Shown here: one piece after another, positions 1-64,000 of the stretch
How the letters are laid out: every line of letters begins with the position of its first letter
How positions within the stretch are numbered: the first letter of the stretch is position 1
NCBI GenBank assembly: GCA_017462795.1
Contig: JAFTQL010000035.1
Span: 62,360 to 126,359, forward strand
DNA: 64,000 nt
Reading direction: 5' to 3'
DNA from: Clostridia bacterium
Lineage (GTDB): Bacteria > Bacillota > Clostridia > Oscillospirales > CAG-272
Position numbers and translations under genes: made by a program
The notes under the pieces: model-generated
What the model was told of the DNA's origin: nothing
The model's input: the letters and a program-made list of their open reading frames with translations, nothing else
The model's database searches: none

Positions 1-552
1 CTTCTGCATATTCTCAAGCATACCGAGAGGAGCGTTGAGTGTACCGGGCTCGTCATAAAGAAGCTCTATTCCCAGATCCATCTTGACTATGGTAAAGCCC
101 ATATCCATTCTTTTCTTTATGGCATGTCCCATATCCGTTCCCGTGTGCTTACCGTCCACATCGGTGTCACCGTACACGCGTATCTTATCGTGGAACTTAC
201 CGCCAAGCATCTGCCACAGCGGCACTCCCCATGCCTTACCCGCAAGATCCCAGAGGGCGATCTCAATACCCGACACGCCGCCGCCCTGTCGAGACGGACC
301 TCCGAACTGCTTGATACGTCTGAAAAGCTTGTCCACGTTACAAGGATTCTCGCCAACAAGTCTGCTCTTGAGCATGAGCGCGTAGGTGGCGCTGGACGCG
401 TCTCTTACCTCACCGTAGCCCACAAGACCCTGATTTGTATAGATCTTTATAAGGGGGCAATGCTTTGGCGCGCCGTTGATATTGCACACACGGATATCGG
501 TGATCTTCAGCTCGCTTGGAGACGAGCATTTGTTAAAATTGGTGTTTTCCAT
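1..552 (-). CDS. Enolase-superfamily (mandelate racemase / muconate-lactonizing family) sugar-acid dehydratase, 5' part only; gene continues past the window start
   Basis: Not in the ORF track because no stop lies inside the window. Own translation of the minus strand from ATG 552-550 (AAGGAG 6 nt upstream): MENTNFNKCSSPSELKITDIRVCNINGAPKHCPLIKIYTNQGLVGYGEVRD...GIEIALWDLAGKAWGVPLWQMLGGK. Same N-terminal pattern as the complete paralogues at 26420-27580 and 51832-52983. The + strand ORF 124-570 is its antisense shadow. Confidence 0.75.
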   Translation of the reverse strand, partial: MENTNFNKCSSPSELKITDIRVCNINGAPKHCPLIKIYTNQGLVGYGEVRDASSATYALMLKSRLVGENPCNVDKLFRRIKQFGGPSRQGGGVSGIEIALWDLAGKAWGVPLWQMLGGKFHDKIRVYGDTDVDGKHTGTDMGHAIKKRMDMGFTIVKMDLGIELLYDEPGTLNAPLGMLENMQK

Positions 553-580
553 ATTCTTCTCCTTTTTTAATTATTTGCAA

Positions 581-2485
581 TCAGCTGTTTAAGCAGCCTA
601 TGATACGCTCTGCTATTCTTTGCATACCGAGGTCACCTGGGTGAATAGACACGCCGCGGTGCTCGAAAAGTCCTATCGCCATATTGCTCTCGTCCTTTGA
701 CAAATCTCCTATGGGACAGAATGCGTAACCGTTTTTCTCGGATATGGACTTAGTATAGTTATGCATACGCTCACTATACCAGAAGGTGTCGGTAAGCACC
801 ACATTTGCAGCCGAATTGCTTGCAAAATACTTTATTACCTTATCGAGATAAGGCTTGCAATCAACCCGTTCAACGTCGGCACGTTTGATGTTTTCTCCTA
901 TACGGATAATAACTATATCAGCTTCAAAGTCACGAGCGGGGCGGTAATGCTCCTCAAGAAGCTCGTCGCCTTTGAAATATCCCGTCTCCCATGCGCTTCC
1001 CTGCGCTATGCAGTAATCGACCTTTCCGTATTTTTCATCGAGGAAGTCAAGCACACGATGAACGTAGTCATTCTCAACGCAGGACGCTGCCATGCCCCAA
1101 TCGCCATTCCAACCGATATCAGCCTTGGGCGCGTGACGGGTGATGGAGTTTCCGAAGAAAAGCACCCTTTTGCTTCCGCCTCGCTTGACAATACTGACAT
1201 ATTCGTTTACGTTTAACTGATTTTCTGCCGATACGGTATTCTGTTCCGCATAATTATGCTGTGTCATATCTTTACTCCTTAACCATTCAAGCATATTGAG
1301 AGAAAGGAAATTCCAATTCTGAAAGCCGGGGTTATTGACACCCTCCCCTGTCTCCGGATGGTAATATTCGTGCATCTGTCCGCACATCTCGATATCTCTG
1401 CCAAGCAGTGTTATTGTCTTTTCGGCAAGCTCCCTTGCGTCCTCGTCATAGCCGTAGCTTCTCAGTCCATCAAACACCATATAGTTGGATATTCCCCAGA
1501 CAGGTCCCAGCCAGCAGGACGGGTTGCCCGACTTGATGATAGCGTACATCTTTTCCATTTTGGAAAGAGTGCGTACTCCGTAAGGCGCGTTGAAGGTTTT
1601 TGTGTCCCGATAATGCTCCACCATTCTCGCCGCCTGAGCTTCTGTCGCAATTCCCGCCCACATGGGAAGAAAGCATGCCCATACCTCGATCCGCTGGATA
1701 AGCGTATTCCAATGTCTCGGGCAGCCCGAATGGAGCTTTTGCGTGGGGTCTATTGGCAAAAGATTTATATTCACATTGTAGAAGAATCCGTCTCTCTCGT
1801 CCCAGCAATGCTCCTGTATCGCTTTTTTCAGTGCATTCGCCTTTTGAGCGTATAAGCTCTTCTTTTCCTTCATATCGAGCATATCCGCAAGCTCCGCCGT
1901 AGCAAGCAGTTCCTTGTACATCAGACAATTGAGATATATGGACGCCGAACTCTTAGGTGGTCTGTAAAATGTACACGGGTCGTTATCTACTCCTATGGCA
2001 AAATCATCAAGCCAGAAATACAGACCCGATTCATGATAACAATGAGCGTCATACCAGCCGAGATAGCGTTCGATACACTCATATTTATTTCTTATCCATT
2101 CCGCGTCTCCGTCCTGCTGTGACACGAACAGCGCGTGCTGAACAAGGCATGGCTTGTGAATATTCCTCTCTCCCTCGAAGAAGGCGGTCAAGGCGGTCTT
2201 TCGGGGATTTATAAAGATAGGCATTCTGCCCTCATCGTCTACGTACTCAAGAAAGTTCAGGATACTGCCCTTTTCATATTCTTTAAAGCCGTCTTTCTCG
2301 GCAATATCGTGGAGCGCGCTCGCCGTCAGCCACGAATCCCAATCCCAAAGCTCGTCGGGATAGCAGTTGCCGGGGACTATAAACTTATACTTCAACAACC
2401 CATTGGGTTCTCTGAGACATTCACGGTAGTTCTCCCTTACATAATCGGAAATATACTTACCATACTTTTGTATTTTTGAATCCAT
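581..2485 (-). CDS. Cytoplasmic two-domain protein: six-hairpin (alpha/alpha)6 glycosidase-like domain (GH63 / MGH1-like) fused to a C-terminal SGNH/GDSL-type hydrolase domain
   Basis: 634-aa ORF. The N-terminal ~410 aa contain DELWDWDSWLTA and an aromatic/acidic pattern I associate with GH63-like enzymes. The C-terminal ~200 aa have an SGNH block I-like VLFFGNSITRH and a block V-like SIHPGDLGM. No signal peptide. Confidence 0.6.
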   Translation of the reverse strand: MDSKIQKYGKYISDYVRENYRECLREPNGLLKYKFIVPGNCYPDELWDWDSWLTASALHDIAEKDGFKEYEKGSILNFLEYVDDEGRMPIFINPRKTALTAFFEGERNIHKPCLVQHALFVSQQDGDAEWIRNKYECIERYLGWYDAHCYHESGLYFWLDDFAIGVDNDPCTFYRPPKSSASIYLNCLMYKELLATAELADMLDMKEKKSLYAQKANALKKAIQEHCWDERDGFFYNVNINLLPIDPTQKLHSGCPRHWNTLIQRIEVWACFLPMWAGIATEAQAARMVEHYRDTKTFNAPYGVRTLSKMEKMYAIIKSGNPSCWLGPVWGISNYMVFDGLRSYGYDEDARELAEKTITLLGRDIEMCGQMHEYYHPETGEGVNNPGFQNWNFLSLNMLEWLRSKDMTQHNYAEQNTVSAENQLNVNEYVSIVKRGGSKRVLFFGNSITRHAPKADIGWNGDWGMAASCVENDYVHRVLDFLDEKYGKVDYCIAQGSAWETGYFKGDELLEEHYRPARDFEADIVIIRIGENIKRADVERVDCKPYLDKVIKYFASNSAANVVLTDTFWYSERMHNYTKSISEKNGYAFCPIGDLSKDESNMAIGLFEHRGVSIHPGDLGMQRIAERIIGCLNS

Positions 2486-2501
2486 ATTTTGCCCCTCATA
2501 T

Positions 2502-4802
2502 TTAATAAGTCACCGTTGTTCTATCGTTCACTCGGATTTCTTTTCCGCTAACAAAAACGTATATTTCTTTTCCATTCAATGATTCTACAGTAACATTCTT
2601 ATTATCCAAGGTAATTTGTAGCTCACATCCACGCCAACTCAAGCGAACAGCTATATTCCGCCATGCTAAAGGGATATGAGGCTCAATTCTCAAAGTTTCT
2701 TCAAACACGCCTATTCCCGCAAACCCAAACACTGCAGTCTGCCAAATACCTCCGCAGTTTGCTGCGTGTATCCCCTCGTTGCAAAGAGTTGAATGCTCAC
2801 CGAAATCAGTATCAAGAGCACCCTTGAACAATCCGTGCGCTATATCGGTTTCTCCCAACCGCGCGGCAACGGTGGCAAAAGCTGAAAGAGACAGCGAGGA
2901 ATCGTGAATACATTTATCCTCGTAAAAATCGAAATTCTTTCTGATTATATCCGACGGAAATAAATCGGGCATCAGCGAAAAAAGCTGAATAAGGTCAGCC
3001 TGCTTGGACACCATAAGCCCACCTATCTCTCTGAGTGAATAATCTCTGTATATCAAACGGTTTATACCGCTGTTTTTATACTTTGATATATCTATCCGCT
3101 TAAGCGTAAGATAGGTATCGTTTTGAGGGATAAGTCCATCGTCGTTCGCTGTCGGTAAATACAGTCGGGGAAGCTTTTTGCCAATACCGTCCGCAAGATT
3201 TGCAAGCCCAAGTCTTTTGTCGAACGCATTGAAAGCCTCTGTATCTTCCGTCCTGAGTCTATCTATCTCATCAAGCGCCGTTCTGAGATTCCACGCTACT
3301 GCGTAGTTTGTAAACACGTCGTTGTCAACGTATTCCTTGTACTCGTCTGGTCCCGTTACCTGACGTATCTCATAGCGGTCCTTTTGTTCGTTGTATTCAA
3401 GCCTTGACAACCAAAATGCCGCCGTTTCAAACAGTATTTCAAGACCGTACTTCTTCATAAATCCACGGTCTCCCGTTACTTGTCCGTAGGAATATACTCC
3501 GTAAGCTACGTCACATACCACGTGCTGTTCTATATCGCCGCAGGTAACACGCCTTGGCGTATTGTCGGGGGAATAATTTTTGAATTCAGGACTTTGCTCG
3601 TCTCCGCTGACGCTTGCGGATTCCCAGGGATACATTGCCCCCACGTATCCGTATTTCCGAGCCTTTCTCCGTGCACCGTCAAGCGTGCGATATCTATAGA
3701 TACAGAGATTTCTCGCCGCCATTGGATTCGTATAGCTGAAAAACGGCAGATTGAATATCTCGCAGTCCCAAAAAACGTGACCCGCATATCCCATTCCTGT
3801 CAGCCCCTTTGCGGCAATACTCACTCTGTCGTCCTGCCATGGACACATTATCATCATGTGATACATAGCCAAACGGAGCTTAAGATTTTCAGATGCGTCA
3901 TCTGATTCTACAGAGATATCGCAAGTCCGCCAAAGGCTGTCCCACTCCTTTTCCGACTCTAAAAGCAGATATTCAAAATTCTTTTGGCATACGCTATCGG
4001 TTCTTTCTACTATATCCTCATCCCTACCCGTCCAATCTATATCGTTGGCGGTATAATACGTAGCGTACCTGATTATTCTCAGCTCGTCCCCCTTGGAAAG
4101 CTTTATCCGAACGGTGGAGGATACTATTCTTCGTTCTGTTGAATAGCGCTGTATTCCCTCCTGCTCTGCACCGTTTACGTATATCCTCATTTTTGAGCCT
4201 ACTCTGAACTGCGTACCCGCAATGGCTGCTCTTCCACCATACCACAGAAGGTCGTTATCAAGAACCGTCCGTTCCTCCTCAAAGGTATGCTGCGTTCCGT
4301 TTACCGTTATGCGTGCGTTTATAGAGCTTACCAGCTCCAATTCAAAATCACCCTCACTTACTATATCCGTTTCAAACATTGCAAGATTCTTTTGCGCCAT
4401 TGAGACGAATCGGCTATGCTTTACTAAAAGATCGCCTTCCATATCCTTGGGAGAATATCTATACTGATAAGTAAGCAATCCGCTTCTGACATTCAGCGAA
4501 CGTGAATATTCGGACGAATTTTTATGTAACGGAGATATTTTTTCCCCTTCCACAGCAATGGAAAGCGGCGTGACATCGGGAAGAGGGATAAGCTCCTCTT
4601 CCTCATGCGGCTGTTTGTCGTACAGCCCTGCTATTAACGTAAGTCTCGTTTGCTCGGGTATTTCCTCGCAAAACGCGCTTCTCATTCCCAGATATCCGTT
4701 GCCGAGACACATTACCGTCTCATATTTCTTCTGAGTATTTGCGGTGCAGTCACATTCTTCAAGAATGTAGGTGCTTTTTTCTTCGGTTGAACTAATGATC
4801 AT
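2502..4802 (-). CDS. GH65 glycoside phosphorylase (maltose/kojibiose/trehalose phosphorylase family)
   Basis: 766 aa. It has LGNGYLGMR near the N-terminus and a catalytic-acid region VTGPDEYKEYVDNDVFTN. It is immediately followed by a beta-phosphoglucomutase gene, the classic GH65 partner. Confidence 0.85.
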   Translation of the reverse strand: MIISSTEEKSTYILEECDCTANTQKKYETVMCLGNGYLGMRSAFCEEIPEQTRLTLIAGLYDKQPHEEEELIPLPDVTPLSIAVEGEKISPLHKNSSEYSRSLNVRSGLLTYQYRYSPKDMEGDLLVKHSRFVSMAQKNLAMFETDIVSEGDFELELVSSINARITVNGTQHTFEEERTVLDNDLLWYGGRAAIAGTQFRVGSKMRIYVNGAEQEGIQRYSTERRIVSSTVRIKLSKGDELRIIRYATYYTANDIDWTGRDEDIVERTDSVCQKNFEYLLLESEKEWDSLWRTCDISVESDDASENLKLRLAMYHMMIMCPWQDDRVSIAAKGLTGMGYAGHVFWDCEIFNLPFFSYTNPMAARNLCIYRYRTLDGARRKARKYGYVGAMYPWESASVSGDEQSPEFKNYSPDNTPRRVTCGDIEQHVVCDVAYGVYSYGQVTGDRGFMKKYGLEILFETAAFWLSRLEYNEQKDRYEIRQVTGPDEYKEYVDNDVFTNYAVAWNLRTALDEIDRLRTEDTEAFNAFDKRLGLANLADGIGKKLPRLYLPTANDDGLIPQNDTYLTLKRIDISKYKNSGINRLIYRDYSLREIGGLMVSKQADLIQLFSLMPDLFPSDIIRKNFDFYEDKCIHDSSLSLSAFATVAARLGETDIAHGLFKGALDTDFGEHSTLCNEGIHAANCGGIWQTAVFGFAGIGVFEETLRIEPHIPLAWRNIAVRLSWRGCELQITLDNKNVTVESLNGKEIYVFVSGKEIRVNDRTTVTY

Positions 4803-4808
4803 ATTAAA

Positions 4809-5474
4809 TCACTCTCTGCGCATAAAATTTTCAAGCAGCATATCAAGCTTCAATTCTTCTGTGGAGCATAGACAGAGGTCGGGGGTACGTCCCGTTACCG
4901 TAACATTTATTCCTACGGCGTACATTCCCGCCGAAAGTATGCCTTCGATACCTGCCTGTGAATCCTCAATACCTATGCAATTCTCGGGAGCTACGCCAAG
5001 CTGCTCGGCGCAGGTCAGGAATATTTCGGGGTCGGGCTTGGAATTCTTCACCTTGGAAGCATCTGCCACGGTATCAAAATATTTTGTAAGCTCAAGCCTT
5101 TCCAATACCTCGGGAGCATTTCTTGATACTGACGCTACCGCCGTTTTCAATTCCTTTTCTCGAGCCTCTGCTAAAAGCTCGGGTATTCCCGGAAGAACGT
5201 CGTCTTTTGTGAGCGTTTTGATAAGCTCCTTGTAATATTCATTTTTACGAGCTGCGCACTCCTCTTTTTGAGGCTGAGTGTACGCATGGGTTTTTCCGTT
5301 ATTTTTAAGTATTATCTCAAAGGAATCAAGTCTTCCAACTCCCTTAAGCGCTTCATTCTGCTCTCTGTCAAAATCAAGTCCTAATTCATCTGAAAGTCTT
5401 TTCCATGCAAGATAATGAAGCTCGGCTGTGTCCGTCAAAACTCCGTCAAGGTCAAATACAAGCGCTTTAAGCAT
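4809..5474 (-). CDS. pgmB: Beta-phosphoglucomutase (HAD superfamily)
   Basis: 221 aa. HAD motif I FDLDGVLTDTAELHYLAWKRL. It sits next to the GH65 gene, and its start overlaps the stop of 5474-6757. Confidence 0.85.
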   Translation of the reverse strand: MLKALVFDLDGVLTDTAELHYLAWKRLSDELGLDFDREQNEALKGVGRLDSFEIILKNNGKTHAYTQPQKEECAARKNEYYKELIKTLTKDDVLPGIPELLAEAREKELKTAVASVSRNAPEVLERLELTKYFDTVADASKVKNSKPDPEIFLTCAEQLGVAPENCIGIEDSQAGIEGILSAGMYAVGINVTVTGRTPDLCLCSTEELKLDMLLENFMRRE

Positions 5475-6757
5475 TATTTTTCTCCATTTCTTATATCGTC
5501 AATATAATCTTGTATGTTGACCACACTGCCCTCAACACGAGACTTTTCCGCGGCGAAGGTCACGATGTGGTTTTCTATCGAGGTAGAAATATCGGTAATA
5601 GAATTGCCCTCATACGTTCCCGCAAGATACTGACAGAAGGAGCGGATTATCCCTCTGTCTCCGCCTCCGTGTCCTCCGCTTATATGCTCGTCAAGAACGG
5701 CGTCGGCAATGGATATCTCGGTGGTCTCTCTCGTAGCGAAATCAAAGAAGGTAATATGGTCATCTTTCATTTCAGCATTTATTTCACCTTTTGTCCCCAT
5801 GACTCTTATTTTTCTGCCCCCCTTATTGAAGGCGCTCATGGTAAAGGAAACAGTTGCTCCGTCCTCGTATTCAAGGTTTACTACCTGATGGTCTACCACA
5901 TCGTTATCGCACATAAATACGCATTTGCCGTAATTGGTATTCTTGATAGCGTACTCTATATCCTCATCTGCGGGAGCGTGCTTACCGGTGGCTGTGGTGC
6001 GGAAGGGACATTTTTTATCGTTATACACTCTTATTGCGCTATACGGACAATCCTTCTCTGCCTTGCAGCCCTGATAGCAGTATTCTGTTGCTCCCTCGGG
6101 CGCGTTTTCTTTTCTGAAATAGGACAGTGAACCAAAGCTCTGTACTCTCGTACACCGCTCTCCAAGAAGCCACTGAAGTATATCTATATCGTGACAGCTT
6201 TTGGCGAGTATCATGGGTGTACTGCTCTCGGAATTACGCCAATTTCCTCTGACGTAGCTATGGCTTTGGTGTACGTTGCCCACACATTCAACGTGGTCGA
6301 TATTTATTACTTTTCCAAGCTTTCCTTCGTCTATCATTGTCTTAATAAGACGGAAGAACGGCGTATATCTGAGAACGTGGCAGACTATTACGTGCACTCC
6401 CTTCTCATTTGCCGCCTCGGCTATTTGCATACACTCCGCGGGAGTTGGAGCTGCGGGCTTCTCGAGCAAGAGATTGTAGCCCAAAGATATAGCCTTCATT
6501 GCGGGCTCAAAGTGCATTTTGTCCTGTGTGGCGATTATAGCCGCGTCCGCCATCTTGGGAAGCGCGAGAATATCCTCCCAGCTCTCAAAGCAAGCACTAT
6601 CGTCAAGTGAGAACTTTTCCTTTATGTAATTTCTTCTTACGGGATTGGGGTCGGCAACTCCCACAAGCTCAAACCCGGGACACGCTTCATATCCGTAATT
6701 CGCATACGTCGTTCCTCTGTCCCCCGCGCCTATTAAAATGAATTTTATCTTTTTCAT
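5474..6757 (-). CDS. Gfo/Idh/MocA-family NAD(P)-dependent oxidoreductase (paralogue of 47288-48583)
   Basis: 427 aa. N-terminal Rossmann KFILIGAGDRGTTY and the family motif LLLEKPAAPT. It carries a conserved Cys-rich insert YCYQGCKAEKDCPYS plus KCVFMCDND. By eye it aligns end-to-end with 47288-48583 with most positions identical. Confidence 0.8.
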   Translation of the reverse strand: MKKIKFILIGAGDRGTTYANYGYEACPGFELVGVADPNPVRRNYIKEKFSLDDSACFESWEDILALPKMADAAIIATQDKMHFEPAMKAISLGYNLLLEKPAAPTPAECMQIAEAANEKGVHVIVCHVLRYTPFFRLIKTMIDEGKLGKVINIDHVECVGNVHQSHSYVRGNWRNSESSTPMILAKSCHDIDILQWLLGERCTRVQSFGSLSYFRKENAPEGATEYCYQGCKAEKDCPYSAIRVYNDKKCPFRTTATGKHAPADEDIEYAIKNTNYGKCVFMCDNDVVDHQVVNLEYEDGATVSFTMSAFNKGGRKIRVMGTKGEINAEMKDDHITFFDFATRETTEISIADAVLDEHISGGHGGGDRGIIRSFCQYLAGTYEGNSITDISTSIENHIVTFAAEKSRVEGSVVNIQDYIDDIRNGEK

Positions 6758-6770
6758 AGAGCTATCTCCA

Positions 6771-8747
6771 TCAGTTGCTGTTCTTTATCCATACCGTAAA
6801 AACAGAACTCTCGTTCCATTCTTTTCCCGCGCTCGCGCTGTCCACAAGACGCAAGCCGTTATCAAGTCTCAGGGCTATACCCACATCCTTATCCTCAAGC
6901 GTCTCATAAGAAATGTATGTATCCTCATTACCTTCGATAGATACATGGGTATCCATATCCTCACAAGCAAGGATAACGGGTCCTCTTCGAAAAACTACAT
7001 GATTACGTGTCGCGGGGTCTGCCGTTTCCTCCTCGGAAACCATTTCACAGGTTCTCCAAATAATTCTTGAGCGTATTATATCCTTGTGGTATACGGTAGG
7101 ACGAAGCGCCTCTACTCTCATATCAAAGCACAGTTCCACCATGTCGCCATCATTCCACATACGTGTGACAGAAGTCATTCCATTATTCGTGTCTATCTGC
7201 TCACCGTTGACCGTCAACGATGTATTTACGCTCCAGCTCGGAATTCTCAGCGACAGAGTGAATTCCTCGGATCTTTCAAGTGAAAGTATAATGCGAACGC
7301 TATCTCCGAAGGGATAATTTCCTTCCACCTTGAACTGCACAGCCGTACCGCCTTGGGTTACGGTCCTATATGTACCGTCGGCGTAAAGCATTACCGCAAA
7401 GCCGTCCTTCCGACGCATGCATACAAGGTGCGGAGCAATTCCTATACCCGCCGCGCCTATGCAGGCACAACAGCCATAATAGGTTCCGTCTCCAAACAAC
7501 AGCCCTCCGCCTATTCCCCTTCCTCTGCTTCCGCCGAGAAGCGGGGTATAGCTGTCAAAGGGCAGACAGGTGGGAACTATATCAAGCCCCTCAATAAAGA
7601 ATCCCTTGGAGAATGAGCGGTGATTGCATATCCTGTGGGTATTGAATGTTCCGAGATAAGCATTATAAAGAGTCTGCTCAAAGCAATCGGCAAATATTGG
7701 GTCACCCGTAACGAGAAGCATTCTCGCGCACAGCTTCATCCATGTTACGCTGACGCAGGTCTCCTGACCTATTCCCTTGTATACCGTTTGTCTGACCGAC
7801 GCGTGATTGAGAAACTCATGTGCTGTTCCCGCGCTTCCCATGACGGTGATATCCGTCTCCATCAAACGGTAAGCAAACCTGACGGCGGCATTCTTCCATT
7901 TCTCATTTCCCGTCTCCAGCGCATATTCAAGCAAGCCCTCAAAGCAGGACATCATCTCATATGCCTTTGTGTGGGGATATTGGTATGGAGGTATTTTGTC
8001 CTCATACGCCAGCTCAAATATACTGTCCTCGTACTCTCCCACACCATCGTTTACGATATACCCGGAGAAATCGAGATATCTCTTTTCACCCGTAAGTCTG
8101 TACAACAGCACCATGGGCTCAAGAATGGACAGCGAGTTCATAGCTCCGTGTACGGGCTTATCCTCAGCGGCGACAGATGTCATGGTTATTGGCATTTTAC
8201 CCTGAGCCTTCGGTCCTACGCGATCTATGATATAATCGGCATGGCGCTTCATTGCATCTGTCATTTGCGCCTTCAACTCTTCATCCTCGCAAAGAGGATA
8301 GAAGCAAAGCATTCCGAGCAGGATATATTTTCTGCACCACATATCCCATTTTGTAAACTCAACCTCGGTGGAATAGGTGGAAAATCTCCCGTGCGCGTCC
8401 TGCGCCGTAAGAAGATCGCGGACGGTATCCTCAAGCACTCCGTAAAGCTCACGGTCTCGGGTAACACTGAGGACAAATGCCGCTCCCCTCATCATCTTGC
8501 CCCAATACTCGCCTCTCCACTCGCTCTTGTCCGAATCTGAAAACAGCCTGTACTGCTCCACAAGCTTTTTCCACAGACCTCGGTCAAGGAGCTGTTCAGC
8601 AAGGACGAAATCCACAGAGTCCTTCAGTATTCCGTCAAGAAATATATTCTGCGATATGTCCGGAAAGAGATTATTTATTTTGCTTCGTTCAGTCCGGGCG
8701 TGTCTCAAAAAAGGGTTATCTGCTATCATAATTATCCTTTCAAACAA
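6771..8747 (-). CDS. GH127-like (DUF1680 / beta-L-arabinofuranosidase-type) glycosidase
   Basis: 658 aa. GQETCVSVTWMKLCARM matches the E-x-C metal/catalytic motif. The CC pair in YYGCCACIG and EQTLYNAYLG also match the pattern I recall for GH127-type enzymes. No signal peptide. Confidence 0.65.
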   Translation of the reverse strand: MFERIIMIADNPFLRHARTERSKINNLFPDISQNIFLDGILKDSVDFVLAEQLLDRGLWKKLVEQYRLFSDSDKSEWRGEYWGKMMRGAAFVLSVTRDRELYGVLEDTVRDLLTAQDAHGRFSTYSTEVEFTKWDMWCRKYILLGMLCFYPLCEDEELKAQMTDAMKRHADYIIDRVGPKAQGKMPITMTSVAAEDKPVHGAMNSLSILEPMVLLYRLTGEKRYLDFSGYIVNDGVGEYEDSIFELAYEDKIPPYQYPHTKAYEMMSCFEGLLEYALETGNEKWKNAAVRFAYRLMETDITVMGSAGTAHEFLNHASVRQTVYKGIGQETCVSVTWMKLCARMLLVTGDPIFADCFEQTLYNAYLGTFNTHRICNHRSFSKGFFIEGLDIVPTCLPFDSYTPLLGGSRGRGIGGGLLFGDGTYYGCCACIGAAGIGIAPHLVCMRRKDGFAVMLYADGTYRTVTQGGTAVQFKVEGNYPFGDSVRIILSLERSEEFTLSLRIPSWSVNTSLTVNGEQIDTNNGMTSVTRMWNDGDMVELCFDMRVEALRPTVYHKDIIRSRIIWRTCEMVSEEETADPATRNHVVFRRGPVILACEDMDTHVSIEGNEDTYISYETLEDKDVGIALRLDNGLRLVDSASAGKEWNESSVFTVWIKNSN

Positions 8748-8836
8748 TCAGTTTTTAGTATAGTCACGTTACGTCGTACTATCTTGCTTCGGCTAAAGCA
8801 CAGATTCAGCCGAGGCAATATAGTGCGAATAGGCTT

Positions 8837-8876
8837 AAGGGGCTGTCGCATTTTATAAACGCAACAGCCCCTTTTT
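8837..8876. terminator. GC-rich hairpin with T-run, downstream of cassette A
   Basis: GGGGCTGTcGC-attttataaac-GCaACAGCCCC followed by TTTTT on the + strand. It lies 23 nt below the stop of 8899-10836. The T-run is canonical only on the + strand, so its efficiency for the minus-strand operon is uncertain. Confidence 0.45.
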
Positions 8877-8898
8877 CAGTTAAAGGTCAGTGCTGAAT

Positions 8899-10836
8899 TT
8901 AATCTTCTTTTTTGCGCTTTGCAACAGCTACCGCACCCACTGCCAATGTCACAACAGATACTGCCGCGAATGTTACTGTAGAGCCGCATCCGCCGTCAGC
9001 CTTATCGGTGGTAACAGATGACGTTCCGTTTGCCTCGGCATCGGTGGTTGCCTGAGTGCCGTTGTTTTCGGTAGTTGAGTCATTTGTATCAACAGCCCCT
9101 GTGTCATTCGCCTCTGTATCTTTGGGCTCTTCCTTTACCTTAACAACGCTTGCTGGAGTTACGATAACATTCTCGCCTGTCTTGCCCTCGGGCCATACAA
9201 GTGTGCCCTTTGCCGCTTCCGCGTCGCCTGCTATAACGGTTACGTGGTCGATAAGAACCTTGACGTTAGGTCCGCCCGAGCTTGTTCCCAGCATAAAGGA
9301 GAAATCTGTTGCGAGAAGCGAGCTCTGAGGAGTTACCTCTATCGTCTTATCTCCCGAGGTAATGGTAGCGCTATCGAGCTTACGGTTTACAAAGTGGAAC
9401 TGATAGGTTACAAACTCAAAGTTATCTCTTGCGTCGTTGATAGCCGCTCCCTGCTCTGCCGTGTATCCGTCCTTACGGGTAGCGGAGTCAAATCCGTTGG
9501 AAGACTCGTTGGTCTGGTCGTAACGGATGCAGATATCGCCCGAATGAGTCGCAAGACCTGTAGTCTCATCAAGTGTTGTGTTGGGGCAGAGGCAGAGATA
9601 TCTCTTGTTATTTGCTTCCACAAACTTAAACTCTATCTCAATGGTGAAATGGCGGTTATACTCGGGAATAACTATACCCGAAGGAACAAGGTAAACCTTG
9701 GTGGAAGCGCCCTCAAGATACAGACCCTGCTCAGTATACGCATACTTTGCGTCGCTGTCAGCGCCTTCCTCGGGCTTTGTTACATAGTAACCTACGCTTG
9801 CGAGGTCGGTCACCTTGGTAAAGTCAACATGGTGAAGAATAGCCCCGTCAACGTATTCGGTAAGAGGTGTGTCCTCAAAACCGAGAATCTCTGTGGACTT
9901 TGCAATAGCGCGGTTCGCGTCGAAGAGCACAGGTGTGATCGTGATAGGCGTGTCGGGAGTGGAGGGAGTGTCGGGGGTGTCGGGAGTAACAGTACCGCCA
10001 TTGTCTATGTACGTCTGCTTGAGATCAACAGAATACTTAGTAGCGGTAGCGGTCTTAACAGTAACGTCGGAAACGCATCCGTCAAAGTTGGTATATACTG
10101 TTCCGTATACCTCACGGAGACCGAGAGCGAAATTACCCGCGCCGATGGCTACATCCGTGATATCAAGCTCAATAGTCTTGGTCGTGTCGTTTGCGAGAGT
10201 CATGGTAAGCTTGGTCATGGTCTTGCTTGCGGCATCAAAGGTGAAGTCATAGATAACAGCACTCGTGCCTTCAACGATTGCCTGTGCGATAGCGCTGTTT
10301 GTGGCAATGGTCTGCTTGTTCCAATACAGATGGTACTTATTGGTATCATCGTAGCATATCTTTATGGACGACTGATTTTCATCCGTCATCTCGGCACAGT
10401 AGTTCCATGCTCCGGCACTGTTAACATTAGCCGAGTTATCGGTTCCGACACCGAATACCAACCATGTATAGTTCTTGCTGGAGGGAGCTATGGTGGTTGC
10501 CGCACCCTCTGTATTAGAAGCCCAATTGTAATGGGTGGTGGTCATCTTAACAGAAAGAGTAACATTTTCCGTGATTGCCGTAAGATCGTAGTTGGCGGGT
10601 GTGAGCATAACAGCCGCTCCGCCTTGAACAAACGCATGCAAAAGCAGACCGTTCTGAGTAAGGCTTGTCGTACTTGCCTTAAAGGGAGTCGCGGAGTTGT
10701 TCTGGTTTACCACAGCTTTAACACCGAGATCAACTGTCGTGGTTTCAGCGGCAGAGACAAACGGTACAGCCACGGATGCGAGGAGAAGCACCATAAGTGC
10801 CGTTGCAAGGATACGCTTAAAAAGTTTTGTTTTCAT
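8899..10836 (-). CDS. Cassette A anchored member: secreted protein of unknown function with C-terminal GGCGS-TM-KRKK tail
   Basis: 645 aa. Signal peptide ...SVAVPFVSA|AE. The N-terminal domain is paralogous to 14037-15266 (LLLHAFVQGGAAVMLTPANYDLTAITENVTLSVKM vs GLYIKAFCQGAAGIMITHEQYDMTELTEDYTISVTM). A TPDTPDTPSTPDTP linker leads to a second beta-rich domain ending ..VLIDHVTV, then a T/D/N/E-rich linker. C-terminus: ADGGCGSTVTFAAVSVVTLAVGAVAVAKRKKED. Confidence 0.8.
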   Translation of the reverse strand: MKTKLFKRILATALMVLLLASVAVPFVSAAETTTVDLGVKAVVNQNNSATPFKASTTSLTQNGLLLHAFVQGGAAVMLTPANYDLTAITENVTLSVKMTTTHYNWASNTEGAATTIAPSSKNYTWLVFGVGTDNSANVNSAGAWNYCAEMTDENQSSIKICYDDTNKYHLYWNKQTIATNSAIAQAIVEGTSAVIYDFTFDAASKTMTKLTMTLANDTTKTIELDITDVAIGAGNFALGLREVYGTVYTNFDGCVSDVTVKTATATKYSVDLKQTYIDNGGTVTPDTPDTPSTPDTPITITPVLFDANRAIAKSTEILGFEDTPLTEYVDGAILHHVDFTKVTDLASVGYYVTKPEEGADSDAKYAYTEQGLYLEGASTKVYLVPSGIVIPEYNRHFTIEIEFKFVEANNKRYLCLCPNTTLDETTGLATHSGDICIRYDQTNESSNGFDSATRKDGYTAEQGAAINDARDNFEFVTYQFHFVNRKLDSATITSGDKTIEVTPQSSLLATDFSFMLGTSSGGPNVKVLIDHVTVIAGDAEAAKGTLVWPEGKTGENVIVTPASVVKVKEEPKDTEANDTGAVDTNDSTTENNGTQATTDAEANGTSSVTTDKADGGCGSTVTFAAVSVVTLAVGAVAVAKRKKED

Positions 10837-10908
10837 AAACTTTGTCCTTTCTGCCTATATTCAGGCTTTAAATTTTATATTCAACCGATCTCCATCGGTC
10901 AAAACACT

Positions 10909-12444
10909 TTAGTTGGGACACATTTCGTCAAGAGACATGGTAAGCAACATGAATGCGTACTTGTTGTCCTGAATGGTCTTATCAATTCTGGATGCAAGAG
11001 TTGTGGTCTTGTTGTTCCATACAAGATCCCATGTGATACCCTTTATGTTACACAGATAAAGAGCTGAGTCAACATCGTAGACCTTATTCGCAAATATAAG
11101 TCTCATTATCTCGGCATCCTCGGCTGTCTTGCAAAGACGGAACTCGGAAAGGGTCTCAAAGAACGCCTCATGGAGAGATACCATATCACCGGGCATATAC
11201 TTGGAAAGATACGAGAATACCTCAAATGCCGCCGCTGCCGTTTCAAGGTCGGGCTGCATGTTATTCGCAAATCCTGCGGGATAATGATATGCGGCACTGC
11301 ACTCACTGTAATAATTTTCCTGGTCCTCATAGTACATAGGAACGGGAAGCATTCCGTAGTTCACGTCAGCGGAGATAAGTCTTGTGACCGCGCTGAGACT
11401 GCACAGACGGAACAGGGACTTTCCGCTTGCGAACATATCCGAGCCTGCTGTGGCAAGATCTGCCTCGGAGGATGCGGAGCTCCAGCCACTCTTGTCGTAC
11501 TGGAGAAAGGAGTTCTCAAGAACCGTAGGCATTACCTTCTGAAGAATGTTTATGGTCTGCTCCTTGACGGATGCGTCCTGCAAAACTATCTCAAGATTAC
11601 CGTCAACATTGCTTACGGGGAATACACCTGATCCCATAAGTATGGTGTGAGGGAATGTAGTCTCGCTTATCATTCCGTACTTATCGGCATCCGTATAGTT
11701 GCCGTCTCCGTTTACGTCCTCACCGACATCCTTGTACATCTCGTACATGATATCATATGTCCATTCCTTGTTCATTACAAGATCGTACAGACTTCCGTAC
11801 TTTTCATCGTAATGGAATGTGTTGTAAAGATCGACATTATAGGCAATAGACGCGGTTCTCAGCTCGTCAAAGTAATTAAAGTCTCCGTCGATCTGGAACA
11901 GACGGCTGCCGAGCTTGTACTGCTGTTGTATATTCTGGTCATAGTAGGACGCACTCAGATTAAGCTCATCAAGCTTGTTGATATCGTAAAGCTGTCCCTT
12001 CTGAGCTACCGCCATAGATTCCTTACCCGAAAGCGTTACGATGTCGCAAAGATAATCGCCCGCGTTAAATGCGGTGTCAAGCTTGCTCGCCGCGCTTCCC
12101 GTGGATACCATAATAACATCTATACCGTAATTGTTATACATTACCTCCTGACGCTCGTAAACAGCCTTGTTTACCGCCATGTCAGGGTATCCCAGCTCTT
12201 CGGCGTCATATGTAAGATGATAGCCGTAAAGCCAGTTGGACTGAGCCAGTATCTTGAATTCGTAGCCGCCGAAGTCACGGGTGGGCTTGAGCTTTCCCTC
12301 TTCGGAGTTGGGGTCAAGCGTGTCCTCTGCGAAGGTCTCTCTTGCTCTGCCGTCGTCATCGTCGCCCGCGCAGGATACGAATACCAACGCCAGCATGAGA
12401 AGAGCGATCAGCAAACAGCACGACCTTAAAATTTTTCTTTTCAT
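10909..12444 (-). CDS. Cassette A lipoprotein, extracellular solute-binding-protein-like (orphan; no permease nearby)
   Basis: I prefer the second ATG (12444), which has AAGGGAAA upstream: MKRKILRSCCLLIALLMLALVFVSC|AGDDDD (lipobox FVSC). It is ~510 aa with the size and composition of large family-1-type sugar SBPs, and is paralogous to 32000-33466 and 45612-47093. Confidence 0.75.
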   Translation of the reverse strand: MKRKILRSCCLLIALLMLALVFVSCAGDDDDGRARETFAEDTLDPNSEEGKLKPTRDFGGYEFKILAQSNWLYGYHLTYDAEELGYPDMAVNKAVYERQEVMYNNYGIDVIMVSTGSAASKLDTAFNAGDYLCDIVTLSGKESMAVAQKGQLYDINKLDELNLSASYYDQNIQQQYKLGSRLFQIDGDFNYFDELRTASIAYNVDLYNTFHYDEKYGSLYDLVMNKEWTYDIMYEMYKDVGEDVNGDGNYTDADKYGMISETTFPHTILMGSGVFPVSNVDGNLEIVLQDASVKEQTINILQKVMPTVLENSFLQYDKSGWSSASSEADLATAGSDMFASGKSLFRLCSLSAVTRLISADVNYGMLPVPMYYEDQENYYSECSAAYHYPAGFANNMQPDLETAAAAFEVFSYLSKYMPGDMVSLHEAFFETLSEFRLCKTAEDAEIMRLIFANKVYDVDSALYLCNIKGITWDLVWNNKTTTLASRIDKTIQDNKYAFMLLTMSLDEMCPN

Positions 12445-12509
12445 TCTCTGTTTCCCTTTCATGAAAAATTTATTATTCCGCGGTATTACCCGCTAAGAAC
12501 CACAGTTTA

Positions 12510-13760
12510 TCATTCTTTTATGAATGTAATAACGACATCCGACAAAAGAAGGAAATGGTCGGTATGACCCGTGTCGATAGCGCGGGCGTTGCTGCCCTCG
12601 ATACCCGCTGAGAAGATGATATTGTCGAACATCTGTCCGTTCTTGGTAGTCACAATATTCGTGCCCGCGTTGTTTGCCTTGGTGCTTCCCGGGAAGGCAT
12701 CGTCAAAATCGGACCATGTCTGCCAGTTAAAGTCACCCGCAACGATATAATGGCTATGGTTCTTTGCCTGTTCGTATATCTCGGCGAGCTGAGTTTTGAT
12801 AGTTCCCTGGTCATTGTGTGAGGAATAGAAGGCAAATTCTTCTCCTTCGACCTCGATGATCGTTTCAAGGAGCACACAGTTATTTTTTGAATTCATAACT
12901 GTCATTGGATACTCTTTGATTTCCTTGATAGGATATTTGGAAACTACTCCGACACCGCACCACCATTCCTCGCCTGCGGGAACATGGGTGCCGTTTGTCT
13001 CGTAAACACCGCTTGTCGCCTTACCGTACGCATAATAGTACTTCTGTCCGTTTCTGCTCTCAAGAGACTCCGCAATGATCCTGAGCGTATCCTGTCCCCA
13101 ATTTCGATTGGTGTTATAGTCTATCTCCTGAAAGGCGATAATGTCGGCGCCGTTATCATAAATATCGTCGGCTATCTTTGTGAAATCGGGGCTTCTTGAA
13201 TAGCTGTTACCAAGCTCGTGCGCGCCGCCCTCGTGAAGATTGAAGGTGGCAACCGTAAGCTCGATGTGCTTGTCGGTGTCGGCAACCGTCTTTCGCGTGG
13301 GAAGACCGGAAATACTCCATGTGTTGCCATCCTGCTTAAGAAGTTCCACAAACATCTCAGCGGCAGTCTCGACAAGATCCTCGTTCACACCGTAAAGAGC
13401 TATCTTTGTTCCTACCGCTGTGATAAGCAGCTCACGGTCAGCAAGTGACTCCGTGTTTGACGCTCTGTTCGTTTCTCCTATGAGTATCTCCTTTTCCCTC
13501 TCGGAGGCGGAATCATTTGTATATGGGATCGTGACACCTGTAAGCTCCTTTATCCTCTCGGATATAGCGACAGCCGTCTTTCTCATGGAGCGGTCGCCCG
13601 ACATGGAAAATACTATCTGATACTCAGAAGCTCCGTCAGCGCAGATGACCGCGCCCGTATCGTTATTGCTCTCCGTGTCATCAGTATTGCCTCCGCATGC
13701 GGTAAGCAGACACATGAGAAAGGCGAGAATCATTACTGTAATTTTTTTAATGATCTTCAT
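12510..13760 (-). CDS. Cassette A exported EEP-fold (endonuclease/exonuclease/phosphatase) phosphoesterase lipoprotein
   Basis: 416 aa. Lipobox LLTAC|GG. The N-terminal ~140-aa accessory domain contains ..EILIGETN... The EEP motifs are TVATFNLHEGG, IIAFQEID, GDFNW and the C-terminal GHTDHFLLL. Confidence 0.8.
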   Translation of the reverse strand: MKIIKKITVMILAFLMCLLTACGGNTDDTESNNDTGAVICADGASEYQIVFSMSGDRSMRKTAVAISERIKELTGVTIPYTNDSASEREKEILIGETNRASNTESLADRELLITAVGTKIALYGVNEDLVETAAEMFVELLKQDGNTWSISGLPTRKTVADTDKHIELTVATFNLHEGGAHELGNSYSRSPDFTKIADDIYDNGADIIAFQEIDYNTNRNWGQDTLRIIAESLESRNGQKYYYAYGKATSGVYETNGTHVPAGEEWWCGVGVVSKYPIKEIKEYPMTVMNSKNNCVLLETIIEVEGEEFAFYSSHNDQGTIKTQLAEIYEQAKNHSHYIVAGDFNWQTWSDFDDAFPGSTKANNAGTNIVTTKNGQMFDNIIFSAGIEGSNARAIDTGHTDHFLLLSDVVITFIKE

Positions 13761-13879
13761 ATTTTATTCCTCATTTCGCATAGAAGTGTGGATGCTTGAG
13801 ACCGACATCCCTCAGGGCGAAGAAATGCCCAAATTTCCTTCACCCGTCGGTACTGTCGGAGTAATTACTCAAAAAACGA

Positions 13880-14008
13880 TCAAAGCTCTTCGATGCCTAC
13901 GGACATGTTGATGTCGTCAGCCTGTATACCGTTACTCAATGCAATGATATCCTTGCTTTCAAGAGCTATAGCGATCACAACGGGAGTTGTATATGTATTC
14001 TTTTTCAT
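13880..14008 (-). CDS. Small ORF A (42 aa), member of a three-copy peptide family
   Basis: Below the ORF-track size cutoff; own translation: MKKNTYTTPVVIAIALESKDIIALSNGIQADDINMSVGIEEL. AGGAG lies ~9 nt upstream. It shares Y-[TI]-x-P-x(9)-[KEQ]-D-I-[IM]-x-x-S with the ORFs at 30253-30399 and 41214-41354. Confidence 0.55.
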   Translation of the reverse strand: MKKNTYTTPVVIAIALESKDIIALSNGIQADDINMSVGIEEL

Positions 14009-14036
14009 AATCTTATTCTCCTTTTCCATATTAGGA

Positions 14037-15266
14037 TCAAGCCACGGTAACGCTGATTTCCTTAGCCGCGCTCACATACTTATTGCCTGCCGCGTCGGTC
14101 ACATAGGCGCGTACAACAAAGGTGTAAGACTTACCTGCCGAAAGACCTGTAACCGTCATAACTCCGAGATAACCGTCTGTTGCGGTAACGGTCTCCCCTG
14201 CCGCCTTGATAGATGTGTAAACGGTGGTAGAGCTGAGTATCTTTGCGCCCTTTGTACTATCCTTCAAGGATATCTCAAAGCCGTGAGATGCGTAATTTGC
14301 AAGCTCAGCCTCGGTCATGTTCAGCTCGGATACAACACGCAATGTAGTATTGTCGCTACTGAGCTGTCCGCCCTTTACGGTAGCGCGGCAGTTCTGGATA
14401 TCTGCGTAGCGCTCCGCGAAGTCAACGGAGTATTTGGTTTCACTTGACGTTTTTATAGAAATATCGGAAATCCAACCCTCCATATACGTCCACGCTGTAT
14501 CATCATATAACTCACGAAAACCTAAGCAGAAATTACCGTCATTGCCGAGAGATATAGGAGTTCCAAGGGTGTGCGTCCACACTTTTGATGTGTCACTCGC
14601 AAGAGTCATTTTTACTGTTGAAATTTGTTTGGTATCCACATCAACAAGAAAATCATATATGATTGCGATCTCGCCGTATATTACGTTTTTTGCAATTACA
14701 GATGTTGTTCCTGTAAGGAGAGCATCGCCGCGCGCCCAATATGTTTCAGTCCCCTCCTGATTACCACACACCTTGAGCGCATTTTTGGTATCATCCTGCA
14801 TATCCGATAAAAAGCCCCATTCACCGGCTGCGTCTACATTGCTTGAAATGTCGCTTCCTGCTCCGAATATCAGGTATGTACGATTTTTTCGGTTGGGCTT
14901 ATTGGTTTGAGTAGCACTCTCATTTGTTCCTGACAAATTCGTATGCTTTGATAACATTGTTACAGAAATCGTATAATCTTCTGTTAATTCCGTCATGTCA
15001 TACTGTTCGTGAGTGATCATAATACCTGCCGCACCTTGACAGAAGGCCTTAATATAAAGTCCATTGTTTGTCAGCATAGACTTACTTGCTTTAAATTCTT
15101 TGTCATTTAAGGTTGATGCATAACTGTTATATGAGCTTTGAACTGTCTTAACACCAACATTATCCGCATAAATCGTCTTGGTACTTTCTTCTGCTGAAAC
15201 GCTGAGGGGTAAAGCAGCAAGTGTTACACACAAAACTGCCAATATTAAAGATATTACCTTTTTCAT
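14037..15266 (-). CDS. Cassette A free member: secreted protein, N-terminal domain paralogous to 8899-10836, C-terminal shared ~100-aa module
   Basis: I prefer the start at 15266 (MKKVISLILAVLCVTLAALPLSVSA|EE) over the track start at 15356. C-terminal module: ..TLRVVSELN..GFEISL..TTVYTSIKAAG..SYTFVVRAYVTDAAGNKY. It has no anchor. Confidence 0.8.
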   Translation of the reverse strand: MKKVISLILAVLCVTLAALPLSVSAEESTKTIYADNVGVKTVQSSYNSYASTLNDKEFKASKSMLTNNGLYIKAFCQGAAGIMITHEQYDMTELTEDYTISVTMLSKHTNLSGTNESATQTNKPNRKNRTYLIFGAGSDISSNVDAAGEWGFLSDMQDDTKNALKVCGNQEGTETYWARGDALLTGTTSVIAKNVIYGEIAIIYDFLVDVDTKQISTVKMTLASDTSKVWTHTLGTPISLGNDGNFCLGFRELYDDTAWTYMEGWISDISIKTSSETKYSVDFAERYADIQNCRATVKGGQLSSDNTTLRVVSELNMTEAELANYASHGFEISLKDSTKGAKILSSTTVYTSIKAAGETVTATDGYLGVMTVTGLSAGKSYTFVVRAYVTDAAGNKYVSAAKEISVTVA

Positions 15267-15385
15267 TCGTGTTTTTCCTTTCTGCTGTCTGTTACAGCAA
15301 TAAATTTTTATTCCAAACCGCTTGGGCAGGCGGTTAAAAAATACTTGATAGATCAAAATTTGTAATTACTTCCGTTATATTTTCT

Positions 15386-16174
15386 TCATTCCACTATCAT
15401 ATCCGCAAGGAGTATGAAATGGTCTGAATGTCCGTAATTTACGGCGCGGAAGTTGTCCGCCTTTATTCCCTTTGAGAAAATAAGGTTATCAAATCGGTAG
15501 CCGTCGTGGGTGGTGACCAGCATATTTTCTCGGTTATTCGCCTGCGTCGTATCGGGGAAAATACGCTCAAAATCCTCGCACCTCTGCCAATTGAAATCTC
15601 CGGCAAGGACAAACCTCTCCTTGTCCTTCATGGTGTCGTAGGTAAACTGCATCTGCTCGTGTATGACACCTTGGTCATAATGGGAAACGTAGAAATGTAA
15701 CTCTTTTCCGTCAACGTCAAGCTTCGCTTCAAGAAGCACGCAATTTGGATTTTTACCTTTCATACAAGGCATTACGTATTTTGACGTGGATATTATCGGG
15801 AGCTTTGACACAAGTGCCACTCCTGTATATCCCTGCTTTACGGGAGCGCCGGGTGTATCCGAATAATCCGCTGTTGTTCCCGCGGCAAACGCGCTGTACC
15901 ACTTTTCCCCCGTTTTTTCTTCCAAGGCAGCCTTTATAATTCCAACACTGTCCTTGTAAAATGTCCATCCTCTGAACTGAAAGACCTCCTGAAAGCCGAC
16001 TATTTCAGCTCCCACCTTGACTATATCCTCGGCTATAAGCTCATAACCGATGTCGTCAAATTCAGGCATTTTCTCTCCGTCGAGAATCCGGGGCAAGTGA
16101 ACTCCGTCCTTCATCAGAAGATACTTGACACCGCCCTCCTTGAGATTGTAAGAAGCAACCGTTATTTTTTCCAT
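15386..16174 (-). CDS. Cassette A signal-less EEP-fold phosphoesterase
   Basis: 262 aa. MEKITVASYNLKEGG, IVGFQEVF, GDFNW, GHSDHFILL. It is a paralogue of the catalytic half of 12510-13760 and has no signal peptide. Confidence 0.8.
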   Translation of the reverse strand: MEKITVASYNLKEGGVKYLLMKDGVHLPRILDGEKMPEFDDIGYELIAEDIVKVGAEIVGFQEVFQFRGWTFYKDSVGIIKAALEEKTGEKWYSAFAAGTTADYSDTPGAPVKQGYTGVALVSKLPIISTSKYVMPCMKGKNPNCVLLEAKLDVDGKELHFYVSHYDQGVIHEQMQFTYDTMKDKERFVLAGDFNWQRCEDFERIFPDTTQANNRENMLVTTHDGYRFDNLIFSKGIKADNFRAVNYGHSDHFILLADMIVE

Positions 16175-16235
16175 CGACTTATCTCCATAATGATTTGATC
16201 AATAATACCTATACAACATCACTTTTTATATACAC

Positions 16236-16264
16236 ATTGTATAACTAATATCTCCGAATTTCAA
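16236..16264 (-). promoter_or_regulatory. Candidate sigma-A promoter for cassette A
   Basis: Minus strand reads TTGAAA-17 nt-TACAAT, about 60 nt upstream of the 16174 start. Confidence 0.5.
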
Positions 16265-16305
16265 GAAGATATTTTTACCTGAAATGATCATCTCTTCCTT
16301 CTGTT

Positions 16306-17814
16306 TTAAATATCCATCCGAACTCTCAGACAACCGTCTGTCGGCTCCGCTCTGTACCCGTTCTCCGTCTCATGAAGCTCGCCGTCAATACCGACAGCAT
16401 AGCTATATCCGTTATGCTCAAAGCAAAGCGTTTTGCCGTCAAGTCCTTTAAGATCCCGACACTCGCCAAGGCTTATAAGCATATCTCCGCAGTCATGGCC
16501 ACTGAGTCCCGTCTCCGAGAAAATAAGCCTTCCCTTATGACCGTCGGTGAATTTAACAGTTACTTCAAGCTCTCCTCTCTCATTCTCCGCAGAGCCTTCA
16601 AGACATTCAACAGCATCCGCAAATATCCACGCGCACTCGCCCCTGTCCCCGCTCCACATGCGGTTATCCACAACGGGCAAATTATCGTAGGTCGCCTGCC
16701 ATGCGTTACAAGCCGATCTCAGATATCTCTCGACATATTTGTCATCATATTTCTGTATATCCCTGAAAATAAGTCTGCCATCCTTTAAGAACAGATCACC
16801 TCTCCAATTTGCGCTGCTGTACCAGATCGATTGGATTCCGTTATCCGACCAATCCTTGAAGGCGCTGAGGGATGATGCGGGAGTTTTTTTATGCGTTTTT
16901 TGGAAATCCGCTCCCGTTTTGCCGAGACATTCTATATTGACTTTTCCGTCTTTTTGGAGCTTGGCAAGCTTCTCTGCTTGCATACGGTAGCCCTTTTCTA
17001 TCCTCTGCCAGCCAAAGCTGTTCTCCTGTCCCGTGGTCGCTTGGCTCATGGCAAGGGATGGGTGGGAGTAATATTCTTCGAAGTACCAATCCATAACACC
17101 GCTGTTCGCGCCGCAGGGCCACACGGGCTCCATGGTAAAGCAACCGCCGATCTTGGGCAGGTGCTTTTTCTCGTCATAGCCGTAGATAGGGTCTATACCA
17201 AGCATACGGAACACGGGGGTATTTATCTTTGTTTCCTCACTCTGCGAGGGACAAAGCATATTATTGCGCGAGGGATAATATCCGCCGCTATAATATCCTC
17301 CCCAGAGAGTGTAGGCGTCAACGGCATACTGCTCACGGCAGATGCAGAATGCGTCCATACCATATTTGTCGCTCATATACGCCATTGAATGAGCGTCAAG
17401 CAACCATGAGCCCGCAACCCTTGGATAATATCCGAAGGTCTTCATAAAGAGGTCAAATACCTCGTCAATAAGCTCTTCTCTCTGTCCGGGCGTATAGGCA
17501 GGAAGAAATCCGGGATCTACGTACCAATCCCAATCAAAGCCCTCGCGTCCTCTCCACTCAACACCAACCTTTTCCGTAAGAGGTCTGCACATCTCAAACC
17601 AAAGCCCAAGCTCCATATCCCCGTCCTTCTCCCTTTTGAAAAGCTCGACTATATCCTCCCTGAGAAGGGCATCGTACTGCAAGAGGAATGTGTGCTTAAA
17701 GCCATACGACTTGTCAATTTTTATTTCTTCCTCTATGGGTGTGAGCAGATCCATTGCCTTTCTCGGCTCACAGCCTCTTACGAAGTTGACTATATTCATT
17801 ATGTTGTTCATCAT
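16306..17814 (-). CDS. Conserved cytoplasmic protein of unknown function (~500 aa), paralogue of 61352-62938
   Basis: 502 aa. NIVNFVRGCEPR, FLLQYDALL and ELGLWFEM align with NIINFVRGVEPR, FLLQYDALI and EIGLWLEI in 61352-62938. The start is ambiguous among three ATGs at 17814-17800. I do not recognise the family. Confidence 0.7.
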   Translation of the reverse strand: MMNNIMNIVNFVRGCEPRKAMDLLTPIEEEIKIDKSYGFKHTFLLQYDALLREDIVELFKREKDGDMELGLWFEMCRPLTEKVGVEWRGREGFDWDWYVDPGFLPAYTPGQREELIDEVFDLFMKTFGYYPRVAGSWLLDAHSMAYMSDKYGMDAFCICREQYAVDAYTLWGGYYSGGYYPSRNNMLCPSQSEETKINTPVFRMLGIDPIYGYDEKKHLPKIGGCFTMEPVWPCGANSGVMDWYFEEYYSHPSLAMSQATTGQENSFGWQRIEKGYRMQAEKLAKLQKDGKVNIECLGKTGADFQKTHKKTPASSLSAFKDWSDNGIQSIWYSSANWRGDLFLKDGRLIFRDIQKYDDKYVERYLRSACNAWQATYDNLPVVDNRMWSGDRGECAWIFADAVECLEGSAENERGELEVTVKFTDGHKGRLIFSETGLSGHDCGDMLISLGECRDLKGLDGKTLCFEHNGYSYAVGIDGELHETENGYRAEPTDGCLRVRMDI

Positions 17815-17819
17815 TCACC

Positions 17820-20186
17820 TTAATAGGAAGTTATTCTTTCTACCGTATAAGTCGTACTTTCAAGGTTGTAAACACGGCGGTTGTGGGAGAACAGGTCTCT
17901 AATTCCTTCTTTAGAAGCAACTCTCCAGCCTCTCGGGAGCGTCATACAGCCCTCAACTCCCTCGGGTATCTGCACCTTAAGTATTATCTTTTCTCCGTCT
18001 CTCTGCCACTTGACCTCTACTCTGCCCTTTACAGTATCGTAATAAGCCGATGCGTGCGTCAGCTTCTCTATAAAGCTGGGAGCTATGCGGACGTAGCTTG
18101 CGTTATCTCCGTGAGGATTTATCTGAAGTCCCGCAATGTGCGCTATAAAGAAGCCCGTTATATCTCCGTGGAAATGGTGATTGAGTGAGGTATGCACCAT
18201 CTTGTGCGAGGGCAGAAATTTTTCGGCGAATGAGCCAAGCTCATACTTCTCCACCCACATTCCGTATGAGGGGCAATCGGTACGGGTTATCATCTTGTAT
18301 GCAAGCTCCGCGTCACCGTGCTTTGCGAGCACACGGAATATACACCGCAGTCCTATCATTCCGCAGTCGATGTGGTCGTCCATTTCGTGTATCATATCAA
18401 GCAGGACACTATATGCCGTGGCGCTGTCCTTACCCTCAAAGAGTCCGTAGTAAAGAGCCGCCGCCTGCGCTGTCTGACATCCGCCGTATACTACCGCACC
18501 GTCGTCAACCAGGTATCTGTGGAAGGCTGTAAAGAACTCGTCTCCGAGTCTCTTAGCGAAATCCGCCTGCAAGTCAAGTCCGCATTCTCTGAACATAAAC
18601 TCAGCCTTACGGCAGATATTATAGGAAACCGCGGTATCCGTGGTTACATTGGGACAGATATGGTTAGAGCCCGATCGCAGAGCCTGACAGTAGTCACCGA
18701 GACCTATATTTATAGTTCCGTTGTCGCTTCTTCTCTTTGAAAGGTAATTGAGGTAATGCATGAGCATATCTGCGCATTCAAGAAATAGCGTCTTGTCGCC
18801 GCGGTAGATATACACCTGATAGGGTATCTCTATCATGACCTGATCCCAAGCGGGTCCGTTACCCCACTTGAAGCCAGCACCCGACGTTGGGATATATCCG
18901 GGTATCTGACCGCTCGGGCGCTGTACCTCTCTTATCATCTTAAGCCACTGCGCAAGGCTCTTCTCTACGGTAAGCGTCTGGAGCATGTGCTCCGCGGACA
19001 CTGCCGCGTCACCCGTCCAGCCGTTCTTCTCTCTGTGAGGACAGTCCATTGGGAAATACACGAAATTGGCAAGGTCGCTGTTTCTACCGTATCTCATAAG
19101 CTCGTTAGCTATATAGTCCGAGCACTCAAAGTTTCCTCTTTCCTTAAGATCGGAGTTAAGTACAAGAGCTGTGAGAGTATCATCGGTTATCTGCTCGCGG
19201 TCAATTCCTATGACCATATAGTATTTTGCGCCGTGGTAGGTAAACGAGGGAATATATTCCTCTATCTCCTCACCGCCACGACAAATATAGATATCTCTTT
19301 GACAAAAGCCGAATGGATAGAAGCTCTGAAGGTTCTCAAAGGCTATATCTCCCTTTTCGTCCAACCACTCTGCCGCCTGTATAGCGATAACCTGTCCTTC
19401 TCTACCCTTTATGCGAAGGCGAGGAACTGAAGACAAGTTGTCTTTGAACTTAAAGAGGAATCCTCTTTCGTTTTCCGCGGGCTTATAGTATGTGGTATTG
19501 GATATCTCGTAGGTATCGGGGCGAATCATATCGGGCATCTGTATATCCGCAATACCGCACTCCGTTACCTCGTAAGGCTTTAGCTCCTTGGTTATGACTA
19601 TAGGGTCAGTGTTATTGAGCTCATACACTCCGCGGGCGGGGTCGGTAGGTATTGCCGCCGTCCACTCGCTGTCGTCGAAGTCTGGAAGATTCCAACCCTC
19701 AATTTCCTTACGAGCGTCGTAATGCTCTCCACTTCTGAGGTCGTCGAATATGATGGGTGAAGGAGCGCAAACAAAGCTTTCGTCAGCCTCAAACTCCAAC
19801 ACATCCGATTCAAAGTGAAGTGCCACCTTGGGAGACGAGCGGTATTTTGCGTTATGGAAGTTCCATATATATCCGCCTATAGGATTTCCGTTTCCGTTGC
19901 CAAGCCAAAGAGCGATACAGTTTTTACCCTTCCTTAAATATTTGGCGATGTCGTATTCGTAAAAAAATATTATCTCGTCGGGATTTGTGATATTGGGAGC
20001 AAGTCTGCTGCCCGTTATCTCCTCGCCGTTTACATACAGACGGTAGAATCCCGTACAGGTAATCGTAAGCTTCGCATTGGCGGGCATTGCCCCAAGCTCA
20101 AAGCTCCTTCGCATATATGGCGCCGCTACCGGCTTATCATACGTACAGTATTCCGCTGTCGCCTTTATAAATTTTTGCGAAAGCAT
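17820..20186 (-). CDS. GH78 alpha-L-rhamnosidase
   Basis: 788 aa. The N-terminal pattern AKLTITCTGFYRLYVNGEEITGSRLAP and the overall length and architecture are typical of bacterial alpha-L-rhamnosidases. No signal peptide. Confidence 0.8.
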   Translation of the reverse strand: MLSQKFIKATAEYCTYDKPVAAPYMRRSFELGAMPANAKLTITCTGFYRLYVNGEEITGSRLAPNITNPDEIIFFYEYDIAKYLRKGKNCIALWLGNGNGNPIGGYIWNFHNAKYRSSPKVALHFESDVLEFEADESFVCAPSPIIFDDLRSGEHYDARKEIEGWNLPDFDDSEWTAAIPTDPARGVYELNNTDPIVITKELKPYEVTECGIADIQMPDMIRPDTYEISNTTYYKPAENERGFLFKFKDNLSSVPRLRIKGREGQVIAIQAAEWLDEKGDIAFENLQSFYPFGFCQRDIYICRGGEEIEEYIPSFTYHGAKYYMVIGIDREQITDDTLTALVLNSDLKERGNFECSDYIANELMRYGRNSDLANFVYFPMDCPHREKNGWTGDAAVSAEHMLQTLTVEKSLAQWLKMIREVQRPSGQIPGYIPTSGAGFKWGNGPAWDQVMIEIPYQVYIYRGDKTLFLECADMLMHYLNYLSKRRSDNGTINIGLGDYCQALRSGSNHICPNVTTDTAVSYNICRKAEFMFRECGLDLQADFAKRLGDEFFTAFHRYLVDDGAVVYGGCQTAQAAALYYGLFEGKDSATAYSVLLDMIHEMDDHIDCGMIGLRCIFRVLAKHGDAELAYKMITRTDCPSYGMWVEKYELGSFAEKFLPSHKMVHTSLNHHFHGDITGFFIAHIAGLQINPHGDNASYVRIAPSFIEKLTHASAYYDTVKGRVEVKWQRDGEKIILKVQIPEGVEGCMTLPRGWRVASKEGIRDLFSHNRRVYNLESTTYTVERITSY

Positions 20187-20202
20187 GTTTTTTCTCCTTT
20201 GG

Positions 20203-21537
20203 TCACAGGACTATTTCAAATTCGTTTGCGAATTTTGATGACAGCCTGACTGTCCTTTTTATATCTCCCACGGTTATTTCATATTCGCCGAAGAAGCCTT
20301 TGAACTTTGCCTCTCCATCTCCGTCCGTCTCACAATCGGTAACTGTTGTCCACTCATTATGAAACAGATCATGCAGAACGTCGTACGCGGGCTTAGGCTT
20401 TAAATTGAAGTCAAGCAGACCACCGCGAAAATAATTCTCTCCCGCGCTCATGTCTCCGAGAGGAGCGAACGCCGCGTATCCGTCGGGAAGATTCCAATAT
20501 ATCGCCGCCTCAACCGCAGGATGACTGAACCAAATGCGGTAAAGCCTCTCCAATATCTCTGCCTGAAGAGCATAGTCCTCGGCTGTCTCACGGTATGCGG
20601 GAATGGTGATCTCAGTTATCTGAATGGGCTTACCCAGCTTTGCATAGCAATCAAGTATGCGATAGATATTTTTTGGATTATAGAGCGATTTCGCAAACAG
20701 CGCCTCGTCCTCATCCTTCTTGGTAAAGGCGTGGTACTGCATACCAATGCAGTCAATGCGCGCGCCGTTGCGAATCGAACGCTCCACAAGCTGATAATAA
20801 TCACTTCTGTTATAGGAAAACTGCTTTTGCTCAGGCTCCCAGATGTGAGTCGCTTCATTTATTATAAGCTCATTATAGGGGAAATACTTGTGGGCTACCT
20901 CAAAGCTGTCCTCAACAAACCTGTCGCTCTGATAAAACGGAGTCTTATCTCTGTTATTTCTGTCGGTACACAGCATCTCGTTGATGACCTCCCAGCCATG
21001 TATACGCTCAGAATATCTCTCGGCAAGCTCACGGTAGCGGCGGTCTATTCTCCGTTTAAGCGCGGGAATATCAAATTCATCCACCCATCCGGGATCAAAA
21101 TTCACATATGTAAGGCAATGCGCCTTGGGCGTGATATTGTTCTCCTCACAAAATTCAACACACAGATCAACAGGGGGACGGCGGTATATCTTAGGAGAAT
21201 CCTTCGCAAAGCGGGGCTTACCGTCCTCAGGCTCAAGAGTGTTCCAATATATCGGCACTGTAGCCTCATTAAAGCAATCCGCAAACGCATCTCGGTATTT
21301 ACGGTTATATTCGTCGGTATTGAATTCGTCCAACATAAATATATTTGCTCCGTGAAGGAACTCGTGCTTTTTGAGTTTCGCATGTATCTTTACACCCGGT
21401 ACGGCATTTCCCTCTTTGTCCTTTACGATAATATGAGCAAATCCTTTGCGGTAAAGCTCTATTCCGTGCTCCACTCGGTGAGCGGTCTCCTCCTCGTACC
21501 TGAGAAAGTTTTTCATAACGTTATCGCGTCTTGACAT
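20203..21537 (-). CDS. GH10-family glycosidase (xylanase-like), cytoplasmic
   Basis: 444 aa. IYWNTLEPEDGKPRF, an acid/base-like WEVINEM and a nucleophile-like IQITEITIPA. No signal peptide. Confidence 0.7.
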   Translation of the reverse strand: MSRRDNVMKNFLRYEEETAHRVEHGIELYRKGFAHIIVKDKEGNAVPGVKIHAKLKKHEFLHGANIFMLDEFNTDEYNRKYRDAFADCFNEATVPIYWNTLEPEDGKPRFAKDSPKIYRRPPVDLCVEFCEENNITPKAHCLTYVNFDPGWVDEFDIPALKRRIDRRYRELAERYSERIHGWEVINEMLCTDRNNRDKTPFYQSDRFVEDSFEVAHKYFPYNELIINEATHIWEPEQKQFSYNRSDYYQLVERSIRNGARIDCIGMQYHAFTKKDEDEALFAKSLYNPKNIYRILDCYAKLGKPIQITEITIPAYRETAEDYALQAEILERLYRIWFSHPAVEAAIYWNLPDGYAAFAPLGDMSAGENYFRGGLLDFNLKPKPAYDVLHDLFHNEWTTVTDCETDGDGEAKFKGFFGEYEITVGDIKRTVRLSSKFANEFEIVL

Positions 21538-21569
21538 AAATTTTCTCCTTTTTATTTCATTATATCACC

Positions 21570-21598
21570 TTGACACATAAATTAAAATGTGCTATTCT
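21570..21598 (+). promoter_or_regulatory. Candidate promoter of AraC gene 21645
   Basis: TTGACA-17 nt-TATTCT. Confidence 0.45.
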
Positions 21599-21644
21599 AT
21601 AAGAAAGAGGTAAAATTCTCTTAAATTTGCGGGGGTTTTAGTAT

Positions 21645-22403
21645 ATGAACGACAATATTTTTTTGAATTCATTTCAATTCGAGGAGCTGCATTTCCGTAA
21701 CTCACATCACAATGATAAAAGCCACGGACTTCAATATCATTATCTCGTTTTTGTCAAGCAAGGCTCCGGTGTCCTGTATTATAAAAAGCAAAAGATAAAC
21801 ATTCATTATAACGATATGCTTTATTTTCCAAAGGGCTGCAAATACCACTCCGAATGGTACGGCGAAAATATAATATTTGACACTTTTGCTTTTAAATATT
21901 TTCCTACAAATGTTATCGGAAACTTCGATCTGCAAAAAATCCAGTATACCGAGGATATATTCAACACATTCAGACCTCTCACCAAAAATCAAGAAATCAA
22001 CTGCACCACTATCGGTCAGCTCTACACAGTTCTTGGAATGTTAGAGCCTGTATTAAAGATATCCAACACTGCATCAAATGCGGAATACACAGTGGAAAAG
22101 GCGATTCAGATGATGACAAAGGACTTCAGAAAGAGCATGAAAGAATACGCTCTTCTCTGCGGTGTCAGCGAATCCCAATTTTATCTCTATTTTCAATCTG
22201 TTTTAAAAAAGACACCCAACCGCGTAAGGCAGGAGATAGTCTGCCAGCGAGCTATCTCATATCTTACGCTTACAGATCTCACAATTGAGGAAATCTGCGA
22301 CAAGACAGGCTTCAGCTCCGCATCATATTTCAGAAAAGTATTTTTTTCCGTAACAGGTAAGACTCCGTCGCAAGTGCGAAAAGAGCACGCAGGCACAATG
22401 TAA
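21645..22403 (+). CDS. AraC-family transcriptional regulator
   Basis: 252 aa. N-terminal cupin-like sensor half and a C-terminal HTH: CGVSESQFYLYFQSVLKKTPNRVRQE ... TGFSSASYFRKVFFSVTGKTPSQVRK. Confidence 0.8.
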   Translation: MNDNIFLNSFQFEELHFRNSHHNDKSHGLQYHYLVFVKQGSGVLYYKKQKINIHYNDMLYFPKGCKYHSEWYGENIIFDTFAFKYFPTNVIGNFDLQKIQYTEDIFNTFRPLTKNQEINCTTIGQLYTVLGMLEPVLKISNTASNAEYTVEKAIQMMTKDFRKSMKEYALLCGVSESQFYLYFQSVLKKTPNRVRQEIVCQRAISYLTLTDLTIEEICDKTGFSSASYFRKVFFSVTGKTPSQVRKEHAGTM

Positions 22404-22449
22404 TACGAGTATTTAAACAAATTCCAACTCGCAATTTTATTATAACATA

Positions 22450-22478
22450 TTGACAACTGACAACAAAAGTGATATAAT
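22450..22478 (+). promoter_or_regulatory. Consensus sigma-A promoter of AraC gene 22518
   Basis: Perfect TTGACA-17 nt-TATAAT. Confidence 0.7.
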
Positions 22479-22517
22479 GCTGAAAAACAGAACTATTCTC
22501 CTGCGAGGCTATGTAAT

Positions 22518-23315
22518 ATGAATATTTCAAAACATGCGTTATCTTCAATTCAGTGTAACGAATACTCAAAGAAAAAATATTGCGAGGAGGACTACTCCAA
22601 CCTTCCTCGTCCGTTTTTCACCTTTGCTTATGTAACTAAAGGAAAAATCGAATGTGTTACGAGTGATCTTATTGTTGAAGTTGACGTAGGAGAGATTTTT
22701 TTCATTCCATACCACGCGAAGTATAAATTGAGATGGACCGCCCCCGACGGTACTTCCTTCTGCGCTCTTCATTTCAATTGCAAGCAATTCACAGAGCCCT
22801 TCGGTAACAAAACTTTTCTACCGCAAAAGATATCAGGACATCCTGAATACTATGATGATTTCGCATATCTGCGCGATCACATCCATATCACTGAGGACGT
22901 ACTACGTGTATTTTCGGTTCTTTACGGACTTTGCGACAAGCTTTATTCCAATCTTTCACATCAAAGCATTGTTCATATCGACGAGCGGATACAACGCGCG
23001 GTAGACTATCTCAATGAAAATTACCGCTGGCATATCAGCGTAGAGGAGCTTGCGCGGATCTCAAACCTGAGTCCTTCGCGGTTTTATCACCGTTTTAAGG
23101 CGGAGACGGGAATGACTCCCATAGAATACAAAAATGATCTCTGCATAAAATACGCCATCACACAGCTGGTAGGAGATCCACAAAAGTCTATTGAAGAAAT
23201 AAGCGCCGAAAGCGGCTTTGAATCCTCAACCTACTTCCGGCGCGTATTTAAATCAGTTATGAAACGTACTCCGCGTGAGTACCGCAAGGTGGTAAGCAAT
23301 TACGCAATGATGTAG
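22518..23315 (+). CDS. AraC-family transcriptional regulator
   Basis: 265 aa. HTH: SNLSPSRFYHRFKAETGMTPIEYK ... SGFESSTYFRRVFKSVMKRTPREYRK. Confidence 0.8.
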   Translation: MNISKHALSSIQCNEYSKKKYCEEDYSNLPRPFFTFAYVTKGKIECVTSDLIVEVDVGEIFFIPYHAKYKLRWTAPDGTSFCALHFNCKQFTEPFGNKTFLPQKISGHPEYYDDFAYLRDHIHITEDVLRVFSVLYGLCDKLYSNLSHQSIVHIDERIQRAVDYLNENYRWHISVEELARISNLSPSRFYHRFKAETGMTPIEYKNDLCIKYAITQLVGDPQKSIEEISAESGFESSTYFRRVFKSVMKRTPREYRKVVSNYAMM

Positions 23316-23355
23316 CATTTTGCTTATATTTCTTCCACCGTATTATCAAATATTA

Positions 23356-23402
23356 TAAAAACAGGTCTGCCCATTTTTTACATATGAGCAGACCTGTTTT
23401 TG
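23356..23402. terminator. Bidirectional rho-independent terminator between convergent genes
   Basis: AAAAACAGGTCTGC-17 nt-GCAGACCTGTTTTT. A 10-bp stem flanked by an A-run and a T-run. Confidence 0.75.
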
Positions 23403-23404
23403 TT

Positions 23405-24781
23405 TTATGTAGCTGTGCGACCAAGAAAATCCTCATAGTACCGTGCCAGAATTTTTTCAAAATTCGTCATGGCGATCTTCATACCCTCAAGATTAAGATG
23501 ACTTACGTCCGTAGACTTCATGCAATACTGCGCGCGGAAAGCGGAGCTTCGCATATCGATTCCCGAGACTGCAGGGTCACAGGCACGGATAAAATAAACT
23601 CCACGGCGTGTTGCCACCGCTTCCATTGCGTCCGCATAATCAACGTATGTATACAATTTTCCCGTGGCATTGGGGAAATTCCACGAGGAGACACAAACTA
23701 TCATAGCATCGGGATATTTCGCCTGAAGTCCGTCAATAATGACATTCAGCGCGCCTGAATATGTAGCTTCATCATAGCTGTCCGCTGTACCTATGGGAAC
23801 ATTCTGATTGAAATCATTTCTGCCGCCCTCGAGAAGTATTATGTCGGTGTTGGTTTCTGTCATGCTGTCAAATCTGTCGCACATGGGGTTGTATTTTGTA
23901 ACATAATTGGAAACGGTAGAGCCGTTTTTTCCGTAATTGTTCATGTCCATACCGTATTTCTTTGCCATGAGACTCAACCACACATAGTCCTTCTCAAGTC
24001 CGTTACCCTCAAAATAACTGTCCCCCAGCGCGTTTACGGTAACGCCCTCAAGTATTTTGGAATAATAGCTTGCCTTGCTGTCCTCAAACCATTGCTTCAG
24101 CGCCAGCTTACCAAGTGCCGTTCCGGGCTTCCCTGTCACGGCCGCCCTGACCTCGGGATACTCCGCGGGTCGAAAGCCTGATGTTTCTCCCGAACGGTAG
24201 CAAAGACGCAGGCTTTCATTGTTCAGCGTTGTGGTATACGAATACGTGGCAACACCGTTATCAAACGATATAAGGATATCGGACACCACTGTACTTGAGC
24301 CGGCGTAGTTCGCGCTGTCGAGATCGAGCACCCATTGCTCTCCATCCTTTTTCCATGACGAGACCACATATGCGTTGGAGGATGCGTAGCCGTTATCTCC
24401 ACCTGAATTTGTATTGTCGTCCGTAAATGTTATTGTCGTCCCTGCCTTTGGAACTGTAAATACATCGGTATACGAATAGTTACCGCCTCCCGAGCCCGCC
24501 ACAAGCTGATTGGGTTTTGTGCCGTGACTCGACGATGCCACATATCCAAGATTCCATTTCAGACTCAGCGTCTCCGTCTCGTCCTTATCCACAGCGTCTG
24601 TTATCGCATCTGTCACAGCTCCCGAATCCTTGTTAAAATCATCCGTTTGCTGTACGTTCACTTCTGTCTCTGTATCCGTATCGGTATGAGATGGTACTTG
24701 CTCATTGCAGGAAACAATAAGACAACACGATACAAGGACCAACACCGCCATCGCCCGCAAGATATAATCTCTTATTTTCAT
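23405..24781 (-). CDS. Lipoprotein: beta-rich N-terminal domain + SGNH/GDSL esterase domain
   Basis: 458 aa. Lipobox LIVSC|NE. SGNH blocks VNALGDSYFEG, GKNGSTV, LLEGGRNDF and DVSHLNLEGMK. The esterase half is a paralogue of the one in 43818-45590. Confidence 0.75.
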   Translation of the reverse strand: MKIRDYILRAMAVLVLVSCCLIVSCNEQVPSHTDTDTETEVNVQQTDDFNKDSGAVTDAITDAVDKDETETLSLKWNLGYVASSSHGTKPNQLVAGSGGGNYSYTDVFTVPKAGTTITFTDDNTNSGGDNGYASSNAYVVSSWKKDGEQWVLDLDSANYAGSSTVVSDILISFDNGVATYSYTTTLNNESLRLCYRSGETSGFRPAEYPEVRAAVTGKPGTALGKLALKQWFEDSKASYYSKILEGVTVNALGDSYFEGNGLEKDYVWLSLMAKKYGMDMNNYGKNGSTVSNYVTKYNPMCDRFDSMTETNTDIILLEGGRNDFNQNVPIGTADSYDEATYSGALNVIIDGLQAKYPDAMIVCVSSWNFPNATGKLYTYVDYADAMEAVATRRGVYFIRACDPAVSGIDMRSSAFRAQYCMKSTDVSHLNLEGMKIAMTNFEKILARYYEDFLGRTAT

Positions 24782-24818
24782 GATCGCTTACCATCCTAAA
24801 AAACAAACTTTTTTGCCT

Positions 24819-25496
24819 CTATAGCTTTATCACTTCATAAATTTTCGCAGCTGCCTTATTCTCACACTCAAACCCATCAGCGGTCAGGTTATCAAACAGC
24901 CCAATATGGATGGGCACTGTATATTTCGCGTTTACTCTTTTTGCAAATTTTGCCGCGTCGGTCATATTCATATTGTTTCCAACACCATTTACCGGAAGAA
25001 ATACCGCTTCATATTCTATGTCGGGAAGGCTCTCAAAAACCTGCTCACTATAAAGCGTGTCGCCCGTAACATAATAATTTTTGCCCTCGGATCGAATTAT
25101 AACCCCTATCGCATACGGATCGGAATGCTCCGCCTTGACAGCGGTAAAGGTTATTTTATCTTCCGTCCAAGTCGTACCGTTATTGAATAGAACATAATTA
25201 CTGTTCCCACCGAACTTGCGCAGCTCCTGCCAGCCTCCGTTGGGAGCGAGGACAAGACACTTCGCGTCATCAGTAAGATAGTATTTCAGCGTTTCCTTAT
25301 CAAGATGGTCAAGGTGATCGTGTGTGATAACTATAATGTCAGGCTTTATTCTGAGGAAACTTTCATCAACGGGAACTCGTCTGTAATTCTTCGGTTCAAA
25401 GTTCTTCACATTATCGGAAAGATATGGATCAACCATTATTTTTTTATTCTCCGTCTCAAAAAGCAGTCCCGCCTGACCAAGCCATGTTATTTTCAT
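24819..25496 (-). CDS. MBL-fold metallo-hydrolase (possible lactonase)
   Basis: 225 aa. MKITWLGQAGLLFE and the HxHxDH motif ITHDHLDHLD. Paralogue of 53005-53676. Confidence 0.75.
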   Translation of the reverse strand: MKITWLGQAGLLFETENKKIMVDPYLSDNVKNFEPKNYRRVPVDESFLRIKPDIIVITHDHLDHLDKETLKYYLTDDAKCLVLAPNGGWQELRKFGGNSNYVLFNNGTTWTEDKITFTAVKAEHSDPYAIGVIIRSEGKNYYVTGDTLYSEQVFESLPDIEYEAVFLPVNGVGNNMNMTDAAKFAKRVNAKYTVPIHIGLFDNLTADGFECENKAAAKIYEVIKL

Positions 25497-25498
25497 AT

Positions 25499-26278
25499 TT
25501 ATTTCTCCGGAATTATTGGATAGAGCTGAATGGTATTACCGCCATCCACAACAAGCTCCGCTCCCGTGGTGTTTCTCGCGTGAGCGGCGAAGTAGTAGAC
25601 AGCGTCCGCTATGTCCTCTCCGACAGCAACATCACCTATGGGTGTAAATCTCGAAGGTACTTTAGCGTAAAACTCGGGATTCTTTTCCCATCTGTCCGTC
25701 TTTATCATACCGGGAAGCACAGCGTTTACGCGGATGTTATACTTTCCAAGATCAAGCGCCAAGGCTCTCATAAGACCGAGCTGTCCGCCCTTGGACGCCA
25801 CATACGCCACTCTGTCGGGTATGGCTCTGTAGGCGGTGTTGGAGTTTACAAACACTATATTTCCGCCGCCCTGTGTCTTCATTCTTCTCGCGGCATGCTC
25901 GGAAAGACAGAAATTCCATACCACGTTTGTATTGATCACCTTCATAAGGTCGGTAAGAGGGCTCTCAAATATCTTCTGTCCAAGCCCCTGATCCGCGGCG
26001 TTAAGCACGAGAGTATCGGCAAACAGTCCTCTCGCGTCAATGTCCGCAAACATTTTTTCTACGGAATCCTCGTCCACCGTTCTTTCGTCAATCAGAGAAT
26101 CGATGTGATATCCAACTATCTGCACCTCGGGGAATTTCTCTCTGTACGCTCTTTCGGCGGCGTGTACCTTTTCCATGCTTCTTCCCGTAAAGATAACATT
26201 ATATCCCTCAGCCGCGAATTTCTCAACTATTGCCACGCCCGTGTTTATACAAGCGCCTGTTATAAGTACTGTTTTCAT
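25499..26278 (-). CDS. Short-chain dehydrogenase/reductase (SDR)
   Basis: 259 aa. VLITGACINTGVAIV and the catalytic YVASK. Paralogue of 49695-50474. Confidence 0.85.
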   Translation of the reverse strand: MKTVLITGACINTGVAIVEKFAAEGYNVIFTGRSMEKVHAAERAYREKFPEVQIVGYHIDSLIDERTVDEDSVEKMFADIDARGLFADTLVLNAADQGLGQKIFESPLTDLMKVINTNVVWNFCLSEHAARRMKTQGGGNIVFVNSNTAYRAIPDRVAYVASKGGQLGLMRALALDLGKYNIRVNAVLPGMIKTDRWEKNPEFYAKVPSRFTPIGDVAVGEDIADAVYYFAAHARNTTGAELVVDGGNTIQLYPIIPEK

Positions 26279-26419
26279 TTTGTTTTTTATTTTGAGGAAA
26301 ACTTTCTTAAAAGAAAGATTTTCCCCATACCCCTTTCAAAGAACTTGAAAAATATTATTTTGCTTTGTGGTTTTGCTTTCTTTTTGCTTAGCTTTTTCTT
26401 TCGCGAAAGAAAAAGTAAG

Positions 26420-27580
26420 TTAGAAATAGAATGCCGTCTTAGCGGGTCTGATGTCGGTCAGCGCGCCTGTATAATGACGGAGATTGTGCTCAACATATGG
26501 GTGCTTGAGACATTCCTCCTCGTTAAGCTCGATACCAAGACCTGGGCGGTCGCCAATCTTTATGCGTCCATCCTCATAAATGAGATTTTCGTCGGTGATG
26601 TATTTTCTGTACTCAACGTCGCTGTACATTATCTCAAGTATGCAGAAGTTGGGACAGCATGCGGCAAGCTGAAGTGTTGCGGCGTTTGCGATAGGACCTG
26701 AGGGGTTGTGGGGAGCGAAGGGTATGTAATTTGCCTCAGCTCTAGCAGCTATCTTTTTAAGCTCCATAATACCGCCCGCGTGGGATATGTCGGGCTGGAT
26801 GTAGTCGCAGGCTCTGCGGCGGAATAATTCGTTATAATCAAATCTTGTGTAAAGTCTCTCTCCCGCTGATATAGCGACAGGAGATTTTGCTCTTACCGCC
26901 TCAAGCGCTTCAAGGTTATTGGGAGGTACGGGCTCTTCAAGGAACATAGGCTTGAAGGGGGCTACCTCCTGCGCTATCTTGATACCCGTAGGAACATCAA
27001 AGCGTCCGTGAGCTTCGATAAGTAAGTCTACCTTATCTCCAACCGCATCGCGCACTGCGGCGATACAACGAATTGCTTTATCAAGGTCTTGATTGGATAT
27101 TTGCAGATAGTTCTTACCAAAGGGGTCCCATTTCATAGCGGTGACGCCTCTCTTTACTGCCTCTGCCGCCTTCTCTCCGAACTCCTCCGGCTCCTTTGCT
27201 CCCGCAAACCAGCCATTGACATATATACGGCAATCCTCATTTACCTTGCCGCCGAGAAGCTGATATACAGGTACTCCGAGAGACTTTCCGAGTATGTCCC
27301 ACAGAGCCATCTCAACTGCCGACAATGCGGACATAAGCACAGCTCCGCCTCTCCAATAGGCGTCTCTGTAGATATCGTGATAATGCTTTTCTATCTGACG
27401 GGGATCTTTGCCTACCAAATAAGCTTTGATATGCTCCACTGCTCCCACAAGGGCTTTCTCCTTGTATTCAAGTGTTCCCTCTCCTACACCTGTGATACCT
27501 TCATCGGTGTACACCTTTACGAACACCCAGTTGGTACGGAAGCAATCCACTACGAATGTTTTTATGTCGGTTACCTTCAT
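26420..27580 (-). CDS. Enolase-superfamily sugar-acid dehydratase (galactonate/mannonate-dehydratase-like)
   Basis: 386 aa. MKVTDIKTFVV..VFVKVYTDEGITGVGEGT..SAVEMALWDILGKSLGVPVYQLLGGK. Strong AGGAG RBS. Confidence 0.85.
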   Translation of the reverse strand: MKVTDIKTFVVDCFRTNWVFVKVYTDEGITGVGEGTLEYKEKALVGAVEHIKAYLVGKDPRQIEKHYHDIYRDAYWRGGAVLMSALSAVEMALWDILGKSLGVPVYQLLGGKVNEDCRIYVNGWFAGAKEPEEFGEKAAEAVKRGVTAMKWDPFGKNYLQISNQDLDKAIRCIAAVRDAVGDKVDLLIEAHGRFDVPTGIKIAQEVAPFKPMFLEEPVPPNNLEALEAVRAKSPVAISAGERLYTRFDYNELFRRRACDYIQPDISHAGGIMELKKIAARAEANYIPFAPHNPSGPIANAATLQLAACCPNFCILEIMYSDVEYRKYITDENLIYEDGRIKIGDRPGLGIELNEEECLKHPYVEHNLRHYTGALTDIRPAKTAFYF

Positions 27581-27817
27581 TTTTGTTCTCCTTTTTATTT
27601 AATAAAAAATAATGTGAGGTATTCCTCCTCATTATATTATTATAGATCATTTTCTGTCCGAGATATATCATAATATTACGCCGAAATTACATATTATTAC
27701 GATTTGTGCCGTAATATCCCTCTGTTTTCTTGCTATTTTTTATTAATTCAATAACATTTTCACACATACGAAATGGTTTTGCTATCAAAGCCATTTCGTA
27801 TATATAAAATTTTACTC

Positions 27818-27840
27818 ATGGGCGGAATGAGCCGCCCATG
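27818..27840 (-). terminator. Hairpin terminating cassette B
   Basis: CATGGGCGG-aatga-(g)CCGCCCATG, 12 nt below the stop of 27852-28901. On the minus strand it is followed by AGTAAAATTTTAT. A second hairpin lies at 27767-27800. Confidence 0.5.
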
Positions 27841-27851
27841 AGAAGAGTTTA

Positions 27852-28901
27852 TTAAATTACAAGATCGGTAATAATAGGTAAATGATCGGAGGGATATACG
27901 TGTACGCCGTCCGAGGTAGTGTACTCATAATCACCAACCCGATATTCAGCCACCTTATCCTTCAAAGCGTCGCTGACAAAACAGAAATCTATTCTGTCTC
28001 CGTTTCCGCTGTTACCGTCAATCGCCTGATAGTCCTGTCCCTGTGTTTCGACTCTGAACGCGCTGTTCCAAGTGTCACTGACTACGGTCTTTTTCGCGAT
28101 CAGTCCCGAATCGTTCCAGCCGCTATCCGTAACGGTACTGTAGAAATTTTTCCATCCCGTACCGTAATCCAAGCCGTTGGGAGCATCGTTAAAGTCCGCG
28201 GTCATAATGACCTTGTCGGTGCCATACTCGACCATAAGCTCCCCGACAAGCCTTTGCAGCATCTGCATCTGAGCGCAGCGCTCAAAGAACCTGAGCCTGA
28301 AAAGCAATTTTTCAACATCAGTCTTAGACTCATAATTGCCGTTGTTGTGTCCCCTGTGCTGGAGATGGGTATTAACATATATAATATCCTCTCCATCAAT
28401 ATCAAGCACAACATAATTCATAAGTCTTGAAGCGAGGCTGTAGCTATTGGGACTTGGCATTCCGTTCTTTTTAAGACCTGTGCCCTCATAATGTCCCAGA
28501 GCCGCAAGCTCATCCGATGTCATTTTTCCATCGGAAATAAGTCCGTCATAAGTCAGCGCAACCGTGGAATTAGTTCCGTCCGAGGTAAGCCAATTCCAGC
28601 CGTGATGCTTTACCTTAATACCGTTCTTTATATAAACAGAGCAGTATTCCATAGTATGAGCTTTGTGAACAGTATCGGGAATATAGCGTGTATATCCCTC
28701 CCCCAGAGATATATTGTTCACCCAATTATTGACGTCCTCCTGAAGTCCGACGATATCGGGCTGAAATGACAGTATCTGTTCAGCCACTGCCCGGACTCTG
28801 TTCTTTGACTGTCGGTTAAGCTCCCCCGTTCCGCCCTTGTGGCCATCCACGTCATAGGTATCCATGCGGACGTTGAAGCTGAGTATTCTGAGTTTTTTCA
28901 T
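27852..28901 (-). CDS. Cassette B signal-less EEP-fold phosphoesterase
   Basis: I prefer the ATG at 28901 (MKKLRILSFNVRMD), 3 nt after the upstream stop. Motifs IVGLQEDV, ADFND and YPSDHLPIITDL. Close paralogue of 33502-34683. Confidence 0.8.
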   Translation of the reverse strand: MKKLRILSFNVRMDTYDVDGHKGGTGELNRQSKNRVRAVAEQILSFQPDIVGLQEDVNNWVNNISLGEGYTRYIPDTVHKAHTMEYCSVYIKNGIKVKHHGWNWLTSDGTNSTVALTYDGLISDGKMTSDELAALGHYEGTGLKKNGMPSPNSYSLASRLMNYVVLDIDGEDIIYVNTHLQHRGHNNGNYESKTDVEKLLFRLRFFERCAQMQMLQRLVGELMVEYGTDKVIMTADFNDAPNGLDYGTGWKNFYSTVTDSGWNDSGLIAKKTVVSDTWNSAFRVETQGQDYQAIDGNSGNGDRIDFCFVSDALKDKVAEYRVGDYEYTTSDGVHVYPSDHLPIITDLVI

Positions 28902-28903
28902 AA

Positions 28904-30238
28904 TCAGTCTTGTGTCAGTGTTTCGGTCTTTGTTGCTCCGCAAGAAATATTTCCGTCAGCGTCACTCATATAAGTAGTTACCGTTGCGGAAACAGTAGCC
29001 TCTGCGGGAACTCCCGCAATTACCAGAACATACAGATAATCTCCGTCGATCACCGTCTCACCCGACCGAGTCTGCTTTGTAGTGTAAGTAATTCCGCCAC
29101 CCTGAACAGATGTGTAGACGGTATTGCAGGATACCTTCTGAGCCTTGGTAACTCCGCCATATGTAACGGTTACGTAAAATCCTATATCATTTATCTCTCC
29201 GAGATCCTCTGTATCAAGAACTCCGACCATACGGTAATCAACAAGTCCGTCAACCACCCTGTCCTGAATACCGTAGTAGCGTGTACTTGCGCTCACATCT
29301 GACGTGCAATCCGATACGTTCAATGTTTTTGTTGAGCCACTCTTCAAATTAGCATAATTCGAAGGATTATACTCTGACGGCAGTACAGTACAGCTTGTGA
29401 CTGTGGTGTTGGCATTTACCAAACCTATAATACTACCAGCTGTCGAGGTACCCATCTCGCCTTCAAGACTCACACTACAATTTGAAACAGATACAGATCC
29501 CGCATTTACACAATATCCTATTATACCGCCGACATTACTCGTGCCTTTTACAGTTCCGTTAAAAGAACAGTTGCTGATAGTTACAGTCGTTGATGTATTT
29601 TTTGATGTATCGTTTGCAACAGCGTTCACAGAGCCTATAATACCGCCAACCTGACCTGCGCCCTTAACATTACCGTTTATAATGTGAACATTATCGATAA
29701 TCAGATCGCTGTCATAAACATTTAAGTTCATTCGTGAGCCTACAATAGCACCAACATTTGCAACAGCGGCAGCAGATTCGCCGTTACTGCTTGTATTTTC
29801 CGCTGACGCATCAACAGTAATATTGATCAATGTCAGGTTCTTGATAGTACCTCCTGCAAAACGGAACATACCGGGACTTGATTTGCAGTTTGTTACATTG
29901 ATTCCCGCAACCGTATGACCGTTACCATCAAATGTACCGTCAAAGATTATACCCTTCCACGTTTTACCCGTATAGTCGATATCCGCAGTCAGCTTTATGT
30001 ATGCACCCTTCAGATTAGTATGAGGGCTTGTAGAGCTGTTGAATGCCGCAAGCTCATCCGCAGAACCGATAGTAAGCTCTATAGACGCGAAATCATCTTT
30101 TGTATAACCGCTGGTGCCGGCAAGCCATGACGACATGGAAACCGGTGTTCTTTGCGCGCTGTCAGTCGCAAATACTCCCATGGGAAGAAGAGTGAGAAGC
30201 ATTGCGCAAAGTATTAAGCAACATATAATTCTTTTCAT
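28904..30238 (-). CDS. Cassette B free member: secreted GLUG-type beta-helix repeat protein ending in the shared C-terminal module
   Basis: I prefer the start at 30238 (MKRIICCLILCAMLLTLLPMGVFA|TD, with GGGGGG upstream). FDGTFDGNGHTVAGINV is followed by repeated ..N[CV]..NG.V.G...VGGIIG. units. The C-terminal module reads ..YRMVGVLD..IGFYVTV..NTVYTSVQGGG..GDYLYVLVIAGV.. Confidence 0.75.
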   Translation of the reverse strand: MKRIICCLILCAMLLTLLPMGVFATDSAQRTPVSMSSWLAGTSGYTKDDFASIELTIGSADELAAFNSSTSPHTNLKGAYIKLTADIDYTGKTWKGIIFDGTFDGNGHTVAGINVTNCKSSPGMFRFAGGTIKNLTLINITVDASAENTSSNGESAAAVANVGAIVGSRMNLNVYDSDLIIDNVHIINGNVKGAGQVGGIIGSVNAVANDTSKNTSTTVTISNCSFNGTVKGTSNVGGIIGYCVNAGSVSVSNCSVSLEGEMGTSTAGSIIGLVNANTTVTSCTVLPSEYNPSNYANLKSGSTKTLNVSDCTSDVSASTRYYGIQDRVVDGLVDYRMVGVLDTEDLGEINDIGFYVTVTYGGVTKAQKVSCNTVYTSVQGGGITYTTKQTRSGETVIDGDYLYVLVIAGVPAEATVSATVTTYMSDADGNISCGATKTETLTQD

Positions 30239-30252
30239 CGTCTTACCCCCCG

Positions 30253-30399
30253 TCAAAACGGCCATTGGTAAACACCGTAACCGGTGCTTGTGCCGTTGCT
30301 GTCATCAAGCGATAACGTACCGCCCGATGTCACCATAATGTCTTCCGTTTGTGTACAGATCAATGTGCACTCGGGTGAAATATATTCTTTCATATTCAT
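30253..30399 (-). CDS. Small ORF B (48 aa; 46 if started at the second ATG), member of the three-copy peptide family
   Basis: Own translation: MNMKEYISPECTLICTQTEDIMVTSGGTLSLDDSNGTSTGYGVYQWPF. AAGGA is upstream. The stop lies 14 nt before the start of 28904-30238. Confidence 0.55.
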   Translation of the reverse strand: MNMKEYISPECTLICTQTEDIMVTSGGTLSLDDSNGTSTGYGVYQWPF

Positions 30400-30471
30400 T
30401 TCTTTCCTTATTAATTAATTATTTTGATTCACATCAAGGGGCGGTGTACGCCCCCCGATTTTATAAGGATA

Positions 30472-31947
30472 TTACTTTCTCTTTTTGCAAACTACCGCAC
30501 CCGCGCCTGCAAGTACCGTCATTATAACAATGCCTGCGCCGATCGCTGATCCGCATCCGCCTTCATCTGTTACAGCCTCTGTTCCGTCTCCGCCTTCTGT
30601 GGCAGCAGAACCGTTATCTGTTGTATTTGCGGTGCCATCCGTTTCGGTATTGCTGTTGTTACCTGTATCTGTACTATCGTTATTGTTATCGGTATCGGCA
30701 CTGCCGTTATTGTTGTTATTATTGTTATTGTTTTCGGAAGATGCTGTCTTGCTGATAAGAGTATCCGCAAGAAGCGCTGTCGCGAGCGTTGCGTCCTCTG
30801 CCGCCGATGTTGTACCCTCGTTTCCGCTCTCGGTCACATTACCTGACTGAACAGCATAACCGAACACTGCATTTGCGCTGCCGTCTGCTGCCGCCGCACC
30901 CGTAGTTATTGCACCGAAGTTTTTGCAGTTGGTAACACTTACCTTATGAGAATCGGCAGTTCCGATAATTGCTCCGACATAATAGTTGTTTGTCTTGACA
31001 CTACCGTTATTGATACAACCGCTGATCACGCTTGCCTCAGTTGCCTGAGTGGAGTAACAGCGCGCAATGATTCCGCCTGTTCCCCTTGTATTCTTATCCA
31101 TAGCCTTGGATTCGACAGCACCCGCGTTACGGCAGTTTGTAACAGTGATCTTTACATTGGATGTACCTACGATACCGCCCGCATCGCGTGCAGCGGCGGT
31201 TATCGCTCCGGTATTTGTGCAGTTGGTAACTGTATGAGTGGAAACGCCTGTTGCCTCGTTGAACTCATCCTGCGTTACCTTTTGTCCCGCAACATTATAT
31301 GAACCTACACCCGTAACACTGGAATAACCTACTATACCGCCTATCATTGCGCTCGTACCCTCAACGGTTGCTTTGTTCCAACAGTTATCAACAGTAGTGT
31401 TCATGCCCTTATCTCCGGTAATACCGCCGACTATACCGCCTGTTCTGTTGCCGCCCTTAAAAGAGCAGCCCTCTCCAAGAATAACATTCTTGATGGTTGC
31501 ACCCTGAACATTTCCGAACAGACCTACGTGCTGAGTAGTTCCGTAATCAACCACGAGGTTATCAATTGTATAGCCCTGACCGTCAAATGTACCTCTGAAG
31601 GGCTTTGTGTTTGCCTCGGAAGCGCCGCCTCCGATAGGCTTGAAGTTGTTGACACCTGTCATATCGATGTCATTTGCAAGATAGAGCGTGATCCCGCTGA
31701 AGCGGCTCTCCGCTATGCTGACAGCGGTAAGCTCGAGAGCTGTGGATATCTTGAATTCCTTTGCCTCGGTCTCTGGATTTGCTATGTATTCCGCAACGCT
31801 GGGAATATTGGAAAGATCCTTCTGCTCCACTCTCGCGTCGGAATATCCTACTATGTCCGCTGTGATCTGCGCGTCTGCCGCCATGGCAGGAATGGCAATA
31901 CCCAATGCAAGAATTGCCGTAAGAATGAATGCGATTACTTTTTTCAT
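30472..31947 (-). CDS. Cassette B anchored member: secreted GLUG-type beta-helix repeat protein with C-terminal GGCGS-TM-KKRK tail
   Basis: 491 aa. Signal peptide ..GIAIPAMA|AD. FRGTFDGQGYTIDNLVV, then repeats with TGGIVGG, IGGIVGY, AGGIVGT, TGGIIAR and VGAIIGT. A poly-Asn/Thr/Asp linker (NNNNNNNNN) follows. C-terminus: DEGGCGSAIGAGIVIMTVLAGAGAVVCKKRK. Confidence 0.8.
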   Translation of the reverse strand: MKKVIAFILTAILALGIAIPAMAADAQITADIVGYSDARVEQKDLSNIPSVAEYIANPETEAKEFKISTALELTAVSIAESRFSGITLYLANDIDMTGVNNFKPIGGGASEANTKPFRGTFDGQGYTIDNLVVDYGTTQHVGLFGNVQGATIKNVILGEGCSFKGGNRTGGIVGGITGDKGMNTTVDNCWNKATVEGTSAMIGGIVGYSSVTGVGSYNVAGQKVTQDEFNEATGVSTHTVTNCTNTGAITAAARDAGGIVGTSNVKITVTNCRNAGAVESKAMDKNTRGTGGIIARCYSTQATEASVISGCINNGSVKTNNYYVGAIIGTADSHKVSVTNCKNFGAITTGAAAADGSANAVFGYAVQSGNVTESGNEGTTSAAEDATLATALLADTLISKTASSENNNNNNNNNGSADTDNNNDSTDTGNNSNTETDGTANTTDNGSAATEGGDGTEAVTDEGGCGSAIGAGIVIMTVLAGAGAVVCKKRK

Positions 31948-31999
31948 ATTTTCCTCCTGAATTTAATTTATTTTAGAGCGTTTTTACGCATAGCTCTCT

Positions 32000-33466
32000 T
32001 TATGAAAGGCTCTTGTAAAGCGACTCGAACTGACTGTTCCAGGATGTTACATTTCCCGAATAGTATGTGGAGATAGAGCCCTGTACCTTATCATCTCTCC
32101 AATAGGTATCCATCTGATACATATTGTAAGGATCGGGGGTAATGTTTGAACACATAGCCGCAAGATAGGTCAGAACGGACGTATCGCGGATTATCTCCAG
32201 CATATCCATCTGCCTTGGGCTGTTTGCGTACTGAAGTCCGAGTGTCTGCTCATAATATGCGGGCACTGCCTCGTAATGAGAATAGTAGGATTTTACCTCT
32301 ATCACCTTTCCGACAAGCTCAACATCAGCCGCGTTCTTCATTATCATGATCATCATTGCCGATGCGCCCGCAGGTGTGTAATATCTTCCCTGCTCCTCAT
32401 TATACATGGGCACGGGTGCAAGACCCCAATCAAAATCACTGTCACGGAAAAATTCTCCCGTTGACAAAAATCCGTGGTAGAACAGCGAGCGTCCCGCCTC
32501 AAATACGCCTCTTCCGGCATCCGAATCCGCAGATACCGTAACTACCATATTTGATACGTTGTTTTCAAAAACGGAGCTGAGATAGTCGTACATCTCAATA
32601 AAGCTCTCGCCTGCCGCTTCTTTCATATATATGTTACCGTCTTTGGTGCTTCTCTCGGTGACATTTGCGTTGAACGCTGTCATAAAGCCGCGGCTCGCCA
32701 CGCAGTGTCCCACATATCCGAAGGTATCCGAGGCAAGATTGCCCACACCGCCGTCAGCAGCTCCGCCAACCTTCTTTGCCATGCCGAACATGACCTCAGC
32801 CGTCCACTTATTTGCCTCAACAAGATCGTAAATATTGTCAAGACCGTGGTTGTCAAGTATTTCCTCATTGAAGAAGACAGCGCCCATACCCGAATAGTCT
32901 GTCAGAGACGCGTCGCTTCTGATACCGAAAAGCTTGCCGTTGATACCGTAGGTATTAAGCATGTCCGAAAGATACCAGGGCTTATCCGTCTCAAGCACCT
33001 CGACAGTTGTCAGATCAAGAACGAGTCCGTTTTTGAGGGCATATCCATAGGACGCGCTGGTCTCCGCCATGATAAGGTCGAACTCCGCGGTGCTGTCCAT
33101 CGCCATGGCGAGCAAACGGTTATTGAACGTCGCTCTTGTTGCCCAGTTGCCGTCAAGCTGAGTATAAGACATGTTGATACCAAGATGGGCTTTCACCTGA
33201 GCGTCTACTCCGAAGACCGCCTGACTTACAACCGTTCCGCCTGCCTCATTGGCATAGTCCAGAGTATCGTGAGTGGGTAAAAGTATTTTTATATCTTTTC
33301 CCTTGTTGTCCTCAGCGGCAACACTAAGAGGCAGTCTGTCATCATGGGTCTCAACCGTTCCCGGGGACGTATTGGAGCTTCCCTCATCCGGACCCTTACA
33401 TGACACGATAATGGGGATCAACATAAGCACCGCAAGCGCTAACGCCAGAACTTTGATCTTTCTCAT
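32000..33466 (-). CDS. Cassette B lipoprotein, solute-binding-protein-like (orphan)
   Basis: 488 aa. Lipobox IIVSC|KG. Paralogous to 10909-12444 and 45612-47093. Confidence 0.75.
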   Translation of the reverse strand: MRKIKVLALALAVLMLIPIIVSCKGPDEGSSNTSPGTVETHDDRLPLSVAAEDNKGKDIKILLPTHDTLDYANEAGGTVVSQAVFGVDAQVKAHLGINMSYTQLDGNWATRATFNNRLLAMAMDSTAEFDLIMAETSASYGYALKNGLVLDLTTVEVLETDKPWYLSDMLNTYGINGKLFGIRSDASLTDYSGMGAVFFNEEILDNHGLDNIYDLVEANKWTAEVMFGMAKKVGGAADGGVGNLASDTFGYVGHCVASRGFMTAFNANVTERSTKDGNIYMKEAAGESFIEMYDYLSSVFENNVSNMVVTVSADSDAGRGVFEAGRSLFYHGFLSTGEFFRDSDFDWGLAPVPMYNEEQGRYYTPAGASAMMIMIMKNAADVELVGKVIEVKSYYSHYEAVPAYYEQTLGLQYANSPRQMDMLEIIRDTSVLTYLAAMCSNITPDPYNMYQMDTYWRDDKVQGSISTYYSGNVTSWNSQFESLYKSLS

Positions 33467-33501
33467 AAAAACTTTTCTCCTTTTTATTTTATTTTTTTAC
33501 A

Positions 33502-34683
33502 TCAACCGATAGCAAAATCCACGATGACAGGAAGATGATCCGAAGGATAAACGTCCACATTCTGTTTTTGAGTTCCCTCCGCCAGAGCAAGTGTCCATTT
33601 TACCTTTCCCACCTGATATAGCATGACTCTGTTTTTAAGCTCCTCGGACACAACACAGAAATCTATCCTTCCGTTGAGCTTATTCTCTTTATCGGATACA
33701 TACCCCTGACCTTGCTTGCTGATATCAAACGCGGAATTCCAGCTATGCTCCAGCTTACTGCCTTGCTTGGCGATCTCCATGCTGTCGAAAAGATACTTTT
33801 CCACGTTTTTGAAAAATCCGCTTGTAGATCCGTCATTGAAGTCGCCGGACATAATAACAGACGCATCCGTATATGTCTTTTTCAGCTCCTCTATCTGCGC
33901 CTTTACCATTTCATACTGCAAGCCTCTCTCGCAATAGCGGAGCATGTACAGCGGATGATCGGTATATTCTCCTTCGCTGTAGCCGCGGTGCTGGAAATGA
34001 GCGTTTACATAAATAACATCCTTGCCGTTGACCTCAAGCACCACGTAATTCATTATTCTCGCCGCCAGCTTGTTACCGTAGCTCTTGTTGTTATCATTTC
34101 TGTCGACATATGTGGTCTTAAGTCCCGCGTCATTGACGATGCCGATATCCATAAGCGCAAACGCGTCCATGTCGTAGTATCCGTCACCGTCCGTAAGCTC
34201 CGCGTAGGTCGCTGCCACTGTCTGATTTGTTCCGTCGGACGTCAGCCATTTCCAACCGTGAGCCTTAACCGTGATACCCTTTTTTACGTAGATAGACAAA
34301 TATTCGTGAGTTGATGAGTCCATCTTTACGTCGGGAATATAACGTGCATATACGTCCCCGCTTATGTTGATGTTATCCACCCAATTCTGTACGTCCTCCT
34401 GAAGTCCTATAACATCGGGATCATAGGAAAGTATCTGCTCGCGCACAGCCTGCACACGGTTTTTTGACAGGGCGTCGAGCGTACCCAGGACTGTTGTATT
34501 CAGATCCATGCGCACATTGAAGCTGACAAGTCTGAGATTCGGGTCGCCGATGATCTCCTCTGTCGAGGGTGCCTCTTGCGTATCGGTGGTATCCGCGGGA
34601 TGATCTCCCGTGTCATTACACGCGCCTGCCATAGGCAACAGCAGGCAGATACACAGAAGAAAGACTAAAATTCGCTTTTTCAT
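33502..34683 (-). CDS. Cassette B exported EEP-fold phosphoesterase lipoprotein
   Basis: 393 aa. Lipobox MAGAC|ND. LRLVSFNVRMD, VIGLQEDV, GDFND and YPSDHLPVIVDF. Confidence 0.8.
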   Translation of the reverse strand: MKKRILVFLLCICLLLPMAGACNDTGDHPADTTDTQEAPSTEEIIGDPNLRLVSFNVRMDLNTTVLGTLDALSKNRVQAVREQILSYDPDVIGLQEDVQNWVDNINISGDVYARYIPDVKMDSSTHEYLSIYVKKGITVKAHGWKWLTSDGTNQTVAATYAELTDGDGYYDMDAFALMDIGIVNDAGLKTTYVDRNDNNKSYGNKLAARIMNYVVLEVNGKDVIYVNAHFQHRGYSEGEYTDHPLYMLRYCERGLQYEMVKAQIEELKKTYTDASVIMSGDFNDGSTSGFFKNVEKYLFDSMEIAKQGSKLEHSWNSAFDISKQGQGYVSDKENKLNGRIDFCVVSEELKNRVMLYQVGKVKWTLALAEGTQKQNVDVYPSDHLPVIVDFAIG

Positions 34684-34723
34684 CCTTTTCTCTCCTTATG
34701 TATTAATGTATAAAGCGTGTATG

Positions 34724-35635
34724 TCATATCTCATCAAAGACTCTCACATAGTCAACCTCAAAGACATCGGGAAGGGTTGCCTCAAACAGCTCGGGTACAG
34801 GCTCGCCCGCACAGCATCCCTTTGCCGTAACCTCTCCCGCTTCGCCCTGAGCCTTGAATACTCTGTTATAGCCATGGCACTCAGTCGTAACCAGCAGGAA
34901 TTGCTCAACCTGCGATACCGCGCACTCGGGCGCCATCTGCTTGCCGACTATCTTGCCGTCCGCGTAAAAGGTATATCCCTCGGGAGTCCAGTGTACCGCG
35001 TAATTGTGCCAGCCGTCATCCGTCTCTTCAAGCGGAAACTCATAGTGACCTGCCCACTTGCCCTCGGCGCCGTATCCGCCCCAGCCACATCCGCACACCA
35101 TAGTGCCGAACTTGTGCTGACGGTAGTTTTCCATGATGTCGCATTCCACTCCGGCAACGGCAGGATCGGGATGAGCGCCTATGGATGGAGACTGAAGCCA
35201 GAAGGCACAGTGCCACCCGTCGCATCTCGGCAGACGGCAACGGATCTCATAGTATCCGTATTTGTGCATAAACTTGAACTCATCCTTTGCTCCAAAGGGC
35301 CAGAACTTTTTGGAAGTTCCGTCACGAGGATTATCAAATGTCAGACCTCCTGTCTGTAGATGAGCGGAACAGAAATCATCTCCCTTGCGGAGAAGATGTA
35401 TCTTAAGAGTGTCGTCACTTACCTCCACTCCCTCGGTGGTAAATGCCGGCGAACGATAGCCCCAGAAGTTGAGACGGTAGTTCCACTTACTCTCATCAAG
35501 GGCGTTTCCGTCAAACTCGTCGTTCCAGACAAGCTTCCACCTCTTATCGGCGGGAAGCACACTGGGCGCGTGTCCCGGGACAACTACTTCTTCATTCATG
35601 TTGATCTCTTTCGGTTTTACCTGTACAAAAGGCAT
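34724..35635 (-). CDS. GH16-family glycosidase (beta-glucanase/laminarinase-like), cytoplasmic
   Basis: 303 aa. WKLVWNDEFDGNALDESKWNY and the catalytic E-x-D-x-x-E motif as GVECDIMENY. No signal peptide. It lies 40 nt upstream of cassette B, so the two are probably co-transcribed. Confidence 0.8.
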   Translation of the reverse strand: MPFVQVKPKEINMNEEVVVPGHAPSVLPADKRWKLVWNDEFDGNALDESKWNYRLNFWGYRSPAFTTEGVEVSDDTLKIHLLRKGDDFCSAHLQTGGLTFDNPRDGTSKKFWPFGAKDEFKFMHKYGYYEIRCRLPRCDGWHCAFWLQSPSIGAHPDPAVAGVECDIMENYRQHKFGTMVCGCGWGGYGAEGKWAGHYEFPLEETDDGWHNYAVHWTPEGYTFYADGKIVGKQMAPECAVSQVEQFLLVTTECHGYNRVFKAQGEAGEVTAKGCCAGEPVPELFEATLPDVFEVDYVRVFDEI

Positions 35636-35650
35636 TTTTATTCTCCTTAC

Positions 35651-35679
35651 TTGACAAAATCGCTTATGCGTTGTATACT
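35651..35679 (+). promoter_or_regulatory. Candidate promoter of AraC gene 35824
   Basis: TTGACA-17 nt-TATACT, which implies a ~135-nt leader. It overlaps a weaker minus-strand candidate (TTGAAT-17-TAGTAT, 35675-35703) for GH16/cassette B. Confidence 0.45.
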
Positions 35680-35823
35680 ATATATATGATATCACAAATT
35701 CAAGACTAAAAAAACTCCCGTTTTGTGCTTTTTTACCCCCAAAAACAACGATTCTTCATGTTTTATATATCCTAAAACCACGAATTTCCAAGCGAACATG
35801 CCACAAAAAAAAGGAGCGAATAT

Positions 35824-36645
35824 ATGAAAATTCCCGAAATTATCATAATAAGAAACGGCACATGGCATAACTACCGAAAGCAAAAGAAGACACCGTCAAG
35901 ATTTGTGCTTACCTATGAGATCGAATATCACCGCAAAAGCTACGGTGAGACCACGATCAACGGAGTATCATATCCCATAGAAAAAGACACCGTTACCTTT
36001 AACCGCCCCGGCGACATACGGAGCAGCCGTTTCAATATAGGCATTGAAGCCGAGACCGAATTTTTTTATTTCATCGTAAGCGCGGACGAGAAGAACTCGA
36101 ACTTTGAGTATATGCTCGAAAACATTCCAAATCACACACGTGCGGATGAGAAAACTAAAAAAATGTGGGAAAAGATCACTTCCGATTACATCAACAAAAA
36201 CGATCCTCTCTTTGAAATGCAGGCATATCTCAACCTTTTGTCCTTCCTTACATTTCTCTCTCAAAAGGGACGCAATGACTCGCATCTGCCCACAGCTCCG
36301 TCGCCCCATCAGCTTGCGCTCTTTGAGGCTATCAGGTATATGCAGGAGCATCTTACCGAAAATATTTCGGTCAACGATATTGCGGCGCATATCGGCTACA
36401 GCCAATCACACTTCAATCACCTTTTCAAAACCTACACTCAGCACACCCCTCATTCCTACTATATATCGTTGAAAATAAGCGAGGCAAAATACATGCTTCT
36501 CAACACCAACAAAAGTATCGCGCAGATATCGGAGGCGCTGGCATTCAGCAAGACCAGCAAATTCAGCAGCGCTTTCAAAAAAGAATGTCACATGACTCCG
36601 GGTGAGTTCCGGAAAACACGCGACGTAATATTTTATAACGATTAA
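35824..36645 (+). CDS. AraC-family transcriptional regulator
   Basis: 273 aa. HTH: IGYSQSHFNHLFKTYTQHTPHSYY ... LAFSKTSKFSSAFKKECHMTPGEFRK. Confidence 0.8.
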   Translation: MKIPEIIIIRNGTWHNYRKQKKTPSRFVLTYEIEYHRKSYGETTINGVSYPIEKDTVTFNRPGDIRSSRFNIGIEAETEFFYFIVSADEKNSNFEYMLENIPNHTRADEKTKKMWEKITSDYINKNDPLFEMQAYLNLLSFLTFLSQKGRNDSHLPTAPSPHQLALFEAIRYMQEHLTENISVNDIAAHIGYSQSHFNHLFKTYTQHTPHSYYISLKISEAKYMLLNTNKSIAQISEALAFSKTSKFSSAFKKECHMTPGEFRKTRDVIFYND

Positions 36646-36675
36646 TAATATTAAAGCGCTTATACAAAAACAGAA

Positions 36676-36725
36676 AGAGCAAGAGTAAAAGGAGAGATCC
36701 TTCTATTCTTGCTCTGTTTGTTTTT
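36676..36725. terminator. Bidirectional terminator between convergent AraC and GDPD genes
   Basis: AGAGCAAGA ... TCTTGCTCT with an inner AAGGA/TCCTT stem. It is followed by GTTTGTTTTT on the + strand and preceded by an A-rich run. Confidence 0.65.
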
Positions 36726-36765
36726 GGGATTACAATATCATTATTCCAAAACGCGTTATATTCTG

Positions 36766-37599
36766 TTATCTGTAATATTTTCCCGTTCTCTTCAGGTAAT
36801 CGATGAGCATCATGGGCCAGTCTGTCTGTATCATATCAAAGCCTCTGTCAGCAAGCCAGCCCCAGCCCTCGTCCTCCGATACGGTAAGCGCCGTGTCGTC
36901 CGAGTGCCCAGCCGCTATCTGCCTTTTGCAGTCGTATATGATGGAATTCACCCATACCAGCTTGCCGTCCTTGTGCATTCTCTCAATAAAAGACTCTGAT
37001 GCCACATCGTCGGTATCATCATAAAACAGTACCTCAACTCCAACGTAGTTGATGTCTCTGCCCGACAGCTGCTCATGTCCGTCAAAGCTACGACTTACAA
37101 CGGGCATATAGGCAAGATCGGGAGCAAGCTCCTCAAGAACGCTCAGCACCTCCGGTGTGGGTGGCGCTTTTACAACGATCTGATCAAGCATATCATGCTT
37201 TTTTATAGCCCTGTATATCGCCTCGGGATTGCCCCAGAACTTATCCACATTGATAAAGCATCTTCCCTTGAAATGCTCAAGAAGATCATCAAATCTTTCT
37301 ATTCCAAACTGGGTGGGAACCCTATCTATATTCAGATATTTTAGCTCCGATACCTTATTCCATGAAAGCTCCGTAAGCTTTTCGGAAATGCCGAGATGAG
37401 CGCGTTCCATACCGGGATGGAAAATTATCAGCGCTCCGTCAGCCGTAATATTCACGTCTGTCTCTATCATATCCGCGCCCTGCTTCAGACCGATCTCATA
37501 GGATGCAATGGTGTTGCAAGGAATATTGCCGCCGAAAACTCCTCTGTGCGCAACGACCAGCAGCTTCTCCTCGGCGGATCTGCGTATATCAAATCTCAT
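36766..37599 (-). CDS. Glycerophosphodiester phosphodiesterase (GDPD) family protein
   Basis: 277 aa. LVVAHRGVFGGNIPCNT, GADMIETDV and IIFHPG. No signal peptide. Confidence 0.8.
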   Translation of the reverse strand: MRFDIRRSAEEKLLVVAHRGVFGGNIPCNTIASYEIGLKQGADMIETDVNITADGALIIFHPGMERAHLGISEKLTELSWNKVSELKYLNIDRVPTQFGIERFDDLLEHFKGRCFINVDKFWGNPEAIYRAIKKHDMLDQIVVKAPPTPEVLSVLEELAPDLAYMPVVSRSFDGHEQLSGRDINYVGVEVLFYDDTDDVASESFIERMHKDGKLVWVNSIIYDCKRQIAAGHSDDTALTVSEDEGWGWLADRGFDMIQTDWPMMLIDYLKRTGKYYR

Positions 37600-37638
37600 T
37601 TTTAAAGCTCTCCCTATACTGTATTTTGTATATTTGCA

Positions 37639-37667
37639 ATTATACTACAAACACCGCTGTTTTGCAA
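37639..37667 (-). promoter_or_regulatory. Candidate sigma-A promoter of GDPD gene 36766-37599
   Basis: Minus strand reads TTGCAA-17 nt-TATAAT. Confidence 0.6.
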
Positions 37668-37708
37668 TAGAAAATTTGTTTTTTCGTAAAAATACCTGCG
37701 CGAGAATA

Positions 37709-38416
37709 TTACTGTTTGGCTATCGCGTAGGAAACAAGCAGATCGGGAAAATTGACGGTCATTCCGTCAACGCCGCTATCATACGCAAGCTTCATCAGCT
37801 CAACGTCGGCAACGCCCCACGCCCGTACACTGTAACCCATCTCATGCCACGCCGATACCTTCTCTGCGGTAACATTCTCCGCCTGCGGACACAGCTGCTC
37901 TCCGCCTATCTCCTTCATTCTCGCAATAGCTTCGTCATCAAAATCAGCGGCAAGGTGTCCCACCCTGTATGAGGGACACAACGCCTTGAATGTCCTGATA
38001 CACTCAAACTTGAAGGAGGTCACCACTGTTTTTTCCCGCATATTGTACTTTTCAAGAAGCTCAAGAACCTCTTTTTCCGTTCCCGGCTCTTTAAGCTCGA
38101 TGGCAAAATTAATGTCGCGGAAGCCGAAATAACGCAAGAAGTCCTCAAACCTCACAATAATATCCTCGGTTGCCGTCTTGTAATTTCTGACCCTCATCTC
38201 CAGAAGCTCCGCATAGGTATAGTCTCCCACGCCTCCCGTCTCTCCGACCACACGCTCCAGAGTCTTATCATGAAACAGCACCAGAACTCCGTCCTTGGTC
38301 CGGCGCACGTCGGTCTCAATGCCGTTAGCGCCCAGCTTAAGTCCCAGATAAAAGGAACTCATAGTATTTTCGGGCGCGTATTCGCTTGCGCCCCTGTGTG
38401 CATACACCACAAACAT
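37709..38416 (-). CDS. Glycerophosphodiester phosphodiesterase (GDPD) family protein
   Basis: I prefer the ATG at 38416 (MFVVYAHRGASEYAPENT, with AAGAGG 8 nt upstream) over the track's TTG at 38437. GANGIETDV and VLFHDKTLERV. Confidence 0.8.
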   Translation of the reverse strand: MFVVYAHRGASEYAPENTMSSFYLGLKLGANGIETDVRRTKDGVLVLFHDKTLERVVGETGGVGDYTYAELLEMRVRNYKTATEDIIVRFEDFLRYFGFRDINFAIELKEPGTEKEVLELLEKYNMREKTVVTSFKFECIRTFKALCPSYRVGHLAADFDDEAIARMKEIGGEQLCPQAENVTAEKVSAWHEMGYSVRAWGVADVELMKLAYDSGVDGMTVNFPDLLVSYAIAKQ

Positions 38417-38433
38417 AATCAAAACCTCTTTGC

Positions 38434-39357
38434 TCAATAATTGTATGTCCTGTAAGACCTTCGGGCGAGATATCGGTCTATAAGCCGCTGTATTCCCCGC
38501 ATGTCCGACGGGGACGCAAATATCTCAGGGAAATTGGTAGTAGCGCCGTTATAGCAATAATTCTTCTTGCGGTATGCCTCAAGGTCAAATCTCGGCTCAA
38601 TCGAAGTATCGCCGCAAAAGGAATAGTCCTGTCCCTCGGCGCGCTTGCCCGTGATGGCGCAGTACAGCATAAGAGACGTTATGTATCCCGACAAAAGGTT
38701 GGGATGGAATCCGTCCTCCTCGGTCTTACTGATTATAAAGCTGTTTTTATCATAGCTCATAACGGCATCGGGAACGGCTGTTCTTCCCGTAATGATATCG
38801 GATACCAAGCCGCCCCAGTCAACAACGGTAATGCCTTTATCCTCAAGCCCCTTCAGGCTGTTCAGAATTTTTTTCTGCCTTACCCTGTACGCTGATATCC
38901 CGTAGGATGCCACATTACAGAGATAAACAAATTTTACGTTCGGATTTTCACCGCGGAAGATATTTGTTATTTTTTCTATATTCTCCGCAAACTTGTCATC
39001 GGAGCAGCCTCTGCTTCCCGCCGAGATCACAACGTAATCAAATTTGCGCTCTGTCAGATAGCTCAGGTGATCCACCCCGTCACATCCACGATCCGCACAG
39101 CAGTTTCCACCAAACATATCATCCAGAGTGTGTCCCCCAAAGGTCCACGAGGTGACCTCCACCTCTTCTCCGTTGGCTCGGCAAAGCTGATAAAAATAGC
39201 CTTTATCGCCCGTGCGTTCCTTTTGACCGAGTACCTTCTGAATTATCTTGAACACGGTCTGACTGTAATGGACAAAGGAATTACCTATAAAGATAACACT
39301 TTTTCCATCAAGAGATACCGATGTGCCCTTATCTTCTGCCGATCCTGTATCTATCAT
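38434..39357 (-). CDS. SGNH-like hydrolase-fold protein (DUF4886-like), cytoplasmic
   Basis: 307 aa. VIFIGNSFVHYS (block I-like) and EDGFHPNLLSGY (block V-like). The family assignment is from memory of the motif pattern only. Confidence 0.55.
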   Translation of the reverse strand: MIDTGSAEDKGTSVSLDGKSVIFIGNSFVHYSQTVFKIIQKVLGQKERTGDKGYFYQLCRANGEEVEVTSWTFGGHTLDDMFGGNCCADRGCDGVDHLSYLTERKFDYVVISAGSRGCSDDKFAENIEKITNIFRGENPNVKFVYLCNVASYGISAYRVRQKKILNSLKGLEDKGITVVDWGGLVSDIITGRTAVPDAVMSYDKNSFIISKTEEDGFHPNLLSGYITSLMLYCAITGKRAEGQDYSFCGDTSIEPRFDLEAYRKKNYCYNGATTNFPEIFASPSDMRGIQRLIDRYLARRSYRTYNY

Positions 39358-39417
39358 ATCCTTTTATACATCTCCTTTGACTTATTTACTCGTATTTCGG
39401 GATACGAAATGCTGAAT

Positions 39418-41214
39418 TTAAAATGAAATATCCACGATCTCGGGACAGTGATCGGAGGCGATAAGCGCATAGGTGCAGGTCACTGTTGCAAAACCGTTTA
39501 CTGTAATATTGCCGTATTTCCATACCTGGTCAATGGAATCGGCATATTTTTTTGTGGGACGGCTCCATGAGATATAGGTCTCATAGAGAGTGCTGTACTC
39601 AGCATCCTTGTGATGTCCCGATGAATCGTTCTTCAATGCAGCCTCATCCCATGCGGATACCAGACCGCCACCACGGAGTATATCGGCAGGGGCGGAGGAA
39701 ACAGTGCAGTTGAGGTCGCCGCCCACTATGAGAGGAAGCTCGGCATAGGAGGCATTTGAGCGTATAGTACCGATAAGCTCCAAAAGCTGTCCCGCCTCGG
39801 AAAGGCGCGCCGCGTCTCCCTCAAGATCACTTGTCCAGTAAAAGTGAGTTGACATGGCAATAAAGCACTTGCCCGTAGCGCGCACACGCATGACAGCCCA
39901 GGTCACCGACTTGGAATTCACGTCATTCAACCCCTCATAAAGCAGGTATCCGCTATCCACGATCTCAAGCTTATCGGAACGGTAAAACAGGGGAGTAAAA
40001 TTGGATGAAACTCCGTTGACCCTTACCTCGGACTAGCCCAGCTCTGTCAGCTTGCTTATCAGACTGCCGCTTCTGACGTTGGAGCTGAATTCCTGAAAAC
40101 CGATCACATCGGGAGAATACGCCTCAAGCATCTCAAGCTGCATTCTCATACGCACGCTCTCGCTGTAGCTCTCCCATCCGTACATGTTGTAAAACATGGT
40201 GCGGATGTCGCCTGTGCTTGCAAGAGTGCTTTCCGTTCTGCGCTCAAAGCCCTCGGTGGCGTCAACTGTATCCGAACGCTCGGAGACCGTGTAGTCCTTA
40301 TTACCACCGGAGGGAATGAGCGTCTTTGTTACATAATCGTAAAGCTCGTCATACGCGGCAAAACCGTTTGCCGAAAGCTCCAGCTTACCGTCCGATGCCT
40401 TTACGCTGTACTCATTCTTCCCGGGGGGCGAGGAGGAACGGGAGGTATTTCCTATCAGTATCTCATGCTCCCCTGCCGTGCCGGAGTCATCCGAAATATT
40501 CAGAAGTACACCGTAATTGTTCATCAGCCAGTATCTCAGACTGTAGGCAAAAAAGTGTTCATTTACATCCGCGTTCTTGGGAATGACCATGTCGTATTCA
40601 CACAGCTCCGTACCCAATATCTTGACACTGCCTATTCCGTATTTTACCCTTTGATGGACGGTGTGGGCAGAGGAAACGGTGAGAGTACTCCCCGCCTTCA
40701 TCTGAGCGGACATTATATTGTTCATAAAATACTGTACCGCCGTGGTGCACGCCTCCGCGCTCTTTCCGCAGATAACGACCTTGTTACCGACAATGCCGAT
40801 ATAGTAGTCGTTCATCTTTTCAAGCGTTTCGGCTATCTGCTGTGACTCTGCCCACTGTGTAACGCCCACAAGTATGGCGGGCTCGTCGGCAAGCACATCA
40901 CTGTAGTATCTGTCCGTGGACATCTGCAGCAGTACTCCCGTGCCGTTCTTTATCATCTTGGACATAGCGCCGATGACGGATACAAATGCGTCATCCGATG
41001 AAAGAGAGGACGCATAGTAAATGCTGTAGTCGCTCTGACCGTTTTCAACCACCGTCAGAGAACTTCCCGCAAAATCGGAAGAATCGGTGGACGTACCGCC
41101 CACCGTTTCTCCCGTATATTCTGATTGACCGAAGCAACCGACAAGACACACGGCTGTCATAGCCATCGCAAGAATGACGCAGATCAAACTATATACAGTG
41201 TGTTTCCGCATCAT
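39418..41214 (-). pseudogene. Cassette C exported EEP-fold phosphoesterase lipoprotein, interrupted by one in-frame TAG (40033-40035)
   Basis: ORFs 40033-41214 and 39418-39960 are in the same frame, and the 72 nt between them are open. The read-through translation ..VIGFQEFSSNVRSGSLISKLTELG*SEVRVNGVSSNFTPLFYRSDKLEIVDSGY.. aligns with the paralogue 41389-42585, ..ILAFQEFGKHYRKQEFLGGLEALGYTEVGNG..LTPLFYRADTLKVVACGY.., with the stop opposite Tyr. Lipobox CLVGC|FG. C-terminal SDHCPEIVD. Confidence 0.75.
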
Positions 41215-41354
41215 CAGAGCCTCATCAGATCGTCTATACTTATACCTGTGATATCATTGTCACTGTAAGCGCTCGTTGCCAGTGACGCGGTGATTATATC
41301 CTGCATATCAAAGATCTTTGCGTCTGCTATAGGACAAATATATTTCTTTTTCAT
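41214..41354 (-). CDS. Small ORF C (46 aa), member of the three-copy peptide family
   Basis: Own translation: MKKKYICPIADAKIFDMQDIITASLATSAYSDNDITGISIDDLMRL. GGAG is 8 nt upstream. Its TGA overlaps the ATG of the downstream lipoprotein gene (TGATG), which indicates translational coupling. Confidence 0.55.
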   Translation of the reverse strand: MKKKYICPIADAKIFDMQDIITASLATSAYSDNDITGISIDDLMRL

Positions 41355-41388
41355 TTTTATTCTCCGTTCAATTAAAGATTAGATTAAA

Positions 41389-42585
41389 TTAATTAATGGA
41401 AAAATCCGTTATCTTCGGACTGTGATCCGAGGAGAGACAAGCGTATCTGTCGGTAACTGTCGCGAAAAGCTCCACCAACAGTCCGTCCTGCCATACATGG
41501 TCTATAGACCATTCGCCGCTTTTTGAGGAATGGGAGGGACAGGTGATGAACAGCTCTGCCTCCGTGTCCCATACGGCATACGCGCCGTGACCGTTGACGG
41601 AGTTCAGCGCGCATCCCGAATCGTCAGCCGCGCTTTGTACTCTCACAAGACCGCTCTCAGCGAGTATGTCAAGCGGCTCTGTGTCTCCTCTGCCGTAGCT
41701 GCAGTTGAGGTCGCCTCCGACTATCATCGGCAAATTGCCGTGCTCCGCGCGGATATCCGCCAGCAGCTCTGTCAGCTCTACGGCATTTGAGCACCTGGTT
41801 TTATTGGCAACTCCCGCCTCAAGCTCGGGATCATTCCACATAAAGTGAGTACACATGGCGATAAATCTTTTTTTGTCGTCATTGCGCTCAAATACCGCCC
41901 ATGTTACCGATTTGGAGCTTACGTCGTTAGCACCGCCGAACAGTCTGTATCCGCACGCGACTACCTTCAAGGTGTCCGCTCTGTAAAACAGGGGGGTGAG
42001 GTTAGTTCCCTTTTCGTTGCGCAGCTCGCCGTTTCCCACCTCGGTATAACCAAGCGCCTCCAAGCCACCAAGGAACTCCTGCTTGCGGTAATGCTTGCCG
42101 AATTCCTGAAAGGCAAGTATATCGGCATTGTAGGATCTCAGCAGGCTGAGCTGAAAGGGCTGACGCTCGGCGGGCGTGGTGTTTGCCTTTTTGTTGTTCC
42201 AGCCGTATACGTTATAGTTCATATAACGTACCCGACCCGCCCGCTTTGCTCCGCAGGTCCTCAGAGAAACGCCGTCGCCCGACAACGATGTAATACCGTC
42301 AAGCGATTCCTTTGTCCGCAGCTCCTCACGGAGAGCCGACATTGCCGCCTCGTAGCCGTAGGCAGAGCCCGCGCATATGTATACGCGATCACCCTCGGAG
42401 CGGATCACATATCCGTCACCCTCGGGCATATCCGCATCGCCGATGTATATATCGCCGTCCGCCCCACTGTCGCATATTATTTCGGAAGTTATTCCCTGAT
42501 ATTCGGCTATCGCCGCCCGCAATTCCGACGCGGTATAGCGCTCCTCAAAGGACGCCTCTGCCGGAATTATTATCCGTTGATCCAT
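41389..42585 (-). CDS. Cassette C signal-less EEP-fold phosphoesterase with N-terminal accessory domain
   Basis: 398 aa. The N-terminal ~100 aa (..DIYIGDAD..DRVYICAGS..) resemble the accessory domains of 12510-13760 and 39418-41214. Motifs ILAFQEFG, GGDLNCS and SSDHSPKITDF. The start overlaps the stop of 42585-43796 (TAATG). Confidence 0.8.
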   Translation of the reverse strand: MDQRIIIPAEASFEERYTASELRAAIAEYQGITSEIICDSGADGDIYIGDADMPEGDGYVIRSEGDRVYICAGSAYGYEAAMSALREELRTKESLDGITSLSGDGVSLRTCGAKRAGRVRYMNYNVYGWNNKKANTTPAERQPFQLSLLRSYNADILAFQEFGKHYRKQEFLGGLEALGYTEVGNGELRNEKGTNLTPLFYRADTLKVVACGYRLFGGANDVSSKSVTWAVFERNDDKKRFIAMCTHFMWNDPELEAGVANKTRCSNAVELTELLADIRAEHGNLPMIVGGDLNCSYGRGDTEPLDILAESGLVRVQSAADDSGCALNSVNGHGAYAVWDTEAELFITCPSHSSKSGEWSIDHVWQDGLLVELFATVTDRYACLSSDHSPKITDFSIN

Positions 42586-43796
42586 TATGCAACAGTTTCA
42601 ACAGTAATATCAGCTGCTGTGTTACCACTGACAGTGATCTTATATGTGTCTCCTACCTGTTCGCCATTTTCCATATGGTAAGCTACTGCGTAGAAGGTAT
42701 ATGTGGTATTCACTTTCAGACCCGTCAGCTTCATACAATACAGATAATCTCCACCGAGCCACCAAGCATGACATGTATTATCGTCTGCAATAATACTCTT
42801 GTATACCGTACCACAAGCTATGGGATCAAGAGTCTTATTGTCAGTGGAAAGCTTAAATCCTATATTTTCGCTTGCAAGGTTTTGGGTATTCAGCAATCCA
42901 ACCAAACGAAGTGTATATTCATCATTCTCTACTGCAGTTGCCTGCACACCGGCAATTTTGGTTACGGTGTCTGTTTTTTTGCCATTGAGTGTAACAGTAG
43001 TCAGGTTGTCAGATGATACAGCATAGAAATCATTACTTATATCTTTTTCATCATCCAAAGTAAATTCACCGCAGTTAGTAAAATAAGCGTTGAATCCAGC
43101 CTTAAGCTGTACATAGGCAAATCCTATACCTATATCGCACGAACCGTTTGCGATAGCATCCTTTACATCTTCAGTCAAAGGCACAGCAATGTGATAAATT
43201 GCAACCGCAGGGGTACTGTCAGACGCTATATCGTCATTTCTTCCGATTAAAATACCATTTTCCATGGCTGACGCTTTGTTTACAGAAGCATAAATCTTAG
43301 GTCCCCATGCACCGGACCAACCTCTATCCTGCAAAGTCAGTTTATCATATGTTAAATGATTTGTATACTTGCCATCTAAATCATCATCTTCACTGTAAGC
43401 AGCGTAATGCACTCTTAAAACAATTTTATTATCAACTTCACTATCCGCAGTATTAAAGTCAACGTATATAAATTCTTCGGCGTGTTGATGTGCGTTTGTA
43501 TAATCACTATTGTATTTTTTCAAATAATTCATAGTCGTTTTTATATACAAGTAATCGCCATCATGAGCTACGGCAAATGAGTCTCCATTGGTAGAATAAC
43601 CATTCACTGCCGTTCCCGCTACTGTGTTATTCCACACATAAGAAGCTCCACTGTATTCGGGATTCAACTGCTCCGCAGTCATTCTGTCTCCCTGCGCGAC
43701 CTCAATAGCGGGAGATGCCGCTGTCCAAGCCATTGCAGGTACGCTTAACGCAAAGAGCGAAGCGCAAACAAGTAAAATAGAAATAATTTTTTTCAT
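42585..43796 (-). CDS. Cassette C free member: secreted protein, N-terminal domain paralogous to 43818-45590, C-terminal shared module
   Basis: 403 aa. Signal peptide ..LSVPAMA|WT. HDGDYLYIKTTM and IYHIAVPLTEDVKDAIANGSCDIGIGFAYVQ..YFTNCGEFTLD match HAGDYLYIYTRM and IFHIAVPLSEANKTALANGSCNIGVGFAYIQ..YYTNCGEFTLD. The C-terminal module reads ..TLRLVGLLN..IGFKLS..GTVYKSIIADD..GDYLYCMKLTGL..TYTFYAVAYH. Confidence 0.75.
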   Translation of the reverse strand: MKKIISILLVCASLFALSVPAMAWTAASPAIEVAQGDRMTAEQLNPEYSGASYVWNNTVAGTAVNGYSTNGDSFAVAHDGDYLYIKTTMNYLKKYNSDYTNAHQHAEEFIYVDFNTADSEVDNKIVLRVHYAAYSEDDDLDGKYTNHLTYDKLTLQDRGWSGAWGPKIYASVNKASAMENGILIGRNDDIASDSTPAVAIYHIAVPLTEDVKDAIANGSCDIGIGFAYVQLKAGFNAYFTNCGEFTLDDEKDISNDFYAVSSDNLTTVTLNGKKTDTVTKIAGVQATAVENDEYTLRLVGLLNTQNLASENIGFKLSTDNKTLDPIACGTVYKSIIADDNTCHAWWLGGDYLYCMKLTGLKVNTTYTFYAVAYHMENGEQVGDTYKITVSGNTAADITVETVA

Positions 43797-43817
43797 GTCA
43801 ATTCTCCTTTGATTTTT

Positions 43818-45590
43818 TTATTTTTCGGAGGTCTTTTTTGCTTTTCCAAAGCATGCCGCCGCAATAAGCACAACAGCCATCACCATTGCCATGCCGCCGA
43901 TGGAAGAATTACATCCGCCCTCCGCGTCATCAGTGCTGTTGGTGTCAGTCGCCTGAACATCGCCGCTTGTTTCCACATCCGAGTCGCCCGCGGTCGTTTC
44001 CTCGGCATTCGTGTCGCTCGGAACGGAGGGTACTGTGGACTTATTAGCCACAAAGTCGGCATAAGAGGCTGTTATAAACTCCTCAAATTTGGGCATTACA
44101 AGCTTCATTCCGTTCATATTGAGATGGGAAACATCTGTATTGGTCAGGCAATACTGAGAGCGGAATGTCTCGCTTGTCATGTCAACGCCCGAAACAGCGG
44201 GATCGTTTGCCTTGAAGCAATATACTCCCTGTGCCTCGCAGACACTTATCATGGCGTTGGCATAATCCGCAGACTTAAGTCCGATGTCGTTTGTACCGCC
44301 AAAGTTCCAGACAGTTGTAAACATTATCATAGCGTCGGGGTACTTCTCCTGCAGACCGTCAATGAGAACATTCAGCGCTCCCATAAAGGTCTTGGGGTCG
44401 GTGCTGTCCACTGTTCCCAGCGGTACTTCATTGTTATAGTCATTGCGTCCGCCGTCTACGATAATAAGGTCTGCGTCGTTATCCGCCATGCCCTTATAAC
44501 GGTCAACCATGGGAGTGGGATCAACGGTGGGAGCATAGCTTGATACCATTCCTCCGTTCATGCCGTAGTTCTTGAACTTCCAATAGTATTTGTCAGAAAG
44601 AAGCTTGGGCCATACGTAATCATTACCCATGGTGTGTCCCGCAAAGTAACTGTCTCCAATAATATTTACGGTAAGATCCTCAAGAGCCATGTCATAGGCG
44701 CGGCTTCTGTCCGCCTCTACCCACGCCTTCATCTGAGCGGCGATCTGCTCGGGAGTTACCTCGGCGATGTCCGCGCTTCCGATAACATTATCGGGAGTTG
44801 TGGTATTCGTACCCTTTTTAAGGGTAACAGTGGTAAGCTTATCCTCTGTTATATCGTCGTAAAAATCGTTACCTACGTTGTCGGCGTTGTCAAGAGTGAA
44901 CTCGCCGCAGTTGGTGTAGTATCTCTCAGCACCCGCTGTCTTGCACTGGATGTAGGCAAAGCCCACGCCGATATTGCAGGAACCGTTTGCGAGAGCCGTC
45001 TTGTTCGCCTCGCTGAGCGGTACCGCGATATGGAAGATAGCGTCCTCGCTGTTCTTGTTGCTGTACTCGTTACGTCCGAAGAGGATACCCGCCGCAAGAC
45101 CGCTATCCTTGTTTACGGTGGCGTTATAGCCGGGTCCCCATTCGTCGTTCTGACGCGCTCTGTCAACGACACCCTCTTTATAGTAGGATATATTTGTTCC
45201 GTCAAGCACATAAGGACCGTAATTGGGCTTGGTGATCATAATGTAATCCACCTTGTTGTCGCCCTGAGTAAGGTCAACGTAAATAAATTTCTCTACCTGT
45301 GTACGGTAAGCATAGGGAGGAGTCATCCTTGTGTATATGTACAGATAATCTCCCGCGTGTGTTATTTTAAATTCGCCCACGCCCTCATATGCGCCGTAGT
45401 TAGTTCCCGCAACGGTAACCGCGCCGCTCCAGTCATACGCCGCGTCACCCTCAAGCTCGGCGTATATCTGCTCATATGTCATTCCGTTGCTCTGCGGAAC
45501 CTCCACAGCGGGGGTTGTCCACGCCATTGCGGGAACGCTCAGCAAGAGCAAGGAGATACAGGCAAGTATCAAAGATATAGCTTTTTTCAT
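43818..45590 (-). CDS. Cassette C anchored member: secreted protein with shared N-terminal domain + SGNH esterase domain + C-terminal GGCNS-TM-KAKK tail
   Basis: 590 aa. Signal peptide ..LSVPAMA|WT. SGNH blocks VNIIGDSYFAG, GMNGGMV, IVDGGRNDY and DVSHLNMNGMK. C-terminus: AEGGCNSSIGGMAMVMAVVLIAAACFGKAKKTSEK. Confidence 0.8.
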   Translation of the reverse strand: MKKAISLILACISLLLLSVPAMAWTTPAVEVPQSNGMTYEQIYAELEGDAAYDWSGAVTVAGTNYGAYEGVGEFKITHAGDYLYIYTRMTPPYAYRTQVEKFIYVDLTQGDNKVDYIMITKPNYGPYVLDGTNISYYKEGVVDRARQNDEWGPGYNATVNKDSGLAAGILFGRNEYSNKNSEDAIFHIAVPLSEANKTALANGSCNIGVGFAYIQCKTAGAERYYTNCGEFTLDNADNVGNDFYDDITEDKLTTVTLKKGTNTTTPDNVIGSADIAEVTPEQIAAQMKAWVEADRSRAYDMALEDLTVNIIGDSYFAGHTMGNDYVWPKLLSDKYYWKFKNYGMNGGMVSSYAPTVDPTPMVDRYKGMADNDADLIIVDGGRNDYNNEVPLGTVDSTDPKTFMGALNVLIDGLQEKYPDAMIMFTTVWNFGGTNDIGLKSADYANAMISVCEAQGVYCFKANDPAVSGVDMTSETFRSQYCLTNTDVSHLNMNGMKLVMPKFEEFITASYADFVANKSTVPSVPSDTNAEETTAGDSDVETSGDVQATDTNSTDDAEGGCNSSIGGMAMVMAVVLIAAACFGKAKKTSEK

Positions 45591-45611
45591 TTTTATCCCC
45601 CGATGAAATTA

Positions 45612-47093
45612 TTAGTTTGCAACGCCGAGGAGCTTTGCGCTCAGAGCCTTGATGTTCGCCTCTACCTCGGGGAGCTTGTCATTGATGTAGCCTTCCCATG
45701 TCTCGCTGTTCTCAAGACATCTTCCGGGCATATCGCAGACATACTTTGTCTCCTGTGCGTAGATTCTCGCGCAGTCAAACCAAGCGGTGTCACGGATAAG
45801 TGTGAGCATCTCACTCATCTCAGCAGATGTTGCGCGCAGATACTTCATACACTCGTCAAAGATAACGGGTGTGGTCTGACGGTAGCCCTCGCTGGAGAGG
45901 CACTCAAGTGTTCCCGTAACCTCTGCCATGCGGCTCTCGGGTACGTTCGCCATGATACCGTAAAGTGTTATTGGCTGACGAATGGTGGAGTAATATGTCT
46001 CCTGATCGCTGTCATACTTTGGCAGCGGAACGCATCCGTACTCAAAGCTTACGTCCGCAAGATCATTGAGTCCCGCCGCGCTCTCGGTTATAAAGAACGC
46101 CGCCTTGCCGGCGCGGAAGCCGTCTATGCTTGCGTCAACAAACGCGATGTTGTTGGTGATAGCGTCGGAAAGCTTGGTCATTACATTGATAGCCTTCTCG
46201 CCCTTGTAGGTGTCATCCATTACAAATCCGCCTGCGGCATCTCTTGCAACTATCGGAATATCGCATCCATGAAGAACTGCGGGCCACGCGTAGTAAGAAC
46301 CTACGATACCCAGACGGTCCTCAACATCGGCAACACCGTTTTCGTTAAGGTCACTGTATATGTTCTTGTTGAGATTGAGCATGGATTCAAGTGTCCACTG
46401 ATTCTTCTCAACCAGGGAGTAGGGAGACTCCAGCTCTCTGTCTTTGAGCATATCGGCATTGAAATACATGCAATATGTCATCTGAATAAGGTTGGTGGAT
46501 ACGTCACCTGTACAGAAGTAGAAGGTATCGCCGACCGCTGTGTTTTCAATTACGTCCTGAGACCACCAGGGCTCATCAAAATCGAGGTAACTGTCTTTAA
46601 TACCGCTCAGATCCATAAGCAGACCCGCGCTTGCGCAGAGCGCTGTGCTTCTCGTATAAGACGCGATAATATCCCAATATTCGCCGCCGTTGTACGCATT
46701 GAGCACCTTGGTCTTATAGTCGCCGCAGTACTTAACGCTTCCGAGAGTTTCCTCAAAGACAAGCGTTACGCCCATACGGCTCTCAACTGTCTCGTTTCTC
46801 CAGAAGATGGCATTGTCCACTACGTTGTTTCCATACTCTACCTCAAATTCCGAATACTCGGAATTCCAGCAAAGAATGTTGACCTCGTCGGAATGGAAAT
46901 TCATCTCCGGCAGGGAATCCATTTTGTAGCCGTTCTTGTCGTACAAAATATCATCACCCGAAGTTCCTATCACTCCGTCCATGCTCTGCTCGGTATCGCC
47001 TCCGTCGCCCTTACATCCGGCAAATACCGCCAGAACAAGCGCCAGCGAAAGCATAAGCAACGCGATCCGAACAAGTCTTGTTTTGTTTCTCAT
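45612..47093 (-). CDS. Cassette C lipoprotein, solute-binding-protein-like (orphan)
   Basis: 493 aa. Lipobox VFAGC|KG. GGAGG RBS. Paralogous to 10909-12444 and 32000-33466. Confidence 0.75.
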   Translation of the reverse strand: MRNKTRLVRIALLMLSLALVLAVFAGCKGDGGDTEQSMDGVIGTSGDDILYDKNGYKMDSLPEMNFHSDEVNILCWNSEYSEFEVEYGNNVVDNAIFWRNETVESRMGVTLVFEETLGSVKYCGDYKTKVLNAYNGGEYWDIIASYTRSTALCASAGLLMDLSGIKDSYLDFDEPWWSQDVIENTAVGDTFYFCTGDVSTNLIQMTYCMYFNADMLKDRELESPYSLVEKNQWTLESMLNLNKNIYSDLNENGVADVEDRLGIVGSYYAWPAVLHGCDIPIVARDAAGGFVMDDTYKGEKAINVMTKLSDAITNNIAFVDASIDGFRAGKAAFFITESAAGLNDLADVSFEYGCVPLPKYDSDQETYYSTIRQPITLYGIMANVPESRMAEVTGTLECLSSEGYRQTTPVIFDECMKYLRATSAEMSEMLTLIRDTAWFDCARIYAQETKYVCDMPGRCLENSETWEGYINDKLPEVEANIKALSAKLLGVAN

Positions 47094-47217
47094 ACAAAAC
47101 CTCCATTTTTTATTTTTATTTAAATTTTCCCTTAGGAAAATATTAAATCCTTATATAGCTGTTTTGTTAAACTTAAGCGTTTATATTGGCTATATGATTG
47201 GACATATTCTACACTTA

Positions 47218-47246
47218 ATTATATATGTTTTTTACAAACGTGTCAA
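47218..47246 (-). promoter_or_regulatory. Consensus sigma-A promoter for cassette C
   Basis: Minus strand reads TTGTTGACA-cgtttgtaaaaaacata-TATAAT, a perfect -35 and -10 with 17-nt spacing, ~125 nt upstream of the 47093 start. Confidence 0.7.
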
Positions 47247-47287
47247 CAACATATGAAGTTGGGGGGTACACTGCTTTTGAAAATATG

Positions 47288-48583
47288 CTAAATATTTATA
47301 TTAACCGTCTTTTTCAAGCGGCTCATATAATCCTCCATGGAAATTACACTTCCTTCGCGTCTCGATTCCTCCGCCGCAAAGGTCACATAATGATTTTCCA
47401 TAGAAGTGGAAATATCCGTAACGGAATTACCGCTGTAAGTGCCGCTCAAATAAGAGCAGAATGTACGGATGATCCCTCTGTCTCCTCCTCCGTGTCCGCC
47501 TGTGATCTCCTCATCAAGCACCGCGTCGGCAACCTTGATCATTGTCGTCTTTCCTGTCTCAAACTCAAACAGAGTCACTGCCTCGTCCGACATTGCCGCG
47601 CGAAGCTCTCCCTTTGTACCCATAATATGTATCCTTCTGCCGCCCTCATTGAACGCGCTCATGGTAAAGGAAACGGTAGCTCCGCTTTGATATTCCAGAT
47701 TCACCACCTGATGATCTACCACGTCGTTATCGCACCCAAACACGCACCTGCCGTAATTTGTGGCGGTCAGTGTGTGGCGGATATCCTCCTCCGTGGCGTC
47801 ATGCTTTTTTGTAGCTCTTGCCACATATGAAGGATTTACTTCCTTGTTATATATCTTCAATGCGCTGTAGGGACATTGCTTTTCTTCGGGACAGCCCTGA
47901 TAGCAGTATTCGGGTGCGCCCTCGGGTCTGTTCTCCGATTTGAAATAGCTCAGAGAACCAAAGCTCTGCACGCGTGTGCATTTCTCTCCCAAAAGCCATT
48001 GAATAATATCGATATCATGACAGCTCTTGGCAAGTATCATAGGCGTACTTTCCGCTTCATTGCGCCAGTTTCCGCGCACATAGCTGTGGCTCTGGTGTAT
48101 ATGTCCCACTCCCTCAAGATGTATAACATTGATGATCCTTCCCAATCTTCCCTCGTCAATTATCTGCTTAAGAGTGCGAAAAAAGGGAGTAAAGCGCAAT
48201 ACATGGCAGACCACCGCCTCAACGCCCTTCTCATTCGCCGCCTTTGCGATCTTCATACATTCCTCGGGCGTAGGCGCGGCGGGCTTTTCCAAAAGCAGAT
48301 GATATCCAAGGGAAATTGCTTTCATCGCAGGCTCAACGTGCATTTTGTCCTGCGTCGCGATGATGGCGGCATCCGCCATTCTTGGCTGATCCAATATTTT
48401 CTCCCAGCTGTCAAAGCAAGCGATGTCGGGCAAAGAAAATTTATCCTTTATATAATTTCTTCTTACGGGATCGGGATCGGCAACGCCCACAAGCTCAAAT
48501 TCGGGACAGCTCTCAGCTCCATGCCTTACATATGTAGTACCGCGGTTTCCCGCTCCTATCAATATCATCTTGATCTTTTTCAC
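47288..48583 (-). CDS. Gfo/Idh/MocA-family oxidoreductase (paralogue of 5474-6757)
   Basis: 431 aa. GTG start with GGAG 8 nt upstream. KMILIGAGNRGTTY, LLLEKPAAPT, YCYQGCPEEKQCPYS and RCVFGCDND. Confidence 0.8.
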   Translation of the reverse strand: MKKIKMILIGAGNRGTTYVRHGAESCPEFELVGVADPDPVRRNYIKDKFSLPDIACFDSWEKILDQPRMADAAIIATQDKMHVEPAMKAISLGYHLLLEKPAAPTPEECMKIAKAANEKGVEAVVCHVLRFTPFFRTLKQIIDEGRLGRIINVIHLEGVGHIHQSHSYVRGNWRNEAESTPMILAKSCHDIDIIQWLLGEKCTRVQSFGSLSYFKSENRPEGAPEYCYQGCPEEKQCPYSALKIYNKEVNPSYVARATKKHDATEEDIRHTLTATNYGRCVFGCDNDVVDHQVVNLEYQSGATVSFTMSAFNEGGRRIHIMGTKGELRAAMSDEAVTLFEFETGKTTMIKVADAVLDEEITGGHGGGDRGIIRTFCSYLSGTYSGNSVTDISTSMENHYVTFAAEESRREGSVISMEDYMSRLKKTVNINI

Positions 48584-48647
48584 TGTTGATTCTCCTGTTC
48601 AGATTTAATATTCCTTTATAATTACCGCTATTTATCCGCTTGCAAAT

Positions 48648-48676
48648 ATTATATTCGCTTTTTACACAAATGTCAA
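48648..48676 (-). promoter_or_regulatory. Consensus sigma-A promoter for 47288-48583
   Basis: Minus strand reads TTGTTGACA-tttgtgtaaaaagcgaa-TATAAT, a perfect -35 and -10 with 17-nt spacing. Confidence 0.7.
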
Positions 48677-48695
48677 CAATATAATAAATTAGGGG

Positions 48696-48724
48696 TTGCG
48701 CTAACTTTAAAAGTATGCTATAAT
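48696..48724 (+). promoter_or_regulatory. Candidate promoter of the LysR gene
   Basis: TTGCGC-17 nt-TATAAT with an extended -10 TGc. It is divergent from the 48648-48676 promoter. Confidence 0.5.
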
Positions 48725-48773
48725 ATAATAGCCCCCCGGGTAAAGCTAAATATCGGTATAAAGGAGCAAGAAA

Positions 48774-49625
48774 ATGGAACTATTACAGCTACACTATTTT
48801 TTTGACAGCGCCAAGACAGAAAGCTTTGCAAAAACAGCGGAGAAATACATGGTTCCGCCCACCTCGGTATCAGCGTCGGTAAAAAGACTTGAAAAGGAGC
48901 TTGGCTGTTCCCTCTTTGACAGATCCTGCAACAGGATAGTATTAAACGACAACGGCAAAAGACTGCAGCAATCCCTGTGCGTCATATTCGAGGAGCTCGA
49001 CTCCGCGGTAAACAGCCTGTCCACCGCCGCGTCCTCAGACAAACGCGAGATAACACTGCTGGTCCGCGCAATGCGAAACACTATCACCGAAAATATTATT
49101 GAGTACAAAACAAAAAATCCCATGATAGGGTTTAAAACAGGCTTTGATTTTTCGGACAACGATTACGAAAACTACGATATAATCATCGACGACCAGACAA
49201 ACACCTATCAGGAATACGAGAAGTTTGAGCTTTGCAGTCTGCGTCTCCGGATAATCGCTTCCATAAACAGTCCTCTCTGCGAAAAACAGCTCACGCTGAA
49301 GCAGCTTTACAATCAGCATTTTATCACCTTCGGCGAGCAGAGCAATCTGCATAACATTCTCATAAGATCCTGCAAGCGTGCAGGCTTTACGCCAAACATC
49401 GTTATCCAAACCAACGACAACATGTGCTATAAAACGTGGATAGCCTCCGGGCTTGTGCTGGGACTCAGCAGAGATTACCCCCATAAGCGTCCCGACGGCG
49501 TAACGCAGGCTCTGGACATAAAGGACTTCAACGAGCGTCAGACTATCTGCGTGCATTACAAAAAGCAATCCGCTTACGGCAATGTAAAACACTTTCTTGA
49601 CTTCCTCAGAAGCAAATCTCTGTGA
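48774..49625 (+). CDS. LysR-family transcriptional regulator
   Basis: 283 aa. N-terminal wHTH: LQLHYFFDSAKTESFAKTAEKYMVPPTSVSASVKRLEKELGCSLFDR. Confidence 0.8.
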   Translation: MELLQLHYFFDSAKTESFAKTAEKYMVPPTSVSASVKRLEKELGCSLFDRSCNRIVLNDNGKRLQQSLCVIFEELDSAVNSLSTAASSDKREITLLVRAMRNTITENIIEYKTKNPMIGFKTGFDFSDNDYENYDIIIDDQTNTYQEYEKFELCSLRLRIIASINSPLCEKQLTLKQLYNQHFITFGEQSNLHNILIRSCKRAGFTPNIVIQTNDNMCYKTWIASGLVLGLSRDYPHKRPDGVTQALDIKDFNERQTICVHYKKQSAYGNVKHFLDFLRSKSL

Positions 49626-49644
49626 GAATAATACACAAGACAGC

Positions 49645-49679
49645 AAAAGCTGTCATGGGCGCGCCCATGACAGCTTTTT
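49645..49679. terminator. Bidirectional terminator between convergent LysR and SDR genes
   Basis: Near-perfect palindrome AAAAGCTGTCATGGGCG|CGCCCATGACAGCTTTTT. Confidence 0.8.
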
Positions 49680-49694
49680 GATATTATTAAGTTA

Positions 49695-50474
49695 TTATTT
49701 CCACAGCTCACGATTGATATTTGGCGTAAGCTGAGCAAGCATTCCGCCATCTACGGCAAGCTCGGTGCCTGTGGTGTTTCGCGACTGATCACTGCCGAAG
49801 TACCACGCCGCGTTGGCAACATCCTCAAACTCCGCTATGTCGTGTATGGGAGTGTAGTTAGGCAGGCAGTATTTGGCGTTGTTCACATTATTGATCCACC
49901 GCTCGGTCTTTATCATTCCCGGAAGTACTACATTGGAGCGGATACCGTATTTGCCCCAATCCACGGCAAAGGATCTTGACATGGCTATGATAGCGTTCTT
50001 GGACGAGCAATATGCGCAACGGTTTTCGGTCACGCGGATTGCGGAATTTGAGCCGATAAATACGATAGATCCCTTTCCCTTTTCCCGCATCTGCTTTGCG
50101 GCTTCTCTGGACATGAGAAAATTCCAGCCTATATTGGTTGTATATACACCCATAAAATCATTTATGTCCACATCCATGCTGACCTGACCGATACCGAGAT
50201 TGGCGGCGTTCAGCACCAGCGTATCCAGAAGATATCCCATTCCGCGGATATCGTCAAATATCGCCCTTACCTCATCTTCTCTGAGCTCCGCCGTCTGATA
50301 TTCATATCCCTTGGAAAAAACGCCATACTGTTCGCTCAGCTTTTTTGCGGCTTCCGCTGAATTTTCCTTATAACGGCTCCCGATAAATACATCATATCCC
50401 TCTTTGGCAAAGCGCTCGGCAATGGCATATCCCGTGCCGTTGGTCGCGCCGGTCACAAACACAGATCTCTTCAT
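49695..50474 (-). CDS. Short-chain dehydrogenase/reductase (SDR)
   Basis: 259 aa. VFVTGATNGTGYAIA (TGxxxGxG) and the catalytic YCSSK. Its start overlaps the stop of the upstream gene (ATGA). Confidence 0.85.
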   Translation of the reverse strand: MKRSVFVTGATNGTGYAIAERFAKEGYDVFIGSRYKENSAEAAKKLSEQYGVFSKGYEYQTAELREDEVRAIFDDIRGMGYLLDTLVLNAANLGIGQVSMDVDINDFMGVYTTNIGWNFLMSREAAKQMREKGKGSIVFIGSNSAIRVTENRCAYCSSKNAIIAMSRSFAVDWGKYGIRSNVVLPGMIKTERWINNVNNAKYCLPNYTPIHDIAEFEDVANAAWYFGSDQSRNTTGTELAVDGGMLAQLTPNINRELWK

Positions 50475-51586
50475 ATCCCACGCTCCTTATTATCTCTCTC
50501 AAAATCCTTGTCCGCCTCTTGGCTGAAGCGCTTGATGACATCTATCTCCTTCGGATCATAGGGTCTGTGATTGGGTCTGTAAAGGTCATGAAACCATTTG
50601 GTGAAATCAACATCCTCGGATGGGTCTGCCGCATACTTCTGCCATGTGCTTTCCCAAGGCTCGTAGGTCTGGTATTTTCCCGCCACAAAGCCCCAGTTAT
50701 AGCAACCGATCTTCTCAAGGTAGAACAGCGGAAACAGATCGAACACGGTATTGTGCAGACAGCGTCCCAACCACTCGGTATTGATGATGGGTCTGCCATA
50801 CTTTTTAAGACGCTTGATGATCATGACATGCTCATTATATTCCTTATAGCAATGGTACGAAATGATATCGGAGTTATCAAGAGCGTACTGCTCCACCTCG
50901 GGAAGCGGCTCGTTTTCGTCTCCTCTCATTCTCCATACACCTGCCGTCAGAGGCTGTGTAGGCTCACAAGAGCGTACTGTCTCAAACATTCTTTTGAGAT
51001 TCGGCATGGTAAGCACGTCTCTCTGACGGTTACCCGGCTCATTATATACATCCCACATACAGATACGCTCATCATCGCGGTAAAGAGTGACTATCTCCTT
51101 TACCATACAGAAGTAGTCCTCTCTGCTCTCCGGATCGTCCAGATAAAAGTGAGGGTTGGTTCCCGTGGAGATAGCGTGCTGAGATCTTTTTCTGCCTCCG
51201 TGATAGCCCCAATCGTAGGTCTGCTCGCCCACGTAAGGCATACACCAACCGTCGCCCTTAGGCGGCATACAGTCGTTTGCCAGTGTGATCATACAGGATA
51301 TGCCGTACTTTGCGCAAAGGGACAGATATCTGTCAAAGCGCTCCAGAAAGCTGTCATGCTCCTCCTTCCATACCATGTATTCAATTATAAGGCGAACGGT
51401 ATTGAAGCCTGTCGCTTGCATCAGCGCCAGCTCCTCCTCCGTGGTCTTCATGCGCTCCTCAAATCCAAGCGCCTGCCACTGATCCACACGGTTTGCGCAA
51501 TCCGCGCTCATATAATTACATCCTCTGAGCCAAGGGCGGCCGTTATACCATTCCCATGCTTTTTCCTTGCTCCATCTGTTTTCCAT
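50471..51586 (-). CDS. Clan GH-A (GH5-like) glycosidase, cytoplasmic
   Basis: I prefer the ATG at 51586 (MENRWSKEKAWEWYNG, with GAGGAG 7 nt upstream). GFNTVRL, an acid/base-like WDVYNEPGN and a nucleophile-like IINTEWLG. Confidence 0.6.
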   Translation of the reverse strand: MENRWSKEKAWEWYNGRPWLRGCNYMSADCANRVDQWQALGFEERMKTTEEELALMQATGFNTVRLIIEYMVWKEEHDSFLERFDRYLSLCAKYGISCMITLANDCMPPKGDGWCMPYVGEQTYDWGYHGGRKRSQHAISTGTNPHFYLDDPESREDYFCMVKEIVTLYRDDERICMWDVYNEPGNRQRDVLTMPNLKRMFETVRSCEPTQPLTAGVWRMRGDENEPLPEVEQYALDNSDIISYHCYKEYNEHVMIIKRLKKYGRPIINTEWLGRCLHNTVFDLFPLFYLEKIGCYNWGFVAGKYQTYEPWESTWQKYAADPSEDVDFTKWFHDLYRPNHRPYDPKEIDVIKRFSQEADKDFERDNKERGI

Positions 51587-51614
51587 ATTATTTCTCCTCA
51601 ATTTAATTCTTTAT

Positions 51615-51836
51615 GATTGCAATATTGACTCTGTCTGCGTCGCTCCGCGACTTGCCAATCGCCGTGTTGCTGCTCTTCCTTTTTCCTCGCTTCTTCGCCC
51701 ACTGGGCGCGCTCGGTAACGTCTCCGATTGCAACATCGTCTCTGTCTGCGTCGCTCCGCGACTTGCCAATCGCCGTGTTGCTGCTCTTCCTTTTTCCTCG
51801 CTTCTTCGCCCACTGGGCGCGCTCGGAAACGTCACC
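51615..51836. repeat. Tandem direct repeat, 2 x 111 bp
   Basis: Copy 1 spans 51615-51725 and copy 2 spans 51726-51836. They differ at 5 positions, all near the unit ends. The repeat fills the enolase/GH5-like intergenic gap and overlaps the last 5 nt of the enolase-family gene. Confidence 0.9.
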
Positions 51837-52983
51837 AATCAGCTACACTGCCGTCTTCAAAATACTGACGGGGGGTTGTCCATTTTCCATCGTAAATTTT
51901 TTCTTTTATCGCTTCTTCGTCAAGCTCGACGCCAAGTCCCGGCTTTGTGGGGACGTCTATGTAACCGTTCTTTATCACAAAAGGCTCTTTTATATATCCC
52001 ACGCCAAGGTCACTCTTATCGGGATTTCCCGGATGCTCCTGAACCAGGAAATTCGGTGAGCATGCGTCAACCTGCAGGCATGATGCCAGAGATATAGGGC
52101 CAAGAGGATTGTGGGGCGCGATAGAGCCAAAGTAAAGCTCCATCATTGTGGCTATCTTCCGCCCCTCAAAAATACCGCCGCAATGGCAAATATCGGGCTG
52201 CACTATGCTGACAGCCTGCTTTTCTATAAGCTCTCTGTACTGCCACTTACCAAACAGCCTTTCTCCCGCCGCTATGGGTATCGTTGTGGAACGGGCTATG
52301 TTTACCATACAGTCCACATTCTCGGGAAGACAGGGCTCTTCGATAAAGAAGGGCATATAGGGCTTCAATTCCTCCGCAAGCCTCAGCGCCATAGCGGGGC
52401 TCACTCTGCCGTGAAAGTCTATTGCAAGGTCAACATCCCATCCGATATGCTCGCGTATTCTCGCGAAACGGTCAACGTGAGACTTGGTATTTGCGGGAGT
52501 GTCCACCTGCTTTATGGGGGGGATTATAGAGTATTTGAGAGCTGTGTACCCATCCGCAAGCCGCTCATCTGCTATTTTTATCATTTCCTCAACGGAAAAC
52601 TCGCCCACCACCGCCGTGCGCTTGATGTGAGTATACATTCTTATCTTATCTCTGCACTTACCGCCAAGCATCTCATATACGGGACAGTTGTAGTATTTAC
52701 CTTTAATGTCCCACATTGCCTGCTCGATACCGCTGATAGCGGACAGCATCAGAGGTCCGCCGCGGTAAAATCCGCCTCTGTATAGCGCCTGAAGATGATG
52801 CTCTATCATCATAGGGTCCTTGCCTATAAGATATTCCTCAAACTCCTTTATAACAGCTTCAACCGACGTACAATGTCCCTCAAGCACAGGCTCGCCGAGT
52901 CCTACAATATCTGTATCCGTATACATTTTCAGAAACATCCAGCGGGGCTTGACCTTGATGACCTCCAATTTTGTTATCTTCAT
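51832..52983 (-). CDS. Enolase-superfamily sugar-acid dehydratase (D-galactonate dehydratase-like)
   Basis: 383 aa. MKITKLEVIKVKPRWMFLKMYTDTDIVGLGEPV..GIEQAMWDIKGKYYNCPVYEMLGGK. GGAGG RBS. Confidence 0.85.
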   Translation of the reverse strand: MKITKLEVIKVKPRWMFLKMYTDTDIVGLGEPVLEGHCTSVEAVIKEFEEYLIGKDPMMIEHHLQALYRGGFYRGGPLMLSAISGIEQAMWDIKGKYYNCPVYEMLGGKCRDKIRMYTHIKRTAVVGEFSVEEMIKIADERLADGYTALKYSIIPPIKQVDTPANTKSHVDRFARIREHIGWDVDLAIDFHGRVSPAMALRLAEELKPYMPFFIEEPCLPENVDCMVNIARSTTIPIAAGERLFGKWQYRELIEKQAVSIVQPDICHCGGIFEGRKIATMMELYFGSIAPHNPLGPISLASCLQVDACSPNFLVQEHPGNPDKSDLGVGYIKEPFVIKNGYIDVPTKPGLGVELDEEAIKEKIYDGKWTTPRQYFEDGSVADW

Positions 52984-53004
52984 ACTTATTCCTCCTTAAA
53001 TGAT

Positions 53005-53676
53005 TTATATTTTTATCTCCTTGTAAAATTCGGGAACGATCTTCTTGTCATATGGGAACTCACTCATATCAAGCGAATCGAAAAGTCCGCAGTGAAGCGG
53101 TATCGCGACAGCGCCCAATCTCTCGCAAAGTCGCGCTCCGTCCGCAAAATTCATGTTGTTTCCGACACCGTTTACGGGCAGAAAAACATAATCAATATTC
53201 TCGGGGAGATCGGCAAATATATCAGTATTGTAAAGCGTATCGCCCGTAATGTAATAGGTCTTTCCCTCGGCATACATTATCACGCCAATCGCGTGTGTGT
53301 CCGAATGCGCCGCGTATACCGCGCAAAAGCGTATATCACCCTCGGTCCACTGTGTATGGCGGTCAAACATAACGTAATTATTGTTTCCTCCGAATTTACG
53401 GACAGTCTGCCAGGCATTCCCCGACGCAAGCACGCATACGCGAGATCCCTCCTTAAGATAATGTCTCAGGGTATCGGGATCGGTGTGGTCAAGATGGTTA
53501 TGGGTCAGCACGATAATATCGGGACAGATCTTGAGAAACCTCTCGTCCACCGCTACTCTTCGGCGGTTTTTGGGTTCTATCTTCTCCACACTGTCCGAAA
53601 GATAGGGATCGACGATAACTGTTTTCCCATCTGTCTCAAACATCAGCCCCGCCTGTCAAAGCCATGTTATTTTCAT
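53005..53676 (-). pseudogene. MBL-fold metallo-hydrolase with in-frame TGA at codon 7 (53656-53658); possible restart at Met12 (53643)
   Basis: Own translation from ATG 53676, which overlaps the upstream stop as ATGA: MKITWL*QAGLMFETDGK. The intact paralogue reads MKITWLGQAGLLFETENK, so the stop sits opposite Gly (GGA to TGA is one substitution). The HxHxDH motif LTHNHLDHTD is retained. Confidence 0.65.
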
Positions 53677-54602
53677 TTTTCGTCCTCCTCGGTCATGTAT
53701 ATTTTTGATATATATGTTTTTGACTTCCTCGGCTCTATCACATCAAATCCCGCCTCCGTCCGACCAAAGGGCGAATTTGGGGCGTTGGCAAGGCAGGTCT
53801 GAGGCTCAAGGCAGATATATCCGTCGGCGTTTCCGTTGTATATCAGCCTGAACGTGTATTTATCATCGTTCTCATAAACCACTCTCAGACCCTTGTCATA
53901 ATTCGTGAGCGTCATTATCCCCTCGCCGCCCATACGGTAATGACGGCTGATCGGCGTACCGAAGGGAGAAAATTGTCCCTCCGTCAGCTGACTTGTCACA
54001 TTGTCAAAGGCAAGCTTCCTTCCCGTTGGCAGATAGCTTTGCATATTCCGCTCGTACTCCTCGGCAATATCCACACGCACTCGCACATCTCCGTCCCCCG
54101 CAAACAGAGAATTGAACGTGGTATGAAAGCCCAGCATACACGGCATATTATGCTCGGAATGATTGATGACCTCTGTCCTGTGCGTAAGACCATCCTCAGC
54201 CAGAGAGTATTCCATGCGGATCTCAAACTCATGAGGGAAAGACAAATACGGATCGTCGCGGTCTGCCCGATAACGGCACAAGACCCGCTCTTTGCTTAAC
54301 TCGAGCAGATCAAATTCGGTTCTGTGAAGTTCTCCGTGCAAATGACAGCCCGTGTCGGGCTCGTTGACGGGGAAACGGTAGATACGTCCCTCAAATTCAA
54401 AGCTACCGCCCGATATGCGATTGACGGGGAACAGTATGGGCATTCCGTAAAGATAGGGATTATCGGGCTCGCCGTCGCCGCAAGTCGGCTCTCTGAGGAT
54501 ATGAGCTCCGTATTTTTTGTTTATCAGACTGATACAATTGGCTCCTCGGCTCAGATTGATGAGCGCGGAATAGTCACCGCAAGCGATCTCTGCCGTCTTC
54601 AT
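53673..54602 (-). CDS. Aldose 1-epimerase (mutarotase) family protein
   Basis: 309 aa. GANCISL, PILFPVNRISGGSFEFEGRIYRFPVNE and GCHLHGELH. Confidence 0.7.
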   Translation of the reverse strand: MKTAEIACGDYSALINLSRGANCISLINKKYGAHILREPTCGDGEPDNPYLYGMPILFPVNRISGGSFEFEGRIYRFPVNEPDTGCHLHGELHRTEFDLLELSKERVLCRYRADRDDPYLSFPHEFEIRMEYSLAEDGLTHRTEVINHSEHNMPCMLGFHTTFNSLFAGDGDVRVRVDIAEEYERNMQSYLPTGRKLAFDNVTSQLTEGQFSPFGTPISRHYRMGGEGIMTLTNYDKGLRVVYENDDKYTFRLIYNGNADGYICLEPQTCLANAPNSPFGRTEAGFDVIEPRKSKTYISKIYMTEEDEK

Positions 54603-54721
54603 TTTTTAAGGCTCCTCAAAATATATTCATTCTATAATATAATAATATCGGATAAAGTCTTGACTTTCAAGCAAAAACATGATAAAATATCACCAAAAAG
54701 TAAGATTTTTTCGAGGTGCGT

Positions 54722-55504
54722 ATGATCATTTACCAAACCGAGAACTTCGGAAAGCGTTATGAATACAGGAGCAATCCCCACGATAACTATGTTTCTCCGC
54801 CTCATATACATGAGTTCAGCGAGATCGCGTTTACAAAAAGCGGGATCACCACAGTGCTTCTGAACGGAAAAAAATATCTTCTTCCGGAAAACCATCTGAT
54901 CTTCATACTTCCCAACCAGATACACGAATACAGTGATGAAACATCGTCAACCATGCGATGCGCCGTATTCTCCAACGACCATATTCCCGTATTTTTTGAA
55001 AAGATCAAGGACAGACAGCTGGGCGATCCCGTCATAGACCTGACCGGGCACAAGGAGTTGCTGCGCGAGCTTGCCGCCACCGACTGGGGAGATACGCTGA
55101 GGCTTTGCGGTCTGCTGAATCTCATATGCGCTGAAATACTGGCGACTACCGACTTAGTTCCACGTACCATGGGCGAGCACTCTATATTTTACGAGGTAAT
55201 ACAGTATATCTCCCAAAACTTCAAGGAAGACATTCAGCTGAAGGACATGGCGAAAAGGTTAGGTTATCATGAAAAATATCTTTCCTCATCCCTGCATTTG
55301 CTCACCGGAATGAACTTCCGTACCTTTCTTTCGTCCTATCGCATTAATTTCGCCAAGCATCTGCTGAACTCAGGCAAGACACAAAAGCTGCGCATATCGG
55401 ACGTTGCTCTGCAATGCGGCTTTTCGTCCATCAACAGCTTCAACAGAGCGTTCCGCGAAATAACGGGCATGACCCCATCTCAATACAAAACGACCGGGCG
55501 CTGA
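54722..55504 (+). CDS. AraC-family transcriptional regulator
   Basis: I prefer the ATG at 54722 (GAGG 5 nt upstream). HTH: LGYHEKYLSSSLHLLTGMNFRTF ... CGFSSINSFNRAFREITGMTPSQYK. Confidence 0.8.
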   Translation: MIIYQTENFGKRYEYRSNPHDNYVSPPHIHEFSEIAFTKSGITTVLLNGKKYLLPENHLIFILPNQIHEYSDETSSTMRCAVFSNDHIPVFFEKIKDRQLGDPVIDLTGHKELLRELAATDWGDTLRLCGLLNLICAEILATTDLVPRTMGEHSIFYEVIQYISQNFKEDIQLKDMAKRLGYHEKYLSSSLHLLTGMNFRTFLSSYRINFAKHLLNSGKTQKLRISDVALQCGFSSINSFNRAFREITGMTPSQYKTTGR

Positions 55505-55508
55505 ACGT

Positions 55509-55558
55509 AAAAAAGGCTTCTCCATGAAAAGCATTTACTCATGGAAAAGCCTTTTTTG
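55509..55558. terminator. Bidirectional terminator between convergent regulator genes
   Basis: AAAAAAGGCTTcTCCATGA-aaagcatttac-TCATGGAaAAGCCTTTTTT. Confidence 0.75.
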
Positions 55559-55577
55559 TTTTGTACAAATATTCCCT

Positions 55578-56399
55578 TTATCTCGGTATCGCTCTGTATT
55601 CCCTCGGAGACATCCCGTATGCCCTTCGGAATATCTTTGAAAAATAGTTGTAATCCGCGATACCTACCTTACCCGCAATCTCTGTTATACGCATATCGGT
55701 ACTTTCCAGCAGACTGCACGCCTCCTCAAGACGTATGCTTTTTACATATTCAGCAGGTGTGCTGTCAAAGGAATGGGCAAAGCACGCGTACAGATCCACT
55801 CTTGACAGCTTGAATTCACGGCAAAGCGCGTTGACGGACAGATCTCCGTCAAGGTGCTTTTTTATATGGTCGCGAAGCTTTACCGCCATGCTCTTCTCCT
55901 CAAGCATAAGTCTGTTGAGATACAGATAGCTGGCGCATGCCTCCATTATAGACACCGAGGCATTTATCCTTTCCTCGTCCTGAAACTCTATATCGGAGTA
56001 CAGCTCTGCCGCCCGTTTTCCGTCAAGTCCGTACAGCCGCGCCTTTTCCTCGGCGTATTCGGGAGCGATGGGATTTCCCGCCGCCTGTCCTATCATTATA
56101 AAGCCAAGGCACTCTCCGTCCCTCAATATGGGAGTAACACACTCGGTAAGCCCCATGTGACATGTATACCTATGCAGCTTGCCCGTTTTTCGGCACACCT
56201 CAAATGCCTCCGCGTCCGATCTCACACAAGCCGCGTCTCCAAGCTTTGACGAACGGATATACCCGCAAAAGGAGCAAAAGTTCTTGGGAACGCAGGCAAG
56301 CTCTCTTCCCTCCTCGTCAAAAAAGCATATTTTTATCCCCGCAAGCTTATGAAAATCCTCAAGCAATCTCATAAGCTTTTTTTCGTCTATCTTCAACAT
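55578..56399 (-). CDS. PocR sensor domain + AraC-type HTH transcriptional regulator
   Basis: I prefer the ATG at 56399 (MLKIDEKKL, with GGGAGG 6 nt upstream). PocR-like Cys/His pattern: FCSFCGYIRSS..GDAACVRSD..YTCHMGLTECVTPI. C-terminal HTH: VGIADYNYFSKIFRRAYGMSPREYR. Confidence 0.75.
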   Translation of the reverse strand: MLKIDEKKLMRLLEDFHKLAGIKICFFDEEGRELACVPKNFCSFCGYIRSSKLGDAACVRSDAEAFEVCRKTGKLHRYTCHMGLTECVTPILRDGECLGFIMIGQAAGNPIAPEYAEEKARLYGLDGKRAAELYSDIEFQDEERINASVSIMEACASYLYLNRLMLEEKSMAVKLRDHIKKHLDGDLSVNALCREFKLSRVDLYACFAHSFDSTPAEYVKSIRLEEACSLLESTDMRITEIAGKVGIADYNYFSKIFRRAYGMSPREYRAIPR

Positions 56400-56529
56400 G
56401 TACCGCCTCCCAAGGGTAATTAGAAAAAATAAATACGAATTTACCATGTATTTATATTAATTATACTATGAATAAAGAAAAAAATCAAGTATTATTATAA
56501 TGAATTACAATAAAAAGGAGGCTGATCTT

Positions 56530-57993
56530 ATGTTTTTCCTCGGTCTTGATATCGGAACTACAAGAATGAAATGCGGAATATACAACGAGGCGGGTAATCT
56601 CGTCTATTCGGATCTCTGCGACTACGGTACTGTAGCTCGCTCAAGAGAGACCTACATTGACGTTGACACTATCTTCAACCGCGTTGTGGAAATGCTGAAA
56701 AAAGCATACGCATCTCAACCCTTTGACAGCATAGCCATCTCCTCACTGGGAGAATCCTTTGTTCTCCTTGACAGCGGCGACCGCCTGCTCTTCTCCCCTA
56801 TGCTATATACCGATCCGAGAGGCGAGGCACAGGCAGATGAGCTGTCGGCTCACTCCCAACTCATATTCTCCATAGCGGGAGTCGTCCCTCAGGGAATGTA
56901 CTCGGCATATAAGCTACTCTGGATCAAACAAAATCTGCCCGATGTATACAACAAGGCATCAAAGCTCATGCTGGTGGGTGAATACATAGGCTATCTGCTG
57001 ACAGGAGTACGCGCCATCGATTATTCACTTGCCGCAAGAACGGGCATATTTGACGTACACAAATGTCAATTCTCCCCCGAGCTTTGCGAGCTGTTCGGCA
57101 TTGACCGCGCGTTGTTCTCCCCTGCCGTCAGGTCGGGCAGTATCATAGCAACACTCAAGGATGATATAACAAGTGCCATAAATGCCACCTCTCCCGTAAC
57201 ACTTATCGCGGGAGGTCACGATCAGGTCTGCGCCGCCATCGGCGCGGGAGCTGTTGAGGCGGGTGTATGCGCGGACGGAATGGGAACTGTCGAATGCCTG
57301 ACCGCGGTATATCGGTCTCCCATGACGGATATCGACATGGGAATGTGCGGTTATCCCAATGTCCCTCACGGAGCGGAGGGTCTTTACTGCACATATCTGC
57401 TCAACTATTCCTGCGGCTCGCTTGTGCGCTGGTGGATGGACTCCGCCTACGGCGGACGGGGTCTTGGAGAGAGCGAGCTTTTCGCCGAAGCAGAACGCGA
57501 CTTTACCGATTCTCCCACAGGTCTTCTGGTGCTTCCCTACTTTGCGGGAGCGTCCACTCCATATCAGAACATAAACGCCAAGGGAGCTATACTAAATCTC
57601 GGACTCTCCGACAGTCCATCCCGCGTATATCAGGGAATACTTGAGGGACTTTGCATGGAGATGCGGCTCAATCTTGAGCTTACGTGTAAGCACGGCATAC
57701 AGCCCACCAGGATAATAGCCACGGGAGGCGGCTCTCACTCACGCAGGTGGCTGCAGATCAAGGCTGATGTAATGGGACTTCCCGTATATCCCCTCAAGGT
57801 AAAGGAGGCGGGCATCTGCGGCGGAGCGGTACTTTCGGCGGCAACACTGCTGGGTGAGGATATAGGCTCGGTCGCCCGCAGATTCGTAACGCTTGATACC
57901 CCCATAGAGCCCAGAGCCGACATAAAGAAGCAATACGACAGTGAATTTGCTAAATACCGTGAGCTTTACACCGCAATTAAAAAATTTTATTAA
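56530..57993 (+). CDS. FGGY-family carbohydrate kinase
   Basis: I prefer the ATG at 56530 (MFFLGLDIGTTRMKCGIY, with AAGGAGG 8 nt upstream). C-terminal ATGGGSHSRRWLQIKADVMGLPV. Confidence 0.8.
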   Translation: MFFLGLDIGTTRMKCGIYNEAGNLVYSDLCDYGTVARSRETYIDVDTIFNRVVEMLKKAYASQPFDSIAISSLGESFVLLDSGDRLLFSPMLYTDPRGEAQADELSAHSQLIFSIAGVVPQGMYSAYKLLWIKQNLPDVYNKASKLMLVGEYIGYLLTGVRAIDYSLAARTGIFDVHKCQFSPELCELFGIDRALFSPAVRSGSIIATLKDDITSAINATSPVTLIAGGHDQVCAAIGAGAVEAGVCADGMGTVECLTAVYRSPMTDIDMGMCGYPNVPHGAEGLYCTYLLNYSCGSLVRWWMDSAYGGRGLGESELFAEAERDFTDSPTGLLVLPYFAGASTPYQNINAKGAILNLGLSDSPSRVYQGILEGLCMEMRLNLELTCKHGIQPTRIIATGGGSHSRRWLQIKADVMGLPVYPLKVKEAGICGGAVLSAATLLGEDIGSVARRFVTLDTPIEPRADIKKQYDSEFAKYRELYTAIKKFY

Positions 57994-58031
57994 AAATTTA
58001 AAAAATTTAATTATAGAAAGGAAACACAAAA

Positions 58032-59426
58032 ATGAAATTTGCACTGTTTTTCGGAAACCGCGGCTTTATGCCCGCGGAGCTTATCGCGGGAGCGCGTACC
58101 GACATGATCAAGGCCGTTACCGACGCGGGACATGAAGCGCTGGTAATGGATGAGAACGCCACCCGCTACGGCGCGGTAGAGACCCGTGACGAGGGCTTAC
58201 TTTACGCAAGCTGGCTCAAGAGCCATGAGGGAGAATATGACGGAGTTATTCTCTGTATGCCCATCTTCATCGATGAAAACGGAGCCGTAGCGGCGCTGAG
58301 AGACGCGGGAGTACCCATACTCATGCAGGCTTATCCCGACGAGATAGGCAAAATGGACTTCAAGCACAGACGAGACGCCTTCTGCGGAAAGTTCTCGGTG
58401 ACCGATGTGTTCTATCAGTACAAGATCCCCTTCACCGTAATGAAGCCCCACGTGGTTCATCCCCTCTCTCCCGCCTTTGCCAAGAACCTTGAGGATTTCG
58501 CGGCTATCTGCCGTGTGGTAAAGGGCATGAAGAGATTCAATCTCGGTTGCATAGGCGCGCGTACCACCGCCTTCAAGACAGTTCGCTTTGATGAGGTCAC
58601 GCTTCAGCGCTACGGCATCAATGTTGAGTCCTTTGACCTGTCTGAGCTTATTTTCAAGGTACAGAACATGGCTGACGACAGCGAGGCTGTCATGGCGCGC
58701 GTCCGTGAGCTTGAGGCATATTCCGATTTCTCCCTTGTTCCGGAAAAGAATAAGAACACACTGGCTAAGATATCAGTTGTAATTGACGAATACGTAAAGG
58801 AATACCATCTTGACGCCATCACTCTCCGTTGCTGGAACGAAATGGAGACCATTCTCCGCGTTTGTCCCTGCGTTCTCATCTCCTATCTCAATGACCGCGG
58901 ACTTGTAACATCCTGCGAGATCGATCTCTGCTCCGCCATCACCATGAGAGCGATGAACCTTGCCTCCGGTAAGGCTACCGCTTGTCTTGACTGGAACAAC
59001 AACTACGGTGACAACGAAAACAAGGTCATCCTCTTCCACTGCGGTCCCGTTGCACAGAGCCTTATGGCGGGTAAGGGTACAGTCACCGAGCACAAGATGT
59101 TCGCCAAGGGCGATCCCGGAAGCGGATGGGGCTCCAACGAGGGAAGAATTGCCGATTTTGATATGACCTTCTCCAACTGCTTCACAGAGGACGGACGGCT
59201 CAAGGTATACGCAAGCGAAGCGAAATTCACAGACGAACCCATTGAAAAGGAGTTCTTCGGTTGCGGAGGCGTTGCCGAGATAGACGGTCTTGAGGATAAG
59301 CTTCTCAAGCTTGCAAAGGGCGGCTTCAAGCACCACACCACAGTAGGCGTTGGACACATGAAGTATGTTCTTGAGGAAGCCTTCAGCACATACCTCGGAT
59401 ACGACATAGTTGACATAGATAACTGA
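58032..59426 (+). CDS. L-fucose/L-arabinose isomerase-family sugar isomerase
   Basis: 464 aa. The N-terminal FFGNRGFMP...VILCMPIFIDENG pattern and the length fit the short FucI-like family. Substrate unknown. Confidence 0.7.
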   Translation: MKFALFFGNRGFMPAELIAGARTDMIKAVTDAGHEALVMDENATRYGAVETRDEGLLYASWLKSHEGEYDGVILCMPIFIDENGAVAALRDAGVPILMQAYPDEIGKMDFKHRRDAFCGKFSVTDVFYQYKIPFTVMKPHVVHPLSPAFAKNLEDFAAICRVVKGMKRFNLGCIGARTTAFKTVRFDEVTLQRYGINVESFDLSELIFKVQNMADDSEAVMARVRELEAYSDFSLVPEKNKNTLAKISVVIDEYVKEYHLDAITLRCWNEMETILRVCPCVLISYLNDRGLVTSCEIDLCSAITMRAMNLASGKATACLDWNNNYGDNENKVILFHCGPVAQSLMAGKGTVTEHKMFAKGDPGSGWGSNEGRIADFDMTFSNCFTEDGRLKVYASEAKFTDEPIEKEFFGCGGVAEIDGLEDKLLKLAKGGFKHHTTVGVGHMKYVLEEAFSTYLGYDIVDIDN

Positions 59427-59458
59427 TAACATAATTTATTCAGAAAGGAATTAACATC

Positions 59459-60316
59459 ATGCTTGCATCTCTCAAAGAAGTATGTAACATAGCCAATGAA
59501 AAAAATGTTGCCGTCGGTAGCTTTAACACACCAAATCTCGAGTGCCTTCTGGCGGTGCTTGAGGCGGCCGAGGAGCTGGATGTACCCGTTATAATTGCCC
59601 ACGCTCAGTGCCACGAGGACGTAGCCCCCCTTGACAGTATAGGACGAGTGATGGTCGAGCTCGCAAGGGCGAGTAAGGTAAAAGTCTGCGTTCACCTCGA
59701 CCACGGCGAGGATCTTGAATACTGTAAGCGCGCTATCGATCTTGGATTTACCTCTATCATGATCGACAACTCCACGCTTCCTTACGAGGAAAACATAAAG
59801 CTCACCCGCGAGGCTGTGCTTTACGCTCACGCTCACGGAGTTGACGTTGAGGCAGAGCTTGGCAGGCTTCCCTCCCGCGAGGGCGGAGTCGGCGGCGAGG
59901 TAGCGACTGAGCGCCCCGAGGATCTTTACACTGACGTAAATCTTGTAAACGACTTTATCGACAGAACTGATGTAGACGCGCTTGCCATAGCCTTCGGTAC
60001 GGCTCACGGCTTCTACAAGACCAAGCCCGTGCTCAATTTTGATGTTATAAGCGAAACAAGAAAGCGTACCGACATTCCTCTTGTAATGCATGGCGGCTCA
60101 GGCATCAGCCATGAGGAGTACAGAGAGGTCATCTCAAGAGGCATACGCAAGATCAACTACTATTCCTACATGTCCTACGCGGGATTTGCGGCGGCAAAGG
60201 CTGTGACTGCCGCTAAGGAATCGGATTTCTATCACAATCTCGCGCTTGACGTTAAAAACGCCATGAAGCAGAACGCCATCGACACGCTGAGAGTTTTCTC
60301 AAAGCTGGACGGCTGA
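59459..60316 (+). CDS. Class II ketose-bisphosphate aldolase family (FBA/tagatose-bisphosphate aldolase-like)
   Basis: 285 aa. AVGSFNTPNLE, VHLDHG, SIMIDNS and VMHGGSG. Confidence 0.8.
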   Translation: MLASLKEVCNIANEKNVAVGSFNTPNLECLLAVLEAAEELDVPVIIAHAQCHEDVAPLDSIGRVMVELARASKVKVCVHLDHGEDLEYCKRAIDLGFTSIMIDNSTLPYEENIKLTREAVLYAHAHGVDVEAELGRLPSREGGVGGEVATERPEDLYTDVNLVNDFIDRTDVDALAIAFGTAHGFYKTKPVLNFDVISETRKRTDIPLVMHGGSGISHEEYREVISRGIRKINYYSYMSYAGFAAAKAVTAAKESDFYHNLALDVKNAMKQNAIDTLRVFSKLDG

Positions 60317-60326
60317 CAGGCGGGAT

Positions 60327-61289
60327 ATGAGTATGAAAAAGCAATACGTCGCAGATCCCTCCGCGCTTTGCGGAGCTGAAAGAATAACCTTTGCCGACGG
60401 TAAAGCCGACGGCGTGGAGGCGGTAAGGATGTACAACGGCAAGCTGGATATTACAGTTGTACTTGACCGCGCCATGGACATATTCAGGCTTTTCTATAAA
60501 GGCACTCCCATTTCCTATGTCTCAAAGAACGGCCTTGTCTCTCCCAAGCTCTGCGAGACTGCTCCCTACAGCTTCCTAAACAGCTTTGACGCGGGATTTA
60601 TGTACACCTGCGGTCTTGACAATATCGGCGCGCCTGCTGAGGTCGGAGGACGAACACTGCCTCAGCACGGCAGCTTTTCCTACATTCCCGCGGAAAACGT
60701 GCATACCGAGACGAAGGAGATAGACGGAGAATATTATATCTCCCTGAAGGGTACTATGAGGTTTACCGCGCTTTTCGGAAACAACATGACTGTTGAGCGC
60801 GAGATCAGAATGAAGTACATGGGCAGTGAGGTGACCGTGACTGACACGGTTATAAACAACGCTTATGTTGACAGCGGATACATGCTGATGTATCACTCAA
60901 ATGTGGGCTATCCTCTGCTCAGCGAAAGCTCCAGGCTCACGGTGGACGGCTGTGATATCTCCCCTGTATCCGATGTTCACCACACAGAACGGTGCTTTGT
61001 ATTTGAAGAGCCCACCCCCGCCCGTCCCGAGGAGGTATACCGCCACACGCTGAAGGATGGAAAAGGAATCAAGGCAAGGCTTGAAAATCCCGATCTGGGA
61101 CTTGGAATGAGACTGTCCTTTGACACTGCGGACTTCCCCTATCTTGTTGAATGGAAGAGCATGGCATGCGGAGATTATGTCCTCGGCATAGAGCCTGTTA
61201 CCATTCCCGTGCCCGAAAGAACACTGCGTACTCTGCGTCCGGGTGAATCGGCAACGCATTCCGTAAGTTGGGAATTTTACGAGATCTGA
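60327..61289 (+). CDS. Aldose-epimerase-like (DUF4432-type) protein
   Basis: 320 aa. A beta-rich sequence with LPQHGSFSYIPA and YHSNVGYPLL. The family call rests on pattern recall and on its context next to a FucI-like isomerase. Confidence 0.55.
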   Translation: MSMKKQYVADPSALCGAERITFADGKADGVEAVRMYNGKLDITVVLDRAMDIFRLFYKGTPISYVSKNGLVSPKLCETAPYSFLNSFDAGFMYTCGLDNIGAPAEVGGRTLPQHGSFSYIPAENVHTETKEIDGEYYISLKGTMRFTALFGNNMTVEREIRMKYMGSEVTVTDTVINNAYVDSGYMLMYHSNVGYPLLSESSRLTVDGCDISPVSDVHHTERCFVFEEPTPARPEEVYRHTLKDGKGIKARLENPDLGLGMRLSFDTADFPYLVEWKSMACGDYVLGIEPVTIPVPERTLRTLRPGESATHSVSWEFYEI

Positions 61290-61302
61290 CAAAAAACAAA
61301 AC

Positions 61303-61349
61303 GACCTTCGGTATTCTTCCGACAAGAAGAGTACCGAAGGTCTTATTTA
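61303..61349. terminator. Bidirectional terminator between convergent genes
   Basis: GACCTTCGGTA-ttcttccgacaagaagag-TACCGAAGGTC, flanked by an A-run and TTATTTAT. Confidence 0.75.
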
Positions 61350-61351
61350 TA

Positions 61352-62938
61352 TTAAAAACAAATACGTATAGTATTATTTTCGGAAGATATCCGAAGGTCC
61401 TTGTCTATATGACCCTCGCTCACACGGAGCTTATAATCATATCCGTCAAAGCAGAAGCCGATCTCTCCTTTATCCGCCTGTGCCCGTGTGATAAAGCTGA
61501 GATTGGTCTTTCGGTTATTGTGATTCGCAAACTGCTTATCTCCAAACTCGGCTGTTCCGTACACACGCTCCCTATCATATACCGGACAAAGCGCAAAGCC
61601 GCGGATATCGGTCTTCAAGGCGATCTCTGACTCACCGAGTGTGATCCTTGCGTATCCAAGCTCACCGGAAAGTGTTACGACAGCCGTATCGGATGATGCC
61701 TCCTCGTATTTCATACTGTCCCAATGTATCGGCTCTCCATCCGCGGTCATATAAATACCCGCGATTATCTGCCTGTTGGGATTTGAATATATCGCGCCGT
61801 CCATCACGGGAAGATTTCTGAATTCGCAGGCATGTGTCTCACAACGCGCCCTCAGATAATGCTCTTCATATTTTTCGTCGAAAACATACATATCCCGTAT
61901 TCGGGCAATACCCTTATCAAAAAGCAGATTCATTCTGTAGAATCGGCTGTAATACCACACGGATTTCCGCTCCTCATCACGCCAGGCGCTGTCCACAGCG
62001 ATGGCGGCAGGCGGTGTTGTCCTGTAAGTACGCTTATACCACTGTCCGCTCTCTCCAAGCGTCATGACCTTGACCTTGCCTTGCCGTTCAAGCTCGGCGA
62101 TCTTTGGAAACTGATACTCAATCCCCTCTCCCATGATCTTCCATCCAAAGCTGTTCTCCTGACCCGCCTGTGTGTACTGAAAGCACAGTCCGTTTCCACA
62201 GAACACGTTATCAAAGAACCAATCGCACCACTGCGGATCGCGTCCCAGCTGTCCTGCCTCAAGAGTTGCGCAGTGCTTTATTCCGTATCCAAACAGCTGA
62301 CGGTCATATTCATACACGGGATCGGAGCCAAGCATTCTGAACACGGGCATATTGATCTGAGCCTGCTCCGTCCTTGCGGGGCAGAACATGTTGTTGACGC
62401 TTGGGTAGTACGCTTGATTATAGTATCCGCCCTGCATTGTGTATCCATCCGTTCCCACCTGATCGCGGCAGATACAACAAGCGCTGACACCGTATTTCTC
62501 CGAAAGATATCTCATAGATACCGCGTCAATATGCCATGCGCCCACAGACTGCGGATATCTTCCGTATATCTCCTTGAATCTTTCCATGCTCTCGTCTATC
62601 AGCTTCAGACGCACATCGGGAGTATAGCCGATGAGAAATCCCACGTCGCAGTACCAGTCCCAAGAATATCTTCCGTGCCATTCCTCGCCGACCGCCCTCA
62701 CAAGAGGCTCGACGATCTCAAGCCACAGACCTATCTCGCAAATATCCTCGCATTGCTTCATGATCGCCTGAAAGTCCGGAGATATCAGAGCGTCGTATTG
62801 CAGCAGGAATGTTCCTCTCAGACCGTTTTCCCGCATGATGCGTATCTGCTCTCTCACAGGCTGCTCAAGGTCAATGTTTCTTCCCTCTCTCGGCTCAACG
62901 CCGCGCACGAAGTTGATTATATTTACTATGTTCAGCAT
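61352..62938 (-). CDS. Conserved cytoplasmic protein of unknown function (~530 aa), paralogue of 16306-17814
   Basis: 528 aa. MLNIVNIINFVRGVEPR.., FLLQYDALI, EIGLWLEIVEPL, WDWYCDVGFLIGYTP. Confidence 0.7.
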   Translation of the reverse strand: MLNIVNIINFVRGVEPREGRNIDLEQPVREQIRIMRENGLRGTFLLQYDALISPDFQAIMKQCEDICEIGLWLEIVEPLVRAVGEEWHGRYSWDWYCDVGFLIGYTPDVRLKLIDESMERFKEIYGRYPQSVGAWHIDAVSMRYLSEKYGVSACCICRDQVGTDGYTMQGGYYNQAYYPSVNNMFCPARTEQAQINMPVFRMLGSDPVYEYDRQLFGYGIKHCATLEAGQLGRDPQWCDWFFDNVFCGNGLCFQYTQAGQENSFGWKIMGEGIEYQFPKIAELERQGKVKVMTLGESGQWYKRTYRTTPPAAIAVDSAWRDEERKSVWYYSRFYRMNLLFDKGIARIRDMYVFDEKYEEHYLRARCETHACEFRNLPVMDGAIYSNPNRQIIAGIYMTADGEPIHWDSMKYEEASSDTAVVTLSGELGYARITLGESEIALKTDIRGFALCPVYDRERVYGTAEFGDKQFANHNNRKTNLSFITRAQADKGEIGFCFDGYDYKLRVSEGHIDKDLRISSENNTIRICF

Positions 62939-62957
62939 TCTGTCTCTGCTCCTTTTA

Positions 62958-64000
62958 TTATATCTCGCGAATATGGTAAACTACAGAAATATAGTCCTCA
63001 TTGGGAAAATGGATAACCATTCCCGCATTCATCAGCGTAGCGCCGCTGGCGGTAATGTCACGCTCGGCTATTCTGTACATTTTCCGCTTATCAAGCCCGC
63101 TCAGTCTTATTCTTTTGATCTCGGGATTGGCGTTTGTCTGACGTCTGTAGGCGCAAAGAATTGCCTCGCTCTTATCCTTGGAGACAACCATCTCGGTAAA
63201 GAAATTGCTCTCAAAGGGGTTATCTATGCGGTAAAGATCTCCGCGAAGTATAAGCTCCTCGGTTTGCTTGTATTCCTCCACCTGCTTTCCGATGTTCTCA
63301 ATCTCCTCCGCACTGAGCTTTGTGGTATCAAGCTCATATCCCGTTGCGCCAAGGTGAGCTATATCCGCTCTTGTAGACATCTTTGTCACCCTGTTGTTCT
63401 GGTGATTGGGAACGGTCGATATATGACAGCTCATGGATGACAGAGGATATATCAGCGACGTACTGTACTGTATCCTTGTCCTGTCCTCGGCGTCACTGTT
63501 GTCCGATGTCCATATCTGAGGGAAATAATACAGTATTCCGCCATCAAACCTCGCGCCTCCCGAAGAACAGCCCTCAAAGAAAACATTGGGATTGGCATTC
63601 ACTATTCGCTCGCAAAGATCATAAAGACCGAGCGCGTATCTGTGGGCAAACTCCGCCTGCCTGTCCGCCTCTCTGCCAACGGAATATACATCCGTTACGT
63701 GCCTGTTACAGTCCCATTTTACGTAATCTATATTATTATCCCTGATAACACTGTTGACGGTATTCACTATATAGTCGCGGACATCCTCACGGGTAATATC
63801 AAGCACGAACTGATGTCTTGTATAACAACGCTCTCTCGTGGGCATTCCTATAGCGTAATCGGGATGCTCACGAAACAGGTCGGAATCCTCGCTTACCATC
63901 TCGGGCTCAAACCAAAGTCCGAACCTCATCTCCTTTGAATGCACATACTCAACTATGGCTTTAAGGCCGCCCACAAGCTTATTCCCGTTTACCTTCCAGT
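62958..64000 (-). CDS. GH36 alpha-galactosidase, 3' part; gene continues past the window end
   Basis: The frame stays open upstream of the track's GTG to position 64000 (..WKVNGNKLVGGLKAIVEYVH). MRFGLWFEPEMV, DYVKWDCNR and FEGCSSGGARFD are GH36 hallmarks. Confidence 0.8.
   Translation of the reverse strand, partial: WKVNGNKLVGGLKAIVEYVHSKEMRFGLWFEPEMVSEDSDLFREHPDYAIGMPTRERCYTRHQFVLDITREDVRDYIVNTVNSVIRDNNIDYVKWDCNRHVTDVYSVGREADRQAEFAHRYALGLYDLCERIVNANPNVFFEGCSSGGARFDGGILYYFPQIWTSDNSDAEDRTRIQYSTSLIYPLSSMSCHISTVPNHQNNRVTKMSTRADIAHLGATGYELDTTKLSAEEIENIGKQVEEYKQTEELILRGDLYRIDNPFESNFFTEMVVSKDKSEAILCAYRRQTNANPEIKRIRLSGLDKRKMYRIAERDITASGATLMNAGMVIHFPNEDYISVVYHIREI

Follow-up and report, generated by a model that had tools for sequence, protein, structure and literature searches.

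Three sets of five genes in a putative sugar-catabolic island

Analysis of the window, the whole 64-kb stretch of DNA from an uncultured gut Clostridia bacterium, revealed a putative sugar-catabolic island in which three parallel five-gene sets lie among genes for cytoplasmic sugar-cleaving enzymes. Each set comprises an EEP lipoprotein, a cytoplasmic EEP protein, an SBP-like lipoprotein, a surface protein anchored at its C-terminus and a secreted paralogue of the surface protein. The first-pass annotation had counted six EEP genes and two GDPD genes; all eight were found, on the minus strand, at the positions given below, the gene at 39418-41214 carrying an in-frame TAG. The six EEP genes form three subfamily pairs (A, B and C), each made up of one lipoprotein and one cytoplasmic paralogue.

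The cassettes sit in AraC-controlled operons with cytoplasmic glycosidases, GDPDs and sugar-catabolic enzymes; other catabolic genes in the window code for enolase-type dehydratases, a kinase and an aldolase. PF03372 scores below are to be read against a cut-off of 24.5 bits. Cassette A and its operon are organized as follows:

581..8747, minus strand: distal operon genes, all cytoplasmic (GH127-like, GFO/IDH/MocA oxidoreductase, beta-phosphoglucomutase-type HAD, GH65 phosphorylase, MGH1/GH63-like)
8899..10836, minus strand: surface protein, 645 aa; signal peptide, C-terminal GGCGS + TM + KRKK anchor
10909..12462, minus strand: SBP-like lipoprotein, 517 aa; lipobox, sub-threshold SBP_bac_1/8 matches
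12510..13760, minus strand: EEP-A lipoprotein, 416 aa; alpha/beta N-domain (about 37-160) before the EEP domain; lipobox LLTAC; PF03372 50.3 bits
14037..15266, minus strand: secreted protein, 409 aa; type-I signal peptide, N-domain paralogous to 8899, shared Ig-like tail
15386..16174, minus strand: cytoplasmic EEP-A, 262 aa, single domain, no signal peptide; PF03372 37.3 bits, PF23226 (PGAP2IP-type) 27.3 bits
16306..21537, minus strand: proximal operon genes, all cytoplasmic (GH10-like, GH78 rhamnosidase, 502-aa protein without assigned function)

Between the single domain of 15386 and the EEP domain of 12510 the identity is 41%; the AlphaFold model of 12510 (pLDDT 94) matched only EEP folds in Foldseek. 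Proteins 14037 and 8899 share 38% identity over 310 aa; no match to 8899 was found in Pfam or NCBIfam. The MGH1/GH63-like protein also gave a weak SGNH match. For the GH65 protein the nearest structures were kojibiose phosphorylase 3wiq (9e-124) and then 4ktp (1e-96), and the closest functions were kojibiose phosphorylase and 2-O-alpha-glucosylglycerol phosphorylase.

Cassette B and its surroundings contain:

23405..24781, minus strand: SGNH esterase lipoprotein, 458 aa; PF13472 60.3 bits; lipobox IVSC
27852..28901, minus strand: cytoplasmic EEP-B, 349 aa, no signal peptide; PF03372 44.3 bits; 44% identity to 33502
28904..30238, minus strand: secreted GLUG-motif protein, 444 aa; signal peptide, FDGTFDGNGHTV motif, GGIIG repeats, shared Ig-like tail
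30253..30399, minus strand: conserved 48-aa ORF inside the cassette; motif MKxYIxPE...EDhM; orthologues in L001, L003 and L007
30472..31947, minus strand: GLUG-type right-handed beta-helix surface protein, 491 aa; GGCGS + TM + KKRK anchor; AlphaFold pLDDT 82
32000..33466, minus strand: SBP-like lipoprotein, 488 aa; lipobox; syntenic in L001, L003, L006 and L007
33502..34683, minus strand: EEP-B lipoprotein, 393 aa; lipobox MAGAC; PF03372 40.6 bits; catalytic residues kept in the family alignment
34724..35635, minus strand: cytoplasmic GH16-like protein, head of the operon; PF00722 38.4 bits
35824..36645, plus strand: AraC-type regulator, divergent from the operon; synteny kept in relatives

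The best PDB match of the 30472 model was 3n6z (1.8e-7), followed by the IgA1-protease beta-helix; its homologues carry PF07581, and G464 and C465 are invariant. The GH16-like protein has an ExDxxE motif at residues 164-169 and is 87-90% identical in L003, L006 and L007. Orthologues of the SGNH esterase 23405 stand at the end of cassette B in L001 and L003.

Cassette C, with both GDPD genes in its operon, contains:

36766..37599, minus strand: cytoplasmic GDPD + DUF4996 protein, 277 aa; PF03009 58.8 bits, PF16387 92.2 bits
37709..38416, minus strand: cytoplasmic GDPD phosphodiesterase, 235 aa; PF03009 134.3 bits, NCBIfam equivalogs below their cut-offs
38434..39357, minus strand: cytoplasmic DUF4886-like protein, 307 aa, possibly an SGNH-like esterase; PF16227 24.2 bits, below cut-off; GNSF motif near the N-terminus
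39418..41214, minus strand: EEP-C lipoprotein, 598 codons, two N-domains + EEP; lipobox LVGC; TAG at 40033-40035, intact TAT allele in L026
41389..42585, minus strand: cytoplasmic EEP-C, 398 aa, N-domain + EEP; PF03372 38.3 bits; 35% identity to 39418
42585..43796, minus strand: secreted protein, 403 aa, shared Ig-like tail
43818..45590, minus strand: surface protein, 590 aa; signal peptide, N-domain, SGNH esterase (PF13472 50.1 bits), GGCNS + TM + basic anchor
45612..47093, minus strand: SBP-like lipoprotein, 493 aa; lipobox VFAGC; SBP_bac_8 31.9 bits

The N-domain of 43818 is 47% identical to 42585, and an N-domain of 39418 gave a weak NAGLU_N match. Parts of the cassettes are related across the island: the SBP-like lipoproteins 10909, 32000 and 45612, which match SBP models weakly, are mutually homologous; the Cys-containing surface-protein anchors follow a common GGC[GN]S-TM-basic pattern; and alignment showed one Ig-like tail common to 14037, 28904 and 42585.

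Linkage to sugar genes recurs in other genomes. Cassette B is syntenic, together with GH genes, in five gut Clostridia MAGs (L001, L003, L006, L007 and L009), and cassette A in L023 and L024, where the order of the 16306..21537 genes is also the same. In the distant MAG RGIG4182, EEP lipoproteins adjoin SBP lipoproteins, ABC sugar permeases, a GDS-motif protein and a GDPD gene, and a cytoplasmic EEP comes after an SBP gene and a pair of permease genes. In these MAGs, EEP genes are thus found linked to genes of the GH, SGNH, GDPD and sugar-uptake kinds.

Export signals, catalytic residues and subfamilies

Signal peptides and lipoboxes were called by hand inspection and regular expressions. They bear out the earlier count of three EEP lipoproteins and two exported SGNH esterases, 43818 having a type-I signal peptide (PAMA|W) besides its membrane anchor. 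The companion claim, that every recognisable glycosidase lacks a signal peptide, also held: no hydrophobic N-terminus was found in the GH63-like, GH65, GH127-like, GH78, GH10-like, GH16-like or GH5-like proteins, even when the longest possible ORFs were considered. The statement that only esterases are exported is correct for recognisable enzymes only: another five proteins without an assigned function carry export signals, among them two GLUG-type beta-helices, which may have a catalytic role. Similarly, the proposed extracellular attack on phosphoester and ester bonds, with trimming inside, agrees with the exported EEP and SGNH proteins, but phosphoester cleavage confined to the outside does not: half of the EEPs (3/6) and both GDPDs are cytoplasmic, and hydrolysis is thus predicted on both sides of the membrane.

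The catalytic set N / E / D-x-N / D / D-H was kept in alignments of all six EEPs (N10, E63, D193, N195, D251 and H252 in 15386). The motifs reported in the first-pass annotation were accurate as to these residues but not in their exact wording: pair B has LQE instead of FQE, and 12510 has TDH instead of SDH. The gene at 39418-41214 is one 599-codon frame that the TAG ('LTELG*SEV') splits into ORFs of 393 and 180 aa in the window. Its paralogue has Tyr at this position, and the copy of the gene in a second sample, L026, differs over its 1797 nt by TAG->TAT (Tyr) alone and is called as 598 aa. The TAG is not explained by recoding, because TAG is the normal stop in 3 of the 49 genes.

With six of these genes in 30 kb, the EEPs have undergone a lineage-specific expansion, which related MAGs also show. 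Only 37 hits to the EEP-B family were obtained among 5.8 billion proteins in a word-filtered search; an exhaustive search among 1.84 billion gave 248 clusters for EEP-A.

Placement against characterised subfamilies, proposed earlier as a check, separated pair A from pairs B and C. By profile and residue conservation, pair A is placed among the PGAP2IP-type EEPs, the subfamily that includes GlcNAc-PDase, a sugar-specific phosphodiesterase: PF23226 was matched in 65 of 69 A-family relatives, and the catalytic N/E/D/N/D/H was kept in 69 of 69. Within the window the PF23226 match is marginal, 15386 scoring 27.3 bits against a cut-off of 27 and 12510 giving none at E<=0.001. This subfamily contains sugar-specific phosphodiesterases, including the GlcNAc-6-PC/PE phosphodiesterase (Fossa et al. 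2023, PMC10704324). Against structures, the A-family profile matched S. aureus beta-hemolysin (8e-11) and B. cereus and other sphingomyelinases (SMases; about 1e-8). Pairs B and C showed no SMase affinity in the profile search (E about 1); their nearest solved relatives were the uncharacterised Bacteroides EEPs 3g6s and 3mpr and the mannosyl-6-phosphatase BT3783 (4c1r), alongside TDP2 and PDE12. The 41389 profile reached 3g6s at 8e-14 and BT3783 (4c1r) at 7.8e-7, and the pair B profile reached 4c1r at 6.8e-5; this similarity to BT3783 (E 1e-5 to 1e-7) is weak and no better than that to the nucleic-acid enzymes TDP2 and PDE12.

Predicted route and candidate substrates

We read the region as a catabolic island in which a surface cassette of five genes is present in three diverged copies, a layout which suggests that the bacterium feeds on phosphate-linked or phosphate-decorated glycans; to this reading as a whole we assign a probability of about 0.5. 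A phosphate-containing glycoconjugate would be captured by the surface proteins, and the EEP lipoprotein would cleave a sugar-linked phosphoester, either stripping a phospho-substituent (phosphocholine, phosphoethanolamine or glycerol-phosphate) or cutting the phosphodiester between repeat units, while the exported SGNH esterases would take off acyl groups. No transporter genes were found in the 64-kb window or in the 10 kb past its right end, and fragments would be imported through a transporter encoded elsewhere in the genome. In the cytoplasm the EEP paralogue and the two GDPDs would remove leftover phosphoesters, and the glycosidases and the GH65/beta-PGM pair would then free monosaccharides. 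Each of the three cassettes has its own EEP subfamily and its own, unrelated binding domain, which would imply a different target for each.

The substrates that fit best would be the teichoic-acid-type glycopolymers of bacterial cell walls, i.e. glycosylated and esterified poly(polyol-phosphate), and among these glucosylated poly(glycerol-phosphate). On established teichoic-acid chemistry, GH65, beta-PGM, MGH1-like hydrolase and GDPDs match the breakdown products of this polymer. Teichoic acid, one of the substrates put forward in the first-pass annotation, thus finds circumstantial support in the nearness of the GH65 protein to kojibiose and 2-O-alpha-glucosylglycerol phosphorylases. The GH set of the island (GH78, GH127-like, GH10-like, GH16-like and GH36) has no teichoic-acid specificity, and the sugar operons of the island may have been brought together as a patchwork, with no relation to one another.

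The EEPs, at least those of pairs B and C, might instead be BT3783-type sugar-phosphate monoesterases which, rather than opening a polymer, remove phosphate monoesters from phosphorylated glycans, for instance Man-6-P on fungal mannan or N-glycans, or phosphorylated starch, and so let glycosidases proceed. The profile matches to 4c1r, the closeness of 3g6s and 3mpr (Bacteroides EEPs of the same group) and the linkage of EEP to GH genes, like that of BT3783 in its PUL, are in line with this. We consider it unlikely, since the E-values are weak and equal to those for the diesterases TDP2 and PDE12, pair A groups with diesterases (SMase, GlcNAc-PDase), and two genes for GDPDs, which are diesterases, lie in the cassette C operon.

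The SMase matches of the A family, together with the second rank of human neutral SMase in the Foldseek search with 12510 and the role of PGAP2IP/Cwh43 relatives in GPI lipid remodelling (PMC10704324), would fit exported lipid phosphodiesterases of sphingomyelinase or PLC type. Their targets would be (glyco)sphingophospholipids, such as plant GIPCs or Bacteroidota ceramide-phosphoinositol or ceramide-phosphoethanolamine, with the freed head groups (glycan or polyol-phosphate) imported and trimmed. This is improbable: assayed bacterial PGAP2IP-type enzymes need a sugar and are inactive on sugar-free 4MU-PC (PMC10704324), the SMase affinity does not extend to pairs B and C, the paralogues in the cytoplasm would meet no lipid to cleave, and ceramidase and lipase genes are not present.

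Many EEP-fold proteins are nucleases, and the lipoproteins could be thought to scavenge DNA or RNA at the surface for phosphate and nucleosides, their sugar-gene setting being coincidental. In favour of this are matches, weak and sub-threshold, to ExoIII, MnuA and ExeM/NucH and to TDP2, PDE12 and CCR4, but the nuclease models scored only 15-30 bits against cut-offs of 99-300, so that the grouping with nucleases considered earlier was not borne out. Every exported EEP is partnered by a cytoplasmic paralogue from its own operon, several genomes keep the cassettes in synteny with genes for GHs, SGNH proteins and sugar transport, and no nucleoside or phosphate uptake genes were found in the window; a nuclease role is very improbable.

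Least probable of all is turnover or remodelling of the cell's own envelope glycopolymers (teichoic acids, capsule) in place of external substrates, for which the lipoproteins and anchored surface proteins and the precedent of B. subtilis GlpQ and PhoD, which act on the cell's own teichoic acid under phosphate starvation, could be cited, but the cassettes lie in AraC-regulated operons with GH65/beta-PGM, enolase-type dehydratases, a kinase and an aldolase, and no glycosyltransferases, flippases or biosynthetic genes were found across the 64 kb.

Comparison with known systems

GlcNAc-PDase and the 'Clostridia group' are metal-dependent EEP enzymes of gut Clostridia which cluster with PGAP2IP/Cwh43, near sphingomyelinases; they are single-domain proteins of about 260-300 aa with six conserved metal-binding residues, and they cleave phosphodiesters attached to sugars rather than nucleic acids (Fossa et al. 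2023, J Biol Chem 299:105437; PMC10704324). Pair A resembles GlcNAc-PDase in Pfam subfamily, residues and size, a likeness judged by these features, and is at most 45% identical to its nearest relatives outside its own clade. GlcNAc-PDase is secreted, whereas 15386 has no signal peptide and 12510 has an additional N-terminal domain and a lipobox. No cassette context like the present one is described for GlcNAc-PDase in PMC10704324.

Pairs B and C are remotely similar (E 1e-5 to 1e-14) to BT3783 (4c1r), 3g6s and 3mpr. EEPs of the BT3783 type occur in glycan-utilisation loci and take phosphate off the glycan, after which glycosidases act. In comparison with these, the fold is enlarged in pair B by an internal stretch of about 100 residues, and pair C carries one or two additional N-domains; BT3783 is a monoesterase of Bacteroides thetaiotaomicron, whereas the present host is Gram-positive.

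B. subtilis GlpQ (a GDPD) and PhoD and S. pneumoniae Pce, an MBL-fold phosphorylcholine esterase, cleave phosphodiesters in or on cell-wall glycopolymers. The window likewise has two GDPD genes, but their products, unlike the secreted GlpQ, are cytoplasmic; the phosphoesterases exported here are of the EEP fold, whereas GlpQ, PhoD and Pce use other folds (PMC10704324).

The layout of the island resembles that of PULs, both Sus-like in Bacteroidota and Gram-positive, in which a regulator and enzymes for trimming inside the cell are co-regulated with a surface enzyme, a binding lipoprotein and further binding proteins at the surface. It differs from them in having no transporter at the locus, in a surface enzyme predicted to be a phosphoesterase and not a glycanase, in binding parts from unassigned families with a Cys-containing C-terminal anchor, and in carrying the cassette in three copies.

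Phosphoesterase genes and export signals

The 49 genes of the window were analysed by ORF listing and Pfam scan, and export signals were assigned by inspecting the N-termini of the longest possible ORFs together with a PROSITE-style regular expression. The phosphoesterase and esterase genes are listed below; every EEP pair (A, B and C) consists of one lipoprotein and one protein without a signal peptide.

Phosphoesterase and esterase genes of the window
12510-13760: EEP fold (PF03372), pair A, lipoprotein
15386-16174: EEP fold, pair A, no signal peptide
33502-34683: EEP fold, pair B, lipoprotein
27852-28901: EEP fold, pair B, no signal peptide
39418-41214: EEP fold, pair C, lipoprotein
41389-42585: EEP fold, pair C, no signal peptide
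36766-37599: GDPD with DUF4996, PF03009 at 58.8 bits (cut-off 23.6)
37709-38416: GDPD, PF03009 at 134.3 bits (cut-off 23.6)
23405-24781: SGNH/GDSL esterase, lipoprotein, PF13472 at 60.3 bits (cut-off 32.9)
43818-45590: SGNH/GDSL esterase, type-I signal peptide, PF13472 at 50.1 bits (cut-off 32.9)

Five of the EEP genes scored 37-50 bits against PF03372, above the gathering cut-off of 24.5 bits. The sixth, 39418-41214, scored 19.9 bits, on the fragment after an in-frame TAG only, and its intact allele in another assembly (L026) matched weakly. The catalytic and metal-binding residues Asn, Glu, Asp-x-Asn, Asp and Asp-His are present in all six proteins; they correspond to N60/E89/D204/N206/D266/H267, which were mutated in GlcNAc-PDase, the EEP enzyme of Fossa et al. 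2023 (PMC10704324).

The first-pass annotation had located the six EEP genes correctly and had missed the TAG (40033-40035, minus strand), which interrupts the 599-codon frame of the EEP-C lipoprotein. The paralogue has a Tyr aligned with this position, and over 1797 nt the only difference from the same gene in another sample (L026 4272-6068) is TAT (Tyr) at this codon. Because TAG is the terminator of 3 of the 49 window genes and the other sample has TAT, stop-codon recoding was ruled out: the TAG is a single-base strain variant or a sequencing error.

Since both GDPDs missed the UgpQ and GlpQ equivalog cut-offs, they appear to be generic members of the family, with no assignable specificity. 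Lipoboxes were found on the EEPs 12510, 33502 and 39418 and on the SGNH esterase 23405, and no signal peptide was detected by the same inspection in the GH63-like, GH65, GH127-like, GH78, GH10-like, GH16-like, GH5-like and GH36 proteins. These results agree with the signal calls made earlier, from which an extracellular attack on phosphodiester and ester bonds, with glycosidic trimming inside the cell, had been proposed. Phosphoester attack is indeed predicted outside the cell, but it is predicted in the cytoplasm as well, where the EEP twins and the GDPDs carry no signals, and the absence of an exported glycosidase applies to recognisable families only.

No RNA element was found by Rfam in the window, and NCBIfam gave no name to any EEP, to the exported proteins of no assigned family or to their C-terminal tails. 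Two cytoplasmic paralogues of 500-530 aa (16306-17814, minus strand, adjoining GH78, and 61352-62938, minus strand, adjoining GH36; 43% identity), with a counterpart in a related MAG (L023 6354-7856), had no Pfam, NCBIfam or PDB-sequence match and could represent an unclassified carbohydrate-active family. A module of an MBL-fold hydrolase, an SDR and an enolase-superfamily dehydratase is duplicated (24819-27580 and 49695-54602; 37-55% identity between copies), and two GFO/IDH/MocA oxidoreductases (5474-6757 and 47288-48583) are 72% identical; together these genes look like oxidative (deoxy)sugar pathways.

Relationships of the EEP proteins

The nuclease cut-offs of NCBIfam were reached by none of the six EEPs: the best score was 30.5 for exoDNase_III (cut-off 182.6), with 16.6 for MnuA (185) and 21.5 for ExeM/NucH (300). 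The proteins resemble carbohydrate-linked phosphoesterases rather than nucleases, as the first-pass annotation had favoured. When single sequences of the three EEP types were searched against the PDB, no useful match came back; matches were obtained with family profiles alone.

The EEP-A family is small, with 248 clusters found in 1.84 billion representatives at E<=1e-3. PF23226, the PGAP2IP C-terminal nuclease-like domain, was found in 65 of 69 relatives (best E 8e-17), and the N-E-D-N-D-H residues are kept in all 69. In the window, 15386-16174 gave a marginal and partial PF23226 match (27.3 bits, cut-off 27), and 12510-13760 gave none at E<=0.001. The structures nearest to the family profile are the uncharacterised 3teb and sphingomyelinases, with beta-hemolysin at 8e-11 and Bc-SMase at 2.5e-8, both over partial stretches only. 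GlcNAc-PDase (OQ439827 ORF27), a secreted enzyme of gut Clostridia, has been placed in the same PGAP2IP-type/sphingomyelinase neighbourhood; it takes phosphocholine or phosphoethanolamine off C6 of GlcNAc, requires the sugar and shows no activity on 4MU-PC (PMC10704324). By this sequence neighbourhood, pair A likely belongs to the "Clostridia group" of Fossa et al. 2023; the accessions of GlcNAc-PDase (MBS6702114) and of the assayed homologues HCG67795, MBE6669927 and NLD61619 were absent from the cluster members looked up.

For the B and C profiles, the nearest structures were the Bacteroides EEPs 3g6s and 3mpr, the Bacteroides mannosyl-6-phosphatase BT3783 (4c1r; 6.8e-5 for B and 7.8e-7 for C), TDP2, PDE12 and nocturnin, a clade that mixes sugar-phosphate with nucleic-acid enzymes. 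The similarity to BT3783 is not specific, since equal or better scores went to TDP2, PDE12 and 3g6s, the last of them uncharacterised.

In the AlphaFold model of 12510 (pLDDT 94), a canonical EEP domain is preceded by an N-domain of alpha/beta type. A Foldseek search of this model against the PDB returned all EEP clades at similar scores, so the fold does not discriminate substrate. The N-domain is shared with the C proteins (BLAST) and weakly matches NAGLU_N, otherwise the front domain of glycosidases, which may be taken as only a hint of function.

Three cassettes and their surface proteins

All-against-all BLAST within the window grouped the EEP proteins into pairs A (12510 and 15386, 41% identical), B (33502 and 27852, 44%) and C (39418 and 41389, 35%), each within a five-gene cassette. 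The cassettes further contain the following genes, one of each kind per cassette.

Surface-protein genes of the three cassettes
10909, 32000 and 45612: SBP-like lipoproteins, all three mutually homologous
8899-10836, 30472-31947 and 43818-45590: proteins with the C-terminal tail GGC[GN]S, about 20 hydrophobic residues and KRK
14037, 28904 and 42585: secreted paralogues of the N-terminal part of the anchored protein

The order SBP-like lipoprotein, then anchored protein, is kept in all three cassettes. Against the PDB, the SBP-like family gave no matches or marginal ones only. The Gly-Cys of the tail is invariant among 41 homologues, its resemblance to MYXO-CTERM and sortase-type signals is below threshold, and the window lacks a gene for a sorting enzyme; the tail is a candidate for an uncatalogued sorting signal in Clostridia. 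The secreted proteins share a C-terminal Ig-like domain, about 100 aa long (14037-14366, 28904-29233 and 42585-42914, minus strand) with the motifs TVYTSI, DGDYLY and TGL, which may be a docking or cell-wall-binding module.

The variable surface domains differ by cassette, being GLUG-type right-handed beta-helices in B and beta-rich domains of no assigned family in A and C. PF07581 (GLUG) is present in many homologues of the cassette B surface proteins (30472-31947 and 28904-30238). The AlphaFold model of 30472-31947 (491 aa, pLDDT 82) is a right-handed beta-helix whose best PDB match was 3n6z (E 1.8e-7, TM 0.62 on the target), with the pneumococcal IgA1-protease beta-helix next; matches to pectate lyase and GH28 were at E about 1e-2 with TM below 0.25. 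Modelling thus does not support a hidden glycanase or lyase in this exported protein, the GLUG helix appearing nearest to non-catalytic helices of the IgA1-protease type. Between the two GLUG beta-helix genes lies a conserved acidic ORF of 48-51 aa (MKxYIxPE...EDhM...W; 30253-30399, minus strand), also found in loci of other assemblies (L001 14294-14449, L003 14276-14431 and L007 7463-7609), in which no signal peptide, TM segment or family match was detected.

Conservation, transport and a proposed foraging route

The sequence of the window (MAG locus tags IJY08) is also present in ruminant gut metagenomes. Five other loci (L001, L003, L006, L007 and L009) keep cassette B in synteny with its AraC regulator, the GH16-like gene and an SGNH or enolase gene at the end, and cassette A is syntenic in the MAG RGIG4231 with the GH10-like, GH78 and GH127 genes and a 500-aa gene of no known family. 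The cytoplasmic GH16-like gene (34724-35635, minus strand; ExDxxE intact) is the most conserved of cassette B across MAGs (87-90% identity); the adjoining EEP lipoprotein shows 53-68% identity. Relatives of EEP-B were found only in a few MAGs of uncultured gut Clostridia and Lachnospiraceae, with several copies per genome. In distant gut MAGs they form tandem arrays (L014 2496-15056, L018 1492-9428 and L011 8189-14302), one of four consecutive proteins of about 1000 aa and another of three to four shorter ones, often lipoproteins; the extra domains of these proteins have no Pfam match. The large EEP-B-like proteins of distant MAGs (700-1250 aa) carry no further Pfam domain, so fusions were uninformative.

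In RGIG4182, a distant MAG, genes for SBP lipoproteins, ABC sugar permeases and a GDS-motif protein, together with a GDPD gene, are neighbours of two EEP lipoprotein genes, and a cytoplasmic EEP in the same MAG comes after an SBP and two permeases. The association of EEPs with SGNH, GDPD and sugar-uptake genes is conserved in other genomes. Together with the resemblance to carbohydrate-linked phosphoesterases it partly supports the earlier interpretation, with four qualifications: phosphoester hydrolysis is predicted both at the surface and in the cytoplasm, the lack of exported glycosidases applies to recognisable families, the locus has no import step, and the EEPs may be either diesterases or monoesterases, acting on a substrate that can so far be named as a candidate only.

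No membrane transporter or other multi-TM protein is encoded in the 64-kb window or in the 10 kb past its right end; the island encodes the three SBP-like lipoproteins. In the next 10 kb (L005 1-10000) lie a Metallophos phosphoesterase gene, a further GH127 gene and additional genes for proteins of about 500 aa from no known family. A Gram-positive PUL is defined by a transporter, a regulator and one or more GHs; the island has regulators and GHs and lacks the transporter, which places it outside the definition.

The most economical reading of the cassettes is a phosphoester-first glycan foraging system. Surface proteins would bind the substrate, and the EEP lipoprotein and the exported SGNH esterases would cut or strip phosphoester and acyl groups. 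The fragments would be imported by a transporter encoded elsewhere in the genome, the cytoplasmic EEP twin and the GDPDs would complete dephosphorylation, and the cytoplasmic GHs would trim the remainder. The three cassettes probably address three targets.

The teichoic-acid-like substrates suggested earlier gain circumstantial support from the distal genes of the cassette A operon. The closest matches of the GH65 protein are kojibiose phosphorylase (3wiq, 9e-124) and then 2-O-alpha-glucosylglycerol phosphorylase (4ktp, 1e-96). Its gene is followed by that of a beta-phosphoglucomutase-type HAD and preceded in the operon by that of an MGH1/GH63-like hydrolase, whose C-terminus matches PF13472 weakly, at 20.7 bits, below the cut-off of 32.9. 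This set (2502-5474 and 581-2485, minus strand) looks like an end pathway for alpha-1,2-glucosides and glyceryl glucosides, which by established teichoic-acid chemistry would be left by phosphodiester cleavage of glucosylated or kojibiosylated poly(glycerol-phosphate). Such a polymer is therefore a candidate substrate. The GH78, GH127-like, GH10-like, GH16-like and GH36 proteins and the two deoxy-sugar-type oxidative modules do not indicate a single polymer.

Phosphodiester-linked or phosphate-decorated glycans are abundant in the gut as teichoic acids, capsules, phosphocholine- or phosphoethanolamine-modified glycans and phosphomannans. To our knowledge, only very few enzymes able to open them have been described, and no such enzyme is part of a described utilisation system in Firmicutes. 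The cassettes may belong to an undescribed Gram-positive surface system, to which we would give about one chance in five, in which EEP phosphodiesterases, not glycanases, act as outer depolymerases or "uncappers" of phosphodiester-linked glycopolymers (teichoic acids, capsular and other phosphoglycans), each cassette having its own recognition proteins on a new Cys-containing C-terminal sorting signal and a finishing cytoplasmic EEP twin. If true, this would be a phosphoester-first way to forage on glycans, of which gut bacterial necromass could be one source. Should the cassettes work as proposed, they would provide three new sugar-phosphoesterase specificities, a testable model for recycling of bacterial cell-wall polymers by gut Clostridia, several surface-protein families without assignment and a sorting signal that may be new. 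Should the EEPs prove to be nucleases or simple phosphatases, the locus would be a sugar island of the ordinary kind in which one gene family has expanded unusually.

The literature searched describes no EEP enzyme that depolymerises capsules or teichoic acids and no locus for teichoic-acid utilisation in the gut, and it contains no report of a thrice-repeated five-gene cassette, of lipoprotein/cytoplasmic EEP twins, of cassette binding proteins or of the Cys-containing C-terminal tail. EEP sugar-phosphoesterases, such as GlcNAc-PDase and BT3783, and glycan-utilisation loci are already known kinds. GlcNAc-PDase is a useful glycoanalytical tool, and the same use can be foreseen for the cassette EEPs if they are sugar-phosphoesterases.

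Follow-up and report, generated by a model that had tools for sequence, protein, structure and literature searches.

Short peptides encoded between exported-protein genes in a carbohydrate-utilisation region of a Clostridia genome belong to a large family of candidate RiPP precursors

The 64,000-nucleotide stretch of a Clostridia genome analysed here (the window) is a carbohydrate-utilisation region in which three very short reading frames recur, each inside an operon and flanked by genes for exported proteins, and the question raised by the locus is what such small products might be doing there. A preliminary description of the sequence had pointed to these minus-strand ORFs, and the analysis confirmed all three. 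Copy A (13880-14008, minus strand) encodes an acidic peptide of 42 amino acids followed by a stop codon, MKKNTYTTPVVIAIALESKDIIALSNGIQADDINMSVGIEEL, which can be divided into a conserved half, MKKNTYTTPVVIAIALESKDIIALS, and a tail, NGIQADDINMSVGIEEL. Copy B (30253-30393, minus strand) encodes 46 amino acids starting with MKEYISPECT, or 48 if read from MNM at an upstream ATG, and is divided in the same manner into MKEYISPECTLICTQTEDIMVTS and GGTLSLDDSNGTSTGYGVYQWPF. Copy C (41214-41354, minus strand), also of 46 amino acids, begins MKKKYICPIADAK, with MKKKYICPIADAKIFDMQDIITAS as the conserved half and LATSAYSDNDITGISIDDLMRL as the tail. The pattern Y-x-x-P-x(9)-[KEQ]-D-I-[IM]-x-x-S fits the three copies, which align from Tyr to Ser without gaps. 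A GGAG-like ribosome-binding site precedes each of them; for copy A, the GGAG read from the sequence lies at 14018-14021 (minus strand), 9 nt before the ATG. A 49-amino-acid reading of copy A from an ATG at 14029 is possible, and its orthologue P0004 begins at the position that corresponds to 42 amino acids. The term "unannotated", used earlier for all three, holds for copy A, for which only ENA gene calls exist, while copies B and C are recorded at NCBI as the hypothetical proteins IJY08_03465 and IJY08_03520 of a Clostridia metagenome-assembled genome (MAG).

Among the 1745 six-frame ORFs of the window, the best non-self phmmer match of each copy was another of the three, with pairwise E-values of 0.2-2, and no further copies of the peptide were detected in the window. 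A word-index homologue search queried with the three copies returned only the copies themselves. By contrast, when a HMMER profile built from A, B and C was searched exhaustively against 1.84 billion representative proteins, 116 proteins were matched at E≤1e-3. The similarity inside the window is only suggestive; it is the outside evidence that is decisive. About 113 of these matches are peptides of 31-60 amino acids aligned from residue 1. The sole long proteins, P0005 (2543 amino acids) and P0075 (274 amino acids), are repetitive and of low complexity, with several short profile matches each, and were judged spurious.

A second profile, built from 115 sequences, matched 478 proteins, which lack Pfam domains without exception and are all either unnamed or labelled "hypothetical", and copy A matches this profile with an E-value of 4.5e-14. 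In total, 312 non-redundant family members were collected. Their consensus is MKKxYxxPEhEhhxFxxEDIITTSGG, followed by an acidic tail rich in Gly, Asp, Glu and Asn with a median length of 17 amino acids. The Pro is invariant, and the Tyr, Asp and Ser are each conserved in at least 90% of members; T precedes the invariant Ser of the pattern in 76%, and the residue after the Ser is G in 64%. Several consensus residues have been lost from the window copies, namely the E after P, the F and the TT before S. Pfam and NCBIfam scans of the three copies and the 115 family members yielded no matching family, the weak NCBIfam matches being confined to lasso and sactipeptide precursor models. A PDB sequence search gave nothing relevant for the family, and literature searches on the motif EDIITTS found no relevant report.

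To place the family in its genomic context, a profile of 20 canonical members was scanned against one genome per species, which gave 79 loci, hosted mostly by Ruminococcus, Lachnospiraceae, Roseburia, Oscillospiraceae and Eubacterium from gut and rumen. Counting these scan loci, the first contigs (L001-L006) and the window, 101 intact family ORFs are found in 82 loci. The members at L001, L076 and L077 belong to Ruminococcus flavefaciens. A few loci lie on MAG contigs assigned outside Clostridia: L032, L035 (labelled Alistipes), L074 (Synergistaceae) and L069 (Bacilli). They reflect either mis-binning or horizontal transfer, and three of these four carry the full K-B-S-D-N operon described below.

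The three ORFs are clearly genuine coding genes under purifying selection. Copy A and its orthologue P0004 are 69% identical, with dN 0.23, dS 1.40 and dN/dS 0.16, and their 36 nucleotide differences fall 10/5/21 on the three codon positions. Compared with their homologues, copies B and C gave dN values of 0.27-0.60 with dS above 1.7 or saturated (for copy B, 0.27-0.55 with saturated dS). Across 90 distinct DNA blocks spanning the conserved Tyr to Ser, the entropy was 0.62, 0.44 and 1.47 bits at the first, second and third codon positions. Two of the checks proposed in the preliminary description, a search for homologues in relatives with their neighbours recorded and an estimate of dN/dS across orthologues, came out in favour of coding genes, with hundreds of intact homologous ORFs and a ratio of 0.16 for copy A. 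The idea that the ORFs are not genes at all, being chance frames or an RNA-level or RBS-context signal, could draw on the weak similarity inside the window, but it has virtually no chance of being correct: dN/dS lies well under 1, most of the variation falls on third codon positions, intact homologous ORFs number in the hundreds, and Rfam matches nothing across the whole window. The evidence of coding selection already refutes it.

The tails had been described as unrelated to one another. This does not hold: the window-type subfamily aligns over its full length, each tail type is kept in other metagenomes, and tails are conserved within subfamilies. Copies A and C share the tail motif [GS][VI][SG]I[DE][DE]L (MSVGIEEL and GISIDDL, respectively), which is also present in P0004, P0007, P0054 and P0068, and the tail of copy B, GTLxLD...GYGVYxWPF, recurs in P0006, P0009, P0017, P0025, P0091 and P0229, all from other metagenomes. 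Among the relatives of the window, tail type follows operon type. Cysteine is absent from the tails of A, B and C and present in only 17 of the 312 family tails.

The surroundings of the peptide genes in the window are rich in exported enzymes. The region encodes glycosidases (GH78, GH10, GH16, GH5, GH63-like, GH65, GH36 and GH127), several solute-binding lipoproteins, GDSL esterases, two GDPD enzymes, at least six EEP (PF03372) paralogues and five AraC regulators. EEP and GDPD phosphodiesterases are unusually dense here, which suggests that the substrate contains phosphodiester bonds. As reported earlier, copy A sits between a secreted-protein gene and an EEP lipoprotein gene. The upstream gene (14037-15356, minus strand) encodes a 439-amino-acid secreted protein without a Pfam family, a paralogue of the product of 8899-10836, and the downstream gene (12510-13760, minus strand) encodes an EEP-family lipoprotein (PF03372, E 3e-13; lipobox LLTAC). 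The same arrangement is found around P0004: locus L086 matches cassette A, the orthologue of the 439-amino-acid protein lies upstream of P0004 there (63% identity), and an EEP gene lies downstream of P0004 in L086-L088.

According to Pfam, the cassette B operon (27852-35635, minus strand) comprises GH16, EEP, a 488-amino-acid protein, a 491-amino-acid secreted or anchored protein, peptide B, a 453-amino-acid secreted protein and EEP. This order, with the peptide kept, is found in L097 and L089 (with GDSL after the second EEP), where neighbours are 45-87% identical. The cassette C operon (36766-47093, minus strand), likewise assigned by Pfam, comprises SBP, GDSL, a 403-amino-acid protein, EEP, peptide C, an EEP-lipoprotein with an in-frame TAG, DUF4886, GDPD and GDPD/DUF4996; its order is also found in L099 and L096, with neighbours 31-82% identical, and the copy C homologues P0068, P0007 and P0231, the last from a MAG with IJW55_* locus tags, occupy the same operon position. 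Loci L100 and L101 follow the same theme as the window cassettes.

Several further features of the window deserve mention in their own right. The stretch from 8899 to 47093 consists of repeated, diverged cassettes, with the paralogous pairs 8899-10836/14037-15356, 12510-13760/15386-16174, 27852-28943/33502-34683, 10909-12462/32000-33466 and 36766-37599/37709-38437. Downstream of copy C, the EEP-lipoprotein gene and the 180-amino-acid EEP fragment after it form one frame (39418-41214, minus strand), which is cut by a single TAG at about 40033-40035 (..LTELG*SEVRV..). The orthologues in L099 and L096 are single proteins of 598-609 amino acids with Tyr at the TAG position, and the TAG is either a nonsense mutation, making a pseudogene, or a sequencing error. 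Between the gene for the 491-amino-acid protein and copy B, a perfect GC-rich hairpin, GGGGCGGTGTACGCCCC, occupies 30438-30454. It scores as a terminator on the plus strand only; for the peptide transcript, it might act in attenuation or in mRNA stability. Promoter and terminator scans gave no convincing minus-strand signals beside the ORFs, and no operon inference was drawn from them.

We then called genes and clustered the neighbours in the fetched loci. In 72 of 79 cases, the gene directly upstream of the peptide shares its strand. Its product has at least 400 amino acids in 54 cases and a signal-peptide-like N-terminus in 47, and in 10 more it is cut off by the end of the contig; a 2588-amino-acid GH13 amylase/pullulanase is among these products. 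The product of the next gene downstream has a signal-peptide or TM-like N-terminus in 33 of 53 cases, and 19 have a lipobox. A BLAST cluster of upstream proteins ("cluster 0") was considered as a partner family and rejected, because it is domain-linked and heterogeneous.

Recurrent protein endings were observed among these neighbours. Many otherwise unrelated large secreted proteins encoded upstream share a C-terminal module of about 45 amino acids (..Y.PM.Y.Y.VLN....L.NL.KALYLY..AA..Y) without a Pfam match, found by a loose pattern in 17 of 72 upstream proteins (for example L010 2222-9988, and in L011, L022, L028, L043 and L061). Other upstream secreted proteins end in ..DISADLTC.L.F or ..YA.GY..V... 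Nineteen neighbouring small lipoproteins or N-terminally anchored proteins with long acidic or Ser/Thr-rich linkers end in a near-identical tag, xIELPFVPxx, and their genes adjoin the peptide gene in L010 (10150-10605), L022, L027, L035, L037 (10229-10915), L055, L061, L064, L068 (5392-5898), L070, L076/L077, L084 and L085. For this tag, no family was detected and literature searches on ELPFVP found no report. A second ending type of the tethered neighbours is DDGLDWSPLxPV[DN].

Besides the exported proteins, an operon recurs downstream of family genes. It encodes an HprK-like kinase (about 250 amino acids), a PqqD protein (86 amino acids; PF05402, E 4e-17), a protein resembling signal peptidase I (SpI-like, about 145 amino acids), an ABC exporter (about 575 amino acids; ABC_membrane plus ABC_tran) and an NTP_transf_5 protein (PF14907, E 7e-43). 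When the count was limited to the 45 loci with at least 6 kb of downstream sequence, 14 carried at least two of the HprK-like, PqqD, SpI-like and NTP_transf_5 genes, and about two thirds were without the operon. PqqD-like ORFs numbered 30 across the loci screened. Among 146 other downstream proteins, no further recurrent family was found, and neither a lasso cyclase nor a B2 protease.

The composition of this operon points to the linear polyphosphorylated peptides (LPP), a RiPP class whose clusters consist of the precursor gene lppA and genes for an HprK-like kinase (K), a discrete RRE (B), an archaeal-type SpI leader peptidase (S), an MsbA-like exporter (D) and an NTP transferase (N) (Popov et al. 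2026, Nat Commun, PMC13381572). In Paenibacillus, LppB binds the YxxP leader, LppK places up to four phosphates on Ser3 of the core, and LppS cuts after T-1 (PMC13381572). The LppA leader consensus is YxxPxVLxHQxIxFETxxS, in which F-3/E-2/T-1 mark the cleavage site and the Ser at core position 3 accepts the phosphate (PMC13381572). That study was carried out in Bacilli, with the final product not identified and its function unknown, and it tabulated Clostridial SpI/RRE clusters with the precursor given as "ND" (PMC13381572). The operons adjoining our family show the order lppA-K-B-S-D-N, ABC exporter included, as in the Roseburia locus L010 (13910-18232). The family SpI profile matches the characterised LppS with an E-value of 1.6e-19 and the uncultured-Ruminococcus SpI of the same study with 3.8e-38, and the family PqqD profile matches LppB with 1.9e-8. 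The K-B-S-D-N operon that adjoins many family members is homologous to the characterised lpp genes. The precursors themselves are also alike: they are short and basic at the N-terminus, carry a YxxP motif and, some 18-19 residues beyond its Tyr, a conserved Ser, and vary at the C-terminus.

There are also differences. When the peptide profile was compared with authentic LppA, only the first 11-13 residues matched (MKKxYxxPEV; E 0.004). The family leader reads PEhEhhxFxxEDIITTS, in contrast to PxVLxHQxIxFETxxS in LppA; the family has a Tyr-to-Ser spacing of 19, one more than the 18 of LppA, and FET, the cleavage motif, is out of register. Family tails are short and acidic, whereas those of LppA are rich in Gly, Asn and Lys, and the hosts are gut and rumen Clostridia instead of Bacilli. 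Moreover, LPP genes stand beside their machinery or in capsule loci, while most family genes, including all three of the window, are orphans in secreted-enzyme operons. No LPP-type gene cluster was detected next to the window copies by tblastn, family HMMs or Pfam. HprK-like, PqqD, SpI-like, NTP_transf_5, ABC exporter and rSAM genes are all missing from the 64 kb and from loci L086-L099, where the HMMs had no match, and none is listed among the Pfam genes of L100 or L101. The earlier statement that the window holds no maturase, peptidase or exporter was accordingly borne out by Pfam, by tblastn with the neighbour families and by HMMs for the HprK-like, PqqD, SpI-like and NTP_transf_5 proteins.

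The conserved N-terminal half is supported, on sequence grounds, as a putative RiPP-type leader with a [Y/W]xxP motif of the kind bound by PqqD-like recognition elements. The Tyr and Pro of this motif are present in A, B and C, and the region aligns to lasso and LPP leaders. The AF2 model of copy A, computed with the family alignment, is an extended chain without secondary structure, with a pLDDT of 87-89 over the first 20 residues, which is how a leader that docks by beta-strand addition should look. Which class of RiPP this leader would serve has then to be weighed. A lasso precursor might be considered, as the family leader resembles Clostridial lasso leaders (hhalign probability 76.5%, E 2.2e-5 over 19 columns): paeninodin-type and Clostridial lasso peptides, such as Butyrivibrio and Lachnospira LasA (PMC7533575), share the leader start MK-x-[W/Y]-x-x-P-E-h-E-h, the T near the junction with a following G, and HprK and NTP-transferase tailoring genes, and the PqqD of family loci is closest to lasso PqqD models. 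Nevertheless, the acidic acceptor expected at core positions 7-9 shows no peak, the frequency of D/E being flat at 0.23-0.30 over tail positions 5-11, and the 89 of 312 tails that fit the core pattern (G/A/S/C start, D/E at 7-9) are no more than acidic composition gives. In addition, 73 of the 312 tails are shorter than 13 amino acids, many being too short for a lasso fold, and the Asn-synthase-like cyclase and the transglutaminase-like B2 protein are not recurrent among the neighbours and absent from the window. On the acceptor-position statistics and the absent cyclase we rejected a lasso identity, which is very improbable.

The preliminary description had instead pointed to a resemblance to leaders of radical-SAM/SPASM-modified peptides, on account of the K-x-Y-x-x-P-type start. 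One locus does fit: in L045 (1073-2865), a 455-amino-acid rSAM/SPASM enzyme (CNARCFYCY plus a C-terminal Cys cluster) lies between two family peptides with Cys in their tails, so the leader family seems to be used there by a second type of maturase, and Radical_SAM gave two matches among the 146 other downstream neighbours. Within the family, such a pairing is rare and exceptional. The machinery that recurs is the HprK-like kinase, the RRE, the SpI peptidase, the ABC exporter and the NTP transferase, no window protein has a CxxxCxxC motif or a Radical_SAM Pfam match, and the near-absence of Cys from the tails leaves a sactipeptide or ranthipeptide type improbable for A, B and C. Double-glycine leaders of class II bacteriocins or ComC are similar in their acidic and hydrophobic pattern and in the S-G-G end seen in about half of the family (~51%), as in the TSGG of copy B. 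The GG is, however, not conserved, A having SNG and C SLA so that B alone among the window copies carries it, and the ABC exporters of the family operons have no C39 peptidase domain, their ABC_membrane domain beginning as early as residue 38, with none encoded in the window. The earlier proposal of a RiPP precursor therefore stands as regards a conserved coding family with a leader-type N-terminal half, found beside an RRE-containing operon in 14 of 45 loci, and falls as regards the rSAM type. The adaptor or chaperone role suggested alongside it keeps some probability, since the window copies have no local maturase.

With these considerations, we favour, at slightly better than even, the interpretation that the three copies represent orphan, divergent RiPP precursors of the LppA-like kind, with a leader that would be recognised by a kinase and a peptidase acting through an RRE and encoded elsewhere. 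By homology with Paenibacillus LPP, the leader (MKK-x-Y-x-x-P ... D-I-I-x-x-S) would lie extended on a PqqD-type RiPP recognition element via its YxxP motif, and the HprK-like kinase would (poly)phosphorylate a serine at the leader/core junction, for which the invariant Ser is the obvious candidate. The SpI-like peptidase would cut in an RRE-dependent manner, and the MsbA-like ABC pump would then export the subfamily-specific tail, which the NTP_transf_5 enzyme may decorate further. Family peptides are presumably substrates of the operon that adjoins them, and we infer that the window copies, with no maturase within 64 kb, would be processed in trans by an operon elsewhere in the genome. In the window, the peptide genes and those for secreted or lipoprotein phosphodiesterases, esterases and glycosidases are transcribed together, which would couple the making of the peptide to the expression of those surface enzymes. 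The retention of A-, B- and C-type peptides at the same operon position in other genomes counts in favour of an LppA-like precursor; the lack of maturation genes in the window and its relatives L086-L101, and in about two thirds of the loci with enough flanking sequence, counts against it, as do the match to LppA limited to 11-13 residues and the consensus residues missing from the window copies.

Strict placement between secreted-protein genes and tails that co-vary with neighbour type are unusual for RiPP precursors and would fit a partner-protein role equally well. The main rival, possible though less likely, is that the peptides are maturase-independent small acidic proteins with a direct effect on the exported products of adjacent genes, perhaps as adaptors or chaperones or by competing in a surface-tethering interaction, the leader-like half being a shared binding module and the tail being partner-specific. 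The position of the peptide gene directly downstream of a same-strand gene, most often for a large protein with a signal-peptide-like N-terminus, and ahead of one that often encodes a lipoprotein or tethered protein would be accounted for, as would the many loci without maturases and the tail types that track operon type. The xIELPFVPxx ending of the 19 tethered neighbours is also found on some peptide tails, with an identical PIELPLVPLR in L076/L077, but a motif of this LP type is present on only 17 to 26 of 98 tails. Furthermore, the peptide has no signal peptide and could reach exported partners only with the help of an exporter, its AF2 model shows no independent fold, and neither the YxxP leader nor the strongly enriched PqqD operons are explained by this reading.

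LPP RiPPs have been known since 2026, and the Clostridial precursor was left undetermined there. The family reported here, with more than 300 members and several per genome, is a candidate for the precursor of the Clostridial LPP branch. Such a Clostridial precursor family, with its different leader, its multiplicity per genome and its embedding in secreted-enzyme operons, is not described in the libraries or the literature searched. Its members obey an unexpected genomic rule, by which the peptide gene comes right after a large secreted-enzyme gene and before a lipoprotein gene in glycan-utilisation operons. This rule links a new RiPP chemistry with polysaccharide foraging in gut bacteria, and it gives peptide-enzyme pairs that can be tested. 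It is tempting, if speculative and on balance quite unlikely, to go further and suggest that in gut and rumen Clostridia the LPP-type peptides are one-per-enzyme accessories of the surface glycan-degrading apparatus instead of free-standing antibiotics. Once phosphorylated and exported, the tail would imitate the C-terminal tag of a co-encoded tethered lipoprotein (xIELPFVPxx and related endings) and so control the tethering or release of the enzyme at the cell surface, and A, B and C would be the equivalents for EEP/GDPD phosphodiesterase operons. If true, this would be the first biological role for LPPs.

Follow-up and report, generated by a model that had tools for sequence, protein, structure and literature searches.

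In the lasso peptide clusters of Firmicutes, an HPr-kinase homologue phosphorylates the C-terminal Ser of the peptide and a nucleotidyltransferase adds hexose to the phosphate (PMC8498205). The precursors, e.g., those of paeninodin and pseudomycoidin, have a short leader in which an aromatic-x-x-Pro motif precedes an extended segment, a Thr two residues ahead of the cut, and a core that often starts with Gly. The small-peptide family analyzed here, represented by the gene termed copy B, resembles them in each of these respects if the cut is placed as proposed below, and the same accessory families are found by its precursor genes, i.e., a PqqD-like B1 protein, an HPr-kinase homologue, a nucleotidyltransferase, and an ABC exporter. 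Unlike the lasso clusters, the cassette of this family includes an S24 serine peptidase, and neither a lasso cyclase nor a transglutaminase-type leader protease was seen at the loci examined. The family leader is also 5 residues longer than those of Firmicutes lasso precursors, Ser is almost never the last residue of its tails, none of the curated lasso models matches, and many copies are scattered as orphans behind large secreted-protein genes.

Double-glycine-leader peptides (class II bacteriocins and ComC/BlpC-type pheromones) are likewise small, unstructured precursors with a conserved leader, a variable C-terminal product, and a dedicated ABC exporter. The family shares this layout, and a few of its loci also have a LytTR response regulator and a GHKL kinase beside the operon (both in L019 and L009, the regulator alone in L018). 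In contrast to double-glycine systems, its Gly-Gly is not conserved, the exporter has no C39 peptidase, the protease is a separate cytoplasmic S24 enzyme, and the cassette has a PqqD protein, a kinase, and a nucleotidyltransferase. The sole matches of the kinase, to ScmC of the SynChlorMet cassette (TIGR04249) and HprK-related kinase A (TIGR04352), are weak (E = 3.6e-7 and 6e-3, respectively) and far below the family thresholds. Unlike the cassettes behind those models, the one described here has no radical SAM partners, and a candidate substrate peptide family has been identified for it. To our knowledge, cassettes of HprK-related, PqqD, and nucleotidyltransferase proteins have been described only as NCBIfam or TIGRFAM models.

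Copy B lies in the window, the whole 64-kb stretch of DNA that was analyzed. The 48-aa ORF reported in an earlier note on this DNA, with its stop 14 nt before the gene at 28904 to 30238, is present in the sequence and has the following parts.

30253 to 30399, minus strand: copy B, a small ORF of 48 aa from the first ATG
30402 to 30409, minus strand: ribosome-binding site of copy B, AAGGAAAG
30325 to 30399, minus strand: conserved leader-like segment M1 to S25, with Y6-x-x-P9 and E19-D20-I21-M22-V23-T24-S25
30256 to 30324, minus strand: variable tail G26 to F48, the proposed core, GGTLSLDDSNGTSTGYGVYQWPF

The translation of this minus-strand ORF is MNMKEYISPECTLICTQTEDIMVTSGGTLSLDDSNGTSTGYGVYQWPF, and the 14 nt between its TGA stop and the ATG of the next gene, cggggggtaagacg, include a Shine-Dalgarno-like run. 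A second ATG at 30393 gives a product of 46 aa beginning MKEY, which is the annotated protein MBQ9112620.1 (IJY08_03465); this is likely the true start, as it fits both the family and the NCBI annotation better than the first. The peptide has no signal sequence. In the AlphaFold model, residues 1 to 20 are extended without secondary structure (pLDDT of 84), the leader as a whole is extended at moderate confidence, and the tail is disordered, a predicted picture such as would be expected of a peptide that folds only on a partner.

Copy B is a real, conserved gene under purifying selection. Absence of an intact ORF from orthologous loci had been named in the earlier note as the observation that would count against it; at least five other species keep an intact ORF at this place in the operon, and their neighboring proteins are 44 to 64% and their peptide 47 to 67% identical to those of the window. 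Between copy B and its orthologues, pS is 0.58 to 0.90 and pN 0.21 to 0.43, i.e., synonymous sites are saturated while amino acid change is limited, and dN/dS is 0.15 to 0.41 where computable. Every orthologue has its own ribosome-binding site, an upstream AAGGAA equivalent to the site of copy B. Gene callers overlook ORFs of this family: none was called in three of the six contigs of one orthologous locus. A metagenome scan for the copy B subfamily recovered one locus only.

The window holds exactly three paralogues, copy B and the following two.

13880 to 14008, minus strand: copy A, 42 aa, followed by the EEP lipoprotein gene at 12510 to 13760
41214 to 41354, minus strand: copy C, 46 aa (MBQ9112631.1), followed by a lipoprotein/EEP gene

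A profile hidden Markov model built from members in other genomes matched only these copies among 1,363 stop-to-stop segments of the window (E = 5e-8 for copy B and 3e-6 and 7e-6 for the others, with the next best segment at 2.1). Copy A is missing from the NCBI annotation. Comparison within the window agrees with the earlier note that copy B alone has two Cys residues, that it alone has Gly-Gly directly after the conserved Ser, that its tail is unlike those of A and C, and that the neighbors differ, an EEP lipoprotein following A and a secreted paralogue of the upstream neighbor following B; the lipoprotein that follows C is the N-terminal part of an EEP gene. The description of copy B as having a Cys-containing core did not hold, as both Cys residues sit in the leader-like half and are variable already among the nearest orthologues, and across the family 0.2% of the residues in the tails are Cys. 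A disulfide, lanthipeptide, or sactipeptide reading of the two Cys residues was therefore rejected. Nor is Gly-Gly peculiar to copy B beyond the window: T-T-S-G-G is the consensus of the family, in which it is the Ser before Gly-Gly that never varies.

Copy B belongs to a large family of small peptides that occurs in gut and rumen Clostridia and has neither an annotation nor a name. When a profile of copies A, B, and C was searched against 1.84 billion proteins, it retrieved 115 cluster representatives, nearly all of 31 to 66 aa and matching at the N terminus. One narrow pattern alone gave 104 confirmed sites in ∼65 species genomes (species-representative genomes), the hosts being Ruminococcus, Lachnospiraceae, Oscillospiraceae, and relatives. 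Distant relatives required exhaustive profile search; word-indexed homology searching with copies A, B, and C yielded nothing beyond the proteins of the window itself. Neither Pfam nor NCBIfam assigned a family to these copies or to 113 relatives, and no description of the peptide family or the cassette was found in the open-access literature.

The N terminus of the family is rigid, with Y-x-x-P followed by D-[IV]-[IM]-x-x-S, and a variable acidic tail comes after it. The Y-to-S spacing of 20 residues is identical in 253 of 258 peptides; among these 253, Pro and Ser never vary and Asp is found in 247. Copy B has the same spacing (Y6, P9, D20, and S25, with Pro at +3 and Asp at +14 from Tyr). 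After the invariant Ser, Gly occupies position +1 in 44% and position +2 in 30% of 253 peptides. Tails are 1 to 41 aa long, are rich in G, D, E, N, and P, and have almost no Cys, Lys, or Arg. The copy B subfamily keeps the tail motifs G-x-L-x-[LFI]-D and G-[VI]-x-x-W-[PQ]-F. The family has the conserved leader and variable core of generic RRE (PqqD)-dependent RiPP precursors. The earlier note was right in that the small ORFs form a true family whose N-terminal half is conserved and whose tails diverge, but it recognized neither how widespread the family is nor its link to a PqqD-containing cassette.

The peptide family is linked to a cassette encoding an HPr-kinase-like P-loop protein, a PqqD-type peptide-binding protein, a cytoplasmic S24 peptidase, an ABC exporter, and an NTP_transf_5 nucleotidyltransferase. 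At least one of the HprK-like, PqqD, S24, and NTP_transf_5 genes is present at 27 of 78 family loci and all four at 15, and the nearest cassette gene is ≤901 nt from the peptide gene in 21 of 23 loci; two-thirds of the canonical loci have no cassette within the DNA examined. The PqqD protein matches PF05402 above threshold, with lasso-type chaperones as its best NCBIfam matches, the kinase keeps the SGxGKST P-loop, and the S24 protein retains GDSMxP and HRxxK and has no N-terminal membrane segment. The linked ABC protein (550 to 572 aa) aligns to peptidase-containing exporter models only from about position 140 to 195 and has no C39 peptidase domain. No lasso cyclase was found among the cassette genes. 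Because the peptides encoded beside the cassette have very different tails, including aromatic C termini like that of copy B, the linkage is to the leader. No cassette gene was found in the 64-kb window (by tblastn) or in ∼10 kb beyond one end of it, and the cassette is also absent from the orthologous copy B loci (by tblastn) and from copy-A-like and copy-C-like loci.

Copy B is embedded in an operon with the conserved order AraC-GH16-EEP-SBP-beta-helix-peptide-beta-helix-EEP, comprising the following features.

35824 to 36645, plus strand: divergent AraC regulator gene
32000 to 35635, minus strand: upstream part of the conserved operon
34724 to 35635, minus strand: GH16 gene, in the upstream part of the operon
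33502 to 34683, minus strand: EEP lipoprotein gene, in the upstream part of the operon
32000 to 33466, minus strand: gene for a 488-aa solute-binding lipoprotein, in the upstream part of the operon
30472 to 31947, minus strand: upstream gene, encoding a 491-aa signal-peptide protein with GLUG-like repeats and a C-terminal GGCGS-TM-KKRK anchor
30438 to 30454, no strand assigned: G+C-rich hairpin GGGGCG-loop-CGCCCC between the upstream gene and copy B
28904 to 30238, minus strand: downstream gene, encoding a 444-aa secreted paralogue with a repetitive beta region and a C-terminal beta-sandwich
27852 to 28901, minus strand: EEP (PF03372) phosphodiesterase-family gene, next in the operon

Copy B thus lies directly 3′ of a gene for a signal-peptide protein and 5′ of a gene for a secreted protein on the same strand, the placement that is typical of the family. 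The neighbors had been described as GLUG beta-helix proteins, for which the support is indirect; neither matches Pfam GLUG, although PF07581 is found in homologues of the 444-aa protein, whose AlphaFold model has a repetitive beta-strand region and a C-terminal beta-sandwich. A sequence search against solved structures gave no match for the 444-aa or the 491-aa protein. A hairpin of different sequence occupies the same position in three other species; the hairpin upstream of copy B was considered as a canonical terminator and rejected for the coding strand. A search of Rfam around copy B gave nothing credible, and promoter and terminator scans there were no better than shuffles. The window contains no conserved C-terminal module of the canonical upstream proteins and no lipoproteins ending in ELPFVP or WPF.

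Since the family adjoins genes for peptide processing and export in other genomes, the likeliest product of copy B is a precursor that undergoes cleavage and export. We put the probability at about one-half that copy B is translated into a precursor with a leader and a core, which is cleaved between Ser and Gly (VTS|GG) and exported. The first ∼25 residues (Y-x-x-P ... E-D-I-M-V-T-S) would form a recognition leader that stays extended and is bound by the PqqD-type protein (an RRE). The cytoplasmic, LexA-like S24 serine peptidase would then cut the bond between the invariant Ser, proposed as the P1 residue (Ser25 in copy B), and Gly. The HPr-kinase-like P-loop kinase and the NTP_transf_5 nucleotidyltransferase may modify the peptide, and the dedicated ABC transporter would export it, so that the 23-residue acidic and aromatic tail (GGTLSLDD...GYGVYQWPF) is freed outside the cell. 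The three window copies would be orphans served in trans by a processing cassette elsewhere. As copy B is fixed in an operon of secreted proteins, its tail probably acts on or with surface proteins, and once released it would probably be a ligand or signal for those of the operon. The LytTR regulator and GHKL kinase beside the operon at a few loci offer a signaling context in favor of this reading. We infer the cleavage site, modification, and export from neighboring genes in other genomes; PqqD binding, the use of the cassette by copy B, and the role of the tail are likewise proposals. Against the precursor model stands the absence of cassette genes from the window, from ∼10 kb past one end of it, and from the orthologous copy B, copy-A-like, and copy-C-like loci, as well as from two-thirds of the canonical loci within the DNA examined. 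Known lasso leaders are also shorter than this leader by 5 residues, and it matches no curated leader model.

S24 peptidases such as LexA, UmuD, and lambda CI cut Ala-Gly or Cys-Gly bonds, and at the proposed site the family has a small residue, the invariant Ser, with Gly as its most frequent successor. Cleavage at Ser|Gly is favored because the exporter lacks a C39 domain and the linked protease is of the S24 type. The suggestion in the earlier note that Gly-Gly marks a processing site is plausible as regards a cut near S-G-G, but the same two features speak against a cut after Gly-Gly.

The constant coupling to secreted-protein genes is equally compatible with a function in the cytoplasm connected with the synthesis of their products, i.e., with copy B being an unprocessed adaptor, chaperone, or regulator for the neighboring secreted proteins, independent of the PqqD cassette. 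All loci of the copy A, B, and C types lack the cassette, the peptide has no signal sequence, and coupling to signal-peptide genes is tight, with 3 to 22 nt to the downstream gene in the copy B subfamily and typically 10 to 25 nt from the upstream gene to the peptide gene at canonical loci. We nevertheless consider such a protein unlikely, as it would leave unexplained both the strong association of the family with protease, PqqD, and exporter genes and the abrupt change from an invariant N-terminal half to a variable tail, and AlphaFold predicts no autonomous fold. It is decidedly improbable that the N-terminal 23- to 25-mer is the mature product and the tail is discarded, with the new C-terminal Ser phosphorylated by the HprK-like kinase and decorated by the nucleotidyltransferase. 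Such a product would parallel the C-terminal Ser modification in Firmicutes lasso clusters, as for paeninodin and pseudomycoidin (PMC8498205), and it would fit the conserved P-loop of the kinase and the fact that only 8 of 253 family peptides themselves end in Ser while the junction Ser is invariant. The tails, however, are kept within subfamilies (GYGVYxWPF in copy B relatives and (D/N)ELP in canonical members, the latter resembling the C-terminal IELPFVP of adjacent lipoproteins) and so are probably functional. Moreover, the conserved segments of RiPP-type precursors are usually recognition sequences.

A lasso peptide precursor, with Y-x-x-P, a penultimate Thr, a core starting with Gly, a macrolactam at Asp7 or Asp8, and aromatic plugs, is highly improbable even though the copy B sequence ...V-T-S|G-G-T-L-S-L-D-D places T at −2, G at +1, and D at +7 and +8. 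Acidic residues do peak at core positions 7 and 8 across the family (0.33 to 0.34, versus 0.19 to 0.27 at positions 4 to 6 and 9 to 12), 5 of 113 relatives weakly match lasso leader models (E = 0.04 to 0.05), and the PqqD, kinase, and nucleotidyltransferase proteins resemble Firmicutes lasso accessory proteins. Yet neither an asparagine-synthetase-like cyclase nor a transglutaminase-like B2 protease was seen at the cassette loci examined (by gene order and, for L008 and L029, Pfam annotation of the flanks) or in the Pfam-annotated parts of the window, copy B matches no NCBIfam lasso precursor or Pfam model at E values up to 10, and only 44% of cores start with Gly. The spacing from Pro to the cleavage site is also 5 residues longer than in the lasso precursors of rumen Firmicutes (PMC7533575). 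We give very little credence to the reading, which takes up the earlier note's idea of Gly-Gly as a processing site, that copy B is a double-glycine-leader peptide of the class II bacteriocin or pheromone type, cut after Gly-Gly by a C39 ABC transporter: the S-G-G at its junction, the T-T-S-G-G consensus, and the linked ABC exporter are weighed against the low frequency of Gly at +1 and +2 (44% and 30%) beside an invariant Ser, the lack of C39 in that exporter, the separate S24 peptidase, and the absence of the LSxxELxxIxGG consensus. That copy B is a short upstream ORF whose translation serves only coupling to, or regulation of, the downstream gene, the peptide itself being functionless, would suit the 14-nt gap and the upstream hairpin but is scarcely credible given selection at the amino acid level, invariant residues with fixed spacing, hundreds of divergent members in unrelated contexts, and tail motifs kept within subfamilies.

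Beyond the cut and exported precursor that we prefer for copy B, a wider reading is put forward tentatively, namely, that the family is a new RiPP class of gut and rumen Clostridia, with a PqqD-read leader, an S24 cut, decoration of the Ser or tail, and exported tails that mimic lipoprotein hooks. The HprK-like kinase might phosphorylate the junction Ser or the tail, which the NTP_transf_5 enzyme would then glycosylate or nucleotidylate. Dozens of orphan precursor genes per clade would be wired one-to-one into operons for large surface proteins, and each tail would mimic the C-terminal "hook" of a cognate small lipoprotein (IELPFVP in canonical loci, the GIS-DD type in this genome). Once exported, the tails might tune the anchoring or signaling of surface enzyme complexes, copy B being such a ligand for the GLUG-like/EEP glycan-degrading operon. 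We know of no RiPP leader protease that resembles a LexA-type (S24) peptidase.

The precursor hypothesis is testable because cultured carriers of the family exist, i.e., Ruminococcus flavefaciens ND2009, Clostridium sp. AM49-4BH, Coprococcus ammoniilyticus, and Porcipelethomonas ammoniilytica. If it is true, a small-gene family that is very common in gut and rumen Clostridia, though unannotated, would be the missing substrate of a widespread cassette for which none has been known, and an S24-type leader peptidase would be added to ribosomal peptide biosynthesis. Exported peptides would also be tied directly to operons for surface enzymes that degrade glycans and phosphodiesters.

The ORF of copy B and its translation were recovered from the window exactly as the earlier note had given them, as was the gap of 14 nt between the copy B stop codon and the ATG of the 444-aa gene at 28904 to 30238. 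The three small ORFs and the ribosome-binding site of copy B lie as follows.

30253 to 30399, minus strand: copy B ORF (translation of the window sequence)
30402 to 30409, minus strand: ribosome-binding site of copy B, AAGGAAAG (sequence)
13880 to 14008, minus strand: copy A (motif scan)
41214 to 41354, minus strand: copy C, MBQ9112631.1 (motif scan)

A second ATG of copy B at 30393 (MKEY...) fits the family better than the first, because members have M-K-K-x-Y or M-K-x-Y ahead of the conserved Tyr, and its 46-aa product is the one annotated by NCBI (MBQ9112620.1, “hypothetical protein IJY08_03465,” of the MAG named Clostridia bacterium). Family members are often overlooked by gene callers: copy A is missing from the NCBI protein records, and the gene finder left a copy B orthologue (L098-L100:8840-8986) uncalled in three of the six contigs from one species.

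The grouping of copies A, B, and C in one small-ORF family was borne out by the motif scan and, independently, by a profile HMM (A3) built from family members of other genomes only. Among 1363 stop-to-stop segments of the window, this profile matched exactly three ORFs (E = 5e-8, 3e-6, and 7e-6), the next best segment scoring 2.1; the repeat is therefore not due to chance, and the window holds three copies and not more. Pfam and NCBIfam contain no model for the family. When the three copies of the window were used as a profile in an exhaustive search of 1.84 billion proteins, 115 cluster representatives were returned at E values up to 1e-3, almost all of 31 to 66 aa and matched at the N terminus. 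A narrow pattern, F[ED]xEDIITT, applied to species-representative genomes gave 104 sites confirmed by tblastn, from which 78 loci in ∼65 assemblies (the canonical loci, L004 to L081) were retained. Their hosts belong to Ruminococcus, Lachnospiraceae, Oscillospiraceae, Roseburia, Blautia, and Coprococcus, and cultured carriers include R. flavefaciens ND2009, Clostridium sp. AM49-4BH, Porcipelethomonas ammoniilytica, and Coprococcus ammoniilyticus.

Conservation in the family is bipartite. The consensus leader is M-K-K-x-Y-x-T-P-E-M-E-I-I-x-F-E-x-E-D-I-I-T-T-S, and the span from Tyr to Ser measures an identical 20 residues in 253 of 258 distinct peptides, within which Pro and Ser are invariant and Tyr (245/253) and Asp (247/253) nearly so. 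Conservation drops sharply past the invariant Ser (S25 in copy B), the next residue being Gly in 44%, Asn in 23%, and Ser in 9%. Tails have 1 to 41 residues (median, 18) and are rich in Gly, Asp, Glu, Asn, and Pro, with 0.2% Cys and ∼3% Lys plus Arg. Among the copies of the window, B is the most canonical one, and its reading as a real, conserved gene of a small-ORF family stands, while the two features previously singled out in it do not: S-G-G is the family consensus and no peculiarity of copy B, and both residues of the supposed Cys-containing core fall within the conserved half, and not even the closest orthologues conserve them. The tail of the copy B subfamily is itself conserved, with G-x-L-x-[LIF]-D followed by a C-terminal G-[VI]-x-x-W-[PQ]-F. 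As a gene, copy B is real and conserved; it encodes a leader-type peptide, and the family to which it belongs is large and uncharacterized. In the open-access literature searched, we found no description of the family or of the cassette discussed below with a substrate, although an earlier description may exist elsewhere.

Loss of the ORF from orthologous loci, which the earlier note had considered as evidence against the gene, was not what we found. By exact-sequence look-up of remote relatives, both of the peptide and of its 444-aa neighbor, we obtained syntenic loci in at least five other species (L082-85, L086-88, L091, L092-93, and L098-103 with L090), in which the 444-aa protein is 44 to 62% and the EEP protein 64% identical. 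At the position of copy B, each has an intact ORF of 43 to 48 codons that has a ribosome-binding site of its own and is 47 to 67% identical to copy B. In L092 and L098 the entire order is kept (AraC, GH16, EEP, solute-binding protein, ∼486 aa, peptide, 441 to 707 aa, EEP, and so on). Synonymous sites are saturated between orthologue pairs (pS, 0.58 to 0.90), nonsynonymous differences amount to 0.21 to 0.43, and dN/dS is 0.15 to 0.41 for pairs with computable dS. Copy B is a coding gene under selection and a fixed member of a secreted-protein operon. A G+C-rich hairpin (30438 to 30454) separates the upstream beta-helix gene from the peptide ORF and recurs at the equivalent position in L098 with L090, L086, and L092, so that four of the five species with sequence there have it; conserved in position but not in sequence, and with no U-run on the coding strand, it may terminate transcription partially or serve as a stability or processing site.

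The copy B operon runs GH16, EEP lipoprotein, 488-aa solute-binding lipoprotein, 491-aa GLUG-like protein anchored to the membrane at its C terminus, peptide, 444-aa secreted protein, and second EEP protein. The 444-aa protein is a paralogue of the 491-aa protein (27% identity, E = 3e-4); it has no match itself in a Pfam scan, but its homologues have PF07581 (GLUG). It is modeled (pLDDT 78) with a repetitive beta region (97 to 281) and a C-terminal beta-sandwich (332 to 441), and Foldseek against the PDB gave nothing significant. Copies A and C each belong to another operon built along these lines, with a solute-binding protein, secreted proteins, the peptide, and an EEP lipoprotein, and the synteny of the copy C operon is kept in another MAG. 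Each of the three paralogous operons (10909-15356, 27852-35635, and 39418-47093) contains a large solute-binding lipoprotein with no permease genes next to it, secreted proteins whose fold is unknown, the small peptide, and an EEP lipoprotein of the phosphodiesterase family. Genes for GDSL esterases and GDPD phosphodiesterases are close by, and this layout suggests that surface polymers containing phosphodiesters are degraded. The EEP lipoprotein gene 3' of copy C (39418-41214) appears split into ORFs of 393 and 180 aa because of an in-frame TAG (40033-40035, minus strand), at which the 598-aa orthologue L096 (62% identical, full length, one frame) has Tyr; either the gene is a pseudogene or the TAG arose by a nonsense mutation or a sequencing error. 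Three secreted proteins of the window share a tripartite C terminus (G-G-C-[GN]-S, one membrane helix, and a basic tail, e.g., KKRK):

8899 to 10836, minus strand: protein with tripartite C terminus (sequence)
30472 to 31947, minus strand: protein with tripartite C terminus (sequence)
43818 to 45590, minus strand: protein with tripartite C terminus (sequence)

This terminus, kept in the L082 orthologue, looks like a sorting signal and matches the MYXO-CTERM and NPXTG anchor models weakly, below threshold.

In the canonical loci, where ORFs were called with a naive caller, the peptide gene follows the gene of a large (500 to 3000 aa) signal-peptide protein by 10 to 90 nt, and a small low-complexity lipoprotein often follows ∼60 to 70 nt on. 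The large proteins are otherwise unrelated and have in common a C-terminal module of ∼50 aa, ..x-Y-S-P-[ML]-S-Y-A-Y-x-V-L...L-x-N-V-x-K-A-L-Y-L-Y-x-x-A-A-x-x-Y (L004-L081, e.g., L010:7410-9983, L016, L024, and L032), which has no Pfam or NCBIfam match and is absent from all window proteins. The downstream lipoproteins or N-terminally anchored proteins (124 to 210 aa, low complexity) have a nearly invariant C-terminal I-E-L-P-F-[VI]-P-x (L004:6082-6648, L009, L012, L017, L018, L020, L027, L028, L038, L039, L067, L071, and others). Since a related motif, (D/N)-E-L-P or E-T-P, recurs in many of the peptide tails, these look, from their sequences, like soluble copies of the lipoprotein C terminus. 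Similarly, an acidic lipoprotein of 80 aa (L094:850-1092), encoded in the same organism ∼9 kb past the window's high end, terminates in ...NDGISDDIINDNF, which resembles the tail of copy C (GISIDDLMRL) and those of its relatives.

In 27 of the 78 canonical loci, a lower bound because many of them are on short contigs, the peptide is followed by a cassette of the genes listed here; all four specific components are present in 15.

Kinase-like protein, ∼245 aa: conserved SGxGKST P-loop; ScmC and HprK-related kinase A are matched weakly
PqqD protein, ∼86 aa: PF05402 above threshold
S24-type peptidase, ∼140 aa: GDSMxP and HRxxK, without N-terminal membrane segment
ABC exporter, ∼560 aa: without peptidase domain
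NTP_transf_5 protein, ∼370 aa

The peptide is ≤901 nt from the nearest cassette gene in 21 of 23 loci. Cassette-adjacent peptides have very different tails, including aromatic C termini (...GNGGVW and ...EEVDW), and L019 has peptide and cassette without the large upstream protein; the link of the cassette is therefore to the conserved leader. In L019:7738-9845 and L009:346-2438, the peptide/cassette operon is adjoined by a response regulator of the LytTR type together with a histidine kinase of the GHKL (AgrC/ComD-style) type, a pairing typical of peptide-pheromone loci; L018:6969-7700 has the LytTR regulator alone. Another canonical peptide/cassette locus is adjoined by a 741-aa Piwi-domain protein, a prokaryotic Argonaute (L008:5229-7454, minus strand).

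The best overall explanation, to which we give a probability of about one-half, is that copy B encodes a leader-type precursor that is processed and exported, its processing being inferred from the neighbors of its relatives in other genomes. PqqD-type domains are known to bind the leaders of ribosomally made natural products, those of lasso peptides having a Y-x-x-P motif and a penultimate Thr; the copy B leader has Y6-x-x-P9 and T24 at −2 and, by this analogy, would be the segment recognized by PqqD. S24 peptidases (LexA, UmuD, and lambda CI) cut Ala-Gly or Cys-Gly bonds. Since the invariant Ser, with Gly as its most usual successor, agrees with this specificity, the S24 peptidase may cut the precursor at Ser|Gly (VTS|GG in copy B), and the ABC protein would export the product. 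AlphaFold (65-sequence alignment) predicts an extended leader (pLDDT 84 for residues 1 to 20) and a low-confidence tail without secondary structure, as expected for a peptide ordered only on a partner.

The closest known systems are the lasso peptide clusters of Firmicutes, which have in common with the family loci the style of leader and genes of the PqqD, kinase, nucleotidyltransferase, and exporter families; the best NCBIfam matches of the cassette PqqD are lasso-type PqqD chaperones, under their cutoffs. Unlike those clusters, the family loci lack the defining cyclase and B2 protease and have the S24 peptidase in their place; gene order and Pfam scans of flanking genes revealed neither a lasso cyclase nor a transglutaminase-type protease, and no curated precursor model matches. 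Double-glycine-leader peptides follow a similar logic, but here Gly-Gly is not conserved and a C39 domain is absent. The family is putatively one of RRE-linked precursor peptides. The final product may, alternatively, be the leader half rather than the tail. In Firmicutes lasso clusters, an HPr-kinase homologue phosphorylates a Ser at the C terminus, and a nucleotidyltransferase adds a hexose to that phosphate (PMC8498205; PMC7533575). Cleavage would place the invariant junction Ser at the C terminus of the leader fragment, and only 8 of 253 family peptides have tails ending in Ser.

Cassette genes were detected neither in the window or ∼10 kb past its high end nor in orthologous loci of the B, A-like, or C-like types. 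If the model of a processed and exported precursor holds, the three window copies would therefore be orphan precursors served in trans, and the released tail of copy B would, we speculate, probably act with the surface proteins of its operon.
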